NCBI GenBank assembly: GCA_965248755.1
Contig: OZ252149.1
Coordinates: 4,352,001 to 4,416,000, forward strand
DNA length: 64,000 bases
From: Candidatus Latescibacterota bacterium
GTDB taxonomy: Bacteria; Latescibacterota; CBDEFO01
Direction of reading: 5' to 3'
The notes below the pieces were generated by a model, which was not told the origin of the DNA, did no database searches, and saw nothing but the letters and a program-made list of their open reading frames with translations. Position numbers and translations under genes: made by a program. Of the stretch, positions 1-64,000 are shown piece by piece. Position 1 is the first letter of the stretch; every line of letters starts with the position of its first letter.

Positions 1-585
1 CTCCAAGCCGCTGATATACTTATGTATAAAGCAGATGTCGTTCCTGTGGGAGAGGACCAGGCCCCTCACGTCGAGCTGACAAGGGAGATAGCAAGGCGCT
101 TTAACTCTCTGTATGGAGAGGTTTTCCCTGAACCGGATTCGCTTTTGACCCCATTTGCAAGGCTCTCTGGAACCGACGGAAAAAGGATGAGCAAATCCGT
201 CGGCAATACTATATTAATATCCGATTCCTCCGAACAGATAAGCAAGAAAGTCTATTCTACCATAACAGATCCTCAGAAGATATATAAGAATGACCCCGGA
301 CACCCCGACATCTGCACTGTCTTTACGTATCATAAGAAATTCAACCCGCCCGAGACGGAACAGATAAGAGCCGATTGCACAAGCGGAGCCCTGGGATGCG
401 TTGACTGCAAGCAGAATCTTTCAAACAAACTTACGATATATTTTGAGCCCATAAGAGAAAAGAGGGCACAGTTAGAGTCCAAATCCGGCTATATTGACGA
501 CGTCCTTAACTTTGGCGACGAAAGTGCCCGTAAAGTATCTCAGGATACGATGAGACAGGTCCATGAGGCGATGAAGATAGGATAA
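1..585 (+). CDS. trpS: Tryptophan--tRNA ligase (5' truncated by window edge)
   Basis: Frame open from base 1 (LQAADILMYKADVVPVGEDQ); KMSKS-like RMSKS motif; TrpRS C-terminal anticodon domain. Confidence 0.97.
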   Translation, partial: LQAADILMYKADVVPVGEDQAPHVELTREIARRFNSLYGEVFPEPDSLLTPFARLSGTDGKRMSKSVGNTILISDSSEQISKKVYSTITDPQKIYKNDPGHPDICTVFTYHKKFNPPETEQIRADCTSGALGCVDCKQNLSNKLTIYFEPIREKRAQLESKSGYIDDVLNFGDESARKVSQDTMRQVHEAMKIG

Positions 586-590
586 AGAAC

Positions 591-675
591 AGTAGACAGT
601 AGCCCCCGAGTTAGAGTTAAATCGAGGGCAGCCAAGCAATCTCATTTAGACCGTTTTCTTTGTATGCTGTCTACT
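591..675. repeat. Small palindromic REP-like element
   Basis: AGTAGACAGTA (591-601) / TGCTGTCTACT (665-675) inverted pair enclosing AAGCAATCTC; same motifs recur at 10817-10930 and 62049-62180. Confidence 0.55.
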
Positions 676-694
676 TTCCAGATAGGATTATGTC

Positions 695-1459
695 ATGGCT
701 TCGGATTCAAGCGCTAATCAGACACAACTGTTCGGCGACTCATACGGCGTAAAATTAGAGGTCTTTGAAGGACCCCTGGATCTGCTTTTATACCTCATCA
801 AAAGAGAAGAGATCGACATATACGATATCCCCGTTGCTCATATCACCAGACAGTACCTGGAGTACGTCGAACTTATAAAGATGGTTAACATAGAACAGGC
901 GGGGGATTTCGTCCTTATGGCTGCCACCTTGATGAAGATCAAGTCCCAGATGCTCCTGCCAAGACAACAGGAAGACGAGGAGGAAGAAGAGGACCCCAGA
1001 GAAGAGCTCGTCCGCAGGCTCCTGGATTACCAAAGATACAAAGAGATAGCCGAGTGGATGGACGAAAGGGAAATAGATCAAAAAGATGTCTTCTACCGCA
1101 CGTTCGGACCTGGTATAAAGAGTCAAGAAGAGCCCGAAGAAGGGCCCTTAATAACCGCTACCCTCTTTGATCTCCTCTATGCTTTCAGGGTGGTTCTGGA
1201 GAGCGCTCCAAAAGTTCCTCTTCACAGGGTAAGAGGAAGCGAAGTCCATATAGAAGAGCAGATAGACTTCATTTTGATGATACTGGATAAGAGAAAGAAA
1301 ATCCTCTTTATGGATTTGGTCTCAGGTCAGGGAAGGCTCGCTATGATAGTCACGTTCATAGCTATCCTGGAACTCATCAAGACGCAACGGATAAGTGCAG
1401 TTCAGAATCGGCAATATGAAGATATATGGATACATAAAAAGGAGCAGTCTGATCTCTAA
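695..1459 (+). CDS. scpA: Segregation and condensation protein A
   Basis: FEGPLDLLLYLIK, DIYDIP, FVLMAATLMKIKS and VTFIAILEL motifs. Confidence 0.96.
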   Translation: MASDSSANQTQLFGDSYGVKLEVFEGPLDLLLYLIKREEIDIYDIPVAHITRQYLEYVELIKMVNIEQAGDFVLMAATLMKIKSQMLLPRQQEDEEEEEDPREELVRRLLDYQRYKEIAEWMDEREIDQKDVFYRTFGPGIKSQEEPEEGPLITATLFDLLYAFRVVLESAPKVPLHRVRGSEVHIEEQIDFILMILDKRKKILFMDLVSGQGRLAMIVTFIAILELIKTQRISAVQNRQYEDIWIHKKEQSDL

Positions 1460-1550
1460 TAATCACGTGAACATGATCGGGACAAAATATAGAGTTCCGA
1501 AATAGTTGACAGCGTACACGAGCAGCGAGGCGCCTGCCTGCTTGCTTAAT

Positions 1551-2165
1551 ATGGACTTCAAAAAGATAAAATCCATAATAGAGTCGGTTGTCTTTTCGTC
1601 AGAAGTCCCGGTCACGCCCGGCAGGTTGTCATCAATTTTGGACGGACTGGACGGAAGGACAATAAGACAGGCTGCAGATGCCCTGAACGGGGAGTACGCA
1701 CAGACCGGTAGAACTTTCACAATCAGGGAAGTGGGAGGAGGCTACCTGATGTCAACGCTGCCTGAGTACGCATCTTGGATCAGAAAATTCCAAAAGGACA
1801 GGATATCGGCTAAGCTTTCGCAAGCTTCACTGGATACATTAGCTATCGTATCCTTCAGACAGCCGATTTCACGTCCACAGATAGAGAGTATAAGAGGAGT
1901 CAACGTAGACGGAGTTATAAAGACTCTCTTAGAGAGGAATCTGATCAGGATAGTCGGACGATCCGATAGGGTCGGCAGACCTCTGCTCTACGGAACTACT
2001 AAGGAGTTTTTGAGATACTTTGGGCTAAAGACCCTTTCTGACCTCCCTAAGCCCAAAGAGCTTGAGGAACTTTTGGGAAAACATGGACAGGAAAACCCAG
2101 GCGACGACCAGGCTGAACAGGTTTCTGGCCAAAGCGGGGATAGCATCCAGGCGCAAGTGCGATGA
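1551..2165 (+). CDS. scpB: Segregation and condensation protein B
   Basis: LSQASLDTLAIVSFRQPISR..IESIRGVN and GRPLLYGTTKEFLRYFGL motifs; ATG at 1551 preferred. Confidence 0.96.
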   Translation: MDFKKIKSIIESVVFSSEVPVTPGRLSSILDGLDGRTIRQAADALNGEYAQTGRTFTIREVGGGYLMSTLPEYASWIRKFQKDRISAKLSQASLDTLAIVSFRQPISRPQIESIRGVNVDGVIKTLLERNLIRIVGRSDRVGRPLLYGTTKEFLRYFGLKTLSDLPKPKELEELLGKHGQENPGDDQAEQVSGQSGDSIQAQVR

Positions 2166-2823
2166 GCTCATACGATCCGGAAGAGTTAAGCTCAACGGCA
2201 CAAGAGTCACCAGTCCAGCTGAATATGTAGACCTGTGGAAAGATCGAGTAACCTTTGACGGTAAGGACATAAGCTATAGTGCAGAGCCAATTTACATAGT
2301 GCTGAATAAGGCCCAAGGATATATTACAACTGCGTGGGATACGCACAACAGAAAGACGGTATTTGATCTAATTGATGGCATAGAAGGCAGGATATTCTCC
2401 GTCGGACGCCTCGACCTCGACACAGAGGGAGTTCTACTGCTTACAAATGACGGCCAGCTTGCTTTCAGGCTTATGCACCCAAGATACGAAGTAAGTAAGA
2501 CCTACGAAGCCCTGGTTGAAGGGATACCAGACTCAAAGAGCCTGAAAAGACTATCGTCAGGAGTAGTATTGGACGGAAAAAAGACCTCTCCTGCCGCCGT
2601 CAGGATTAAGAGGAAAGCGGGAGCAGATGCCGTTTTGGAAATTGCGATCCACCAAGGGCAAAAGAGGCAGATAAAGCGGATGTGCCAAAAGATCGGACAT
2701 CCTGTAGTGGAACTGAGAAGGACTAACTTCGGCGGAATATCTGCCGTGGGGCTCGCAAGTGGAAAGTGGCGCCATCTCAAAAGTATTGAAGTGGAAGCGC
2801 TCAAAAGCTCCGTAGGCCTGTAA
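2083..2823 (+). CDS. rluB: rRNA pseudouridine synthase (RsuA/RluB family)
   Basis: S4 domain RLNRFLAKAGIASRRKCD; catalytic GRLDLDTEG; scpAB-rluB-cmk synteny. Confidence 0.9.
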   Translation: MDRKTQATTRLNRFLAKAGIASRRKCDELIRSGRVKLNGTRVTSPAEYVDLWKDRVTFDGKDISYSAEPIYIVLNKAQGYITTAWDTHNRKTVFDLIDGIEGRIFSVGRLDLDTEGVLLLTNDGQLAFRLMHPRYEVSKTYEALVEGIPDSKSLKRLSSGVVLDGKKTSPAAVRIKRKAGADAVLEIAIHQGQKRQIKRMCQKIGHPVVELRRTNFGGISAVGLASGKWRHLKSIEVEALKSSVGL

Positions 2824-3531
2824 TTGGATAGAAAAGCCATTGCAATTGTTATAGATGGTCCTGTCGCCTCTGGAAAGAGTACTACTGCCAGACTCGTCGC
2901 AGAGAGACTCGGCTACCGATGCATCGACAGCGGAGCAATTTACAGAGCCCTTACGCTTAAGGCCCTGCGCCAATGCGTAGATATCCAGGACGAAGCAGCC
3001 ATGGGGCGCTTGGTTTTGAGTACAGAGGTAGATCTGACGCAAAAAGATAGGAAACTGACAGTCCTTTTGGATGGGGAAGACGTGTCCGAACAGATACGCC
3101 TTCCGGAAGTTACAAACAGCGTTGCTCCTGTATCTGAGATGAAGAGCGTAAGAGAGATCATCGTTCAGAGGCAAAGGGAGTTGGGAAAAGATAAAGCGAT
3201 AGTTATGGAAGGCAGGGACACAGGAACAGTTGTCTTCCCCGACGCTGAGCTGAAGATATTCCTGACAGCAGACATAAGAGAGAGGGCCAAGAGGCGACAT
3301 CTTGAACTTAAATCCAAAGGTATACATGTCGCCGTGAATGAGTTAGAAGAGGATATAAGAGAAAGAGATAGAAGAAACGTCCAAAGGAAGTACGGACCTG
3401 AAAGAAGGTCCGAAGACGCCCAATTGTTAGACACTACCGGGCTTACTGTAGATGAACAGGTGGACAGAATAGTTCAGATGGCAGAAGAACTTATACAGAA
3501 TAAAAGCAAAGGAGAGGATACACTCTCTTAG
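2824..3531 (+). CDS. cmk: Cytidylate kinase
   Basis: IDGPVASGKST P-loop, DSGAIYRA, VMEGRDTGTVVFPDA. Confidence 0.96.
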   Translation: MDRKAIAIVIDGPVASGKSTTARLVAERLGYRCIDSGAIYRALTLKALRQCVDIQDEAAMGRLVLSTEVDLTQKDRKLTVLLDGEDVSEQIRLPEVTNSVAPVSEMKSVREIIVQRQRELGKDKAIVMEGRDTGTVVFPDAELKIFLTADIRERAKRRHLELKSKGIHVAVNELEEDIRERDRRNVQRKYGPERRSEDAQLLDTTGLTVDEQVDRIVQMAEELIQNKSKGEDTLS

Positions 3532-3538
3532 CATGTGA

Positions 3539-4186
3539 TTGTTGATTCCCAAAAAAGCTGTGGCATCTAAATTTTACACTATTTCCTGGTGGATAGTACT
3601 AACCCTCTTTAGGATATTTTTGAGACTCAAAGTCGAGGGAAAGGAAAACGTACCGGAAGAAGGAGGTGTGATATTAGCAAGCAATCACGCCTCATATATA
3701 GATCCGCCCGTAGTGGGTGTGAGCACCAAAAGGGAGATGAAGTTCCTCGCCAAAAGAGAGCTTTTCGAACCACCTGTTTTCGGGACTATTATAACTAAGC
3801 TCAATGCTGTTCCGATAAATAGGAGCGGATTCGGCAAGGAACCTTTAGATGTTATGTACAAGGCTTTAGAAGAGGACATGGCCGTTATCGTCTTTCCTGA
3901 AGGTACAAGAAACAAAGGTAGATATTTGGGAAAAGCTAAAGCCGGTCTTGGGATGATAGCCTTACGATCATCCAAGCCCATCGTGCCTGTACATATATCT
4001 GGCACAAGATCTGTATGGCGCTCGTTGATCGGCATCGAAAGAGTCAAAGTCAGCTTCGGTAAACCTATAAACTTGGATGAGATTCCGCTCTCTGGAAACA
4101 GGAAAGATGATTACCGTACTGTTACCCAAGAGGTGATGCGGGAGATCGAAAAGCTGAAAGCATTTCAAGGTAAAGTAAAGCAGTAA
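3539..4186 (+). CDS. plsC: 1-acyl-sn-glycerol-3-phosphate acyltransferase
   Basis: NHASYID (HX4D) and FPEGTR motifs. Confidence 0.93.
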   Translation: MLIPKKAVASKFYTISWWIVLTLFRIFLRLKVEGKENVPEEGGVILASNHASYIDPPVVGVSTKREMKFLAKRELFEPPVFGTIITKLNAVPINRSGFGKEPLDVMYKALEEDMAVIVFPEGTRNKGRYLGKAKAGLGMIALRSSKPIVPVHISGTRSVWRSLIGIERVKVSFGKPINLDEIPLSGNRKDDYRTVTQEVMREIEKLKAFQGKVKQ

Positions 4187-4213
4187 AATCCACGAAAAGG
4201 AGGAGAACAGGCG

Positions 4214-6598
4214 ATGCCTGAAGAGCCAAAATCGGCGCCGGAATCCGGCGAAGAAACCGTAGAGTTATCTACAGAGGAAAACGGAGGTGATGAAAAAGAA
4301 TCTATCGTTCAATCGGAGACGACCTTGGATGCTGACCAGCCCTTACTTTCTCTGGATGAAGGCGAAAAAGAGTACTCCGATGAGGAGTTTGCCAAGATGC
4401 TCGACCTCTATGACAGCACAATGCAGGGCATCAAGGCTGGAGAAGTTGTAAAGGGGAAGATCCTGTCCGTAGGTGAAAACGAGGTGATGGTGGACATAGG
4501 CTTCAAATCTGAAGGAACTATATCTATAGATGAGTTCAAGGACCAAGAATCCATAGAAATCGGCAGCGAAGTTGAGGTCTATCTTGAGGACGTTGAAGAT
4601 AAGGAGGGGCAGGTAGTTCTTTCCAAGCAAAAAGCTGATTTTATGCGCGTCTGGGATATGATCAAAGAGGCGCACGATAGTAATGATACTATCGAAGGCA
4701 CCCTAACAAGACGTATCAAAGGCGGTATCGTTGTAGACCTCTTGGGCGTGGATGCTTTCCTACCCGGCTCACAGATAGACATAAAACAGGTCAGAAACTT
4801 CGACCAGTTCGTGGGCCAGAGCTTCCATCTTAAGATCATCAAGATCAACAAGAACAGGAGGAACATCGTCGTCTCCAGGAGAGCCGTCCTTGAGGAAGAA
4901 AGGGAAAAACTAAGGAGAACTATTATAGAGGATATCCAAGAGGGACAGATAAGAGAAGGGACAGTCAAGAACATCACTGACTTCGGAGTCTTCATAGACC
5001 TTGGGGGAGTGGACGGACTGCTCCATATCACTGACATGTCCTGGGGCAGGGTCAACCATCCATCTGAACTCGTGGCAATCGGAGACGAGATCAGCGTTGT
5101 AATACTCAGCTTCGATGAAGAAAAACAGAGGATATCTCTTGGACTCAAACAGCTTCAACCTCATCCGTGGGACACTATAGAAGAAAGATATCCCGTTAGT
5201 AAAAAGGTGGCAGGAAAAGTGGTCAGCATTACTGACTACGGCGCCTTTATAGAGTTAGAGGAGGGAGTGGAAGGACTTGTGCATATTTCAGAGATGTCCT
5301 GGACGCAGCACATCAGGCATCCTTCAAAAGTAGTCTCTATAGGTGGCGAGGTTGAAGTCGTGGTCCTGCGCGTTGATAAGGATGAGCAAAAGATATCCCT
5401 GGGCATAAAACAGGTCCAGCCTGATCCTTGGCTTACGATCGAGGAGAGCTATCCTTCCGGAACAGTCATCAAAGGCAATGTGCGCAATCTTACCAACTTC
5501 GGTGCCTTTGTAGAGATTGAGGAAGGCATTGATGGGCTCGTTCATGTCTCAGATATGTCCTGGACCAGGAGAGTTCGACATCCGAGTGAGATAATGAAAA
5601 AAGGAGATGACGTGGATGTAGTAATTTTAAGTGTCAATCAAGAAAGACGGAGGATCTCCCTTGGACACAAACAGGTCCTCGAAAACCCATGGCCTCAACT
5701 TGCCGATGAATACGCTCCCGGAACAGAGACCGAAGGTACAGTCTATAAACTCCTCGACAGAGGCATCGTCGTCGAACTTGAGGGAAATGTGGAAGGTTTT
5801 ATACCGACCTCGCAATTGGGCGTACCGAACATTAGGAAGCTCACTGACCACTTCGAGGTAGGAGACAAGATCCCGATGAAGGTCATTGAATTCGATGAAG
5901 CTCAAAAAAAGATCGTCCTGAGCGTCAAAGAATACCTCAGAGACAAAGAACAACAGGAGATCGAAGAGTATAGAGAGAAGTATCAGCCCAAGTCTGTTAC
6001 CATTGAAGAAGTGATAGAAGAAATCCCTGAAGCTTCCAACGCAGAGGACGTAGAGATTGAGACTGCTGCTAAAGATTCGGTTGAGAGAATAGAAGAGGAA
6101 GTTCAGAATGAGGCTCCAGAAGATGAGGGGATGTCCGAAGCAGCACAGGCTGAGGTTGCAGACGAGGCTGATGTGGATGCTGAAGCCTCAGTTGAGGAGG
6201 TAAAGAAGGAAGTTCAGAATGAGGCTCCAGAAGATGAGGGGACGTCCGAAGCAGCAAAGGCTGAGGTTGTAGACGAGGCTGAGGTGGGTGCTGAAGCCTC
6301 AGTTGAGGAGGTAAAGAAGGAAGTTCAGAATGAGGCTCCAGAAGATGAGGGGACGTCCGAGGCAGCACAGGCTGAGGTTGCAGATGAGGCTGAGGTGGAT
6401 GCTGAAGCCTCAGTTGAGGAGGTAAAGAAGGAAGTTCAGAATGAGGCTCCAGAAGATGAGGGGACGTCCGAAGCAGCACAGACTGAGGTTGCAGAGGAGG
6501 CTGAGGTGGATGCTGAAGCCTCAGTTGAGGAGGTAAAGAAGGAAGTTCAGAATGAGGCTCCAGAAGATGAGAAAGACGTCCGAAGCAGCACAGACTGA
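4214..6598 (+). CDS. rpsA: 30S ribosomal protein S1 with long acidic repeat tail
   Basis: Six S1 domains (e.g. FGVFIDLGGVDGLLHITDMSW); AGGAGG RBS; cmk-plsC-rpsA synteny. Confidence 0.97.
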   Translation: MPEEPKSAPESGEETVELSTEENGGDEKESIVQSETTLDADQPLLSLDEGEKEYSDEEFAKMLDLYDSTMQGIKAGEVVKGKILSVGENEVMVDIGFKSEGTISIDEFKDQESIEIGSEVEVYLEDVEDKEGQVVLSKQKADFMRVWDMIKEAHDSNDTIEGTLTRRIKGGIVVDLLGVDAFLPGSQIDIKQVRNFDQFVGQSFHLKIIKINKNRRNIVVSRRAVLEEEREKLRRTIIEDIQEGQIREGTVKNITDFGVFIDLGGVDGLLHITDMSWGRVNHPSELVAIGDEISVVILSFDEEKQRISLGLKQLQPHPWDTIEERYPVSKKVAGKVVSITDYGAFIELEEGVEGLVHISEMSWTQHIRHPSKVVSIGGEVEVVVLRVDKDEQKISLGIKQVQPDPWLTIEESYPSGTVIKGNVRNLTNFGAFVEIEEGIDGLVHVSDMSWTRRVRHPSEIMKKGDDVDVVILSVNQERRRISLGHKQVLENPWPQLADEYAPGTETEGTVYKLLDRGIVVELEGNVEGFIPTSQLGVPNIRKLTDHFEVGDKIPMKVIEFDEAQKKIVLSVKEYLRDKEQQEIEEYREKYQPKSVTIEEVIEEIPEASNAEDVEIETAAKDSVERIEEEVQNEAPEDEGMSEAAQAEVADEADVDAEASVEEVKKEVQNEAPEDEGTSEAAKAEVVDEAEVGAEASVEEVKKEVQNEAPEDEGTSEAAQAEVADEAEVDAEASVEEVKKEVQNEAPEDEGTSEAAQTEVAEEAEVDAEASVEEVKKEVQNEAPEDEKDVRSSTD

Positions 6599-6611
6599 GG
6601 TTGCAGAGGAG
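6098..6611 (+). repeat. 111-bp coding tandem repeat (37 aa), 4 full copies plus a partial fifth
   Basis: GTTCAGAATGAGGCTCCAGAAGATGAG recurs at 6101, 6212, 6323, 6434, 6545. Confidence 0.97.
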
Positions 6612-6743
6612 GGGAAGAGGGCTGTGGAGACGACTTTCAAGAAGGCTGACTAACCGCAAAACAGAAAAGAGTTGGGAATTTGACCCATTAGTTCTTTATT
6701 TTGGGAAATGGTATCTCAATTTAACACTTAGTGAATCGACTGC

Positions 6744-7457
6744 TTAGCGAAAATTCTGTATGGAATCAACGTTCGGATCGGTTGGCAGATCGCGCAAAGG
6801 TCTATTCTCAGAGATAATCAATCCTTTCCCCCTGTAAGCGATATATCTTCCCTTTTCCAAGCGCCTTAAGATTCTCGTTACTGTCTCTCGCGTCGTTCCG
6901 CAAAGGCTCGCAAGCTCTCTGTGAGTAGGCATTTTCTCGATAAAGACCACACCTTTCTCCCCGACCTCAGTTTTGGCACCCAACTCCATCAAGCTCCTTG
7001 AGATTCTCCCCGCGGCATCTAAAAGAGCAAGGGTTTCAATCCGCTCGTCCGCCTTCCGCAACCTCGTAGTCAGTTCCACCAAAAACTTGATTATAATCCC
7101 CGGATTCCTTTGCACCAGATCATAAAGGTCGTCCCTTCTAAGCACGAGAAGTTCCGTATCCTCAGTAATAGCTATCACGTTGGCTGAGCGAGGTTTATTA
7201 TCTAACAGGGCCAATTCTCCGAAGAAGTCTCCTTCGCCGAAGAAATCCAGAAGTACCTCCCTTCCCTGTTTGTCTGTGATGATAACCTTTACCTTGCCCC
7301 TTTTGATGATGAACATCGCATTTCCTACTTGCTTTTCCAGGACTATCGTCTCATTTTTCCGACACTGGCGAGCTACTACTAATGTCAAGAGTCTTTCTAA
7401 CTCATCTTGTGTCAGATCCTGGAAAAGCGGGACCTTTCTTAACAGATCTAATCCCAT
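6744..7457 (-). CDS. Crp/Fnr family transcriptional regulator
   Basis: cNMP-binding GDFFGELALLDNKPRSANV; HTH THRELASLCGTTRETVTR. Confidence 0.94.
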   Translation of the reverse strand: MGLDLLRKVPLFQDLTQDELERLLTLVVARQCRKNETIVLEKQVGNAMFIIKRGKVKVIITDKQGREVLLDFFGEGDFFGELALLDNKPRSANVIAITEDTELLVLRRDDLYDLVQRNPGIIIKFLVELTTRLRKADERIETLALLDAAGRISRSLMELGAKTEVGEKGVVFIEKMPTHRELASLCGTTRETVTRILRRLEKGRYIAYRGKGLIISENRPLRDLPTDPNVDSIQNFR

Positions 7458-7505
7458 CAGGCTGCCCCTTCGTTTTTTATATTCTGCGACGTCAGGACAA
7501 GCGAT

Positions 7506-8220
7506 CTATCCTGCTAGCAATTTAACTCCTGTTATTAGCACAAACACTAAGATTACTCTTGAAAAAGGCCACATCCGAAATACGCCTGTTTAGAAATATC
7601 CCGAGCATCATTCCTGCGGTAGTAAACGGAATAAGGGAGAGATCTTCCTTTAAGGTTTGTGAATTTAGAAATCCCAATTTGATATAGGGCAACATCTTTA
7701 TCAGATTGATTGAAAAATATAGTACCGTCGCTGTCCCAACAAACGCTCTATTTGGCAACCTTTGTGGGAACACGTACATCATGGTAAGAACGCCTCCAAT
7801 GTGAGCTAGAATAGAGAAGAACCCTGTGGCAATTCCCACAACTGTTCCATAGATGTAGCTCGGCTGCCAATGGGCATCTCTGCTTACTAACGTGTTCCTT
7901 GTAACCTGAATCAGCCCAAAGATAAAGGCTATAACACCAATCGATTTTTTAAGATAAAAGTTTGGGACTTCGTTGAGGACCATCCCCGACCAATGTTCCC
8001 GAAATCGCCCCAGGCATGAGGGACTTTATGTTTCCCATTCTCACAATCTCCAGTAGTAGAACAAAGATAGAATATCGGTCAACAAAAGCAGCGGGAGCAT
8101 TATGCCTATCGCCTGCTTGGGTGGCATCACAACAACTAAAAGTGGTGTGGCTAATATTCCCGTCCCCCCACCGAATCCAGCCTTAGTCACACCTATTAGC
8201 AAAGATGCCCCGCATGAGGC
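7506..8220 (-). pseudogene. TauE/SafE sulfite exporter family pseudogene
   Basis: Reads LLIGVTKAGFGGGTGILATPLL..AIGIMLPLLLLTD, in-frame TGA (8041-8043), frameshifts near 7985 and 7562; no 5' start seen. Confidence 0.82.
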
Positions 8221-8400
8221 GAGATTTTCGTAGCTTATATCTTTTCCTCCCTACCGAAGGATTTTCCGGAGACCATGACGATGGTCCTCTCTATACCCAT
8301 TTTGAAGCTGACGCAGTATGTTCAGAGTATCTGAGCCCTTGTCCTCCTTTTGTCCCTCTTCCGTCCTAAAAGCACATGTCCCGCGCTCACCTTGGATGCC

Positions 8401-8640
8401 TTAACCTCCTTCAGCTTCATTCGAGGCCGTCTCCAAACTTGCGCTGGCGTACGATGTGAACGGTATCTCCTGATCCACTGGATCAACCCCTAGGTTGGCA
8501 AGAGAGGTACCTCTCTTGCCGCTACGCTCCTTAATCAGTGCCAAGAGGATATGTTCAGTGCCCGATAGCTGTGCCTTAAACGCGGCCTCCGACCGGGCGT
8601 ATTGCATTAAGTTCCTTGCTCCTTCTGCAAAGAATTCCCT
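8401..8640 (-). pseudogene. Remnant of Clp ATPase (ClpC/ClpB) N-terminal domain
   Basis: FAEGARNLMQYARSEA...GTEHILLALIKE...LANLGVD; no AAA+ domain follows. Confidence 0.7.
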
Positions 8641-8805
8641 CTAGTTAACTGTCGGCACGACGGTTCAAATCTATTCTGTACTCCAGGGTCCCCGCCTCGT
8701 CTCGTAAGTTTTCCGCTGGCACATAGCCGTGTGCGTTCCCCACCAAGTTCTTAGCTTTTCTCAGGTCCCAGGTCTCTTTGCGATTCTTTTTTGAGTAGTA
8801 GGTTC

Positions 8806-9852
8806 CTATCGCATCAGGACCATTTTTCTTGTCTTCGCAAAGTCCCACGAGTCCCACGCTGTGATCCTGTAGTAATAAACCCCGCTTGCGACCTCCTTCT
8901 TGTTGTCGTCCAGTCCATCCCAACCAGTATAATGGCTGCCCGCTTCCATATAGGAATTTACAAGAGTCCTTACCTTTTGCCCACCGGTGTTGTATATAGA
9001 TAAGGTTACCATTCCTGCAGATGGGAGATCATAATAGATAGTAGTCAGTGGATTGAAGGGATTTGGATAGTTTTGAAAGAGCCGGTGAACATCAGGCACA
9101 GCTGAGGCTCTATCACCTATAAGCTCTGTCTTTACGGGAATCAGTCCCTCGTTCAACTGGACTTTGCGCAGCCATATGTAAGCGGGGACAGGTAGTCCTG
9201 GAAGCAGGGATTTTACTTTGATAAAGGCAATTTCTCCCTTTCCCCTATATGGCTCAGACCCTGCAAAGGCTATCTTGAGCGTGCTTTCATCGACTTTGCT
9301 TGCAAACAATCCCACCCGGGTCAAATCCGACGGCAATGCGCCTGATATCTCAAGCTCTGTCGGATCAAAGGATATTTCGACATGTCCGGCTATTACCTTT
9401 TCCATATTGTCGATAAGTACAGGAACTTTGAACTCTCCGCTTTCAAGCTTCTGAGCATTACCCATACGCACTGTCCGAACTATAAATGATGACTGCAATC
9501 GGGGATCGTCCCCGACCGGAAGCGTTCTAATCTTTCCCTCTACAAATTGCAGTATCAGTGCGGCGTCGTACGAAGTTATCTGCTCCTGAACCGAACCGGA
9601 ATTCCCGCTTACATTTGAAACTTTGGGTGTTAATCCGGCGTAGTCCGTGCTGTCCTTTTGTCCCACCGCAAATTGGAGTATCAAGGAGGCATCAAACGCC
9701 GATATTTCCCCATTTCCACTTACGTCAAAGTTCGTCTCTGCGTCAGCATTGTCCAGAAAGGAAAAGGATAAGATGGCGAATAAGAAAACGATTCTTAACG
9801 ACCTTTCACATTTTACCATCGCACAGCCTTTCGCTCTCAAATGCCTCTTCAT
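8806..9852 (-). CDS. Secreted dockerin + cohesin + FlgD-Ig/T9SS-like C-terminal domain protein (no catalytic domain)
   Basis: Signal-peptide-like N-terminus; DVSGNGEISAFDASLILQ dockerin pair; cohesin-like FKVPVLID..ISFDPTELEI..KIAFAG; QNYPNPFNP...GVYYYRI...TRKMVLMR tail. Confidence 0.85.
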   Translation of the reverse strand: MKRHLRAKGCAMVKCERSLRIVFLFAILSFSFLDNADAETNFDVSGNGEISAFDASLILQFAVGQKDSTDYAGLTPKVSNVSGNSGSVQEQITSYDAALILQFVEGKIRTLPVGDDPRLQSSFIVRTVRMGNAQKLESGEFKVPVLIDNMEKVIAGHVEISFDPTELEISGALPSDLTRVGLFASKVDESTLKIAFAGSEPYRGKGEIAFIKVKSLLPGLPVPAYIWLRKVQLNEGLIPVKTELIGDRASAVPDVHRLFQNYPNPFNPLTTIYYDLPSAGMVTLSIYNTGGQKVRTLVNSYMEAGSHYTGWDGLDDNKKEVASGVYYYRITAWDSWDFAKTRKMVLMR

Positions 9853-9908
9853 ACTTCTTGGGTGCAGATATTCAAAGGTTTAGACACATGTCTTCCCAGA
9901 TATAAACT

Positions 9909-9937
9909 AATCTACAAGTGGTTATATTAAATGTCAA
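9909..9937 (-). promoter_or_regulatory. Putative sigma-70 promoter for the dockerin-cohesin gene
   Basis: Minus strand TTGACA-N17-TAGATT. Confidence 0.55.
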
Positions 9938-10323
9938 GACAATTCGTGCCTGCCACTTGCACCTGCGATATGTAGAAAGACAAAGTAAGGTGGTGTAATT
10001 TGAAAGAGTAGATTCTCGACAAAGTTTGGAAGGAGTAGCGCGTCGGGAAGGCTCATGCTCACGAGCTTTTGTTCCGCCGTGCAGTCCGCTGATATATCAA
10101 TCCTCACAGTCGAGGTCATAGCCATACGACAAGCCTGCCCCGATGCCTTATGTTCGGACATACAACAGCATTTCTGAGCCCAGCATGGAAAAGGTGAGGA
10201 CCCATTCTTCTACAGTTGAAGATTAGCAGATGCTTCCGAAGTCGACAAGAAGACCACAGCGGACATAAACACTGTTTTCAAGGACAAACCCTTAACATCT
10301 GACACTATATGTGTGATCTTCAA
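9934..10323 (-). pseudogene. Possible small secreted Cys-rich protein interrupted by in-frame TAG
   Basis: TTG at 10323 after GGGGG; hydrophobic leader LKTVFMSAVVFLSTSEASA, TAG at 10210-10212, then KNGSSPFPCWAQKCCCM in frame with ORF 9934..10161. Confidence 0.35.
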
Positions 10324-10441
10324 CGAACTTACCCCCTGCCTTTTTGAACAATCTCCCTGTAGAATAATACGAGATTTTCCAAAAATATGCAGGAGGAATC
10401 TTGATCTGTGCGCACAAAATAGGATGGTTTAGAAAGTGGGA

Positions 10442-10642
10442 TTAACCCACTGCGTCCACATTCAGCCCCAAGTCAGTAATACGAGCTGTTCTTGGAGGGA
10501 CTTGGCCTTCACTTACAAGTTTAAGGAGCATTTCTCCCTGAGATTGTACGGAGTCCTTGACCATATTGAGCCTGGCGGCCTCGAACTTTAACGCGGTCTT
10601 CAGTGTACTTAGAGTGTTTAACGTGTCTATTACATCATCCAT
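10442..10642 (-). CDS. Small protein resembling YjfB/putative motility protein family
   Basis: AGGAGG RBS; 66 aa; VKDSVQSQGEMLLKLV...LGLNVDA pattern; sigma-28 promoter upstream. Confidence 0.65.
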   Translation of the reverse strand: MDDVIDTLNTLSTLKTALKFEAARLNMVKDSVQSQGEMLLKLVSEGQVPPRTARITDLGLNVDAVG

Positions 10643-10708
10643 GATCTGTAATCCTCCTATCTTTAAACGGGGCGCTCACGATGAAGAGAATGGTTGTCTC
10701 CGTATTTA

Positions 10709-10735
10709 TTATCGGCGGATCAGAGGCGAACTTTA
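10709..10735 (-). promoter_or_regulatory. Sigma-28 (FliA/SigD) promoter
   Basis: Minus strand TAAA-GTTCGCCTCTGATCC(15)-GCCGATAA, exact consensus. Confidence 0.85.
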
Positions 10736-10763
10736 GATTATCGTCCAAGTCCGACTTCTATTC

Positions 10764-10792
10764 TTGACTTCATATCCATTTCTGTTTATCTT
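10764..10792 (+). promoter_or_regulatory. Putative sigma-70 promoter of selD
   Basis: TTGACT-N17-TATCTT. Confidence 0.5.
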
Positions 10793-10816
10793 TCTAGAAA
10801 TTCTATATGGCTATAA

Positions 10817-10930
10817 GATTGCTTCGAGGTTCGGCACCACGCAATGACGTTGCTTGCCTTTGCCTTGGTCATAGCGACACCAGCCCCCGATTGAATCTAG
10901 CGGGGTCAATCGGTGGGAGCGAAGCAATCT
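10817..10930. repeat. REP-like palindromic element in selD leader
   Basis: Perfect 11-bp inverted ends AGATTGCTTCG/CGAAGCAATCT; inner CGCAATGAC/GTCATAGCG and CCGATTGA/TCAATCGG arms. Confidence 0.7.
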
Positions 10931-10967
10931 CATACTTCCTCGAGTTCTTAAATCAGGAGACACTTTT

Positions 10968-12035
10968 GTGTTGTCGAAGCGGAACAATTCCAGAGAAGAT
11001 ATAAAGAGATTGACAGAGACCGTCAAATGCGGTGGTTGAGCGTCTAAACTGAGCCCGGCGGAGCTGGAGCAAGTTATATCGCAACTGCCAACGATGGAGG
11101 ATGCGAATCTTTTGGTGGGGTTTAATACGGCAGATGACGCTGGGGTTTACAGGGTGGGAGACGACTTGGCGTTGATCCAGACAGTGGACTTCTTTACGCC
11201 AATAGTGGACGATCCTTTTCTCTTCGGTCAGATAGCCGCCGCCAACGCCCTCTCTGATGTCTACGCTATGGGAGGAAAACCAATAACAGCTCTGAATGTG
11301 ATCTGCTTCCCCAATACGACCTTCGACCTGGAGGTTCTCTCGGAGATTATGAAAGGCGGCATGTCCAAAGTAAGCGAAGCTGGCGCCGTTATCCTGGGGG
11401 GACACACTGTTCGAGATGAGGAGCTAAAATACGGTCTTTCGGTCACTGGTGTCGTCTCTCCCGATAAGGTAGTTACCAACGCCTCTGCACGACCGGACGA
11501 CAAGCTTATACTCACCAAACCCCTGGGCACAGGTCTCCTTGCTGACGCCCTCAAAGACGGCAAACTGACCCAAGACGATATATCCGAGGCTTGTCAAGTA
11601 ATGGCAACCCTGAACGCCTCTGCGTCCGATAGGATGGTCGAATTCGGAGCCACTTCCTGCACGGACATAACCGGATACGGTCTTTTGGGACACGCAGCGG
11701 AGATGGCGCAGGCAAGCGAAGTCGGAATGATACTCTACGCATCGAATATACCTTATTTTGATAAGGCATTACGGCTTGCCTCTGCTCCTCTTACCGGGGG
11801 CTCCCGTGATAACCAAAATTTCGCATCCAAGGTCGTAGACATAGACGCATCTGTCCCCCCGGCTATTATCAACCTTATGTTCAACGCCCAGACCTCCGGC
11901 GGACTCCTTATCTCCATATCCCCCGAGACAGCAGAAGACCTTGTGTCAGCACTTATAAAGGACAAAGTTCCCTCCGCCTCAATAATTGGTGAGGTAACAG
12001 ATGAAAAAAAGGTACGTATAACTGTCCTTCCCTAA
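10968..12035 (+). CDS. selD: Selenide, water dikinase (selenoprotein; UGA=Sec at 11037-11039)
   Basis: AGGAGA RBS and GTG start; RLTETVKCGG-U-ASKLSP in frame with DDAGVY, QTVDFFTPIVDDP, ANALSDVYAMGG, TDITGYGLLGH, QTSGGLL. Confidence 0.95.
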
Positions 12036-12088
12036 AGTCAAACCGATACGAAAAGCTGTCCACTGCTCAATTTAAAGGGTCACTGCAA

Positions 12089-13067
12089 TTGATGACAATT
12101 GAAGAGATAATAGATCGGCTACCAAAGCTATCTGCTGTAATGAACGAGACATGGCTGCGCCGGAAATGTGATTGGGGTGAGAATGATAACTGGGATAAGA
12201 AAGAGGAGTTTATCAAACGGAATCTACCTTGGTTCGAGCAGATTGAGAGAGACCTAACTATTCTTGAGAAATATGTAGGCATCAAAAAACTAAAATCTTG
12301 CTATAGCAAAAAACTCCATAACCAGTCTGATACCCAGAAGTTTATTTTCGAAATCCACGGAGCTGCCCTGTTGGCGAAAACTGGTAGGTGTTTGGATCTA
12401 CATGTCCCCCGAGGAGATGAAAGTGGAAAGGACTTCGATGTGAAAGCAGAGATCCGAGGATATACTATTAATGCAGAGTCCAAGACTCGGAAAGACGAAT
12501 CTCTATTTAATCTGCCACCAAAGTTAGTCTTTGAGAGTAAGTCTCAGATAGCAGGTTTTGGTGACATCCTGGATATTCCTGAGTCGAAGGGAATTAAGGG
12601 AATTCAGGATAGACTATGTAAGGGTCTGAGCCAGCTTCCTGATCAAGGATACAATGTCATTATCTTCGGAAGTATAGAGGGGGAACATGATGTCTTAGAG
12701 GATGCGCTCTTTGGCTAGGTGTACGGGGCGCCCTGGCCTAACCGGAAGACTGGGAAGTCTACCTTTCCTCGTGACCCGGTAGGTGCATTCGGTGCTGGCT
12801 CGGTAGGATTCCAGTCTCTTAGTGGAGTCCTTTGGGTCGAATCGCGACAAGGGACTGGTGATAACTTCCTCAGGCGTGACTATGAGATCTACCGGAATCG
12901 TAATGCTCACCTACCTCTTCCTGCTGACGTTATTGAAGCCATCACAACTGTGATGAACTGCTCCTCCTTCTCCTGCTTGCTCCGACAGTGGAAACCTAGA
13001 CGTTATTGAAGCCATCAGAACTGTGATGAACTGCTGGGCTATCCCTGTGGAAGATCAGGATCTTTAA
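12089..13067 (+). pseudogene. PD-(D/E)XK nuclease-like gene with in-frame TAG and 3' duplication/insertion
   Basis: FEIHGAALL...GKDFDVKA...INAESK motif; TAG 12716-12718 followed in frame by 96 codons; C-terminus disrupted by 73-bp insertion. Confidence 0.55.
12926..13035. repeat. Repeat-spacer-repeat (37/36/37 bp), CRISPR-like geometry
   Basis: GACGTTATTGAAGCCATCA(C/G)AACTGTGATGAACTGCT at 12926-12962 and 12999-13035, one mismatch. Confidence 0.9.
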
Positions 13068-13296
13068 GTAGGAGATTTGCGCTCTGGAGTAGCCATGTCG
13101 CAAAGAGTTGAACCAGTTGAACCTCGCTAATGAGAGTAGTATTTTGTTGTGAGCTAAGATTTGCACAACTCCTATTGACATCCAATATTCTATAGCTGAC
13201 CTTTCTGGGTGGTTTTATCAACTTCCTATTACCCTTAATACAACTTCAGGAGGTCCTTTTGGAGAAGTGGGGAGGGGCGCAGGATACGAAAAGTTC

Positions 13297-13325
13297 TTGA
13301 CTTCTTAGAGCGACAAGAGTATATT
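13297..13325 (+). promoter_or_regulatory. Putative sigma-70 promoter of acs
   Basis: TTGACT-N17-TATATT. Confidence 0.6.
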
Positions 13326-13393
13326 TTTTCGTCGATTTTTGGTAGTGGTTGACATTAAACACTTACAGGTAAATGAAGAAGAAAGGTGACATT

Positions 13394-15427
13394 ATGAGCG
13401 AGGAGGAATCTTTAGAGGTTAGCGAAGCGGAAATAGCTGTTCACTGGCCGGAGGAGGCATATTTCCACCCGTCAGCGCAATTTATTGCACAGGCGAATAT
13501 GACTGATCCGGGTATTTATGAACGGTTTAGTTTGGAACATTTTCCTGAATGCTTTAAGGAATACGCCGATATGCTTACCTGGTATGAGTATTGGCATACC
13601 ACACTTGATACGAGCGATGCCCCTTGCTGGAAGTGGTTTGTCGGCGGAAGGATAAATGCGAGCTACAACTGCGTTGACAGACACCTGGAGAAGTATAAGA
13701 ATAAAGCCGCAATTATCTATGTACCGGAACCGGAAGAGGAACCTCACGTGGCCCTAACTTATCAGGAACTATATGTAAGGGTTAATGAGCTTGCTGCGCT
13801 TCTTCGAGACTTTACCGGACTTAAGGCTGGAGATCGCGTGACCCTTCATATGCCGATGGTTCCAGAACTCCCGATCACGATGCTGGCTTGTGCTAGACTC
13901 GGCGTAATTCACTCCGAGGTATATGGAGGATTTAGCGGCAGGGCGTGCGGCGAAAGGATTTGGGACTCTGGAAGTCGTGTCTTGATAACCATTGATGGGT
14001 ACTACCGATCCGGTGATCTCATCGATCACAAAGAGAAGTCTGACACTGCCCTTGGGGTAGCCGAAGAAAAGGGCCAAGCCGTCGATAAAGTCCTGGTTTG
14101 GAGACGTCATCCCGGTAAATATGTCTCAAAGACGCCTATGTTAGAAGGTCGCGATTACTTTATGGACGATGTGCTTTCCGAGTATGCCGGTAGGAGAGTC
14201 GATCCAGTTCCTATGCTCGCTGAAGACCCTCTCTTCATAATGTATACTAGTGGGACAACTGGAAGCCCTAAGGGCTGTCAGCACAGTACAGGTGGCTATT
14301 TAGCCTATGTTACAGGTACGTCAAAATATATCCAGGACATTCATCCGAAGGATGTTTACTGGTGCATGGCGGATATAGGGTGGATCACGGGTCATTCATA
14401 TATTGTTTATGGTCCGCTGTCCCTGGCTGCAACGAGCGTTATGTATGAAGGTGTACCTACTTACCCGGATGCCGGGCGCGCCTGGAGAATCGCCGAGCAG
14501 CTTGATGTAAATATATTCCACACTGCTCCGACCACGATACGGATGTTAAGAAAAGCCGGCCCTGATGAACCCAGGAAGTATAATTACCAGTTCAAGCATA
14601 TGACGACAGTAGGAGAACCCATAGAACCAGAGGTGTGGAAGTGGTATTACGAAGTCGTCGGCAAATGCCAAGCGGTCATTGTTGACACATGGTGGCAGAC
14701 GGAAAATGGAGGATTTCTCTGCAGTACCCTACCGGCTCTTAGACCGATGAAGCCCGGAAGCGCAGGCCCCGGTATGCCGGGTATCCATCCGGTAATCTAC
14801 GATGAGGATGGGAATGAAGTTGAACGGGGAACCGGTAAAGCGGGGAATATATGCATCAGGAACCCGTGGCCAGGGGCATTCCAGACGGTATGGGGAGATA
14901 GAGAGCGGTACGTCTTGCAATATTACCAAAAGTATTGCAAAGATAAGGATAGTAATGACTGGCGTGACTGGCCTTATTTTGCAGGTGATGCCGCCGTGCA
15001 CGCTGAGGATGGATACTATCGAATTCTGGGCAGAATTGACGATGTCATCAATGTTGCCGGTCACCGACTCGGCACTAAGGAGTTAGAATCCGCTTGTCTT
15101 GTTGTCGAGGAAGTGGCAGAGGCATCGGTTGTCCCCCTGGCTGATGAGTTGAAGGGTCGGGTACCTGATATCTATGTGTCTCTTAAGTCCGGTTACGAGC
15201 CCGACACAGGAATAGAAGATAAAGTTACAAAATCTATCGAGGCAGCAATTGGTAAAATAGCCAGACCCAAGCACGTTTACATCGTACCCGATATGCCTAA
15301 GACTCGTTCTGGCAAGATTATGCGCCGTGTCCTGGCGTCTATCTCTAATAGGACAGACATTGGTGATGTAACTACATTAGCTAACCCGGAAATTGTCGAA
15401 GAAATTAGAGAAATGGTTCAAGGGTAA
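13394..15427 (+). CDS. acs: Acetate--CoA ligase
   Basis: YTSGTTGSPKG, WCMADIGWITGHSYIVYGPL, DTWWQTE, PKTRSGKIMRR. Confidence 0.96.
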   Translation: MSEEESLEVSEAEIAVHWPEEAYFHPSAQFIAQANMTDPGIYERFSLEHFPECFKEYADMLTWYEYWHTTLDTSDAPCWKWFVGGRINASYNCVDRHLEKYKNKAAIIYVPEPEEEPHVALTYQELYVRVNELAALLRDFTGLKAGDRVTLHMPMVPELPITMLACARLGVIHSEVYGGFSGRACGERIWDSGSRVLITIDGYYRSGDLIDHKEKSDTALGVAEEKGQAVDKVLVWRRHPGKYVSKTPMLEGRDYFMDDVLSEYAGRRVDPVPMLAEDPLFIMYTSGTTGSPKGCQHSTGGYLAYVTGTSKYIQDIHPKDVYWCMADIGWITGHSYIVYGPLSLAATSVMYEGVPTYPDAGRAWRIAEQLDVNIFHTAPTTIRMLRKAGPDEPRKYNYQFKHMTTVGEPIEPEVWKWYYEVVGKCQAVIVDTWWQTENGGFLCSTLPALRPMKPGSAGPGMPGIHPVIYDEDGNEVERGTGKAGNICIRNPWPGAFQTVWGDRERYVLQYYQKYCKDKDSNDWRDWPYFAGDAAVHAEDGYYRILGRIDDVINVAGHRLGTKELESACLVVEEVAEASVVPLADELKGRVPDIYVSLKSGYEPDTGIEDKVTKSIEAAIGKIARPKHVYIVPDMPKTRSGKIMRRVLASISNRTDIGDVTTLANPEIVEEIREMVQG

Positions 15428-15517
15428 CTTGTCTGCGAAGAGTCGAGTGGCCAGACAGTTTATGTCATTGCTCATCGAAAGGATAACCTTATCAGGTAAA
15501 TACAAAAGAGAACTCAA

Positions 15518-16930
15518 GTGATCCTTTTGAAAGATCGAATAAGGCACATTCACCTTGTGGGCATCTGCGGCACGGCTATGGGAGCCTTAGCCGGGATGCT
15601 CAAATCAGGTGGATATAGAGTCACCGGCTCAGATAGCGTCGTCTATGAGCCTATGAGCACTTTTTTGAGAGCCCTCGAAATCCAGGTTTTTGAGGGCTTT
15701 TGCTCTTCTAACTTGAATCCACCGCCCGATTTAGTCGTCATAGGCAATGTAGTCTCCAGAGGAAACAGGGAGGTCGAAGAGGTTTTAAACAGAAAGATAA
15801 GATACGCCTCTATGCCCGAGGTCATTAAGGACTTCTTCATCAGGGGTAAGCGATCCTTTGTAGTAACCGGGACACATGGAAAGACCACTACGACCTCCCT
15901 TTTGGCCTGGGTCATCGAAAGTTCAGGAAGAGACTCCAGCTTTATGGTCGGCGGTATCCCCTTAAACTTCAACGCCGGATACAAGTTAGGACAAGGAGAG
16001 GACTTCATCATCGAAGGCGACGAATACGACACAGCCTTCTTCGACAAGGGACCCAAATTTCTCCACTATCTTCCCGATGTAGTCATAATCAACGGCATCG
16101 AATTCGACCACGCCGATATATACAGGGATCTCGATCAGATCAAAACTTCCTTCCGACGTCTGATCAACATAATACCCTCAGATGGTCTCCTTGTAGCATC
16201 TGAGGACGATGGGAACGTCTCCCAACTCATTCCCAATGCCTTTTGCCAAGTTAGGACCTTCGGTTTCTCCAAAAATGCCGATTGGAGAGCTGAAAATATG
16301 GACTTTAAGCCTCGTGGCGTATCGTTCGATGTCAGTGGATACGGCAATTTCTTCATACCTCTTATCGGGGAGCACAACGTAAGAAACACACTTGCTGTCA
16401 TTGCTACAGCCGACTTTATAGGACTTTCCCGGGAGCAGATCAAAAGAGGCCTGAGCACTTTCAAAGGTGTAAAGAGACGCCTTGAGATAAGGGGAATTGT
16501 AGATGGGATAACTGTAATAGACGATTTTGCCCATCATCCCACGTCGGTCAAAGAGACTTTGAAAGGGCTCAGAAAATCCAATCCCAAAGTTAGAATATGG
16601 GCACTTTTCGAGCCTGCAAGTGCCACGAACGCAAGGTGCGTATTGGAAGAACGATATAATGAGGCGTTCGACTGTGCTGATAAGATTGTTCTGGCCAAAG
16701 TCCCAAAGCCAGAAAGGGCCGGAGAAGATGAGAAGATGTCTATACAAAGGGTAACAGAAGCCTTGAAAAAAAACGGCAAAGACGCCCTCTATATACCGGA
16801 AGTAGATGATATAGTAGAACATCTTAAAGAGAAGCTGATGGAAGGAGATATTGTGCTTGTAATGACTAACGGGAGCTTCGGTGGAATACACGACAAGATC
16901 CTTAACGTTCTTAAGAGTGTAAAACAATGA
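15518..16930 (+). CDS. mpl: UDP-MurNAc:L-Ala-gamma-D-Glu-meso-DAP ligase
   Basis: HLVGICGTAMGALA, GTHGKTTT, EGDEYDTAFFDKGPKFLHY, DDFAHHPT. Confidence 0.93.
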   Translation: MILLKDRIRHIHLVGICGTAMGALAGMLKSGGYRVTGSDSVVYEPMSTFLRALEIQVFEGFCSSNLNPPPDLVVIGNVVSRGNREVEEVLNRKIRYASMPEVIKDFFIRGKRSFVVTGTHGKTTTTSLLAWVIESSGRDSSFMVGGIPLNFNAGYKLGQGEDFIIEGDEYDTAFFDKGPKFLHYLPDVVIINGIEFDHADIYRDLDQIKTSFRRLINIIPSDGLLVASEDDGNVSQLIPNAFCQVRTFGFSKNADWRAENMDFKPRGVSFDVSGYGNFFIPLIGEHNVRNTLAVIATADFIGLSREQIKRGLSTFKGVKRRLEIRGIVDGITVIDDFAHHPTSVKETLKGLRKSNPKVRIWALFEPASATNARCVLEERYNEAFDCADKIVLAKVPKPERAGEDEKMSIQRVTEALKKNGKDALYIPEVDDIVEHLKEKLMEGDIVLVMTNGSFGGIHDKILNVLKSVKQ

Positions 16931-17853
16931 TACTCAAGCCGCCGCCGCTAGAACCTGAAGATACGATAGGCATCGTCTCCCCTTCGGGAAGAGTGAAAGG
17001 GAAGGATCTCGAAGGCGGGATAGAGTATCTGCAAAAAAGAGGATATAATGTCAAGGTAGGGAAGAGCGCCTACGGGTGGAAGGGGTACTTGGCCGGAGGC
17101 GATGACCAAAGGGCGCAGGATATAAACGATATGTTCTGCGACCCCGAAATTAAAGCTATATTCGCATCCAGGGGTGGGTACGGATCTACCCGAATATTGG
17201 ACAAGATAGACTACGAGCTTATAAGGAGAAATCCCAAGATATTCGTGGGATTTTCAGATACCACAGCCCTTCAGTTGTCTATACTCAAACAGGCAGGGCT
17301 TGTTACCTTTTCAGGAGTTCTCGCAGCTGTGGATATGAAGGATGCAAAGATGGATCGGCTTACTGAAAAGACGTTGTGGGAACTGCTTACGAAAGGAAGG
17401 ATAGATGATATAGAAGGACTGGAAGTTATAAGAGGGGGATGTGCGAAAGGGAAACTTTTGGGCGGTTGTCTTTCAATTATATGTTCCCTTCTGGGGACCG
17501 CCTACCAGCCCGATTTAATGGGGGCCATCCTCTTTCTTGAAGACGTAGACGAAGCGCCCTACCGCATAGATAGGATGTTAACGCAACTCAGTCTGTCCGG
17601 CCTTCTGCAACAAGTTAGCGGGATCATCTTAGGGCAATTTAAAGACTGCTTCGATAGAGATGAATCCTCCGAGGTTGAAGAACTTTCCTTAAAGGACATG
17701 GTAGATGACCTAATGTGCGACCTGAACATCCCCATCCTATCCGATCTTCCCTACGGGCATTTTGCAAGTAGGGTCGTTCTTCCCATGGGCGTAAATGCTA
17801 GGATAGACGGAAATACAGGTAAGTTGGCAATGACTGAGAAAGCAGTAGATTAG
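16927..17853 (+). CDS. ldcA: LD-carboxypeptidase (peptidase S66)
   Basis: RGGYG, GFSDTT, LFLEDV, YGH catalytic motifs; coupled to mpl. Confidence 0.92.
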   Translation: MILKPPPLEPEDTIGIVSPSGRVKGKDLEGGIEYLQKRGYNVKVGKSAYGWKGYLAGGDDQRAQDINDMFCDPEIKAIFASRGGYGSTRILDKIDYELIRRNPKIFVGFSDTTALQLSILKQAGLVTFSGVLAAVDMKDAKMDRLTEKTLWELLTKGRIDDIEGLEVIRGGCAKGKLLGGCLSIICSLLGTAYQPDLMGAILFLEDVDEAPYRIDRMLTQLSLSGLLQQVSGIILGQFKDCFDRDESSEVEELSLKDMVDDLMCDLNIPILSDLPYGHFASRVVLPMGVNARIDGNTGKLAMTEKAVD

Positions 17854-18016
17854 GCAATTTAAAGGAATCACTGCCGAGTTGTGTGCAGTAATTTCAACTG
17901 AGGCAGAACCAGTTCTTTTAAGAGGACATTTGGTCAGAAATCAGCGAAATATCCTGAATGCAGGTGCTCTGTTGTGCAGATGTTTACATAAAAAATTATA
18001 GGAGCTGATAAAATAC

Positions 18017-18045
18017 TTGACAAAGGCCCCTTGATTAACTATATT
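18017..18045 (+). promoter_or_regulatory. Sigma-70 promoter of orphan small RNA
   Basis: TTGACA-N17-TATATT. Confidence 0.75.
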
Positions 18046-18050
18046 CGTAT

Positions 18051-18168
18051 AGAATAACGGTGTGAGACTAACTCCTGCGCCATAGTCCACCTTAGGTGCA
18101 AGTGTCTCATCTCCATTATTCAACAACACTGGTAGCGTGCTGGTTTAGGCTGGCACGCTATTTTATTT
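18051..18168 (+). ncRNA. Candidate stand-alone small RNA (~118 nt), family unknown
   Basis: Between strong promoter and terminator; long interrupted hairpin GAATAA/TTATTC, TGAGAC/GTCTCA, TGCGCC/GGTGCA; no ORF. Confidence 0.6.
18133..18168 (+). terminator. Rho-independent terminator
   Basis: TAGCGTGC...GCACGCTA followed by TTTTATTT. Confidence 0.8.
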
Positions 18169-18335
18169 GATTGCAGTTTAAATGGCCGTTCGCGACAACT
18201 CTGAACATCATTTGTAGTGTCTATTCTGTTTCCCTTATCTCTACCCAGGTGTATTCGTCGTACATATATTTCAGTGGTTTTGCCATATCTTCACTTATGT
18301 GAATCTTAGGGGCTTTCTTTGCGGAAAAGCTATTT

Positions 18336-19457
18336 TCAGGGTTCGATCACGACCTTGATCACATCCTCAGTGCCCGTTATCTTTATTCCTTCCTCTAAAT
18401 CGTCCAATTTCATCTGATGCGTCACGAACTCTTCTAAACGGACATCTGTCTTCTGGAGGAAGGACAGGGCCGTCTTAAACTGCATGGGCGGATACGCCCA
18501 TACGCCTAAGATGTCCACGTCTTTATTGCAGACAACGTGAGGTCTTATTTCAACTCCTCCGGGGTCTGTGTAGTGCCCCAACTCTACCAATTTACCCCCT
18601 CTTCTGACCATGTCCAGACCCTCTTTGAAGGCCCCTGGCACACCCGCGCACTCTATCACAACATCTGCCCCTACTCCTTCTGTCAGTTCTTTCACAGCTT
18701 TCGTGCGCTCTTCTTCTGAAAGCTCTGAGGCGTTTATGGTGTAATCTGCGCCCATCTTCTTTGAAGCTTTCAATCTGTCCTCGCTGAAATCCAAAGCGAT
18801 TATGTTTCCGGCCCCTGTGTGCTTCAGGACGGCCACAACCAGAAGCCCTATCGGCCCGACGCCTATAACAGCGGCACTTTTGCCTATGCCGTAACCCTCG
18901 CCTATATACGGAATCCCAACAGGATACGCCCTCTCCACAGCCCTGGTCGCCACGGCCGCAGGTTCGGTCAGTGCGGCGATATGATCGGGCATATCGTCAG
19001 GTATCTTAAATACATTCGATTTCGAATGCAGATACATAAACTCCGAAAATCCTCCACAAAGATGCGGCTCGCTTTCGCAGTTGGAAAAGCCATATATAGT
19101 TCTGTTGGGACATAGAAAGGGCTTGTGCGGTATATTAACACAGAAATAGCACTTTCCGCATCCTGTCGAACTGGGCGTCGTAGTTATGCGGTCGCCCTCT
19201 ACTAACGGACCGCCTACGACAGTCATAAGGTCGTTTGCCTTTTCTCCTATCGTTTCGACTGTCCCTGTAAGCTCGTGTCCAGGAATAACCGGAAAGTTCA
19301 AAGACGAATGTCCCAGATACATGTGCTTATCGCTCCCGCATATTCCGACTCGGTCGATTCTCAAAAGTATGGAATCGGCCTTTATATCCGGCTTTTTGAA
19401 GTCCTGAATTTCAATATTTCCCGGCTCCACCATAACGGCTGCTCTTACGTTCGACAT
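18336..19457 (-). CDS. Zinc-binding (MDR) alcohol/polyol dehydrogenase
   Basis: GICGSD, GHE, CGKCYFC structural Zn site, GVGPIG NAD motif. Confidence 0.93.
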   Translation of the reverse strand: MSNVRAAVMVEPGNIEIQDFKKPDIKADSILLRIDRVGICGSDKHMYLGHSSLNFPVIPGHELTGTVETIGEKANDLMTVVGGPLVEGDRITTTPSSTGCGKCYFCVNIPHKPFLCPNRTIYGFSNCESEPHLCGGFSEFMYLHSKSNVFKIPDDMPDHIAALTEPAAVATRAVERAYPVGIPYIGEGYGIGKSAAVIGVGPIGLLVVAVLKHTGAGNIIALDFSEDRLKASKKMGADYTINASELSEEERTKAVKELTEGVGADVVIECAGVPGAFKEGLDMVRRGGKLVELGHYTDPGGVEIRPHVVCNKDVDILGVWAYPPMQFKTALSFLQKTDVRLEEFVTHQMKLDDLEEGIKITGTEDVIKVVIEP

Positions 19458-19470
19458 CTTGCAATCCTTT

Positions 19471-20034
19471 TTAAGGGTTCTGTCTTACTACATTCATTGT
19501 TTCTATCTTATCTATAACTTTGAAACAGTACTCCTTTGATGGACAGAGGAGATTTCGCCAATCGGGGTCATCGTACATTTGCTTCAACCTATCTGCCTTG
19601 AAGAACTCTATCTTTGAAATCTCCTCGTTCTGAATTTCAAATCGGTCTATCTTCCAGTCAAGGTTTAGAAAATAGACTTTTTGGAACTCCCTGTCCAATA
19701 TTCCCTTGGACTCATCGTATTCCTGTACGCTGTGTTTCCACAGAAACGTCAGCTCCTCCAGGTCGGCTTCCACTCCTAACTCCTCCTCTACCTCCCTTAT
19801 AGCCGCCCTTTCGTAGTCCTCGCCCGCTTTCAGGTGTCCCGCTGAGGATACGTCCCACAGATTCGCAAATGTATCTTTATCTGGAGATCTTTTCTGAAGG
19901 AGTATCTCTCCCTTATAGTTCAAGATCCATACATTGGATACTCTATGCCAATTGCCATCATTATGGACGTGACTTTTCAATTTGATTTCAATAAGATTAT
20001 CGTTTTCGTCTACTACGTCTATGTACTCGTCCAT
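19471..20034 (-). CDS. NUDIX hydrolase (IPP isomerase-like)
   Basis: EYIDVVDEND, HRVSNVWI, LLQKRS, AGHLKAGEDYERAAIREVEEELG Nudix box. Confidence 0.9.
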   Translation of the reverse strand: MDEYIDVVDENDNLIEIKLKSHVHNDGNWHRVSNVWILNYKGEILLQKRSPDKDTFANLWDVSSAGHLKAGEDYERAAIREVEEELGVEADLEELTFLWKHSVQEYDESKGILDREFQKVYFLNLDWKIDRFEIQNEEISKIEFFKADRLKQMYDDPDWRNLLCPSKEYCFKVIDKIETMNVVRQNP

Positions 20035-20244
20035 AATTATCCTTCGTTCATCCGTAAGATAAAAACCTACACCTGCTAAGATAAACTCTATCCAGAGGGG
20101 AGTCAAGGGCTTTTTGCCCGTCCTGTTCAGTCTTAAGGATTAATTATGCTTGACAGTCTTATGCTTGGTTAATTATCTTGGATGGTGAACCTATGTCGAA
20201 TAGAATTTGGCAATGCTGAAAGGTTGAAAGAGAGGAGGAGTGTG

Positions 20245-23200
20245 ATGAGCTTCCGCGACTGGGCCAAAAATGCTTTCTTGCTGATAGCAGTTTTGTCGAT
20301 CGCTATTCCTCACCTCTCCTACAGCCGGACGATCACCGTATCCCCCATCGGGGTAGCCGATTATCCGACCATCGGTCAGGCTATCGCGACAGCTTTGTCG
20401 GGGGATACCATTCGGGTCAGCCCCGCGACGTATCGGGAGTCGGTGGGGTTGAAGTCGGGTGTGGTGGTGTTGGGAAATGGCTACGAGAATACCCGCATTG
20501 AGATAGACATTCTGGCCAATCCTGTGTACGCTGTGAACGTCTCGCATGCCAAGATCTCAGGCTTTACCCTCGCCTACACGGGCACCGAGATACCAGCTAC
20601 GGTCTATGTCCAGTCCTCCCGGGTGACGATCTCCAATTGCCGGATTCTCAACACTACAGTTTCGGGGGTCTACGCTATAGAGGAATCCGAAGTGACTGTA
20701 GAAGGCTGTATTGTGGAACAGAACGAAGGCCACGGCGTTGTCACATCTGGCGGTTCGAAGGGGAGTATTCGGGACAGTCAGATCCAGGACAACCAGGTAG
20801 ATGGGCTTTTTTTCGGCGGAGCGTCGTTTGGAGAGGTAACGGGGAACACTGTGACCGGGAATGGAGCCAACGGGGTTGAGGTGATTGGAGCGGGACCAGT
20901 GACGATGTCCGGCAACGTGACCTCGGGCAACACCTATGCTGGTATCCGAGCAGCAGACACCTCGCAAGTGGACGTTCGGGGGAACACGACAGTGGAGAAT
21001 GGGACGTATGGGATATTGGTTCAGTCAGGGAGCGTGGCCTCCATCGTGGACAATATTGTGGTCTGGAATTCGATTGGTGGTATCTACACGAAGGGCGGAG
21101 AGGCAGGGGATGGGATCATCTCGGAGATCGGTTACAACGATGTCTGGGACAACGGCGTCACGGTTCAAATGACCGGCAACTTATCCAACTACCAGGGTTT
21201 TCAGGCGCCGGCAGAGGACATGTCCGTCAACCCTTTCTTTTTAGACGATGCGGCAGGGGACTATCGCCTGCGGTCCAATTCGACCCTGATCGGTGCGGGA
21301 AGGGACGGAGGGACCGTCGGCGCACTGGGCATTGTGTCCCCTGAAGAGGAAAGTGCCGTCCCTTCACCGGTCTTCATCCGGGCGTTTCCTGACACTGCCT
21401 ACTGGACGCTGCTGCAGGGACAGGCCTGGCTGAGCGTGGATATCTACATCATGGTGGGGAACCTCGTCAGCTTTATACCGGACGAAGTGGAAGTGAGGTT
21501 CTTCGGGGAGGACGGGGGTATCGTCGTGTCAGAACGCATCCCGGCCTCGGACTTCAGAGCGACATCTGCTGTAATCGAGACGGATGTGACGAACCTTTAG
21601 ATGGTGTGGGATGCGACGCTGACAGAGCTGAAATCCGCAACGCCACTGGAGGTTCCCCCAGGAGGACGGGACGTTTTTCTTCCCAAAGAGCACCCCTTTC
21701 CCCAGGCCGATCTCCCCGTGAGAGCTGAGTACGTAGTCCGGGGGCAGGAGGGGGGCAGAACCGTAGAACTGGTGCGCGAAGTCGTCCCTGAAATCTACCG
21801 TCAGCGCACTGACCTTCGCTTCCCCATGCGCGGGGGTGGATGGCAGGTCATCGCTGGTCCCCCTCAGGACAATCACCGGCACCGTGCGACAACTTTCCGG
21901 GGCAGAACCCTGGCGATGCCCGGCCGCTACGCGATGGACATCTGGAGGAGCTACCGGGGGCTTTATCGGACCGATGGACTCACCAAGGAGGACTACTGGG
22001 GGTACGGGGCTCCCATGTATGCACCGGGGGTCGGCCGTGTCGTCTTTGTGAGGAAGGACGCAGATGAGCCGGCCTTCGGAGAGGAGATTCCCGGGGGTGA
22101 GTCCAACACCGTCGTGATCGACCACCAGAACGGCGAGTACAGCTTTATGCTCCATCTTAAGAAGGGCTCGGTAGCGGTAGAGGTCGGACAGTGGGTGGAA
22201 CAAGGCGATCTCATAGGGGCGCTGGGCAATTCGTTCGACAGGTGGAACGTCCCCCACCTCCACTTTGAGGTCAGGGACAGCTACATTTGGCCGGGTGAGG
22301 GCCTTCCGGTGGCCTTCACCGGAGGAAGGATCCTGGGCACGGAGATTCAGGATGGCATGCTATTCAGTGGGGCTTTCTTTGAGGAGGAATCCCTCGGGCC
22401 GGTTCTCCACGTGGCGGCAGACGGGAGTGCGGACTACAGGACCATTAGTGACGCGATGGACGTGGCTGTCATGGGTGATACAGTGCGGGTAGCTCCGGGC
22501 ACATATCGGGAGACTGTATGGTTGAAGTCCGGGGTGGTGGTGCTGGGAAGTGGCTACGAAGGTACCCGCATAGAGATAGACATTCTGGCCAACCCTGTAT
22601 ACGCCGTGAACGTCTCAGATGCCAAGATCTCCGGCTTTACCCTCGCCTACACCGGCACGGAGTCACCGGTCACGGTCTTTGTCGACTCCTCCCAGGTGAC
22701 GGTCGCCAACTGCCGGATTACCAACACCACTGTTTCAGGGGTCTACGCCGTGAATGGATCTAAAGTGACCGTCGAAGGGTGTCTTGTGGAACAGAATAAG
22801 GGTTTTGGTATTGCCATATATGGTGGTTCGGAGGGGTATATCTGGGACAATCAGATCCGGGATAATCGGTTGAATGGGGTTGTCTATGCCGAAGCGTCCT
22901 TTGGGCAGCTGATGGGGAACACTATCACCGGGAATAAGGCCAACGGACTGGTGATCGCTGGTGCCGGAGCGGTGACCGTTACCGGCAACGTGCTTGCGCG
23001 AAACAGCTGGGCGGGCATCATAAGTCTTACGGAGTCCGAATTGGAGGTTCGGGGAAACACGATCGTGGAGAACGGGACGTATGGGATTTTGGTTCTGTCG
23101 AGGAGTGTGGCTTCCATCGTAGACAATATCGCGGCCAGCAATCTGATCGGGATTTCCATACAGGGCGGCGAAGAGGGAGATGGCGTCGTCTCAGAGATCG

Positions 23201-24267
23201 GGTACAATGATGTATGGAATAACCGGGGTGGAAACTACTTAGGGTTTACTTCTACCCCTGAGTTGGATCTCTCCGTAGACCCACGATTCGTCAATGCGGA
23301 GGCCGGCGATTACCACTTATGGCGCGACTCTCCTCTACTTGGAGCCGGACAAGCCGGGGGTACAATCGGAACGTTCGGTATTCTGGAGGCCAGACGTCTG
23401 CCGGGAGACGTGACGGACAATGGTGTGGTAACAGCCTACGATGCTGTCCATATTCTCCAACACACAGTGGGACTGCTGACGTTGACCGGTGAGGATTCTG
23501 TAGTTGCAGATGTGAGTGGCGACACCACCATCTCTGCGTACGATGCTTCACTGGTGCTGCAATATGTAGTCGGACAAATCTCTCGTCTCCCTGTGAGGGG
23601 AGGACAGACAACAAAGGTAGCATATGCCACTCGGACGGTCCGGATGGGTGAGATGAAGGCGTTGTCGAATGGACGGATGTGTCTGCCCATCTTGATAGAC
23701 GAGATGGACGCTGTAGTCGCTGGAGAGATGACGCTGTCCATTGAGGAAAATGGAGGAAATGTGACAGTCAGAAGGACGCACTTGACTCCTGGCTATCTGC
23801 TTGCCAGCAACGTCCAGAACGGTAGTATCAGAGCATCGTTTGCCGGAGCCGAGTTGAGTACCGGCTCAGGGCCGGTGCTGGAGGTGGTGTCGGACGCAGG
23901 ACTCCTTAGTACCCTGAGGCTGGAGCGTGTGTCGCTGAACGAAGGGAGGATACCAGTCCGGATCGAGGGAGTCAAATCTGAGACACCCACAGTGTATCGG
24001 CTCAGTCAAAACTATCCAAATCCGTTCAACCCCCATACGGTGATCTATTACGAGCTTCCTGTTCAAAGCCATGTCGATATATCTGTCTATAATATGATAG
24101 GACAGAAGGTTGCAATACTGTTGGATAAAGGGATAGAAGTAGGTACCTACTCTTTAATCTGGGATGGCAAAGATGACAACGGAGAGGACCTTGCCAGCGG
24201 AGTCTATCTGTATCGGATAGAAGCGGATGGATTTGTGCAGACAAGGAAGCTGGTCTTGATGCGTTAG
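20245..24267 (+). pseudogene. Large secreted protein (beta-helix - M23 peptidase - beta-helix - dockerin - cohesin - FlgD/T9SS-like tail) split by one in-frame TAG at 21598-21600
   Basis: AGGAGG RBS and signal peptide only in the first ORF; M23 HLKKGS..GNS..PHLHF, dockerin GDVTDNGVVTAYDA/DVSGDTTISAYDA and QNYPNPFN tail only in the second; same frame. Confidence 0.8.
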
Positions 24268-24300
24268 GCTTATTTCATAGTAGGAGATGAGGAGTGTAAA

Positions 24301-25161
24301 ATGAGCGGCATAGTCTCTACTTTCAAGAGAGGAGAAAACAAAATTGTAGTTTACAATTTGGATTGTATCGAGGGGATGAGAAGCAAGATAGAGAACGGTT
24401 CTGTAGATGTCGTTGTAACTTCCCCTCCGTATAACCTGGGCATCAGATATGAAAAGTACGATGATGCTGTGCCGAGGGAGAAATATCTAAGATGGATCGG
24501 AATCTGGGCTGGCGTCGTAAAGGAAATTCTCAGTGATAAAGGGTCTTTGTTCCTGAATATCGGATCGAAGCCCACCGACCCCTGTGTGCCCTTTGAAGTC
24601 CTATCCCAGATGAGAAAGCACTTTTTCCTGCAAAATGTGGTTCACTGGATAAAATCTATCGCTATACAAAAGGAGGACGTCGGTGACTACCCGGGAATCA
24701 GCAGCAATGTGTCTATCGGACACTATAAGCCTCTAAATAGCAATAGATTCATCAACGACTGCCACGAGTACATCTTTCACCTGACCAAAAATGGCGATGT
24801 AGAATTAGATAGATTATCTATAGGAGTTGAGTACCAGGACAAGTCTAATATCGGGCGGTGGGACTCTGCGAAGGAAGACAGAAGGTGCAGAGGCAACACC
24901 TGGTTTGTGCCCTATAAGACGATAAGGGATAGAGCAAAGCAGAGGCCTCATCCGGCTACGTTCCCCGTAAGGATCCCTAAAATGTGTATTATGTTGCATG
25001 GGGTTGAGCGGACTCGCATTGTGGTCGATCCTTTTGTCGGGATCGGTAATTCTGCCCTTGCGTGCATAGAACTCGGTGTTGACTTTGTGGGATTTGAAAT
25101 CGACCAGGCGTATTATGAAGAAACATGCATGGCGATGGAGAATGTGACAGAGAACGCTTAA
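24301..25161 (+). CDS. Site-specific DNA methyltransferase (N4C/N6A, beta class), orphan
   Basis: VTSPPYN, HPATFP, DPFVGIG, GFEID. Confidence 0.93.
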   Translation: MSGIVSTFKRGENKIVVYNLDCIEGMRSKIENGSVDVVVTSPPYNLGIRYEKYDDAVPREKYLRWIGIWAGVVKEILSDKGSLFLNIGSKPTDPCVPFEVLSQMRKHFFLQNVVHWIKSIAIQKEDVGDYPGISSNVSIGHYKPLNSNRFINDCHEYIFHLTKNGDVELDRLSIGVEYQDKSNIGRWDSAKEDRRCRGNTWFVPYKTIRDRAKQRPHPATFPVRIPKMCIMLHGVERTRIVVDPFVGIGNSALACIELGVDFVGFEIDQAYYEETCMAMENVTENA

Positions 25162-25200
25162 TTAAGGCAGTTTTGAACTCAAGGAAAAAGGAGAGGTGCT

Positions 25201-25842
25201 ATGGATAAGATCAAAACTTTGCTATTTACGGGCGGAGAGACCCACGACTTCAAAGGCTGTGGAGGGGCTATTGAGGAAGGACTGATAGGAGCTGGGCATT
25301 TCGACATCACCAAGGTGGAGGATGATATGTCCGCGCTGGAAGCTCCCAATCTGGATCCGTACGACCTCATAGTCTTCTTTTACACTGGGGGGGAAATCTC
25401 CGATGCGCAGAAGAACGGTCTCTTAAACTTCGTAGCCAGTGGGAAAGGATACGCCGGCGTTCACCCGGCGGCTGACTCTTTCCGCGAGTGTCCGGAGTAT
25501 CGGGCTATGCTCGGCGGTCACTTTATCACGCATCCCAAGTTTCGAGGGTATCAGGTGAGCATCGTGGACACGGAGAATCCCATCACAGAGGGGTTGGACG
25601 AGTTCATGGTTGATGATGAGCAGTATATCTTAAGTTATGACTCGAGAGTGAACGTTCTATGCTCCGCACTCTGGGAGGGTAGGACTATGCCCGTCGCCTG
25701 GACCAAGGAGTGGGGGAAAGGCCGCGTATTTTACCTGGCTCTGGGACACAATCCCGATGCGTGCCGACACGAGATGTTCAAGCTTCTGCTCCAGCGCGGG
25801 GCCCTCTGGGCGGGAACTGTACCTTCTAATGACCCAGCGTAG
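25201..25842 (+). CDS. ThuA domain protein (class I glutamine amidotransferase-like)
   Basis: FVASGKGYAGVH, GGHFITHP, DEQY, WGKGRVFYLALGH. Confidence 0.9.
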   Translation: MDKIKTLLFTGGETHDFKGCGGAIEEGLIGAGHFDITKVEDDMSALEAPNLDPYDLIVFFYTGGEISDAQKNGLLNFVASGKGYAGVHPAADSFRECPEYRAMLGGHFITHPKFRGYQVSIVDTENPITEGLDEFMVDDEQYILSYDSRVNVLCSALWEGRTMPVAWTKEWGKGRVFYLALGHNPDACRHEMFKLLLQRGALWAGTVPSNDPA

Positions 25843-25887
25843 AACTGAATCAAAGGGTGATAAGAAGACACAAGGTGGGGGACAGCC

Positions 25888-25956
25888 TTGAAATCCAAAG
25901 CGATGGTGTTAGAGGAGTTCAACCAGCCTCAGTCCTTGAAAATGGTCGAAAATTGA
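25888..25956 (+). pseudogene. 22-codon stub resembling the N-terminus of a Zn-dependent dehydrogenase
   Basis: GGGGG RBS, then MKSKAMVLEEFNQPQSLKMVEN-stop. Confidence 0.45.
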
Positions 25957-25993
25957 GAGACGATTAAGGCTGTCTTTGTGTGAATAATATCAT

Positions 25994-26446
25994 TTAACAA
26001 TTATCCTCATCATCTTTCACTACTGTGCCGCTGAATATCTCCTTTACAAGATGTATCTTTTTCAACTCCTTGGGAGTTATCTTGAAGCTCACAAGGCGCC
26101 TGCATTCGTCCACTGTATAAGTGGGATCTGGCGCCACATCTTTGGTCTGATCCTCCCTTGCCACGATCCATATATGCTGCTTTAGGACCTTTGAGTAGAC
26201 TTTTAATATCAGACCCTTTTCCTCGATCTCTGAAAGATTCACATCAGAAGTCTCCACAATCTCAACCTCCGATGTCTCCTCATTACGCGTATTCAACTTT
26301 CTTTCTAATCTTGTAAGGCAGACGCGCGGGCGTCCCTGACAATTTGGGGGAACCACTTCGTGGCTTGTTGCCACCACCTCACCCACCTCTCCCACTTCAT
26401 GGCTCCTTGGCACATCTCCCCCTGCATTGCCACATGGCTTTGCCAC
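25994..26446 (-). CDS. Hypothetical protein, possibly prophage-derived remnant
   Basis: 150-aa ORF; C-terminal KVYSKVLKQHIWIV..YTVDE..LKKIHLVKEIFSGTVV looks protein-like; start uncertain. Confidence 0.5.
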   Translation of the reverse strand: MAKPCGNAGGDVPRSHEVGEVGEVVATSHEVVPPNCQGRPRVCLTRLERKLNTRNEETSEVEIVETSDVNLSEIEEKGLILKVYSKVLKQHIWIVAREDQTKDVAPDPTYTVDECRRLVSFKITPKELKKIHLVKEIFSGTVVKDDEDNC

Positions 26447-26832
26447 TACTACCTTTTCACACGTGTCCCGTCAACATGATTCTCAATTCAGGCTAAGGGA
26501 TTTATACAAATGTTAATATACAAAAAAGCAGGATCTAAGTCAACAAAGAGTCGAGCTCATGCAGTTGCCAGTATTCAGATTGTTTAGCTTCGGTCTTAGG
26601 TCATACCAGGTGTTGAAAAGCCCGAAGCAATTTCAAAGGCTTTCCGGTGCTTCTTATGAAAACTGAATTGCCGCTGACAAAGAGTCAATAGGGTTGAATC
26701 GGAAGCTACTTGTTAATAGGGGAAAACCACTTGACTTTCTTGCAAAAAGACCTTTTTATAAAGGAACCGTAATGTTAGTCCTGATGCAGATCTTTGCAAT
26801 CGGAACTTATCTTGTTGAAGGGGAAAAAAGAG

Positions 26833-27648
26833 TTGGACAAGCCAATTACAAGCTTTAGAAATCCGTATATCAAATTCATACGCTCTTTAAAGCTGAAGAA
26901 ATACAGAGATAAAGAGAAAAGATTTTTTATTGAAGGGATCAGGATAGTAGCGGCAGCAGCAAAATTTAACGCCCCTGTGGAATCTTTGATCTTCTGTCCT
27001 GCAAAGCTGGAAAGCCTGAGAGCTATCGCTTTAGTTGAGAGTTTAAGAAAAGAGGGCATAAAGACAGTATCTGTGGAGGAAGATCTCTTCGGGAAGCTCT
27101 CAGAGCGGGAAAACCCACAGGGGATAGGTGCTGTAGTCCGCCAATGGGAAACCCGATTGGATCAGATCGTCGTCAGTGGATGTCCTCTCATTGTAGTGAT
27201 TGATGGCGCTGAAGGGCCTGGGAATTTAGGCACGATAATACGCACGGCTGATGGAGCTGGGGCGTCAGGAGCAATTGCCTCCGGGCAGATGGTAGACCTC
27301 TACAATCCCGCCACTATTCGATCCAGTATGGGCTCTTTTTTCTCCCTTCCGGTCGTAACCTGCAAGGACAGAGCGAAGGCCTTTAAATGGCTCAAAGACA
27401 ACAAAATAGCCATCATCGCTACATCTCCGAACGCGGATGTCTGCTACTTCGACACAGACTATACGAAACCGACAGCAATATTGATGGGAAACGAAGCCAA
27501 AGGACTCGATAAGGAGGCTCTTGAGGGTGCCGATATAGTCGTTAAAATCCCGATGGCAGGGAGCACTGACTCCCTCAATGTCGCCGCTGCCTCCGCTGCA
27601 GTCATTTACGAAGCTGTGAGACAGAGGTTGAAAGGGCGACAGGCCTAA
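26833..27648 (+). CDS. TrmH/SpoU family RNA methyltransferase
   Basis: ITSFRNP, FFIEG, PGNLGTIIRTADGAG, MGNEAKG, IPMAGSTDSLNVA. Confidence 0.93.
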   Translation: MDKPITSFRNPYIKFIRSLKLKKYRDKEKRFFIEGIRIVAAAAKFNAPVESLIFCPAKLESLRAIALVESLRKEGIKTVSVEEDLFGKLSERENPQGIGAVVRQWETRLDQIVVSGCPLIVVIDGAEGPGNLGTIIRTADGAGASGAIASGQMVDLYNPATIRSSMGSFFSLPVVTCKDRAKAFKWLKDNKIAIIATSPNADVCYFDTDYTKPTAILMGNEAKGLDKEALEGADIVVKIPMAGSTDSLNVAAASAAVIYEAVRQRLKGRQA

Positions 27649-27671
27649 GCATATTAAAGGGACTTCCAAAC

Positions 27672-28694
27672 ATCCAGAGGATTTTAATCATACAGACGGC
27701 TTTTATAGGTGACGTTATTCTGACAACACCTCTTTTGAGAGCTGTCAAAGACAATTTCCCCAAAGCAAGGATTTCCTTCCTTTTGAATCCTACCACTGCT
27801 GAGATTGTAGAGACCAATCCCAATGTGGATGAACTAATCATATATGACAAAAGGGGCCGAGACAGGGGAATCCGGGGGATGTTCAGGATTATGCGTGTCC
27901 TTAAGAGCAAGAAGTTCGATCTGACTTTTATCCCGCACCGCTCCATAAGGAGCGCTTTCATAGCAAGAAGCGCTAACATACCAAAAAGAATTGGTTTTCA
28001 CAACAGCGCGGGATCGTTTCTTTACTCTGATGTTGTGGGGCACCGAAGTGGAGTCGGAGTCCATGAAATAGAACGCAATCTGGATCTTATCGCTATCTTC
28101 AAGGCAAGTATAGGGAGCACCAGACCTGAAATCTTTCCCGATGATAAAGATAAGAAGAGGGTCTCTGCGTTCTTGAAGGAGAGCCGGAAATCTCCTTCTA
28201 AACCGATTATAGCGGTTGCGCCTGGATCTGTGTGGGCAACCAAAAGGTGGCTATGTGATCGCTTTGCCGAGGTGTCGAATCGTCTTATCAAAGAAGAGGA
28301 TGCCCAGATAGTGTTGATCGGCGGTGCAGAGGACGAAAAGCTCTGCCGGCATATAGCCTCAAATATGGACTTTGCTCCTATAATAGCCGCAGGCAGGCTG
28401 ACACTTCGACAATCTGCTGAACTCTTGAAAAGGTGCCGCCTTCTCCTTTCCAACGACAGTGCCCCTGTTCATCTATCCTCAGCCGTAGGCACTCCAGTAG
28501 TCGCTATATTCGGACCTACAGTCAAAGACTTTGGATTCTACCCTTATGGAGAGAGAAATACAGTCGTTGAGATTGAACTCTACTGCCGCCCCTGCGGATC
28601 TCACGGAGGCAACAAGTGCCCGGAAGGTCACTTCAGGTGTATGAGAGAGATAACTGCAGATAAGGTTTTAGGCAGGATAAGAGACATCAAATAG
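27672..28694 (+). CDS. waaF: Lipopolysaccharide heptosyltransferase II (GT9), apparent non-canonical start
   Basis: RILIIQTAFIGDVILTTP upstream of first canonical start; APGSVWATKRW, NDSAPVH, IFGPT, CRPCGSHG. Confidence 0.88.
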   Translation: MQRILIIQTAFIGDVILTTPLLRAVKDNFPKARISFLLNPTTAEIVETNPNVDELIIYDKRGRDRGIRGMFRIMRVLKSKKFDLTFIPHRSIRSAFIARSANIPKRIGFHNSAGSFLYSDVVGHRSGVGVHEIERNLDLIAIFKASIGSTRPEIFPDDKDKKRVSAFLKESRKSPSKPIIAVAPGSVWATKRWLCDRFAEVSNRLIKEEDAQIVLIGGAEDEKLCRHIASNMDFAPIIAAGRLTLRQSAELLKRCRLLLSNDSAPVHLSSAVGTPVVAIFGPTVKDFGFYPYGERNTVVEIELYCRPCGSHGGNKCPEGHFRCMREITADKVLGRIRDIK

Positions 28695-28956
28695 GCCACA
28701 AGTTTCCCAGCTACACCGCAGATTCTGAAGGATTTAACTCATCAGTTTTCTCCAGGAAGTTCTCCGCCCGCTTCGCTACTTCGTGGTTTGCTAGCTCCCC
28801 AGCAAGGTGGCCACGCCACCCAGTGGATGGTTTGGTGCCATTTCGTGCCCCTTGCAATCACCCCCTGTATCCCCCCTTGGTAAGGGCGGAATGAAAGGGG
28901 AGTGGCAGAAACGCACTAAGTACCCACGTCACCTTTTTGCGGCTTTGTCAAAAAGC

Positions 28957-29300
28957 ATGTATCAATCAATCTTGTTATTCTTCCTGACACTTGCTACAGG
29001 ATCGATATTAGATGGCAGCACGGCTCAGGTTGTAAGGAGAGAGCATCTCATGGTTGCCGACTTCTCAAATGTCGGAGAACCCGGTCAGTTCCCATCTGGA
29101 TGGGCTTCCAGGGGAGGAGACGGGATAGAGGTGTATCGCCTTGAATCTGAAGATGGTGATCTCTTTTTAAGAGCCGCATGCAAAGGGAAGTCCGTAACTA
29201 TCGGGCTTAAGTACAGAGTCAACCTGAGGATTCATCATATCTTGCAGTGGAGGTGGAGAGTCCACAAAATCCCTTCGTCCGCCGACGAACGAGAAAGGTG
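28957..29300 (+). pseudogene. DUF3047-like exported protein, 5' fragment
   Basis: Signal peptide, VADFS..FPSGW..VYRLESEDG..FLRA..LQWRWRVHKIP..ADER, then breaks off. Confidence 0.6.
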
Positions 29301-29762
29301 CTCTTTCAGGAGAGGGTAAACGACAGGTTCTACGGATGGGAAACCACCGCAGGGATCAAATTCCAACTCCTTACGGAAATGAAAGGTGTGAAGCGACGGG
29401 ATCCTTCTGCCGCTATCGGGTTTAGGTACTCCCGTCCGTTAAACTGGACAACGCAGGTCAACGCCCGATTCGAGTTCAGCACGCCTTTTACAGGAGACTT
29501 TGCAGAACTCTACAACACGTCCTTTATCACGGACTTCATCTACGAACTTACAAACAAAATAGATTTCACGCTCCGCTACCTGGTAAGGGCCAATAAATCT
29601 AATAAAGATATAGACACAGACACTGTCAACTCATTAGGGGCCGCGATTACCTTCTTCCTGGAGAACAAGATCAATCTCACTATAAGCGAACAGTTCGACA
29701 AGGAGGACAAAAAAAGGATAGAACAGCAGTTCAATATAACGCTCAATTATAGAGTGTTCTGA
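29298..29762 (+). pseudogene. 3' fragment of an outer-membrane beta-barrel-like gene
   Basis: Amphipathic beta strands ending FNITLNYRVF (terminal Phe); no own start or signal peptide. Confidence 0.55.
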
Positions 29763-30484
29763 GCACAGGCCAAAAACCGATGTCCGCTGCGCATGCAGGA
29801 CTCTCTTGCGGACCTGCCACTGTTGCCCCAAAAAATGTAATACTGCTTTACCCAGTTCTGCTACTCGGAGAAGATCTGACCTTGGAGAATTCCTTGCGGA
29901 TTACGACTTCTGGTAAAGCGACAACTCTTGTAAATGCTGCAAGTTTAGTCCCATCTGGAAGGGGTTTATCACATTCCCAATCTCCCTTCAACATAGATTG
30001 AGAGTGGGATTCTATTTGCAGCTTCTACTTTGTAGCCCCATAGGGCTCATATTCAAGAGGCAAGGGACAAAGGTGAGATTTTGATCAATTTGGAAAGAAT
30101 ATAAAATAAGATATCAGCTGTCAATTAAATTGTGCGGTGGATGGTCGGGTCAACAACAGACGTTAGCCTCAAGAATTGGCCTGATAATTTTCAGCGTCGA
30201 TGCCTTCACTGGAGTGTCGCTCCGCGAACAACCACGGCTTCCACCTGGCTACCTGCGACAGTCAATAGTTTCGCGTTCACTAAAATTATTTCTGATCAAC
30301 TCCATTGTGATCCAATTTGTTGCTGCTCATGACGTTGTACTAAATAATTTAAGACCTTGGACCAGCTCATTACCTTGTCCCGCGAGATCTCGAGGGTGAG
30401 CGGGGATCGTTTCCCAAAGTTAAGTCCCTTACCTCTCAGGCCGGTTAGTGACGTTCTCGCAGTAGATTTCACCAAGTGTAGAGA

Positions 30485-31210
30485 TCATCTGGGAACCCAA
30501 CTGGCGAAGTAGGTCGGCGACCACTTGCGCGTCAGTTGAAAAACGCGCTCCCTTACACAGCCGTGGTCTGGGGAAACCTCGATGTCGATATACGCCTCGG
30601 CCCCCGCTACAGTGGGAAATTCCGCCAGCCAGACGCGGTGCCAGGCAGCTTGGGGGGCCATCAGCTTAAAACACTCCAGCCGCATCAAACTATGCTTGTG
30701 GGTTACAGAGCGCATGCCCTCGATGTAGTCATCTTCCACCCGCTTTTCTCCGGAGCCGTGTGTCGGCTCCCCACGTTCGAAGAGCACTACAACCACACTG
30801 CCAGAGTCCACCCTTAGTTCTGGAACTTGGCGGGGATCAACGTCTTCCGGTACGATCACCGAAGGTGCAGCGTTCGCTACCCAGTCGGTGCAAAACTCCG
30901 GACGACAGTTACGCGCCAGGTAGTATTCGTAGTACCCATAGCGCCCATAGGGCGGCGCCATCTCTGCCTCAATCCATGCCTCGGCGCCCGCTAACGCCGG
31001 AAACTCAATGGTCCAGAAGCGCTCCCAAGTGCTTTGCGGCGCCATCAAACGGAACCCTTCGAGGCGCTGCAGCCCGTATTTGTGCGCAATTCCCAGCATC
31101 AGATCCACGTGCTCCTGCTGATAAGCTTTCTGTTCACGGGGCGACAAGCTGTGCCAGCTCAATAGCCGGCCACCTTTGTAGAGCACGACAATAGATTCGT
31201 CAGCTTCCAT
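30485..31210 (-). CDS. Hypothetical two-repeat protein, dimeric alpha+beta barrel-like
   Basis: Internal repeat RLE.F.LMAPQ..W.R.W..EFP..AGAEA.I in both halves. Confidence 0.7.
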   Translation of the reverse strand: MEADESIVVLYKGGRLLSWHSLSPREQKAYQQEHVDLMLGIAHKYGLQRLEGFRLMAPQSTWERFWTIEFPALAGAEAWIEAEMAPPYGRYGYYEYYLARNCRPEFCTDWVANAAPSVIVPEDVDPRQVPELRVDSGSVVVVLFERGEPTHGSGEKRVEDDYIEGMRSVTHKHSLMRLECFKLMAPQAAWHRVWLAEFPTVAGAEAYIDIEVSPDHGCVRERVFQLTRKWSPTYFASWVPR

Positions 31211-31558
31211 CTAATTTATCCCACTGTGGTTATTCTGTCGACGGATGATCTTTGAGCAGAAAAATCGGTTATAGAGTCAATTAGGATGAAGTTAATCCCT
31301 ATACACTGTGGATCTGACAGCAAGACACTCTTGCCTGCGGATTCCAGTGACTTTAGCCTGTAATCGAGACGGATTCCGAATGGCTAGTCAGACCATTCGA
31401 ACTGATGAAAGCAGGCGAAAGAGCCAGCCACTATGCAAATCCGTTCTTGGCGGCGAGGTCGAATTTGGAGTTCGTGCCTTCACAGTGGGAATGATCAGGT
31501 ATTTGTTTATCGGTCCGGCAGATGCATTTAGCGTCGGCTGGCGCTGGGGTAGCCACGT

Positions 31559-32472
31559 CTACATGACGATTTCGTGCATATCGCCGATCCACTTGATCCC
31601 GGTGGGTCCGGGTACTTCGCATGCTCCCCCCATGGCAAAAATGCGGTCGCCCACCGTCGCCGCATCCAGCCACGCCTTCCCCTTCGGCAACGGCGCTTCG
31701 CGGATCCAGCTGTCCGCGTCGATGTCGTAGATTTCAGTCGTGTTGGTGTAGTTTTTGATGGGGTCGTTGTCGTCCTCGTTGTTGTGGCCACCGCAGGTGA
31801 AAATCTTGTTGTCGCCCATCAGGGTTATGCCCATGGATTCCCTTCTTGTGAACATCGGGGCCAATTTTTCCCACTTGACCACAGTCGGATCCAGCACGTG
31901 TGCGTCGAGCAGGTAGGACTCCTCCCGGGGTTGACCCGTTCGACAACCACCGAAGACGTAGACCCTGTCATCGACACCGATGGCATTGGGGGCCTGGAGA
32001 CGGTAGGGAAAAGCTGGGCCCGACTCCCACTGGCCGCTCTGCGGATCGTAGACATCTACAGCCTCCAGTTGGGTGCCGGTTCACTCCATGGTGTTGCCGC
32101 CGATGATGTAGACCTTTCCACGGCAGGAAGCCAACGTCACTCCGGCCCTGGGACCACTGGGGGCAGGGGCCAGAACAGACCAGGTCTGCGTCTCTAGATC
32201 CAGCACCTCCAGGGCATCCTGCACGTTCCATCCGTCACCGATGCGCTCTATTTCCTCCTGTGTTCGGATAGTTTTGCCGCAACCCACATAAATCTTGCCA
32301 TCCAGCAGGGTGGCTCCGCGCTCTAGCTGTCTGTGGCAACGTCGTAGATTCCTACCACGTGAATCGTCTGAGTGGTGGCGCCGGAGATGGCGTAGATCTT
32401 CTCGCCCACCTCTATGGACTGCAAATCGTGCCGCGGCGTCGGCATGGACGCCCGTTGGATCCAGTTTCCCAT
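31559..32472 (-). pseudogene. Kelch-repeat (beta-propeller) protein pseudogene
   Basis: GGAGG RBS; MGNWIQRASMPTPRH..GEKIYAISG, TAG at 32323-32325, several frameshifts; kelch units GKVYIIGG, DRIFAMGG. Confidence 0.85.
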
Positions 32473-32556
32473 TATTCTTTCCTCCATGCCGGCGCGTCAC
32501 ATGATCCGAACCACGCCCAGTCGAGCTTCGTGGCCGGCATCTTGAGTTCGTATTCA

Positions 32557-33537
32557 CTGACATTCCCCATATGAAATTCATGAGGCGCTAAATTTCGATA
32601 GACCCTTGTTTGTAAGTGAATATAACCGCTTTTATATTCTTGAACAATCACTTTTTTCAATCAAAATAGCATTTCCCTCTGAATTAGCACTTTCTGTGTG
32701 TTAAATCTTAAAATTAGGGACATCTCTCCATCTACTCACAACAAAAAGTGGCAGTTTAAGAGAGTGGCATCGCAATAGTTTAATCCGGGATAAAACTTCG
32801 GCAAATAACCTGTTGTCTATCCCAACTCCAGCCACCTGCAACGCGATGTATCCGTTGTGCCTGACAATTTTCACACGAATCTTGATCAATTTCACAAGGA
32901 ACATCAGCAGAGACGACTGTTTGATTCTCCCTGTAAGAATCAACAGCCTCAAAAAGTTTCCAGGATTGTATGCCGGAACAAATAACCAGATCCGCACCTG
33001 ATCCCTTTTTGAACCCACATACTATTGATAGCTGACAGGCTGTCGAGATTTTCCAGCTGAGCCAGTATCTCCGTTTCAAAACCTCCTATCGTATTGGCTT
33101 TGGCCGCATGCTTGCCCTTGTCCTTCTTTCCGGTAATCGCTCGCATGACCGGGTCAACTGATAAACTCTGAGCATAATTGACTTCTTCATATCCAGCAAG
33201 ACGGCTGTAATCGATTAATGCACCAATGTGGCCATATCATGGTGGCCATATTATGTTGGATATTACGTCCAGTTCGTAAATCGCTAAGAGAGAGTAGATA
33301 CCGAGTCGAACAATCCTAAAACGTCATCAAGGTTACGATACGCAAGAATGCCACCCTCACATGTAACCTTCGAACCATGAAATTCAAGATTAGTACTTCC
33401 ATCAAATCCCATATTCATCGTTTCACTTCCTGAATGATCAATGTTTATCCGCAATTTTGTGAGTGTTATTTATTGTAATATAATATGTTGTGCAAACATT
33501 GACAACCGTGCTTAGAGCTTAATATGGCGAATGAAGG
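32557..33537 (-). mobile_element. Internally deleted, degenerate IS1380-family element
   Basis: N-terminal LEFHGSKVTCEGGILAYRNLDD..RLAGYEEVN..DPVMR..FETEIL joined to C-terminal QVRIWLFVPAYNPGNFLR..KLIKI.VKIVRH; imperfect terminal IRs CTGACATTCCCCATAT / ATATGGCGAATGAAGG. Confidence 0.85.
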
Positions 33538-33847
33538 GTAATATTTCTTGACTAAAGTTATGGATGAATGTATCTTATATGACTGTACGGGGAGCTATTC
33601 TGATGGGTAGACTCCATAGCGCGGCAAAGGTGAGACGGACAATGCTGGCGTTTTCGATTTAGGTCTGGCCGCGAACGAACATGAGGGGATTCAGGAGTCC
33701 TAATTACGTTTCATGACCTGTAGATCCTGAGTGGAGACTACGGTCTGGAGACTACGGTGATGACTACAGAGAGTGAAAGCTCTGAGCCTGAACAACGTCG
33801 GGCTGTGAGGAGGCGTAGGTCAGGTTTTTCGGATAAGGAGATGCAGC

Positions 33848-34726
33848 ATGCAAAGTAATGTCAAGCTGGATATAGAAGACGAAGAAATTGGTTTTATGAA
33901 CGTCGACCAGACCGACTTCAGTTCGTTCACCCTGGGTGAGCGTATTCGACACGTTGAGGTAGAGGGCTACGTCGTTCTACCCGATACACTCGACAGGCGG
34001 CAGATTGCAAGACTCAAGTCCGAACTTGCCGATATTCCAATGCAACATAAGGATTATAGCGTAGCTCAGACTGTGTCTGAGGATCCTCCACAGTGGCAGA
34101 GTCGCGCCGTTGCAGAGCTGATCGGGCATCCGCCGGTTATCCAGTTTCTCAGGGAACTGATGGGCACGGATATTGTGTTTACACGAGGAGTATTTCAACG
34201 CACGAATCACGGCTCCCCAGGGATCTCTATGCACACAGACGGACAGCCCTTTGGGTCGTCAATCTTTGACTACGAGGGCAGTTCGCCCCGGCTGCTGCGG
34301 GTCCTCTATTACCTCGACGACCTCATACCTGAACGGGCGCCCTTTCGGCTCGTGCCTCGTTCGCACCTGTCCTTCCATGCAGAAGCGAACCCGTACCTCC
34401 GATACAAGTCGCACCCGGAGGAGATCACCCTTTGCCTGAAGGCAGGATCAGCCCTTATCATCCCTAAAGACCTCTTCCACGGGACACATCCGAACAACGA
34501 CACCTCCTCCAGGTCGATGATTCAGTTCGGCTACCGGCCAGGCTGGTCCGGGCCGATCCAACCTATGGAGGAGTGGGACCCGGAGTTAGTGGCTGCAGCA
34601 CCCGAGCAGGCCAAGCCGTTCTTGCAGAGTCTCAACAAGACGGGCGGTGTGTGGAAGCTGGAGAATAAGCCAAAGGGCATGGCGTCAAACGCTCCCGGGA
34701 TCGACCCGCATCGCTGGGGAGACTGA
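33848..34726 (+). CDS. Phytanoyl-CoA dioxygenase (PhyH) family Fe(II)/2OG enzyme
   Basis: EGYVVLPD, MHTDG (HxD), VPRSH, FHGTHPN. Confidence 0.88.
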   Translation: MQSNVKLDIEDEEIGFMNVDQTDFSSFTLGERIRHVEVEGYVVLPDTLDRRQIARLKSELADIPMQHKDYSVAQTVSEDPPQWQSRAVAELIGHPPVIQFLRELMGTDIVFTRGVFQRTNHGSPGISMHTDGQPFGSSIFDYEGSSPRLLRVLYYLDDLIPERAPFRLVPRSHLSFHAEANPYLRYKSHPEEITLCLKAGSALIIPKDLFHGTHPNNDTSSRSMIQFGYRPGWSGPIQPMEEWDPELVAAAPEQAKPFLQSLNKTGGVWKLENKPKGMASNAPGIDPHRWGD

Positions 34727-34810
34727 GGGCATGAGGTGTAAGCCACTTCGGAGAACAAAAACTCAAATTCTCAGTATCCTGAGCGCTTTACGCTTCAAGG
34801 AGAATATCGT

Positions 34811-36427
34811 ATGAAACTGGCAGAGTTGATTATTGTCGAGGCAAGAGAGCGCGGTTTGCGACATTTCTTCGGTCTTCCCGGCGGCGGTTCTCCCTTGGAT
34901 ATTATGGACTCCGGCCGGCGTCTCGGCGTCGAATTTGTTAGCGTTGCGCACGAATCTTCCGCAGCGATCATGGCTGCATATTACGGAATCATGAAGGACA
35001 CAGCGGGGCTGGCTTTGGCTGTGAAGGGTATTGGGGCAGGCAATCTTGCCGGCGGTGCCGTAAATACGTATTTTGAACGTGCGCCTGTCGTATGTCTTTG
35101 TGAGTCCTCACCGACTCACGTGACTCAACGAGAGCTGGTACAGCACTACCAGCATGCCGAGCTGTTCGGTGCCGTTGTGAAGTTCCAGGACACCTTGACC
35201 CCCGATGCGGCTGCGGCTTGTCTTCAGGAAGCTGTGTTTCACGCTACGGACGGACGACCTGGGCCGGTCCTTTTAAATCTTCCCTCGGATTTGGGACAGG
35301 CAGAGTGCACTGATCCCCTGCCCGCAGTCTCTTCACCAGCGCCGCATCCACCGGACAGGGCCATGCTTGCCGACGCTTTAGAATTCATTCAAAGCTCTGG
35401 ACGACCGGTAGTAATCGCCGGTTCGGATGTCGTGCGCGCTGGAGCGACGCCGGAGTTGTTGGACCTGGTCGAGAACATCGGCGCAGCGGTTCTTGTCAAC
35501 ATGGATGCCCGCGGTGTCTTTCCTGAATCTCACCCTCGCTGGGCGGGAGTGTTCGTGGGCAATTTTAGCCCCAATATCGTCGAAACCGAAATCATTAGCC
35601 AAGCGGACACGGTGCTGCTGGTCGGGGCAGATGCCATGATGTCGCACACTCCCTGGAACAGCGAACTTTCCACTTGTGAGTTAGTGGCCCGACCCGAATA
35701 TGAGACGTTGTCGGAAAATCCTAAGGTGCGTGTGAACGGGGATCTGAAGGCTGCACTCACAAGCCTGTTGTCGCATAATCAGCAAGGCTTTTTCCAGAAC
35801 CAGATCCAGACGACACGCCGGAAGATACTGCAGAACTTCAAGAGGCCGGGGCAGGCCCGACTAGCAGCCCAGGACATCATTGAAATCACACGCGCCGTCC
35901 TTCCGGCGGAATGCGCTCTATTTTCGGAGACAGGTGTTTACATCCCCATGCTCGAGCATCTATGGACGGTGGTTCGACCCGAAACCTACTGGGGCACAGC
36001 AGGAGGGCGGACCATGGGACTGATGGTGCCTGCCATATTGGGAGCAAAGCTGGCAAGGCCCGAAGTTCCTATGGTGGGCATCGGTGCAGACGGCAGCATG
36101 TTGATGCGCCTTGGGGAACTGGAGGTTTTTGCACGCACCGGTGTAGCGGTGCCGCTAATAATTATCAATGACCGGGCCTTAGGCACGATGAAGTCACGAC
36201 AGAAATCTCGCGGCATGCACGAATACGGATTGGACCTCTGCTCCGTCGATTTTGCCGAAATTGCCACGGCGTGCGGTCTGATAGGCGTGCAGGTGGACGC
36301 CCCCGAACAGTTCGAAAAGGAGCTGAAGCGCGCACTGGAGGCAGATCGGACCACGCTCATCGACGCGCGGGTGGATCCTCTGGCTTACCAAGACAGCTTT
36401 GGCCCAACGATCGGTGTTCTTGCTTGA
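34811..36427 (+). CDS. Thiamine pyrophosphate-binding protein (acetolactate synthase-like)
   Basis: FFGLPGG, HESSAAIMA, RPGPVLLNLP, GADGSMLM..INDRALG. Confidence 0.9.
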   Translation: MKLAELIIVEARERGLRHFFGLPGGGSPLDIMDSGRRLGVEFVSVAHESSAAIMAAYYGIMKDTAGLALAVKGIGAGNLAGGAVNTYFERAPVVCLCESSPTHVTQRELVQHYQHAELFGAVVKFQDTLTPDAAAACLQEAVFHATDGRPGPVLLNLPSDLGQAECTDPLPAVSSPAPHPPDRAMLADALEFIQSSGRPVVIAGSDVVRAGATPELLDLVENIGAAVLVNMDARGVFPESHPRWAGVFVGNFSPNIVETEIISQADTVLLVGADAMMSHTPWNSELSTCELVARPEYETLSENPKVRVNGDLKAALTSLLSHNQQGFFQNQIQTTRRKILQNFKRPGQARLAAQDIIEITRAVLPAECALFSETGVYIPMLEHLWTVVRPETYWGTAGGRTMGLMVPAILGAKLARPEVPMVGIGADGSMLMRLGELEVFARTGVAVPLIIINDRALGTMKSRQKSRGMHEYGLDLCSVDFAEIATACGLIGVQVDAPEQFEKELKRALEADRTTLIDARVDPLAYQDSFGPTIGVLA

Positions 36428-36644
36428 CTCAATGAACCACGTAAGAACGCTCGAATCTTCTGAGTTGGCCCATTCGAATCTTACGCAAGACCGGATATGA
36501 CTATCCAGGGCAAATATTGTGGAGATGACTTATAGAGATCCAAAATAGTAGGCAGCATATACGGAAAACTTACCTAAGCTAGCTTGCTGTCTAATTATAT
36601 TCGAGAAGTTCTGTCAATCCATTTAGTTTCATGGAGATGTGAAC

Positions 36645-38213
36645 ATGAGTGCACACAAAAAGTATCGGCGCGTATTGTGCAACGACGACGGATGGATAAT
36701 GGGCACATCTGAGCCTCCGCTGAGCGTAGACCAGATTAGGGACAAGATGATCTCGCCCTGCGAAGGGACACCGGTGGACACCTTTCTGTGGTCGATAGGA
36801 GGCCATGAGGTCTACCACTACGAGACCGAAGTCGGAGAACTATCTGGTGAGGGCTATGAAGATCTCAACCCACGAGGTAAAACGAAGCATCAAAACCTTC
36901 GGCACATGATAAAGGAGAACGGGGGGCCAGTAACGGTCATCGCGGATTTGTGCCACGCTGCGGGATTGAGCTTCTTTCCATCAGTGAGGATGAACACACA
37001 CTACGATATTGAGGAGTCATCTCCAGACTACGGCCGGCTCAGAGGAGAACACCCGGAGTTACTCATCGGACGTCCCGGAGAGGAGATACCGGACGGGAGC
37101 CTCGAATGGGGCATCAGGACAGGTCTCAATTACGCGTTCCCCGAAGTGCGAGCTCACATGACCAAGATCATCTTCGAGCTGTTCGAGCGTTTCGACGTGG
37201 ACGGTATAGAGCTGGACTTCATGCGCCATCCGGCCTTCTTCAGGATGGAAGAGGCATACGCCAACCGTTACCTGATGACGGACATGATAGATCACATACA
37301 CCAGAGGATGAACCAGGTTGGCGCCCGGAGGGGAAAGCACCTCGAACTGGCGGTGAGGGTCCCACCGACGCTGGCCGACTCTAAGAGGATAGGACTCGAT
37401 GCCGAAGTATGGATCAAAGAAGGGCTCATAGACATACTCATCGCGGGTGGAGGGTTCATCCCGTTCCAGATGCCCATCTCAGAGTTTGTGGAGGCAGCCA
37501 GGGACACCGATTGCCAGGTATGCGGATGCTTCGAGGCGCTCAGGCCGTTTGTGGATGAGGAATTACTCAGGGCTGCAGCCGCTCGGTACTGGAGGGCAGG
37601 TGTCGATGGAATCTATCTCTTTAACTACTTCAGCATGTCAAACGAGTGGAGACGCAGTGTCCTGGCCCAGATGGCCGACCCGGATGCGCTGGTGCTTACT
37701 GACAAGCTCTATGAACTGGACTGTTCTGATAGGGACAGGCCGACTACCCAGCTCTGGCATTCGTTCCGGAACGCAATTCCTTTCGTTCAGCTGCCCGTTA
37801 CCTTAGAGGAGACCCTTGCCGAGCGCGGCACGATCCTCAGCATGGACATCGCCGACAACTTAGAGATGGCCTTCGCCGATGGAACATTAGCTAAATGCAT
37901 CCTCGCGCTTCGGTTTGACGACATTGTGGATGGAGACGAGATAGAGGTAAGTCTCAACCAGGTATCGGTCCCATGGGAATCAGGTAAGATTCCCTCAAAT
38001 GGCTGGAGTCGCCGGGTGTATGACCTAAATCAATATCCAGCTACGCTGAAAGAGACCGCTGTGGAAGGTGACTGCATCGAGTTTGAAATAGCCGCTCCTC
38101 CGCTTAAACAGGGGGTAAACGAGCTTGAGGTACGCCTGGTCAAGCCCGCCTCGGAGCGTACACAGCCGGTAGTCCTTGAAGGTGTAAGGTTGTCAATTCC
38201 CTACAGAAGATAA
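36645..38213 (+). CDS. Glycoside hydrolase-like (GHL10/DUF187-type TIM barrel) protein
   Basis: NDDG, FPSVRMN, LNYAFPEVR, DVDGIELDFMRHP, DGIYLFNY. Confidence 0.75.
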   Translation: MSAHKKYRRVLCNDDGWIMGTSEPPLSVDQIRDKMISPCEGTPVDTFLWSIGGHEVYHYETEVGELSGEGYEDLNPRGKTKHQNLRHMIKENGGPVTVIADLCHAAGLSFFPSVRMNTHYDIEESSPDYGRLRGEHPELLIGRPGEEIPDGSLEWGIRTGLNYAFPEVRAHMTKIIFELFERFDVDGIELDFMRHPAFFRMEEAYANRYLMTDMIDHIHQRMNQVGARRGKHLELAVRVPPTLADSKRIGLDAEVWIKEGLIDILIAGGGFIPFQMPISEFVEAARDTDCQVCGCFEALRPFVDEELLRAAAARYWRAGVDGIYLFNYFSMSNEWRRSVLAQMADPDALVLTDKLYELDCSDRDRPTTQLWHSFRNAIPFVQLPVTLEETLAERGTILSMDIADNLEMAFADGTLAKCILALRFDDIVDGDEIEVSLNQVSVPWESGKIPSNGWSRRVYDLNQYPATLKETAVEGDCIEFEIAAPPLKQGVNELEVRLVKPASERTQPVVLEGVRLSIPYRR

Positions 38214-38281
38214 TCGTCCAGTTTACCTCGTCGAACTATCCAACACGACAGGCAGCAGGAACCCCGGAAGGGCCTTCTTTC

Positions 38282-39275
38282 TCATGAACTTCGCTCTGAT
38301 CTCATCTCCTCGATGAAACGCACGGCATTCCCTGAGAAGTTATCCTCGATCTCCTCTTGAGTCAATCCTAAAATGTTCGCCACCTGCTGCTCCAGGCGCA
38401 ACTGCTCGTAAATCACAAACGTCGGTGTGGTATCACAGTGAGGAAGTTCGGACCCCCCCCGAAATACTCCCAGGCTCGGCCAGGGGTAATCTACTTGCAG
38501 CGAGCACACCCGGCCACGATGTTGTTCGAGACGAACATCACCTGTTTTCAATCCTCTTGTTTCATCAGCAGATAGTACGAGTATATCTCGTTCACGGCCG
38601 AAGCGACGTACCTGATATTCGGCATGTCTCTTGAGTACGTGGATCGACTCCTCCGTAATGAAGGCGTTGAAGGACCGGGCACAGTGCGCCAGGATCCATT
38701 GGGCCTTCGGGTACTCTTTGGTGTAGTACTGCAGGTCTTCAAGTTTTCGGGATCAGCAGCCCCGGTTTTCTTGGAAAGATGCATGGTGATCGCCAGCCCC
38801 ATGTCGTGCGCTACCTCGATGAAGGACTCGTGCAGGAAGTCCTGAATCCGATAATTGATCGGATCGGGGGCAAAGAAACGATAGGGCTTTAATCCAAAGA
38901 AGTTGTACTTTCTTACTTGAGCGGCGACGTAGTCAGGCGTTATATCCGGTGTGACCATCATGTTGACCTCGCATTGAGTATCCTCCGCCATCTGTGCCGC
39001 CATCCAATTGTTGTGGCCCTCTAGATCCATTCCCGGAATCGGGCTCCCCAGGACCAGGTAGTGCATCTCGCGATCGGGATATAGTTTTGCCGCCCAGGCC
39101 AGGTACTCCTGATAAGCGATCTCCATCGCATACCTGGGCGAGGGCCTTTTAGTGCTCCTGTATGTGCCTCGGCACTGATGTGGGTGTGCATGTCGTAGAT
39201 CACAGGGGGCACAAAGTTCTCCAATTCCTTTTCCCAGATATCGCGGTCCAAGCTTCGGTAATCAATAGTTCCCAT
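38282..39275 (-). pseudogene. Amidohydrolase family protein pseudogene
   Basis: IYDMHTH, GLKPY, ITMHL motifs distributed over several frameshifted ORFs. Confidence 0.82.
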
Positions 39276-39304
39276 AAATTTTCACTCACATATATGTAGC
39301 ATCA

Positions 39305-39560
39305 AGCCCATTCAACCGCGGCGGTCACGATAGGTTGCGCTATCTAATTGTCGCTGTTGTTGAGCAACTGATGCTTGGTTTTGTATGGTAGATATGCGGC
39401 ATCTCCCTCTTTAAACTGCTTAGGACTCACCATGCCCTTCATAAAGTATTACCATGGACCTTCCCAATTCTGGAAGGATCATTCGAAGAAAGTGAGAAAT
39501 CAGTGGTAGCACACCTGCTTCGGCTGCAATGCCTGATGCAAAAACAAAGAGCCTGCAATC
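39305..39560 (-). pseudogene. Degraded cupin-domain gene remnant
   Basis: FKEGDAAYLPYKTKHQLLNNSD resembles cupin motif 2; multiple stops. Confidence 0.4.
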
Positions 39561-39859
39561 AGGGCAATTTAGTTTCTTTCGGAGGTAAGAGAGTACTGAT
39601 GGAACGCTATGCAGAGACGAGGGCACTCCGGCCCTTAGGGTTTATTCGCAGATCTCCTCCCATCTGGGGTGGCAGGAGATTACGTAATGCTCACTGCGCC
39701 TCGCCCTAGGGTGCGGTAGCCAATCCCTGCATTGGATAGGTGTATTCAAATCAACCTAGGGGACAGCTCAGACCTGCCGCTAGGTCTTGATAGGTCGCTT
39801 GTATTCTACCGAACCAACGCTACTAAAAATTAAATAGCCCTGCTTGACATCTTGCAGTA

Positions 39860-39888
39860 TTGACAAACAGATAGGAAAAGTTTATATT
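39860..39888 (+). promoter_or_regulatory. Sigma-70 promoter upstream of coaX
   Basis: TTGACA-N17-TATATT. Confidence 0.7.
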
Positions 39889-40074
39889 CTCAAATAACTC
39901 AGATGGTCATAGAAGATGCTGGTGGACTACGGAAGTTACTGAAATATCCAGGTGTTTCAGGTAAGTTTTCTTCAAGGACTTTCAGAAGGGCAATTATATG
40001 CCAGTATTTGCGCGGGAACGTCTAACTATCCTAAAGGAGAGCGGCTTGGCTCCATAAGTGGCTTAGAGAATACG

Positions 40075-40848
40075 ATGCTTGTGGCGGTAGACGTAGGAAA
40101 TTCAAATGTCTCGGTGGGGGTTTTTGCCGGGGACTTTCTTGAAGGGAGTTGGAAGTTTCCTGCTGATCAGAATCGGTCTGTGGAAGAATATGTTCATGAT
40201 ATATTGGTCGCCTTCAGGGACAGCGGAGTGTGTTGGGGAAGCGTAAAGCACACGGTTATATCCTCCGTCGTCAGCGAAATGGCGGATAAGTTCGTCGCAG
40301 TCTCCGGTGAACTTTTCGGGAAGGACGGGATCGTAGCTTCTACCCATATGGATCTTGGGTTAGAAATTGACCTTAAATGTCCTGAAGGCGTGGGTATAGA
40401 CAGGCTCCTTGAGGCATCTGCTGCCTACGAATTATACAAAGGACCGTGTGTAGTTGTGGACGTCGGAACAGCTATAACTGTAGATGCCGTGTCTGTGGAT
40501 GGTAAGTTCTTAGGGGGGGCTATAGCGCCGGGCTTGAAGATGTCTCTAAAGGCTCTCTCCAAAGGAACGAGCCTGCTCCCGTGGGTCGAGTTGAGCAAGC
40601 CTGATTCTGTGATAGGTAAAGATAGCCCCCATTGCATGCGATCGGGAGTAGTATATGGCTCTGTGGGACTGATAGATGGACTTGTAGAGAAAATGAAGGA
40701 AATATTAGGACAGGGGACCAAGGTGATAGCCACTGGGGGGGATGCTGAACTCATATCTGGGGAATTGAAATCGATTCAAGAAGTAGATCTATGTTTAGTC
40801 CTAAAAGGATTAAGGTCTGCCTATATAAGAAATTGGGGGACAATATGA
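40075..40848 (+). CDS. coaX: Type III pantothenate kinase
   Basis: MLVAVDVGNSN, ISSVV, VGIDR, VDVGTAITVD, GGAIAPG, IATGG. Confidence 0.95.
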   Translation: MLVAVDVGNSNVSVGVFAGDFLEGSWKFPADQNRSVEEYVHDILVAFRDSGVCWGSVKHTVISSVVSEMADKFVAVSGELFGKDGIVASTHMDLGLEIDLKCPEGVGIDRLLEASAAYELYKGPCVVVDVGTAITVDAVSVDGKFLGGAIAPGLKMSLKALSKGTSLLPWVELSKPDSVIGKDSPHCMRSGVVYGSVGLIDGLVEKMKEILGQGTKVIATGGDAELISGELKSIQEVDLCLVLKGLRSAYIRNWGTI

Positions 40849-40945
40849 AAGCAGTAGAAAGTTAAGAGTACAGAGCATAGGGGGAAACCCTGTTTAGAAA
40901 CTATTGCCTACTTATAATAACGCAGCCGACCAGGAGGATAAGAAT

Positions 40946-41551
40946 ATGTCACAGGAGAGTCTAGCAGATAGCTATTTGGAGGAAATCTTGGGGGACATAT
41001 ATCCGAAAGTTGAGACTTTGAAGGACGGTACTGAAATTACCGTAAAGTTATTAGAGAGCGGGGATAAGGAGGAGCTTGTGGAGTTTTTCCGTCATATTCA
41101 GGCCAGAGACAGGATGTTCCTCAAGGACGATGTTACAGATGAGTCCGTTATTCAAGGATGGTGTACAAATATAGACCTCGGGAGAGTTATCCCTTTAGTG
41201 GCGAAGACAGAAGGAAAGATTGTAGCCGACGCTACACTCCATCATCAAAAGATGGGCTGGATGAGGCGCGTGGGACAGGTTCGGGTCGTAGTGCATTCTG
41301 ACTATAGGCGTCGCGGCTTATCGGCTCTGCTGTTGAGTGAGTTGTCGGACATAGCCCTGCACGCCGGACTGGACAGGTTAAACGCCGAATGTATGATAGA
41401 ACAGCATGGGGCTATTCAGATGTTTCTGGATATAGGTTATATTCAGGCGGCAACGCTCGCGGACCAGGTCATAGACCTAAGAGGACAGCCTCACGATCTG
41501 GTGATATTGGTAAACGATCTAAGGGATAGGGAATATCCCGAATTGGATTAA
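40946..41551 (+). CDS. GNAT family N-acetyltransferase
   Basis: AGGAGG RBS; LKDGTEITV.., VVHSDYRRRGLS acetyl-CoA motif. Confidence 0.88.
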   Translation: MSQESLADSYLEEILGDIYPKVETLKDGTEITVKLLESGDKEELVEFFRHIQARDRMFLKDDVTDESVIQGWCTNIDLGRVIPLVAKTEGKIVADATLHHQKMGWMRRVGQVRVVVHSDYRRRGLSALLLSELSDIALHAGLDRLNAECMIEQHGAIQMFLDIGYIQAATLADQVIDLRGQPHDLVILVNDLRDREYPELD

Positions 41552-41975
41552 AATTATAAAGAGTGTTAAAAGCTTGACTCTCTGTACCCTGAAAATGTAG
41601 CCAGTTTAGTAGGAGTTTTTTATTTTTTGGTGCTGAATTAGACAAAGAACATTTATTTTATATGCTTTCTCAAAGTCCAAAGCGTTACCGAGAAAGAGGA
41701 TCCAAATGAGCCGAAAATAATCGTAGCAATCCTGCTGAGTATCTTGTTGCATACCGCATGTAGTTCTACAAAACCCCTTGCAAGCTTTATAAGCGCCTTT
41801 GACGAGCCTGGGATATGGCAAACTGTTGAGATTTGAGAAGGGCTGAAGAAGGAAGTTTTATGGCAAATAGTATCGGATGGCTTAACTCAAAAAGTTGACC
41901 TGAAGGTGATCGACAAAGATAGTGGTTAGATACGTACTTCGTGAAAGTACAGTTACAGCGCTATAGGAAGGATCA

Positions 41976-42152
41976 ATGAAAAATATAGAACGCGTGTATC
42001 CTCAAATTGATGGGCAAGGACGGGAAAATCTTTCAGTCCAGTCGGAGGCTAATTGGCTGAGTAAGGGTGGATCGGTACTTGGGAATGATACAAGGTTGTT
42101 AGAGGATATATACGGTGATCTTCAGGGGAGAATAGGGAGCGTGCGTGGCTAA
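41976..42152 (+). CDS. Possible 58-aa hypothetical protein
   Basis: AGGAAGGA before ATG; MKNIERVYPQ...GRIGSVRG; below ORF-track cutoff. Confidence 0.3.
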   Translation: MKNIERVYPQIDGQGRENLSVQSEANWLSKGGSVLGNDTRLLEDIYGDLQGRIGSVRG

Positions 42153-42231
42153 AACTTCCGTTGCGCATCACTCCCACGTAAGCATTTTCCCTTAATAGAG
42201 AAAGTCCTGATCCTTACCGAGTAAAAAGTTC

Positions 42232-42260
42232 TTGACAGGGAAGGAATTGTTTCATATATT
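42232..42260 (+). promoter_or_regulatory. Sigma-70 promoter of groESL
   Basis: TTGACA-N17-TATATT. Confidence 0.85.
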
Positions 42261-42262
42261 TA

Positions 42263-42289
42263 TTAGCACTCAGATGATAAGAGTGCTAA
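42263..42289 (+). promoter_or_regulatory. CIRCE element (HrcA operator)
   Basis: Exact TTAGCACTC-N9-GAGTGCTAA. Confidence 0.98.
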
Positions 42290-42347
42290 AATCCTAACGT
42301 AATAAGAGTCTGTTCACAATTACTTATTGGCAGGAGGAGAAAGCAGA

Positions 42348-42638
42348 ATGAAGGTGAAACCACTGGGCGACCGTGTTTTGATTAAGCCCGTTGAAGAAGA
42401 GGAACAGATCAAAGGTGGTATAATTATTCCGGATACTGCAAAGGAGAAGCCTCAAGAAGGAGAAGTCATCGCTGCGGGACCCGGAAGGATCACAGAATCA
42501 GGAGATAAGCTCGCCATGGAGGTAAAAAGTGGCGACAGGGTCCTGTATGGGAAATATTCAGGCACCGAGGTGCGTTTGAACGATGTGGAGCATCTTATTA
42601 TGCCAGAGAGTGATATTTTAGCTGTTATCGAAGATTAG
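42348..42638 (+). CDS. groES: Co-chaperonin GroES
   Basis: [35 protein letters not shown]. Confidence 0.98.
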
Positions 42639-44294
<1,656 letters not shown>

Positions 44295-44320
44295 TAAGAA
44301 GTTGAGGTCAATTCTCTTCG

Positions 44321-44356
44321 AGCCCCCATAGGAACTCCCTGTGGGGGCTTCTTATT
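44321..44356 (+). terminator. Rho-independent terminator after groEL
   Basis: AGCCCCCATAGG-loop-CCTGTGGGGGCT then TCTTATT. Confidence 0.85.
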
Positions 44357-44473
44357 GCGGACAAAAAATGCTCTGCAATTAACAAAAATTACGCTATGGG
44401 GTATAATTCTGAAAGAGAGGGGAAGAATACAGATTGTCAAGTTTGCTGAAATTCAAAGCAGAGGGAAAGGGCC

Positions 44474-45352
44474 ATGAGAGACTTTTCGGAACGTTTGAAG
44501 CAAGAGATTTTAGTGTCTGAGTGCGCTATGGGGACTATGCTTCAAGGCATAGGGCTTCAGACGGGCGTGGAATTCGGGGAGGAGTGGAACCTTACGGCAA
44601 GGGAGAAGGTTCAGTCGATTCACAAAGCAAACATAGATGCGGGAGCAGATATTGTATTTACAAATACGTTTGGGGCAAATAGGTTCAGACTTGAGCATTA
44701 CGGACTTGCCGAGAAGAGCGGGGAAATCAATAGTAAAGCTGCCGAGAACATTAGGGAGATAGCGCCAGATTCCGTGTATGTGGCCGGGAATATGGGCCCT
44801 TCGGGAGGGATACTGGAAATCTGGGGTGGAAATAAGTCCCCTGAGGAGATATATGAGGCGTTCGTGGAACAGGTATTGGCTCTTTCAGACGGAGGAATAG
44901 ACCTGGTGATAGTTGAGACTATGATGGACCTGGAGGAGGCTAAGATCGCAGCTCGGGCTTCAAAAGAGAATACAAACCTTCCCGTAATAGTTTCTATGTC
45001 TTTCGATAAGGATAGGAACGGTTACAGGACTCCCTGGGGGATAAGCCCTCAGATGGCGGTGGAAGAATTAGCTGCCGCAGGCGCAGATGTGGTGGGAGCA
45101 AATTGTCAGATTACCATAGCAGATATGGTAGGTTTAGCGGCTGAATTTAGGGCGTGCACAGACATGCCCATCATAGTGCAGCCGAACGCCGGAAATCCGG
45201 AGATGATAAAAGGAGTCACGTATTACAGACAGACAGCCCGGGACATGGCAGAATACTTAGACGAGCTTATAGCGGAAGGTCCTAATATAGTAGGCGGCTG
45301 CTGCGGCACAACTCCCGAGTACACAGAGCTGGTGGCCGAAAAAGTCAAGTAA
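44474..45352 (+). CDS. Homocysteine S-methyltransferase family protein (stand-alone MetH Hcy domain)
   Basis: AMGTML, TNTFGAN, GANC, QPNAGNP, GGCCGTTP. Confidence 0.92.
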   Translation: MRDFSERLKQEILVSECAMGTMLQGIGLQTGVEFGEEWNLTAREKVQSIHKANIDAGADIVFTNTFGANRFRLEHYGLAEKSGEINSKAAENIREIAPDSVYVAGNMGPSGGILEIWGGNKSPEEIYEAFVEQVLALSDGGIDLVIVETMMDLEEAKIAARASKENTNLPVIVSMSFDKDRNGYRTPWGISPQMAVEELAAAGADVVGANCQITIADMVGLAAEFRACTDMPIIVQPNAGNPEMIKGVTYYRQTARDMAEYLDELIAEGPNIVGGCCGTTPEYTELVAEKVK

Positions 45353-45365
45353 CAGGGCGTGATAG

Positions 45366-46208
45366 ATGGGATTTATAATCGTCAGCCTTTTTATGTTTGC
45401 CACCTTCAGTCAGTTTATGAAGTTGACTGTGCACAAAGGATACAATCGCTTTGCCATAGCAACCATAAACTATTTGGTTGCCGCTCTGGCGGTGGGCTTG
45501 TATGAGCTGAATATAGGGATTTGTAAGTTCAACGGAAAAGTTATCGGGTTGGGGATATTGACGGGAATCTCTTTTACCGCGGGTCTGCTGTCCCAATTTA
45601 GGGGGATAGGGATAGGAGGGCTGTCAGTAACTCAGACTGTATCTCGGCTCTCCGTGTTGGTTCCTATCAGTCTGTCGATAATCATCTGGCACGAGACTCC
45701 AAGTTCGGGGCAAATAGCAGGGATACTATTCATCGTGTTGGCCTTAGTGTTGCTTAGCAAGAAAAGTAGCGTGGTCGTCTCCGAGAATTCGAGCAGATGG
45801 TCTGTGTGGATTCTGCTTTCGCTTATTATCCCTGCAGGTGCGAGCTCGACGATGTCGAAATTAGTGCACGAGGTGGGCTTGGACGACTACAGATCGGCCT
45901 ATCTTTTTGTGCTTTATATATCTGCGACAGTTTTATCGGGGGCAGTTTTTTATTTTAAGAGGGATAAGATAAGCCGAGTGGAAGTTCTTATAGGGGTCTT
46001 GTTGGGGTTATGTAACGTGTCAGGAGTGTGGAGTCTGCTGATAGCTTTATCACAGCTCAAAGGTGTGGTGGCCTTTCCTATTATGAGCTCGGGCGCGGTG
46101 ATCATAGTAACTATATTATCTACGGTGATATGGAAGGAGCATCTGCCATTGAGGGGTGTCTTTGGAATCCTGTGCGCTGTGGCGGCGCTGATACTTGTAA
46201 ATCTGTGA
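45366..46208 (+). CDS. DMT/EamA family transporter
   Basis: About 10 hydrophobic segments in two repeats ending IIWHE / VIWKE. Confidence 0.85.
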   Translation: MGFIIVSLFMFATFSQFMKLTVHKGYNRFAIATINYLVAALAVGLYELNIGICKFNGKVIGLGILTGISFTAGLLSQFRGIGIGGLSVTQTVSRLSVLVPISLSIIIWHETPSSGQIAGILFIVLALVLLSKKSSVVVSENSSRWSVWILLSLIIPAGASSTMSKLVHEVGLDDYRSAYLFVLYISATVLSGAVFYFKRDKISRVEVLIGVLLGLCNVSGVWSLLIALSQLKGVVAFPIMSSGAVIIVTILSTVIWKEHLPLRGVFGILCAVAALILVNL

Positions 46209-46353
46209 AATTACCCTATTGGCCCTCTACTGTGAGCCGCATCACAGTACAGATGCTAATATGTGATTACATTTGACAATAAGGCAATTTTGAATTACTC
46301 GTTGCCGGAGCGTTTTTCGGATTTTTAGGGCTTTAACAATAAAAAGGCATACG

Positions 46354-49300
46354 ATGAGAACAATGCTCATATTTCCGGCTCTGCTCCTTGTAATACTATC
46401 CTTCATAATTGATGTTCAAGCACAACAAAACAGTAAGTACGTTGAACATCAAGTGATTGTTAAGATGAGTGGAAAGATTCAAGCAGCGGATATCGTAACT
46501 ATGAGAGAGAACCTTAATGCTTCAGTGCTCAAGAAATTTTGGATCGTTAACGCTGAACTTTGGGAAACACCCGGAATTACCGTGGAAGATGCTATCTATC
46601 AATATCGTAATGACCCTCGTATCGAATATATTGAACCGAACTATCGTGTCTGGGCTGTTCAAACTATCCCGAACGATACCAGCTTTTCTCAGCTTTGGGG
46701 ATTGCACAATATCGGGCAGATAGGCGGAACAGTCGATGCAGACATCGATGCTGTTGAGGCCTGGGACATCCAAACCGGAGATTCCGTGTTGGTGGGCGTA
46801 ATAGATACAGGCGTAGACTGGACGCACGAAGACCTTGCGGATAATATCTGGACTAATCCGGGAGAGATCCCAGATAACGGTATTGATGATGATGGAAACG
46901 GTTACATCGATGACGTCAGAGGATGGGACTTTGTAAACAAGGATAATGATCCTATGGACGACAATGGTCACGGAACTCACGTAGCCGGGACCATTGCTGC
47001 TGTCGGAAATAATGGAATAGGCGTTGTTGGAGTCTCTTGGTCGGCACAAATAATGCCGCTTAAGTTTTTGGAAGCCGATGGTTCCGGAATTACCTCCGAT
47101 GCGATTCTGGCAATAGAATATGCGATGATTATGAGGTCAAAATTAACTAACAATAGTTGGGGTAGCAGTGGATTCTCCCAAGCTTTATATGATGTGATAG
47201 CTGTTTCAGGGAACGCTAACATCCTCTTCATAGCCGCCGCAGGGAATGGAGGTGATGATAACATCGGAGATGATAATGATCAGGTTCCCCACTATCCCTC
47301 CAACTACGATTTGGACAATATCATTTCCGTTGCGTCTACAGATCACAACGATGTAAGATCTCCCTTCTCCAACTTCGGCCTTACCTCAGTCGATCTAGGA
47401 GCTCCGAGCTCAAGTATTCTCAGCACGGTGCCAGGAGATACTTACAGCTTTCTCATCGGGACCTCTATGGCTACACCACATGTGTCCGGCGCTGCCGCTT
47501 TGATTTGGGCTCAATATCCAGATCTGACGAATCTTCAGGTCAAGAATAGGATTATGAGCACTGTAGATCCGATCCCTGCGTTAGGTGGCAGATCGGTTAC
47601 AGGTGGAAGACTGAATGCCTTTGGTGCATTAGCAGGACCGGATAGTATCCCACCGGATACCGTGACCGATTTAGCCGCAGCAGACCCGACCTCAAATTCT
47701 ATAACGCTTACATGGACAGCCAGCGGCGATGACAGCACCTTCGGCACAGCAGCGTATTATGATATCCGATATGTAACCTCTCCGATCGATTTCGGGAATT
47801 TTGATTTGGCTACTGAAGTTTTGAACGAACCGGATCCTCAAGAGGCTGGTTCTACGGAGACGTTCACAACGGGTGGACTAGGTTTCAATACGACCTACTA
47901 TTTTGCCCTGAAAGTTTTTGATGAGCAGGGGAATGGGTCAGAAGTCTCTAACTCGCCATCGGCTGCCACGTTGGGCATACCCGATATTTCAGTTACACCG
48001 GATTCTCTGAGCGATAGTCTGCTCACAGCAAGCGCATCTACTCAAATCCTGACTATATACAATGTAGGAGAGGGAACGTTAGACTTTACTTTTCCGGATT
48101 TTGCTTCTGCCGCTTTATTAAACACGCCAGGGATTGAAAGGAACGACGTCTCAAGTCGTTTTGAGCATTTAGAACTCGAAAAGGGGCTGACAGATCTGCA
48201 AGAGGGGAATCCCCTCCTTTTAGGAGCAGGAGGCCCAGATGGCTTTGGCTATCGGTGGATCGATAGCGATGAACCGGGTGGACCCATCTTTAACTGGATT
48301 GAAATATCGAAAGTCGGGACATCGATATTGTTACTTGATGATGATGTTGAGGAAGTCGCTCTGCCTTTTACATTTCCGTTTTATGGAGAAGCAAAGACAA
48401 CCCTCAAGATCTCCTCGAATGGCTATCTTGCGTTTAGTGCAGATGGGACAGATTTCTCAAATGATCCTATTCCAGATCCTGTTGATCCCAATGACTTAAT
48501 TGCGCCATTTTGGGACGATTTGAATCCGAGCGCTGACGACACTATCTTTTACTATCACGACACTGATCAAAATCGATTTATTGTGCAGTACACTGGGCTT
48601 CCTCACTATGATGTTGGAGGGCCCTACACTTTCCAAGTTATCTTGTACCCTGATGGCAGTATGCTCTTTCAGTATCTGGATATGCTCCCTCCTTTGGATA
48701 GTGCCACGATAGGCGTCGAAAACCTAGATGCTTCCGATGGCTTACAAGTAGCTTTTAACACAGACTTTATCCATGATAGTCTCGCCGTTAGTATCTCAGC
48801 TATTCCTCAATGGTTAAGCCTTAATCCTGTATCTGGCACTCTTCTACCGGGTTCATCGGCGGACATTGCTGTAAACTTCGATGCAACAGGTTTGAACGGC
48901 GGCAATTATGATGCACATATTGTGATTGCAAGCAACGATCCGGATGAGCCACAGGTACGAGTTCCTGCGCATCTGCATGTGACAGGTGTGCCGGATATTG
49001 CTGTTTCCCCGGATACTTTGGATTATGGCTTTGCCCTCATTGGAGCATCTGTCGACGATACGCTGATTGTCTCGAATATAGGGACCGATACATTGACGGT
49101 GAGCAGCATTGTATCGGACAATCCAAATTATACCGTAGATTTAACCGGTCTTAGCTTATCTCCCGGAGAAAGTCAGGAGGCGTTGGTAAGTTTTGCGCCG
49201 GTAGATACAGGAATAAGTAGCGGGACATTGACGATAACAAGTGATGATCCGGATGCACCCATGGTGACGGTGACGCTAACTGGCGAGGGATTAATTGCAC

Positions 49301-51426
49301 CGAATATTTCTGTTTCTCCAGATTCGTTAAGTGCAGATTTGCGAACTGGAGAGACATCGGAACAGTTATTGACAATCAAGAACACCGGTGGCAGTGATTT
49401 GACTTTTGATATTTCGATTGAAGGATTGGCAGCTGCTTCAGTGTTGGTAGAAGTTAGTTCCAGGAGTTTCGAGCGAAGATTAACTATTCAATTGCAGGAT
49501 AATCCACAAAAGGAATGGAGCGACTATCGGCAAATTCGTCAGGTAAAGATGGCGATGAAGAAGCTACATCGCAAGGAAGATGCTCTGAGAACGTCGCTTC
49601 CTGTTGTGATAGAGGATCCTGTTGGTGATGGCGGCGTTGTTGACGTAACCGTTCTTCGGGGCGCCAGTACATCGAACAAACTTCAGATCGAGATGCAATT
49701 TAATACAGAAATTGATCCATTCAATTTTGGCGGTTTTCTTTCACTTGATATAGATCAAAACCCCAGTACAGGTCTTCCTCCAACTTTCGGGTTCGCTGGA
49801 CAAGATATCGGTGCAGATTATGAATTTCGGTTTTTCACAGTTAGCAGCGGTTTCGTGGGACTTTATGATGTCATATCAGGTTTTGTAGGTGCCTATCCTG
49901 TTGAAGTTGGGATACATACCTTGCGTTTTTCTGCACCGCTGTCTGATATTGGCAATGATGATGGAAACATGGATGTCACGGGAGCTATAGGAGACGCATT
50001 TGGCTCTACGGATTGGTTCCCAGATGCAGGTCATGGAACTATCAATGGCGTCAGTTGGTTGTCAGTAACGCCCACCTTGGGCACCGTGCCAACAGGTAGC
50101 AGCGTGGACATTGCAATAATCTTTGATACCACGGACTTGGACATCGGTGATTACAACGCCAACATCGTGGTGAGAAGCAACGATCCGGATGAGCCAGAAG
50201 TTCGAGTTCCTGCACATGTGCATGTAAGGGAAAATAGCTCACCCGGATCCTTTACCCGATTACTCCCTGCAGATAGCAGTCTTGTCCTGCCTCAAGCCGT
50301 AATCTTCCGCTGGACAGCGGCTCCCGATGTGGATATGATTATCTATTCGCTGTCCATCAGCGTAAATGGGATCGATATGACCTTCACCTTGAAAGACACT
50401 ACACTGACGCTTGATTTCCAGACGTTCGGCTTGCCGAACGATCAGCTTCCGTTGACATGGTCTGTGCTCGCCTCCGACGGCATTTCAACCTCAGCCCCTA
50501 CCAACAGGCAAGGACACTTCACGCTGGATAACCTCTTCCTGTTTGGCGATCCTTCGGGCAACATTTCAATCAGCGCTTTTGATGCCACATTGGTGCTGCG
50601 ACACTCCGTGGGACTTTTGACGCTGGCAGGCAGTGCCGCGCTGGCCTCGGATGTCTCCGGAAATGGCCTGATCAGTGCCTTTGATGCCTCCTTGATCCTG
50701 CAATACGTCGTCGGGATCATCGACTGTTTTCCTGTCGCTCAGGGCTGTGGGGCACCACTGGCTAAGAGGACAAGCGTTAGAGGTACACTCGGCTGGTCTG
50801 ATGTCAGATCGGTCGATCTTTCTGAACTTGTTAGTCTGCCTATCCTCTGGAGCGGAGAAGTAGGAAGGGTTACTTCAGCGCAGTTCACCGTCCAGATTGA
50901 CCCGACGCAGGTGACGGTTGAAAAAGTAGTCGCTCATGTACCTCAAGACTGGCAGTTGGTCTATAGCTTGGGGGACAGTGTGCTGTATGTAGCGATGGCC
51001 GGGGTGACCCCAATCTCGGCAGGCGATCTGGCAACTATCACACTGCAGGTGCACGATCCAGTAGCACAGGTAACACTGCACGGTGTGGGGTTCGTGAATG
51101 AAAACGCTGTACAGGAGCTCGGCGCGGTTGCGATCTCACAGGCGCCGACAGAATATGTCTTAGAGCAGAACTATCCCAATCCGTTCAACCCTACCACAGA
51201 GATTATGTATCAGCTGCCAGGGGCTTCGGAGGTACACCTGGTCATCTACGACCTATTGGGTCAAAAGGTGCGGACTCTGGTGAACACTCAACAGGCGGCG
51301 GGGTTCTATAGAGTCCAGTGGGACGGACAAAATGACGCGGGTGTGGATGTCGCATCGGGCGTCTATGTGCATCGAATCTGGACGAAGAACTATCAGCAGA
51401 CGAGGAAGATGTTGCTGTTGAAATAA
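46354..51426 (+). CDS. Secreted S8 (subtilase) peptidase with Fn3/Ig-like repeats, dockerin, cohesin and FlgD/T9SS-like tail
   Basis: VIDTG, HGTHVAG, GTSMATPHV triad; SNDPDEP Ig repeats; GDPSGNISISAFDA/DVSGNGLISAFDA dockerin; QNYPNPFNP..TRKMLLLK. Confidence 0.93.
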   Translation: MRTMLIFPALLLVILSFIIDVQAQQNSKYVEHQVIVKMSGKIQAADIVTMRENLNASVLKKFWIVNAELWETPGITVEDAIYQYRNDPRIEYIEPNYRVWAVQTIPNDTSFSQLWGLHNIGQIGGTVDADIDAVEAWDIQTGDSVLVGVIDTGVDWTHEDLADNIWTNPGEIPDNGIDDDGNGYIDDVRGWDFVNKDNDPMDDNGHGTHVAGTIAAVGNNGIGVVGVSWSAQIMPLKFLEADGSGITSDAILAIEYAMIMRSKLTNNSWGSSGFSQALYDVIAVSGNANILFIAAAGNGGDDNIGDDNDQVPHYPSNYDLDNIISVASTDHNDVRSPFSNFGLTSVDLGAPSSSILSTVPGDTYSFLIGTSMATPHVSGAAALIWAQYPDLTNLQVKNRIMSTVDPIPALGGRSVTGGRLNAFGALAGPDSIPPDTVTDLAAADPTSNSITLTWTASGDDSTFGTAAYYDIRYVTSPIDFGNFDLATEVLNEPDPQEAGSTETFTTGGLGFNTTYYFALKVFDEQGNGSEVSNSPSAATLGIPDISVTPDSLSDSLLTASASTQILTIYNVGEGTLDFTFPDFASAALLNTPGIERNDVSSRFEHLELEKGLTDLQEGNPLLLGAGGPDGFGYRWIDSDEPGGPIFNWIEISKVGTSILLLDDDVEEVALPFTFPFYGEAKTTLKISSNGYLAFSADGTDFSNDPIPDPVDPNDLIAPFWDDLNPSADDTIFYYHDTDQNRFIVQYTGLPHYDVGGPYTFQVILYPDGSMLFQYLDMLPPLDSATIGVENLDASDGLQVAFNTDFIHDSLAVSISAIPQWLSLNPVSGTLLPGSSADIAVNFDATGLNGGNYDAHIVIASNDPDEPQVRVPAHLHVTGVPDIAVSPDTLDYGFALIGASVDDTLIVSNIGTDTLTVSSIVSDNPNYTVDLTGLSLSPGESQEALVSFAPVDTGISSGTLTITSDDPDAPMVTVTLTGEGLIAPNISVSPDSLSADLRTGETSEQLLTIKNTGGSDLTFDISIEGLAAASVLVEVSSRSFERRLTIQLQDNPQKEWSDYRQIRQVKMAMKKLHRKEDALRTSLPVVIEDPVGDGGVVDVTVLRGASTSNKLQIEMQFNTEIDPFNFGGFLSLDIDQNPSTGLPPTFGFAGQDIGADYEFRFFTVSSGFVGLYDVISGFVGAYPVEVGIHTLRFSAPLSDIGNDDGNMDVTGAIGDAFGSTDWFPDAGHGTINGVSWLSVTPTLGTVPTGSSVDIAIIFDTTDLDIGDYNANIVVRSNDPDEPEVRVPAHVHVRENSSPGSFTRLLPADSSLVLPQAVIFRWTAAPDVDMIIYSLSISVNGIDMTFTLKDTTLTLDFQTFGLPNDQLPLTWSVLASDGISTSAPTNRQGHFTLDNLFLFGDPSGNISISAFDATLVLRHSVGLLTLAGSAALASDVSGNGLISAFDASLILQYVVGIIDCFPVAQGCGAPLAKRTSVRGTLGWSDVRSVDLSELVSLPILWSGEVGRVTSAQFTVQIDPTQVTVEKVVAHVPQDWQLVYSLGDSVLYVAMAGVTPISAGDLATITLQVHDPVAQVTLHGVGFVNENAVQELGAVAISQAPTEYVLEQNYPNPFNPTTEIMYQLPGASEVHLVIYDLLGQKVRTLVNTQQAAGFYRVQWDGQNDAGVDVASGVYVHRIWTKNYQQTRKMLLLK

Positions 51427-51728
51427 CAAATAAACTGCATAAGTCTCTCCAAACTCATATAAATCACCACGCAAAAGAACGATGTGTTCCTCTTTCATCT
51501 GTCCATCTGTTCTGCTTACCTTTGCAAAGATGTTCTGATTTCCCCTAACCTCCTAAGTATCCTATCATATTCCCGACTTGTGCAGAAAGGCTACACGAGT
51601 TTTACCTTGACACTGAGGGCTTTTTTAGCTAAATTTCTGGAAGTTAAGAGAGCTGAGTAACCATTGAAATTGCAGTTTAGATAATTGTGCTATTTAGAGA
51701 TCCTTAAGGGAGAAAAAATTCGTTGATA

Positions 51729-54257
51729 ATGGTCAATCACAAAACGACTAACAGAGTTATTGCAGGAGCAATATTCTTAACTGTTTTAGGGGTCTATCTG
51801 AAGACTGTGGCACCTACGGTCTCCTTCTGGGACTGCGGAGAGTTCATAGCATCGTCTTACATAATGGGTGTTCCGCATCCACCGGGGACCCCGCTCTATG
51901 TTCTTATAGGGAGGCTGTTCAGTCTACTTCCGATAGGAGGAGAGATCGCCTGGAGGGTTAATATAATATCTTCTTTAAGCAGCGCGCTGGCGGTTCTGAT
52001 GATATACTTGGTTACTGTACGCTTAATCTTGCTCTGGAGTGGAATTGGATTTTCTACGATTGAATCACAGACGGAAGACCTGTCACTTACGGAGCTTATC
52101 CCCGCATATGCAGGCGGAGCTATGGCGGCGTTCTGTGTGGCTTTTTCAGACACATTCTGGTTCAACGCAGTGGAGGCTGAAGTCTATGGTTCTTCTGTTT
52201 TGGTGACTATGTTGGCCGTGTGGCTGGCGATGTTGTGGATGGAACGGCACGATGATCATGAAAGCGACAAGATATTGCTCTTTACAGCTTATCTGTTCGG
52301 ACTGGGGAGCGGGATGCATCTTCTGTCTCTTTTGACTATTCCGAGTATTTTGATATTGATACTCTTTACAAATGCAAGACCGCTCAAGAATCCTAAACTG
52401 TGGATCGCAGCTATATCCCTCTTTATTTTAGGGTGGTCTACGGTTTTTGCGCTCTACATAAGGTCCGGATTGAATCCGGCTATCGACGAGAATAATCCGG
52501 AAAATTTAGATAATTTTATGCAGTTCCTCCAAAGGAAACAGTACGGTCAAGAAAGCTTACTTGTGACTCTATTTAATCGAAAATCGGATTTCTGGGGATT
52601 TCAGGTATGGCATATGTTTGTGAAGTACTTCTTTCAGCAGTTTCCCCTCCCTGACGTGTTTCCATTTTCGCTATTTGGTAGGATCTCCCAGTTCAGAAAA
52701 GCTACAGCAAATGAGTATATGACAGTTAAGATCTCGCTTATCCCTTACATCCTGGGAATCGCAGGGATGTACGTCCATTTAAGGAAAGATTGGAAAAGAG
52801 CGCTTGCGTTTGTGGTGTTGTTTGTGATTATGGGATTCGGGTTGGTAGTGTACCTGAATATGCAAGATCCTCAGCCCAGAGAGAGGGATTATTTCTTCGT
52901 GGGGGCATTTACGATATTCGCCATGTGGATTGGAATAGCCCTGTCAGGAGTCTTAGATGGGTTGGCAGAATGGGTCAGGAAATCGGAAAGTAGATATGCT
53001 GTTATGGCTGTTGTAGTGTTGATATTTCTGGCGGTACCTGCGGGGATGTTAAAAGCGAACTATCACTCTCACGACAGGACAGGGGATTACGTTTCGTTCG
53101 ACTATGGATACAATATAATTCAATCGTGTGATCAGGACGCTATATTATTTACGAACGGGGATAACGATACATTCCCACTATGGTTCCTTCAGGAGGTTAT
53201 GCAGATAAGGAAGGATGTTAAAGTTGTAAATTTGAGCCTTTTGAACACGAACTGGTATATAAAACAGCTGAGGGATTTCGAGCCCAAGATTAAGATAGAG
53301 TACAGCGATAATTATATAGATAATGTGCTGTGCGGATCAACTACGGAGGCTGTGATGACCAGGAAATGGGATAAGGAACGGTTCGAAAAGGCGGTTGCCG
53401 CTGGGATGAAGTGGAAGATCCCATCTCCGGGTGGTAATTATAATATTCTCAGGATTCAGGACGTGATGGTCTATAATATCATACATTGGAATAAGTGGGA
53501 AAGGCCTGTATATTTCGCTGTGACTGCGGCAACGTCGAATATGATAGGTTTGAAGAGTGCAGGACATCTGATTATGGAGGGCATGGTCTTCCGCGTTATG
53601 AAGGATAAGGTAACAAGTTACAGAAACTTGGATCCAGAAAGGTCGAGGCATAACCTGTGGAATGTATATCAGTATAGAGGATTAAAGGACCCTGAGGTCT
53701 ATAAGGATGAGAACACTTTGAAGCTGTTGGCAAACTACAGGGCGGCGTATCTCCAGCTTGCCGACGTCTACAGGGTTATGAGAAGACCCGATGAGGCTGT
53801 AGAGACACTCAAAAGGTGCGATGAATTGGTACCTATGTACTGGGTGGACTACAGGGTGTCGTCCCAGATATTAGCTGCGGCGGGCAGGCGCGAAGAAGCG
53901 GGGGAGTTTTTAGAAAAGGGGCTGGAAGATGCCAAAAAGAAAGGAAGGAGCGCCCTTCTTCAGATCGCCTCTTCTCTTATAACGGACGCGCATAATTACG
54001 ACAGAGCGGTCAAAGTTTACAGAGAGGTGACAGAGGAATCTCCTTTTGAGAAGGACGCATACTACGGACTCGCGCTTGCCCTTGAGAAAAAGCAGGACTA
54101 CAAAGCCTCAATAGAAACTCTGGAGCACCTTCTGGAACTTTTTCCTGAAGATAAGAAGGCCAAAAGCGGCATCGAGGGGCTCAAGAAGTTAGCCAATGTG
54201 GAGAAAGAGGAAGGGGATGCAGGAAACAGTGAACAATCTGAGTCGGGAATACCTTGA
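51729..54257 (+). CDS. DUF2723 / TMEM260-like GT-C membrane glycosyltransferase with C-terminal TPRs
   Basis: APTVSFWDCGEFI..GVPHPPGTPLY, FWFNAVEAEVY, PQPRERDYFF, FTNGDNDTFPLW. Confidence 0.9.
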   Translation: MVNHKTTNRVIAGAIFLTVLGVYLKTVAPTVSFWDCGEFIASSYIMGVPHPPGTPLYVLIGRLFSLLPIGGEIAWRVNIISSLSSALAVLMIYLVTVRLILLWSGIGFSTIESQTEDLSLTELIPAYAGGAMAAFCVAFSDTFWFNAVEAEVYGSSVLVTMLAVWLAMLWMERHDDHESDKILLFTAYLFGLGSGMHLLSLLTIPSILILILFTNARPLKNPKLWIAAISLFILGWSTVFALYIRSGLNPAIDENNPENLDNFMQFLQRKQYGQESLLVTLFNRKSDFWGFQVWHMFVKYFFQQFPLPDVFPFSLFGRISQFRKATANEYMTVKISLIPYILGIAGMYVHLRKDWKRALAFVVLFVIMGFGLVVYLNMQDPQPRERDYFFVGAFTIFAMWIGIALSGVLDGLAEWVRKSESRYAVMAVVVLIFLAVPAGMLKANYHSHDRTGDYVSFDYGYNIIQSCDQDAILFTNGDNDTFPLWFLQEVMQIRKDVKVVNLSLLNTNWYIKQLRDFEPKIKIEYSDNYIDNVLCGSTTEAVMTRKWDKERFEKAVAAGMKWKIPSPGGNYNILRIQDVMVYNIIHWNKWERPVYFAVTAATSNMIGLKSAGHLIMEGMVFRVMKDKVTSYRNLDPERSRHNLWNVYQYRGLKDPEVYKDENTLKLLANYRAAYLQLADVYRVMRRPDEAVETLKRCDELVPMYWVDYRVSSQILAAAGRREEAGEFLEKGLEDAKKKGRSALLQIASSLITDAHNYDRAVKVYREVTEESPFEKDAYYGLALALEKKQDYKASIETLEHLLELFPEDKKAKSGIEGLKKLANVEKEEGDAGNSEQSESGIP

Positions 54258-54495
54258 AGAAAGGAACAGCAAAGCTCAATCGTCTCCATACATTAATCTA
54301 TGGGAAGGAGCCAGGGAGGAGATGAAGAATTGGATAGACGATAAGGTGCTGGAAAGATACGTTGAGCCTCTGTACATTTGTGGCTCTATGAATGGAAGTT
54401 ATATAATCTACGCTTCACACGATTCATGGGCTGTTAAGAGGGAAAGGGATTATAAATGACTGATCGAGGACGTAATCGGCTCACGATGGATGTAG
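54229..54495 (+). pseudogene. Small ORF resembling a DnaA N-terminal (domain I)-like module, TGA at 54457-54459
   Basis: LWEGAREEMKNWI..YVEPL..GSYIIYA..ERDYK*LIEDVIG. Confidence 0.35.
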
Positions 54496-54520
54496 TTGGA
54501 GAGTATTAATAGGGAACGTA

Positions 54521-54865
54521 ATGGCAGAGTGGATAAACAACTGGCAGGAGATAGAGCTTCCACCGGGATGGTCTGAGGTTTCGGTCCCCCAAAAGGATGG
54601 AAGAGTGCACTTTGATGGAAAAGTCAGGGAGTTTATACTCGGAGGGGAGAAAAACTACGGGGACTGCAAAAACAGGATAAGAATATTCTGGAACAGGAGA
54701 GAGGATGAAAAGCGGGGATGGGGTATATACCAGATGAAAAATGGGAAGGTCGCGTCTAAAATGATCGTAAGAGCAAAGAGGATAGCTCAAAAGGGGAGAG
54801 ACCCTGAAGAGTTCCCCACTGAGGAATTATTGGACACAGTAGATAGGTTTGAGATCTTCGATTAG
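54521..54865 (+). CDS. Hypothetical protein
   Basis: 114-aa ORF with RBS-like AGGGAA, co-oriented in cluster. Confidence 0.6.
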   Translation: MAEWINNWQEIELPPGWSEVSVPQKDGRVHFDGKVREFILGGEKNYGDCKNRIRIFWNRREDEKRGWGIYQMKNGKVASKMIVRAKRIAQKGRDPEEFPTEELLDTVDRFEIFD

Positions 54866-54916
54866 AGATAGGAGTGCATGGTAGGGTCAAGGATACAATT
54901 CAAGAGAGGATAGGTT

Positions 54917-55879
54917 ATGAAACGGGCATTGATAACTGGAATTACTGGTCAGGACGGATCTTATCTTGCCGAGTTTCTACTGGGGAAAGGATACAAGGTC
55001 TACGGCTTAATAAGGAGGAGTAGTACGGGACATCTTGAGAGAATCCATCATCTGGAGGACAAGATAATTACTCTACCTGGCGATCTTTTGGATCAGAATT
55101 CGCTTGTAAGTGCCCTCAAGGAGTCCGATCCTGATGAGGTCTATAACTTAGGAGCCCAGTCCTTTGTCGCTGCGTCCTGGTCTCAGCCTATACTGACGGG
55201 GGAGATCACCGGACTTGGGGTTACCAGCCTATTGGAGTCCATAAAGGCGGTAAAGCCAGACGCTAAATTCTACCAGGCGTCCACCAGTGAGATGTTCGGT
55301 AAGGTTCAAGCGAGTCCGCAAAACGAAAAGACGCCCTTTTATCCGCGCAGTCCTTACGGTGTATCTAAGCTTTATGGCCATTGGATAACTGTAAATTATC
55401 GTGAGAGTTACAATATATTCGCCTGTTCCGGCATATTGTTCAACCACGAATCTCCCAGAAGAGGGTTTGAATTCGTAACCAGAAAGATAACAAGCACTAT
55501 TGCAAAGATAAAGTGCGGATTGGCAGATAGACTAAGCCTCGGCGATCTGGATCCTGAAAGGGATTGGGGGTTCGCCGGAGACTACGTTGAGTCTATGTGG
55601 TTGATGCTGCAGCAGGATGAGCCGGACGAATACGTCGTGGCTACTGGAGTGGCTCACTCTGTCAGGGATTTAGTGAAACTGGCGTTCGAGTGCGTAGATA
55701 TGAATTGGGAGGACCATGTAGACATAGACAAGCAGTTCTTCAGACCGGCTGAGGTCAATAATTTGGTGGGCGATGCGACCAAGGCAAGAAAAAGGTTAGG
55801 CTGGGAGCCGAAGGTTACCTTTGAGGAACTGATAAAGATGATGGTGGAGTCAGACTTGGCCCTGTTCAGCCGAAAGTAG
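54917..55879 (+). CDS. gmd: GDP-mannose 4,6-dehydratase
   Basis: [51 protein letters not shown]. Confidence 0.97.
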
Positions 55880-55896
55880 AAGTCGTATTATCCCTT

Positions 55897-57018
55897 ATGT
55901 ATAATATATTAGTTATTGACTACAGGGATATTTCCCATCCCGAGGCCGGCGGCGCTGAGGTCCTTGTACATGAAATTTTCGGAAGGTTAGCCAACAGGGG
56001 ACATAGAATAACACTGCTATGTTCAGGCTACAAAGGCGGAAAAGTCAAGGAGTATATAGGAGGGATGAGGATCTTAAGGGTGGGCAATCAACACAATTTC
56101 AATTTTGTGGTGCCCTATGTCTACCGCAGGAGACTTAGCAAAAACAGCTACGATGCAATTGTGGAAGATATAAATAAGATTCCATTTTTTATGCCTCTTT
56201 TTTCAAATACCTGTGTCCTGCCTGTGCTGCCTCATGTCTTCGGAACGACACTGTTCAAGCAGGCGCCTTTTCCGTTGGCTCTGTATGTGTACAGCTACGA
56301 GAAACTCATCCCTTTCGTATATAGAAACTGTAAGATCTCAGTCCTGTCCCAAAGCACGAAGGAAGATCTTATCGAAAGAGGACTGCCCGAGGAGAATCTA
56401 CAGGTTATACATCCAGGGGTGGACCGGATTCTATATAATACAGGCGATGGAGTTGCAAAGGACTCTTCCCCGATAATCCTCTACGTTGGGAGGATAAAGC
56501 AGTATAAGTGCATAGATCACGTAATACGGGCTATGCCGAGAATTTTGCATAGGGTGCCAGACGCTCATTATCTTGTCGCAGGGACGGGAGATTATTTAGA
56601 TAGTTTAAGACGTTTGACGTCGAAATTGGGTTTAGATGACAACGTTAAGTTCTTGGGGTACATAAGCCATGACGAAAAGGTGGACCTTATGAGGAGGGCG
56701 AGGCTTTTGGTCTATACGTCTCCGAAGGAGGGCTGGGGCCTGTCGGTGGTCGAGGCTAACGCCTGCGGGACGTGCGCGGTGGCAAGCCGATCTCCGGGGC
56801 TTAAGGATGCTGTGGTAGATGGAGAGACGGGGATTTTGGTGGAGCATGGAGATATAGAGGGCCTTGGGGAGGCGATAGCTAACGTGCTGTCGAACAATGC
56901 TCTGAGGGAAAGGCTTTCGAGAAACGCACGCGCCTGGTCCCAAAACTTCAGCTGGGAGAGGGCGGCAGATAAGACGCTTGAACTGATTGAGCAGGCGATC
57001 GAAGGGACGGATAGTTGA
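55897..57018 (+). CDS. Glycosyltransferase family 4
   Basis: HPEAGGAE, YVGRIKQYK, EGWGLSVVEANACG. Confidence 0.93.
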   Translation: MYNILVIDYRDISHPEAGGAEVLVHEIFGRLANRGHRITLLCSGYKGGKVKEYIGGMRILRVGNQHNFNFVVPYVYRRRLSKNSYDAIVEDINKIPFFMPLFSNTCVLPVLPHVFGTTLFKQAPFPLALYVYSYEKLIPFVYRNCKISVLSQSTKEDLIERGLPEENLQVIHPGVDRILYNTGDGVAKDSSPIILYVGRIKQYKCIDHVIRAMPRILHRVPDAHYLVAGTGDYLDSLRRLTSKLGLDDNVKFLGYISHDEKVDLMRRARLLVYTSPKEGWGLSVVEANACGTCAVASRSPGLKDAVVDGETGILVEHGDIEGLGEAIANVLSNNALRERLSRNARAWSQNFSWERAADKTLELIEQAIEGTDS

Positions 57019-57992
57019 AGAGATTTCTAATCTCGGCCATAAAGATATGCGTGAGTCTGGGATTGATCGCCCTTCTGCTTTACAAAATAGGTCTTGAGCG
57101 TCTCTTTTTAGATATAAGTTCTGCAAGGTTGGACTATGTCCTCATTGCGATTTTGATATTTGTGCTGAGCATGTTGTTAGGGACTGCCCAGTGGTATCTT
57201 CTCCTTGTAGCTCAGGGTATCCAAATCTCTTTTGGCAAGGCTGCCTTGTTCTACTTTATTGGGATGTTCTTCAATAACGTCCTTCCGGGGAATATAGCGG
57301 GGGATGCGGTTCGAGTCTATGACGTAAGGAGACTGTCAGGTGAGGGGAGCAGGGCGTTCGCAGCGACGTTTATGGACAGGTTCCTGGGGTTTTTTTTCCT
57401 GATATCCTTTTCTATTGCAGCTTTTGCATTTTCGCCCGAGCTTTGGGACTACAGGTTGCTCGTTTTTTCTATAGGATTACTGTGCCTCGTGTTAGCAGGT
57501 GCGCTTTGCGTTGTGCTGAGCAGGAGACTCGGAACTTTAGCTGAGAACGCCGCACTTGCGGTCGCTCCCACGTGGATAGCTGAGAGGCTAAAGAAGGTGA
57601 AGGAGGCTCTATTCTTGTATCGTTCGAGGCTGAGGCTGCTCTGCTGCGTAGCTTTGATTTCACTGTGCGTTCAAGTTCTGAGGATCGCCGTGCACTACGT
57701 CGCAGGTCTGTCGTTAGATTTGGATGTGGGATTCAAATACTTTCTGGTCTTTGTGCCTTTGGTAGCTATATTCGGGAGCCTTCCTATATCGTTCGGCGGA
57801 TTCGGAGTAATGGAGACTATAGAAGTTCTATTCTTTAGTCTGTTAGATGTGGAAAGTTCTACTGCTTTTTCCATAGGGCTCCTGGCTCGGTTTGCAGGTA
57901 TAGCTTCAAGCGTTATAGGAGGAGTCCTATTTGTGATGAGAAGAGGCGAGAGGGAGCCCCAGGATGTGGAGGTACAGAGACTTCGAGATTGA
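57015..57992 (+). CDS. Lysylphosphatidylglycerol synthase TM-domain / flippase-like protein (UPF0104)
   Basis: FFNNVLPGNIAGDAVR, LPISFGGFGVME; multiple TM helices. Confidence 0.88.
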   Translation: MKRFLISAIKICVSLGLIALLLYKIGLERLFLDISSARLDYVLIAILIFVLSMLLGTAQWYLLLVAQGIQISFGKAALFYFIGMFFNNVLPGNIAGDAVRVYDVRRLSGEGSRAFAATFMDRFLGFFFLISFSIAAFAFSPELWDYRLLVFSIGLLCLVLAGALCVVLSRRLGTLAENAALAVAPTWIAERLKKVKEALFLYRSRLRLLCCVALISLCVQVLRIAVHYVAGLSLDLDVGFKYFLVFVPLVAIFGSLPISFGGFGVMETIEVLFFSLLDVESSTAFSIGLLARFAGIASSVIGGVLFVMRRGEREPQDVEVQRLRD

Positions 57993-58002
57993 GGTGAGAG
58001 CA

Positions 58003-58933
58003 ATGCAGGAACCCGCATATATACGCATGTATGAGTCCGGTAAGTTTGAAGATAGAGTCGAGAGGGCACTGTCTCTCCTTGAGGATTGCCGCGTCTGTCC
58101 TCGGGATTGCAGTGTAAACCGAGCTCGAGGATGAATATGGCGTGTGTCACACCGGACGCTGGGCGGCCGTGGGAAGCTATTTTCCTCACTTCGGCGAGGA
58201 AGATTGCCTGAGAGGATGGAACAGATCGGGTACTATCTTCTTCTCCTACTGCAACTTAAAGTGCGTCTTCTGTCATAATTTTGACATAAGTCAGGAGGGC
58301 AAAGGGAGAAAGGTAAATCCGGATGAACTTGCGGGGATGATGATAGAGCTTCAGGAAAGGGGCTGTCACAACATCAACTTTGTGACTCCTGAGCACGTGG
58401 TTCCCCAGATGATGGAGGCGCTTCCCATCGCAATCGAGCGCGGCCTTCATCTCCCTTGAGTCTATAATACGAGCGGGTACGATTCGTTGGACAGTCTGGA
58501 ACTCCTGGACGGGGTAATAGACATCTATATGCCCGACTTTAAGTTCTGGGACTCTGAGACATCCCGAAGGCTGGTCAAGGCTGTGGGGTATCCCAAAGCT
58601 GCAAAAGCCGCGATCAGGGAAATGCATCGGCAGGTGGGCGATTTAACTTTTGATGAAATGGGCTTGGCACAGCGAGGTCTATTAGTGCGTCACCTGATTA
58701 TGCCCGGCGGATTGGCTGGAACTCGGGATGTGATGAGGTTCATGGCTCACCAGATTTCCCCTGATACATATTTGAATATAATGTCTCAGTACAGGCCCGA
58801 AGGGAAGGCCCATCTTTATCCGGAGATAGATAGGTCTGTAACTGTTTCGGAATACGAGGAGGCTATAAGTATAGCTGAGGAGGAGGGACTGCATCGTTTC
58901 GACGAGCGGAGGAAGACTCTTGTGAACCTGTAG
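58003..58933 (+). pseudogene. PflX-like radical SAM protein pseudogene
   Basis: CRVCPRDCSVNR, +1 frameshift near 58122, HFGEE, CNLKCVFCHN, GCHNINFVTP, in-frame TGA 58457-58459, YMPDFKF. Confidence 0.88.
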
Positions 58934-59050
58934 TAATGCTATGAGTCTTATCGTGTATCTATAAGCAAGGGAGTACATTACAGCGATACTCTAATAGATC
59001 GGTTGAAGTATTTGTTTGATCTTAGATAATCGTTTCGGGAAGATAAGAAG

Positions 59051-59866
59051 ATGAACGATCAGATATACAAAGTGCTTGTCCCATTGATTTATGGGATGAG
59101 TTCTATTCTCTACGTAGTTAATTTTGCAGAGAAGAAGAAGGGTGTGGGAAGGTTCGCGACCGGACTTTTGTACGTGGGATGGGCAGTTCATATCACCTTC
59201 TTGGCCATAAGGGCATTAGGTTCGGGCCACATTCCGTTTGCCAGTTTAGGCGAAGCTCTGTCAATTTGCGCGTTGATGGTCTGCTCGGTATATATGTATC
59301 TGGAATTCAGCAGCAAGGACAGATCGCTGGGGGCTTTTCTTATCCCTGTGGCGACGCTTATACAGACTGCGGGTTCAGTGATGATAAAGGGAGTAGCTCC
59401 TCTGCCAGAGAATTTGAGCAGTGGATGGTTTGAAACGCACGTATCTGCCTCGCTTGTAGCGTATACGGCGTTTGCAATTTCGTGTATGAGTTCCATTATG
59501 TACATATTCCTGTTCGACGAGATTCACGCCAAGCATCTGGGTTTCTTTTACAAGAGATTGCCCCCTTTGGCCACTTTAGATCACATAAATTACAGAGCGG
59601 CAATGACGGGCTTCTGGTTTATGACTTTAGGCATTATGTCAGGGTCGCTGTGGGCATCCAGCGCCTGGGAGGGATTCTGGCAGTGGGACATCAAGCTTAT
59701 AAGCTCGTTTGCAATATGGATCCTGTACGGGGTCCATCTGTTCGGGAGGATGACCGCAGGATGGCAGGGCAAAAGGGCTGCTCATCTTTCTATCGCAGGC
59801 TTTGTCCTTGTCCTGTTTACATTTTCGGTGACGAGTATATTACCTGTGGGAAAACATGTTTTCTAA
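59051..59866 (+). CDS. ccsA: Cytochrome c biogenesis CcsA / HemX-like membrane protein
   Basis: RLPPLATLD, GSLWASSAW..WQWDIK (WWD-like), terminal H; within hem cluster. Confidence 0.88.
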   Translation: MNDQIYKVLVPLIYGMSSILYVVNFAEKKKGVGRFATGLLYVGWAVHITFLAIRALGSGHIPFASLGEALSICALMVCSVYMYLEFSSKDRSLGAFLIPVATLIQTAGSVMIKGVAPLPENLSSGWFETHVSASLVAYTAFAISCMSSIMYIFLFDEIHAKHLGFFYKRLPPLATLDHINYRAAMTGFWFMTLGIMSGSLWASSAWEGFWQWDIKLISSFAIWILYGVHLFGRMTAGWQGKRAAHLSIAGFVLVLFTFSVTSILPVGKHVF

Positions 59867-59905
59867 ATATAGCCGATCCGTAGCATAAATCGGGGGAATA
59901 TTATT

Positions 59906-60781
59906 GTGGAACGTAATATAGATTTAACCGTAAACGGTAGGGCTTTCAGTGTAGAAGTTGATAAAGAGAGGAGCCTTATATCGGTCCTGAGGGACGATTT
60001 AAGCTTCAGAGAGGTTAAGCAGGAATGCGACGACGGCTCGTGCCGTTCTTGCACCGTTATGATGGGAAAACAGGAGGTGCGTCCACTCCGTGCGGTAAAG
60101 TCATGCACTATCAAGGCTGTGGAGGCTGATGGAACAAAGATCCAGACAGAAAAACTCTATTATCCTATGTTCGTGGATATTATGGGCAGGAGGTGCCTTG
60201 TGGTGGGAGGGGGAGAGGTGGCGTGCAGGAAGGTTGAGGCTATTTTGAAGTACGGAGCAAAAGTGTACGTAATCAGCCCTGAGTTTAACGTAGAGATGGA
60301 GAGCATGATAAAGGATAGAGTGGTGACTGCGGAAAAGAGAGAGTTTAAAAGGGGTGATCTTGATGGATTCTTTCTGGTGATAGGGGCAACGGATGACAAC
60401 AGTGTGAACAGAGAGATCTACGCCGAGGCTGAGGAGAGGGGGATTTTGTGCAATATTGTGGATGTGCCTCATCTATGCGGCTTTATAGTGCCCTCAATTG
60501 CAAAGAGAGGAGCGCTCCAGATAGCTATCTCTACCGCAGGCAAGAGCCCTGCATTTTCGAGGACCCTGAGGGAGAAGTTTGAAGAGGAGTTCGGGGATGA
60601 GTACTCCCAGTTTTTAGAGGTTATGGGTGGATTGAGAGAGGTTGTGAAGGATAAGTACCCTGAAGATGAGAACAAACGCAAAGAGATCTTTGAACGTCTT
60701 GTAAGGTCTGATCTTTTGGATTCCATAAGGATCAAGGATGAGGAAAGGATTCAGGAGATATTGTCGGAATGCACATCTTAG
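59906..60781 (+). CDS. Precorrin-2 dehydrogenase/sirohydrochlorin ferrochelatase (CysG-N/SirC) with N-terminal [2Fe-2S] domain
   Basis: Residues 1-82 CoxS-like Cx4Cx2Cx17C; then YYPMFVDI..LVVGGGEVA.RK, CNIVD, IAISTAGKSP. Confidence 0.9.
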   Translation: MERNIDLTVNGRAFSVEVDKERSLISVLRDDLSFREVKQECDDGSCRSCTVMMGKQEVRPLRAVKSCTIKAVEADGTKIQTEKLYYPMFVDIMGRRCLVVGGGEVACRKVEAILKYGAKVYVISPEFNVEMESMIKDRVVTAEKREFKRGDLDGFFLVIGATDDNSVNREIYAEAEERGILCNIVDVPHLCGFIVPSIAKRGALQIAISTAGKSPAFSRTLREKFEEEFGDEYSQFLEVMGGLREVVKDKYPEDENKRKEIFERLVRSDLLDSIRIKDEERIQEILSECTS

Positions 60782-62067
60782 CTGTAGGTTTGAGCTATCA
60801 CACGGCTCCTGTGGAGATAAGGGATAAGGTGGCGTTTCTGCCACACGGCTTGGACGAATCTTTAGAGGCTTTGAAGTCTCAGGAAGATTTCAAGGAGTCC
60901 TTGATCTTATCTACGTGCAACAGGAGCGAGCTTTACGCTGTGTGTGAAGATGCCGGGTCAGGTCGGGAGCGTCTCTTTTCGTTCTTTTCGGACTTTCACA
61001 ATGTGGATCTGGAGGAGTTAAAGCCGTATCTGTTCTGCCTTGTAGATGGTGAAGCGGTAAGACACACGTTTTCAGTGGCGTGCGGATTGGAGTCTATGGT
61101 TATGGGCGAACCCCAGATCGCAGGCCAGGTGAAGGAAGCGCATCAAAGGGCGATGGAGCGAAAGACTACAGAAGTGCTGCTGAATCGCCTCTTTATGGCT
61201 GCAGCTGAGGTGTCGAAGAGGGCAAGGACTGAAACCAGGATAAGTGAGGGACCGGTGTCCATCAGCTTTGCGGCTGTCGAGCTTGCAAAGAAGGTGTTCG
61301 ACCGCCTGGAAGGTAGAACAGCTCTCTTGATAGGGGCAGGTGAGATGTCAGAGCTTACGGCTATTCATCTTTCCTCAAACGGGATAAGTTCGATTATTAT
61401 AGCCAACAGGACCCTGGAGCGGGCAGCTCAATTAGCGGAGAGAATCGGAGCTAAGCCCGTAGCTTTTCAGGAGGGCATAAACTATCTGGATAAGGCTGAT
61501 ATAGTGGTGAGTTCGACGAGCGCGCCTTACTACGTGCTGGGAGCAGATGACGTAGCTCGTGTGATGAGGAGGAGAAATAACAATCCGATATTTTTCATTG
61601 ACATAGCTGTGCCGAGGGATATTGACCCGGAAATTGGGAATCTTTATAATGTGTTTCTGTACAATATAGACGATATAGAGTCTGTTGTGTCTGATAATTT
61701 GATGAAGCGGCAGGAGGAGGCACAGAAGGCAAGGGTTATCATAGATGAGGAACTTGAAAAATTCCTCTCGTGGTGGGGTTCTTTAGATGTTGTTCCTACT
61801 ATTAAGTCTTTGAGAGAGAAGTTTCAAAAGGCGCTTGACATGGAATTGAATCGTCTAAAATCAAAGATGGACAATCTGTCTTATGAGCAAAAGGAGATGG
61901 TCCTAATGCTTATGAGAGGTTATATGAATAAGCTTTTGCATTCTCCGACTACAAGGCTAAAAGAGGCAGTAAATTCCAACGACGGCCTGGAGTATGTGAG
62001 CTCAATAAGGTATCTGTTCGATCTGGATTCGGAGCCCAAGCACGAAAAAGTAGACAGCAAAGAGTAA
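60769..62067 (+). CDS. hemA: Glutamyl-tRNA reductase
   Basis: LSTCNRSE, GLESMVMGEPQI, IGAGEM, DIAVPRDI. Confidence 0.97.
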   Translation: MHILAVGLSYHTAPVEIRDKVAFLPHGLDESLEALKSQEDFKESLILSTCNRSELYAVCEDAGSGRERLFSFFSDFHNVDLEELKPYLFCLVDGEAVRHTFSVACGLESMVMGEPQIAGQVKEAHQRAMERKTTEVLLNRLFMAAAEVSKRARTETRISEGPVSISFAAVELAKKVFDRLEGRTALLIGAGEMSELTAIHLSSNGISSIIIANRTLERAAQLAERIGAKPVAFQEGINYLDKADIVVSSTSAPYYVLGADDVARVMRRRNNNPIFFIDIAVPRDIDPEIGNLYNVFLYNIDDIESVVSDNLMKRQEEAQKARVIIDEELEKFLSWWGSLDVVPTIKSLREKFQKALDMELNRLKSKMDNLSYEQKEMVLMLMRGYMNKLLHSPTTRLKEAVNSNDGLEYVSSIRYLFDLDSEPKHEKVDSKE

Positions 62068-62180
62068 ACAGCATTGAGCGGAAAGGTGCTCCTGCCTGCT
62101 GTCTACGAGATTGCTTCGCTGGTAATAACAAGTTATTCGCTATTGATGCTTTATGTCACTGCTCGCCGCAAAGCAATCTC
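62049..62180. repeat. REP-like palindromic elements between hemA and hemC
   Basis: AGTAGACAGCA/TGCTGTCTAC pair followed by GAGATTGCTT/AAGCAATCTC pair. Confidence 0.65.
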
Positions 62181-62282
62181 AATAGTGAGAACTGAATGAC
62201 CCCGAGAGGTGGTCTAACATTTGCCTGCTAATCTTAATATGTAATTTGGGCGTGCAAGTCTTACACACAAGGAAAGAAGTGA

Positions 62283-63257
62283 ATGCGAATACATAGAAGA
62301 AGGCAGATAATTATAGGCACAAGGGGCAGCAGGTTAGCTCTGTGGCAGTCTGGGTTTGTCAGGGATCTTCTTAAGGATAAGTTCCGGGAGCTTGATGTGG
62401 AACTGAAGGCGATAAAGACCAAAGGTGACGTGGTTCTGAACGCTCCACTGTCGAAGATAGGCAGGAAGGGCGTGTTTACAAGAGAGATCGAAAATGAGCT
62501 TTTAAACGGAAATATAGATATAGCTGTGCACAGCATGAAGGATCTTCCGACAGAGCTTCCCGAAGGGCTAACCGTTGGGGCTATACCTAAAAGAGATGAC
62601 GTAAGGGATGTCCTCGTATCCAGAGATCAAAAGGGTCTCCAGCAGCTTGCTGAGGGTTCGAGGATAGGGACAAGCAGTCTCAGGAGGCGGGCTCAGCTTG
62701 CAACTTTGAGAAATGATCTCGACTTTGCGGACATAAGGGGGAATATAGATACGCGTTTAAAGAAATTAGATTACGGGGACTACGACGCACTCATCCTGGC
62801 TTCTGCGGGCCTGGAGAGGATGGGCTGGAAAGATAAGATAACGGAATATATATCTCCGCAGATATGCCTTCCGGCTCCGGGCCAGGGGGCATTAGGCGTG
62901 GAGATCCGCCAGGATGACAGGCGCGTTTTGGAGTTCGTATCTGTCCTTGAAGATGAGGACACAAGACTCGTGGTCGAGGCCGAAAGGGGTTTTCTGCGGG
63001 GACTGGGAGGAGGATGTCAAGTACCAATCGGCGCCTGGGGGAGAATAGAGGATGACAGCCTCTGCCTTGAGGGTGTGGTTGCCCTGCTGGACGGCAGTAA
63101 ACTGCTCAGGGAGATGGTAGTTGAGAGCAAATCAGACGCCGGCGGGACAGGCAAAAAGTTAGCGGACATGCTCATAGAAAAAGGCGCTGATAGAATACTG
63201 GAAAATGTGCTGACAGAGGCGGAGCGTCCTCCTCAAAACGCTTCAGAGACTGTCTAA
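62283..63257 (+). CDS. hemC: Hydroxymethylbilane synthase
   Basis: IGTRGSRLALWQ, AVHSMKDLP, GTSSLRR, LGGGCQVPIG. Confidence 0.97.
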   Translation: MRIHRRRQIIIGTRGSRLALWQSGFVRDLLKDKFRELDVELKAIKTKGDVVLNAPLSKIGRKGVFTREIENELLNGNIDIAVHSMKDLPTELPEGLTVGAIPKRDDVRDVLVSRDQKGLQQLAEGSRIGTSSLRRRAQLATLRNDLDFADIRGNIDTRLKKLDYGDYDALILASAGLERMGWKDKITEYISPQICLPAPGQGALGVEIRQDDRRVLEFVSVLEDEDTRLVVEAERGFLRGLGGGCQVPIGAWGRIEDDSLCLEGVVALLDGSKLLREMVVESKSDAGGTGKKLADMLIEKGADRILENVLTEAERPPQNASETV

Positions 63258-63315
63258 ACGCTGATCGCGAAATGGTCAGGCAAGGAGCAGTAATCATTAA
63301 TCAGGAGTTACACAC

Positions 63316-64000
63316 ATGAAACTGAGCTCAGCAACTTTTACATGGCCTCTCCTGCCCATGGATGGGGCCGCTGCGATCTTGAGTCTCTTGGGCTTTGAAT
63401 ACGTGGACATCTCCGGCTACACAGATGCCCCGTTTGAGACGATTACGCCGTGGCAGATCTCCGACGATCCGGACGGGGCGAAGGCAAAGGTGAATGCCAT
63501 GCAAAGGGAGCATGGACTTCAGCCGGCGGACTACTTCTTCAGTTTCGGCGAGGGCTTTAAGGGGTATCCGGTGAATCACCCGGACCCTGACGTTCGAAAG
63601 AGGAACCGGGAGACGTTTGAGAATGTCGTGTCCTTTTGCAAGGATCTCGGCTTTTCTCACATCACTCTCCTGCCGGGTGCTATCTGGAATGACCTGGGAC
63701 CTGAACGATCGCTCGAACTTTCGGCTGAGGGACTAAGCGAAATTGTGGCTATCGGAGGTGAAGTAGGCATCCCGGTCGGAATCGAGCCACACTGGGAGTC
63801 CGTAGTTGAGACCATCGAAAGGACACAGCGTCTCTTAGAGATGGTGAACGGCCTGACGCTGACTTTAGATTACACCTATTTTATCGCTCAGGGCGTCGAG
63901 CAGTCCGAAGTGGATGTCCTTGCTCCTCACGCCTCGCACTTTCACGCACGGCAGGGGGCACCCGGACATGTCCAGATGGGAATGGACGACGGGACGCTGG
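63316..64000 (+). CDS. Sugar phosphate isomerase/epimerase (xylose isomerase-like TIM barrel), 3' truncated
   Basis: AGGAG RBS; open to window end; LGFEYVDI, VNHPDPDVR, ITLLPG, IEPHWES, LTLDY, HFHARQ. Confidence 0.85.
   Translation, partial: MKLSSATFTWPLLPMDGAAAILSLLGFEYVDISGYTDAPFETITPWQISDDPDGAKAKVNAMQREHGLQPADYFFSFGEGFKGYPVNHPDPDVRKRNRETFENVVSFCKDLGFSHITLLPGAIWNDLGPERSLELSAEGLSEIVAIGGEVGIPVGIEPHWESVVETIERTQRLLEMVNGLTLTLDYTYFIAQGVEQSEVDVLAPHASHFHARQGAPGHVQMGMDDGTL

Follow-up and report, generated by a model that had tools for sequence, protein, structure and literature searches.

A dockerin-cohesin-sorting domain tail in a Latescibacterota genome is a candidate self-capped surface anchor

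We describe a C-terminal tail in which a dockerin, a cohesin and a type IX secretion system (T9SS) type A sorting domain (CTD) follow one another on a single chain, and which is repeated across a Candidatus Latescibacterota genome. Cohesin-dockerin pairs are usually viewed as joints linking separate proteins. The reading that we tentatively favour, at slightly less than an even chance, is that this cassette is a self-capped surface anchor, which a likely cut at a lysine of the dockerin-cohesin linker would turn into a Ca-dependent exchangeable tether. The tail had been noticed in a first-pass annotation of a 64,000-nucleotide window (contig OZ252149.1, positions 4,352,001 to 4,416,000), which read it as head-to-tail polymerisation into a scaffold-free, non-cellulosomal complex and proposed a genome-wide count and a search for T9SS genes.

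Three genes of the window carry the tail

In ORF translations, 8806-9852 (minus strand), 21601-24267 (plus) and 46354-51426 (plus) end in the same order: a pair of dockerin repeats, then a beta domain, then QNYPNPFN...RK-x-x-L. The features of these genes, called A, B and C, are as follows.

8806..9852, minus strand: gene A, with signal peptide, dockerin, cohesin and CTD; likely start 9819, 337 residues
9517..9732, minus strand: dockerin of A, divergent; below the Pfam cut-off, custom HMM E 7e-24
9118..9483, minus strand: tail cohesin of A; Arg, not the usual Lys, in the preceding linker
8809..9099, minus strand: CTD of A (T9SS type A), scoring 25.6 with TIGR04183, cut-off 23
20245..21600, plus strand: 5' part of gene B, coding for a signal peptide and a beta-helix, 451 residues, stopping at a nonsense TAG
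21598..21600, plus strand: in-frame TAG of B, where G001 and runs X5 and X7 encode Trp
21601..24267, plus strand: 3' part of B, 888 residues without signal peptide: M23, beta-helix, dockerin, cohesin, CTD
22003..22278, plus strand: M23 peptidase domain of B, scoring 59 bits (cut-off 28.7); predicted activity
23401..23595, plus strand: dockerin of B; Pfam 31.5 (cut-off 22.9), fold match 4uyp_B
23614..23616, plus strand: conserved linker Lys of B, which may be cut or make a structural contact
23632..23970, plus strand: tail cohesin of B, matching folds 2xdh, 1g1k and 2vn5; predicted to dock on the preceding dockerin
23986..24264, plus strand: CTD of B (T9SS type A), scoring 37.6 with TIGR04183
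46354..51426, plus strand: gene C, 1690 residues: signal peptide, prodomain, S8 subtilase, fn3, NIDO-like, ASH/HYDIN Ig, dockerin, cohesin, CTD
46777..47565, plus strand: S8 catalytic domain of C; motifs DTG, HGTH and GTSMA
50542..50739, plus strand: dockerin of C
50764..50766, plus strand: linker Lys of C, in an LAK motif
50779..51129, plus strand: tail cohesin of C, of a divergent subgroup common to two paralogues
51145..51423, plus strand: CTD of C (T9SS type A), scoring 35.1 with TIGR04183

The first-pass annotation had described three secreted proteins with a subtilase and an M23/beta-helix protein as cargoes. The shared tail was borne out in all three genes by structure search and TIGR04183, and the cargoes hold for C (Peptidase S8, PF00082, 203 bits, with Asp-His-Ser triad motifs) and for B (M23). 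Gene A has no cargo, consisting only of signal peptide, dockerin, cohesin and CTD, and 20245-24267 is split by the TAG. By a simple hydrophobicity rule, a signal peptide is present on A and C and was not found on the tail-bearing 888-residue ORF of B, which begins with an ATG directly after the TAG; B is therefore probably not secreted in this strain.

Read-through of the TAG was considered and rejected: anticodon CUA is absent from the 48 tRNA genes listed by ARAGORN, and the site is a Trp codon in the sister genome G001 and in runs X5 and X7, where a frameshift nevertheless follows further on. Runs X1 and X3, which may represent the source sample, have contigs with the same TAG. Among the RNA data listed, none contained gene B, which carries no information on its expression. 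The sister lineage has an intact copy of gene A (P0001, 96% identical), and its copy of gene C, intact here, has lost the CTD to a frameshift. That B is broken here, and both B and C in the sister lineage, is a caveat to the reading favoured above.

Domain identity and secretion route

Each dockerin comprises two F-hand loop-helix units in which positions 1 and 12 are Asp. Pfam Dockerin_1 (PF00404, cut-off 22.9) was passed by B at 31.5 bits; A scored 17, and C 21.2 in one scan and 25.2 in another. An AlphaFold2 model of the B tail matched the dockerin 4uyp_B with a TM of 0.86 on the target, an rmsd of 1.3 A and 38% identity. Pfam Cohesin (PF00963) scored A, B and C below its cut-off (C 16.8 vs 24.1), while many paralogous tail cohesins passed. 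The top Foldseek matches of the B tail cohesin were 2xdh (E 4.8e-7, TM 0.62), 1g1k and 2vn5, and the top Atlas clusters were cohesin/dockerin. The middle domain, cohesin-like in the first reading, thus has the jelly-roll beta-sandwich fold of a cohesin in this model. Both folds are alike to those of type I pairs (4uyp, 2vn5, 1ohz) and of the non-cellulosomal Archaeoglobus fulgidus cohesin 2xdh, to which, as to other solved structures, tail cohesins are at most 21% identical. TIGR04183 identifies the last domain of all three genes as a T9SS type A CTD.

The search for T9SS genes returned SprA (766, cut-off 200), PorU (712, cut-off 420) and four PorV/PorQ-family genes above 90; a PorZ-like gene fell below its cut-off (217 vs 260 bits). 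The only C25 protease found in the genome was PorU, and a Lys-specific gingipain was accordingly rejected as linker protease.

The tail is widespread and its cargoes are mostly adhesin-like

The genome-wide custom HMM scan gave 22 complete copies of the tail, far above chance. A contig scan keyed on CTD motifs returned 76 loci, most of them CTD-only; the loci used were those with full-tail matches. Among 24 proteins with the dockerin of this class (class I), 22 have the full tail and 23 a cohesin directly after the dockerin; the single exception lies in a broken gene.

Judged by Pfam matches across these 24 proteins, the cargoes are mostly adhesin-type repeats (NHL, FG-GAP, PD40, TIG, ASH/HYDIN-Ig or cadherin modules), with a few peptidases. 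A catalytic domain was found in only three. The label 'proteolytic/peptidoglycan-lytic' fits just two members, one of them broken, and does not describe the class. The non-cellulosomal label stands, glycoside hydrolase matches being absent from the 24 class-I proteins and from the class-II proteins described below, of which 25 of 26 were scanned. Matches to Ntox33, DPPIV_N, SGL and phytase-like families on propeller proteins were dismissed as repeat cross-hits, neither toxins nor enzymes.

Predicted docking within the chain

When dockerin, linker and cohesin of B were modelled alone, AlphaFold2 gave a pTM of 0.91 and a pLDDT of 95.6 (linker block 88). Independent domains would have a pTM ceiling of about 0.63-0.70, and 0.91 requires an inter-domain error of about 2.5 A; single-chain AlphaFold2 may, though, place inter-chain contacts within one chain, so that this value does not separate cis from domain-swapped trans docking. 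A domain-swapped trans chain would have the same contacts. Addition of the CTD lowered the pTM to 0.75, as would be expected if dockerin and cohesin form a rigid unit and the CTD is loose.

Linker length and partner class were consistent with docking within the chain. The linker measured at least 10 residues in all 243 rows scored (one row at 10, mode 15) and 13-27 in 57 further rows. Over 37 dockerin/following-cohesin pairs, 27 were I-I, 10 II-II and none mixed; at 12 loci chosen by class-II cohesin alone, a class-II dockerin lay directly upstream in nine.

Co-evolution was examined in 244 tails. Position 12 Asp is invariant in both repeats, and the two carry near-identical recognition residues; at positions 9-12, A has SAFD/TSYD, B TAYD/SAYD and C SAFD/SAFD. 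In type I recognition, according to the accessible text of PMC8063739, dockerin helices 1 and 3 and positions 10/11 meet the cohesin 8-3-6-5 face. The top dockerin-cohesin couplings fell at recognition positions (z 7.4, 5.5 and 4.7, in an interface set chosen after a first look). Dockerin-CTD pairs reached at most 5.7 and cohesin-CTD pairs 5.9, so that only the 7.4 exceeds both. Mirror-image pairs scored -1.0 to 0.5, and the signal was lost in swap controls. In 54 held-out sequences, one of six pairs was clearly repeated (z 3.8; others -0.9 to 1.2), and one interface pair was in the top 20 vs 0.6 expected, which is weak support. This modest co-evolution points to one binding orientation on a presumed docking face and favours cis docking over polymerisation.

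Under head-to-tail polymerisation, the dockerin would bind the tail cohesin of the next chain, and upstream cohesins would branch the chains into a surface meshwork. Class matching and same-chain co-evolution fit such homotypic trans binding equally well, and the recognition residues kept in both repeats and the two or more cohesins of 12 paralogues speak for it. So does Amy4 of Ruminococcus bromii (PMC4611034), which in the accessible text carries catalytic cargo, cohesin and dockerin on one chain, has a cohesin shown to bind its own dockerin and is read as multimerising, with other scaffoldins coexisting. Amy4 differs in being a single starch-degrading Gram-positive protein with a C-terminal dockerin; here 22 paralogues have a dockerin-cohesin-CTD order and a predicted cis docking. 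Against polymerisation stand the high pTM with an ordered linker in the model, the minimum linker length and single orientation that a tether would impose, and the high local concentration expected of a tethered partner. Chains anchored by PorU would, moreover, each already be fixed to the membrane at the cohesin C-terminus. A dockerin on its own cohesin, which the first-pass annotation had named in advance as contrary to polymerisation, is what AlphaFold2 predicts, and we consider the polymer unlikely.

The high-confidence cis model would also suit an inseparable dockerin-cohesin pair acting as a rigid, protease- and force-resistant spacer beside the anchor, like the gingipain IgSF, with spare cohesins serving other dockerins. 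The first dockerin repeat is missing or truncated in 41 of the 243 rows, leaving half-dockerins before the cohesin; the only class-I dockerin lacking a following cohesin is in a broken gene; and the linker Lys could be a structural contact. Yet spare class-I-type cohesins keep the binding-face motif and would be left without any free class-I dockerin as partner, and class II shows the same design as two separate genes. We regard permanent closure as rather improbable.

A lysine marks the dockerin-cohesin linker

The linker contains a Lys in 21 of 22 tails, vs 5 of 22 at the cohesin-CTD junction (background 0.30), and in 20 of 30 tails of other genomes vs 11 of 30 at the junction; these counts include paralogues and are not independent. 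The exception in the window is gene A. A small-residue-Lys pattern occurs in 53 of 102 homologues in A1, Lys being missing in about half, and Poribacteria tails have an Ala-Pro-Ser motif in its place. Several unrelated dockerin classes have a Lys at the matching place.

That recurrence would suit a removable pro-piece, in which cohesin and CTD serve as a long export signal and as a chaperone shielding the dockerin in the periplasm; a cut at Lys would leave a C-terminal dockerin for scaffold-like proteins, as on cellulosomal enzymes, and the product would resemble the 21 class-II proteins that end in a dockerin. The motif T[ADGE][VI] ahead of the CTD, found in 14 of 26 CTD-only proteins vs 4 of 27 cohesin-CTD junctions, agrees with it. 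However, the linker Lys is not universal, and PorU sites described in the accessible text of PMC11969387 are coils right before the folded CTD, such as the model places here between cohesin and CTD (pLDDT 79). A discarded cohesin would also destroy stand-alone cohesin-CTD proteins. A pro-piece therefore seems very doubtful to us.

Spare cohesins and a second dockerin class

In twelve paralogues a further, spare cohesin precedes the dockerin. A 1787-residue protein (G000:C1:4523412-4528775) combines five cohesins with a CTD, with no dockerin found in it, and another locus (3784517-3792403) has five to six cohesins. Spare cohesins keep the conserved strand-6 Ala and Asn-Glu motif of tail cohesins. 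With the five-cohesin protein and the 12 paralogues, 'scaffold-free' no longer applies: the former has the make-up of a multi-cohesin scaffoldin, as known from cellulosomes. The cellulosome-type split between enzyme-borne dockerins and separate cohesins is seen in class II and not in class I.

Class-II dockerins number 26 in the same genome, on cargo types like those of class I; 21 of them lie at the very end of the chain, the C-terminus. A stand-alone cohesin-CTD gene adjoins two class-II dockerin genes, and one class-II tail is fused. This second class is thus found in two arrangements, one with cargo that has only a dockerin and a separate cohesin-CTD, the other fused. The class-I cassette is likely the fused form of a two-part dockerin-cargo/cohesin-CTD anchor system whose split form the genome encodes as well. 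A cohesin tree was set aside as an argument on origin: position classes were not single clades (three changes for tail cohesins).

Discussion

The self-capped anchor that we favour can be laid out in four steps. Export is indicated by the signal peptides of A and C, the TIGR04183 CTD, and SprA, PorU and PorV in the genome. By analogy with Bacteroidota, where PorU cuts immediately ahead of the CTD (accessible text of PMC11969387 and PMC4804311), a PorU cut would leave the cohesin as new C-terminus, joined to a surface glycolipid. The dockerin is then predicted to fold back via a 12-20-residue linker onto the cohesin 8-3-6-5 face, in one orientation. In the weakest step, a linker cut may leave the cargo-dockerin held by its own anchored cohesin or let it move to same-class spare cohesins, those upstream in the 12 paralogues and those of the five-cohesin protein.

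The tail appears to be a variant of non-cellulosomal cohesin-dockerin systems, tethered and joined to a T9SS CTD. Type I pairs are separate chains, often with two orientations, unlike the tether of about 15 residues and one inferred orientation here. The following comparisons draw on the accessible text of each source. The 'Planctosome' of Nemodlikiaceae (PMC6461901) has non-cellulosomal modules, a dockerin+cohesin adaptor and peptidases proposed as cargo, but is hypothetical, with a proposed Lamin-tail anchor instead of a T9SS CTD and a HYR domain between dockerin and cohesin. Ca. Stygibacter (Cloacimonadota; PMC8542988), likewise of a Gram-negative candidate phylum, has dockerin-bearing S8/C25 peptidases and a multi-cohesin scaffoldin-like protein with CTD; its division of labour is classical, and that text describes neither a per-cargo dockerin-cohesin-CTD tail nor cis docking. 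The gingipain IgSF-CTD, a Bacteroidota T9SS type A cargo (PMC4804311, PMC11969387), shares signal peptide, CTD, SprA/PorV/PorU route and an Ig-like pre-CTD domain, whereas here a cohesin with a dockerin partner takes the pre-CTD place, in a candidate-phylum host whose T9SS processing is presumed. ANME proteins (PMC9012536) and Chlorobium Cag_2037/2038 (bioRxiv 10.64898/2026.03.19.712371) share non-cellulosomal surface use with adhesin-type modules; both lack the T9SS tail and are described as binding between different proteins, the former being archaeal and the latter in a T1SS context. In our literature searches, which covered few subscription journals, neither a tail of this order nor docking in cis was described. 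Similar architectures may be present in Supplementary Figures 13-14 of PMC6461901 and Table S3 of PMC8542988.

If the favoured reading is true, about 22 secreted proteins per genome, in several uncultured Gram-negative lineages, would carry a tethered unit plugged into its own socket, and capping, releasable anchoring or a carrier function in type IX secretion would be added to the roles of cohesin-dockerin pairs. This bears on the function of non-cellulosomal cohesins and dockerins, and on possible T9SS use by proteins lacking a CTD. Genome-based claims of 'cellulosome-like' assemblies or polymers would require a cis-versus-trans check. A broader proposal, improbable in our estimation, is that cohesin-CTD units are general T9SS carriers in these candidate phyla: when stand-alone, they would export CTD-less dockerin cargo piggy-back; when fused, they would form a self-capped anchor that a cut turns into calcium-switched exchangeable display, with orthogonal classes serving as a surface address code.

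Architecture and integrity of the tail genes

Three proteins in the window, designated A, B and C, share the same C-terminal order of domains:

8806-9852, minus strand: A, with a C-terminal duplicated dockerin repeat, beta domain and sorting domain
21601-24267, plus strand: B tail ORF, with a C-terminal duplicated dockerin repeat, beta domain and sorting domain
46354-51426, plus strand: C, with a C-terminal duplicated dockerin repeat, beta domain and sorting domain

The beta domain spans about 120 residues in each tail. Profile searches bore out the first-pass annotation for the sorting domain (CTD), with A, B and C all above the TIGR04183 cut-off, and for the dockerin of B (above the Pfam cut-off) and C (in one scan of two); the dockerin of A fell below it, and none of the three proteins scanned exceeded the Pfam Cohesin cut-off. 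An AlphaFold2 model of the B tail reached a pLDDT of 93.6. A structure search with models of this tail and of the B dockerin plus cohesin retrieved the cohesins 2xdh, 1g1k and 2vn5 and the dockerin 4uyp_B. The predicted structures settle the identity of both domains in B, and the shared tail with a cohesin-like middle domain stands as had been claimed.

The genes themselves differ in integrity. A has no cargo. The interval 20245-24267, previously read as a single protein, is interrupted by an in-frame TAG at 21598-21600, which is also found in matching contigs of sequencing runs X1 and X3 (possibly the source sample). In the sister genome G001 and in runs X5 and X7 this site encodes Trp, but an insertion is present at 22826, indicating that B is broken in both lineages. 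A simple signal-peptide rule found no signal peptide on the B tail ORF. C is intact in the window genome, with S8 triad motifs on inspection; in the sister lineage its CTD is lost through a frameshift.

Genome context and distribution

The window occupies C1:4352001-4416000 of the host genome (G000). T9SS genes are present in this genome: SprA (766 bits), PorU (712 bits) adjoining a PorV-family gene, further PorV-family genes, and a PorZ-like gene scoring below its cut-off. By iterated custom HMMs, 107 ORFs match the CTD and 24 the dockerin class of A, B and C (class I). The genome-wide count places the dockerin-cohesin-CTD ending in 22 of these 24, of which 11 have it alone and 11 carry one or two extra cohesins upstream; another is cut before the CTD, and the last is a dockerin alone in a broken gene. 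A crude rule found signal peptides in 15/24, overlooking one or more that are visible on inspection.

Catalytic Pfam domains (S8, M23, GSDH) occur in only three of the 24 proteins, the others bearing NHL, FG-GAP, PD40, TIG, ASH/HYDIN-Ig or cadherin domains or no cargo. A 1787-aa protein has five cohesins and a CTD with no dockerin match to the custom HMMs. Its cohesins share a strand-6 Ala and an Asn-Glu motif with the upstream and tail cohesins. The few catalytic cargoes, the multi-cohesin protein and the upstream cohesins imply that the system is not chiefly proteolytic and does not lack scaffolds, and the scaffold-free proteolytic/peptidoglycan-lytic complex envisaged earlier is not borne out. 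A 468-aa DDE_Tnp_1_4 transposase is present in 47 copies (e.g. C1:618651, 3741949, 3747010), inside or adjoining several tail genes, a pattern suggestive of a recent wave of IS transposition accompanied by surface-gene decay.

The tail is common in uncultured Gram-negative lineages. The dockerin-cohesin-CTD ending was found in 87 of 141 proteins examined. A homologue from a source named Ca. Latescibacteria is 42% identical to A; other source names are Calditrichaeota, Poribacteria, Eisenbacteria, KSB1, Gemmatimonadota and Bacteroidota, and complete tails lie in contigs named Bacteroidota, Ignavibacteriae, Melioribacter and Poribacteria. To judge in part by the names of the homologues, the host probably belongs to Latescibacterota. 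The class-I dockerin-plus-cohesin profile matched 27/151 genomes of the host's phylum and, at E 1e-30, 699 cluster representatives, a count that takes in multi-copy single-domain proteins. In many homologues (P0031, P0037, P0040-P0043 and others, some named Poribacteria), the cohesin and CTD are preceded by a single dockerin repeat, the one adjoining the linker.

The system is a display-like cohesin-dockerin system and no cellulosome. Ruminococcal Amy4 (R. bromii) is a precedent for cohesin and dockerin in one self-recognizing chain. Peptidase-linked non-cellulosomal systems have been proposed for planctomycetes and for Ca. Stygibacter, whose scaffoldin bears a CTD. Our literature searches listed no paper on a dockerin-cohesin-CTD tail or on natural cis docking.

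Split and fused forms

The host genome also has 26 matches to a second class of dockerin (class II). Of these, 21 lie within 3 residues of the C-terminus and lack a cohesin-CTD tail; class-II proteins have the same kinds of cargo and signal peptide as class I. One locus on contig C1 holds the parts as separate genes:

4253206-4260989 (L121:3209-10989): stand-alone cohesin-CTD gene and two class-II dockerin genes
4253206-4254069: stand-alone signal peptide-cohesin-CTD gene, same strand as the two adjoining class-II dockerin genes

The stand-alone cohesin and CTD share 35% identity with the tail of a protein in which class-II dockerin, cohesin and CTD are fused. The stand-alone protein is a candidate anchor or export carrier for the roughly 21 CTD-less proteins. 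The class-II cohesin matched 87/151 genomes of the phylum, and a class-II dockerin lay directly upstream in 9 of 12 loci chosen by this cohesin alone. Among 37 adjacent dockerin-cohesin pairs, 27 were I-I, 10 II-II and none mixed, most class-I loci having been chosen with a paired query. Four more proteins have other divergent dockerins upstream of the last cohesin.

Further arrangements occur on C1. At 3376082-3376750 (L015:9082-9750), directly after the fused class-II tail gene, a signal peptide and class-II cohesin are followed by a short C-terminal TWG-type tag replacing the CTD. Two more cohesin-CTD genes stand alone and encode a third type of cohesin (3775777-3776751 and 3783558-3784385; L019); they lie near genes for giant multi-cohesin proteins clustered at 3784517-3804566. 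A three-gene cluster (4517386-4528775; L025) comprises the five-cohesin scaffoldin-like protein and lamin-tail-domain proteins, which recall the lamin-tail domain of the planctosome anchor.

Docking in cis or in trans

When the B dockerin, linker and cohesin were modeled alone, AlphaFold2 gave a pTM of 0.91 (pLDDT 94.5-95.6 in all five models), against a ceiling of 0.63-0.70 computed for domains this large placed independently of each other. Including the CTD lowered pTM to 0.75, as expected of a rigid dockerin-cohesin pair with a loose CTD. The linker, from the closing Pro of the dockerin to the first cohesin strand, measures 10-30 residues in 243/244 rows (one at 10; mode 15).

Mean-field DCA was run on 244 tails (effective 215; 263 of 488 matches had passed coverage filters). 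We took dockerin positions 17, 18, 21 and 22 to be interface, strand numbers being mapped via the model's strand order. DCA recovered intra-domain contacts, and its top dockerin-cohesin couplings joined the end of strand 6 to repeat-2 position 18 (z 7.4), strand 6 to repeat-1 position 21 (z 5.5) and the Asn-Glu motif to repeat-2 position 3 (z 4.7); the best control scores were 5.7 (dockerin-CTD) and 5.9 (cohesin-CTD). The top 20 held 3-6 interface pairs, a set defined after a first look at the couplings; the expected number is 0.6, and each of six swap controls gave 0-2. Mirror pairs on the other dockerin repeat scored from -1.0 to 0.5 despite the same residues in both repeats. This pattern was stable in subsamples and in the combined 298 rows; in 54 held-out rows only one of six pairs clearly repeated. 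PMC8063739 places recognition at dockerin positions 10/11 and the cohesin 8-3-6-5 face.

Together, the models, linker and couplings favour one orientation imposed by the tether. The single-chain model predicts docking of the dockerin on its own cohesin, but a domain-swapped chain in trans would make the same contacts. We regard the trans polymer, the head-to-tail assembly originally proposed, as unlikely.

Besides the observed architecture, folds, T9SS genes, class matching and spare cohesins (upstream of the dockerin or in the five-cohesin protein, 4523412-4528775), we tentatively put forward, at somewhat less than an even chance, the following reading. The dockerin would dock in cis on the adjacent cohesin; PorU, by analogy with Bacteroidota (PMC11969387, PMC4804311), would cut before the CTD and leave the cohesin anchored; and a second cut, in the linker, may render the cargo-dockerin releasable or exchangeable. 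Of the 22 host tails, 21 have a Lys in the 14-residue stretch following the dockerin and 5 have one before the CTD (background 0.30), A being the sole host tail without a linker Lys. Outside the host genome the counts are 20/30 vs 11/30, and Poribacteria tails have a different linker motif, not Lys. A permanent dockerin-cohesin clasp would likewise form the rigid cis pair, and we consider it rather improbable; that the cohesin-CTD is a discarded pro-piece seems very doubtful. The weights given to releasable cargo, clasp and pro-piece together make cis docking in some form probable.

Neighboring genes

Directly 3' of gene C, 51723-54257 encodes a TPR-containing, TMEM260-like protein O-mannosyltransferase, which could glycosylate secreted cargo; genes of GDP-mannose dehydratase-like and glycosyltransferase type follow downstream. 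A Mur ligase adjoins an S66 LD-carboxypeptidase (peptidoglycan recycling) at 15518-17853, some 2.4 kb 5' of gene B. The unannotated ORFs 12089-12718 and 30485-31210 had no Pfam or NCBIfam matches. Each of the consecutive short ORF pairs at 58142-58933 and 28807-29762 resembles one gene that has been divided by frameshifting mutations. Elsewhere in the genome, C1:2906382-2906479 is a selenocysteine tRNA. Ribosomal protein S1 (4214-6598 in the window) has a long acidic C-terminal array of ~37-residue repeats, whose alignment to G001 shows several offsets; the copy number may differ.
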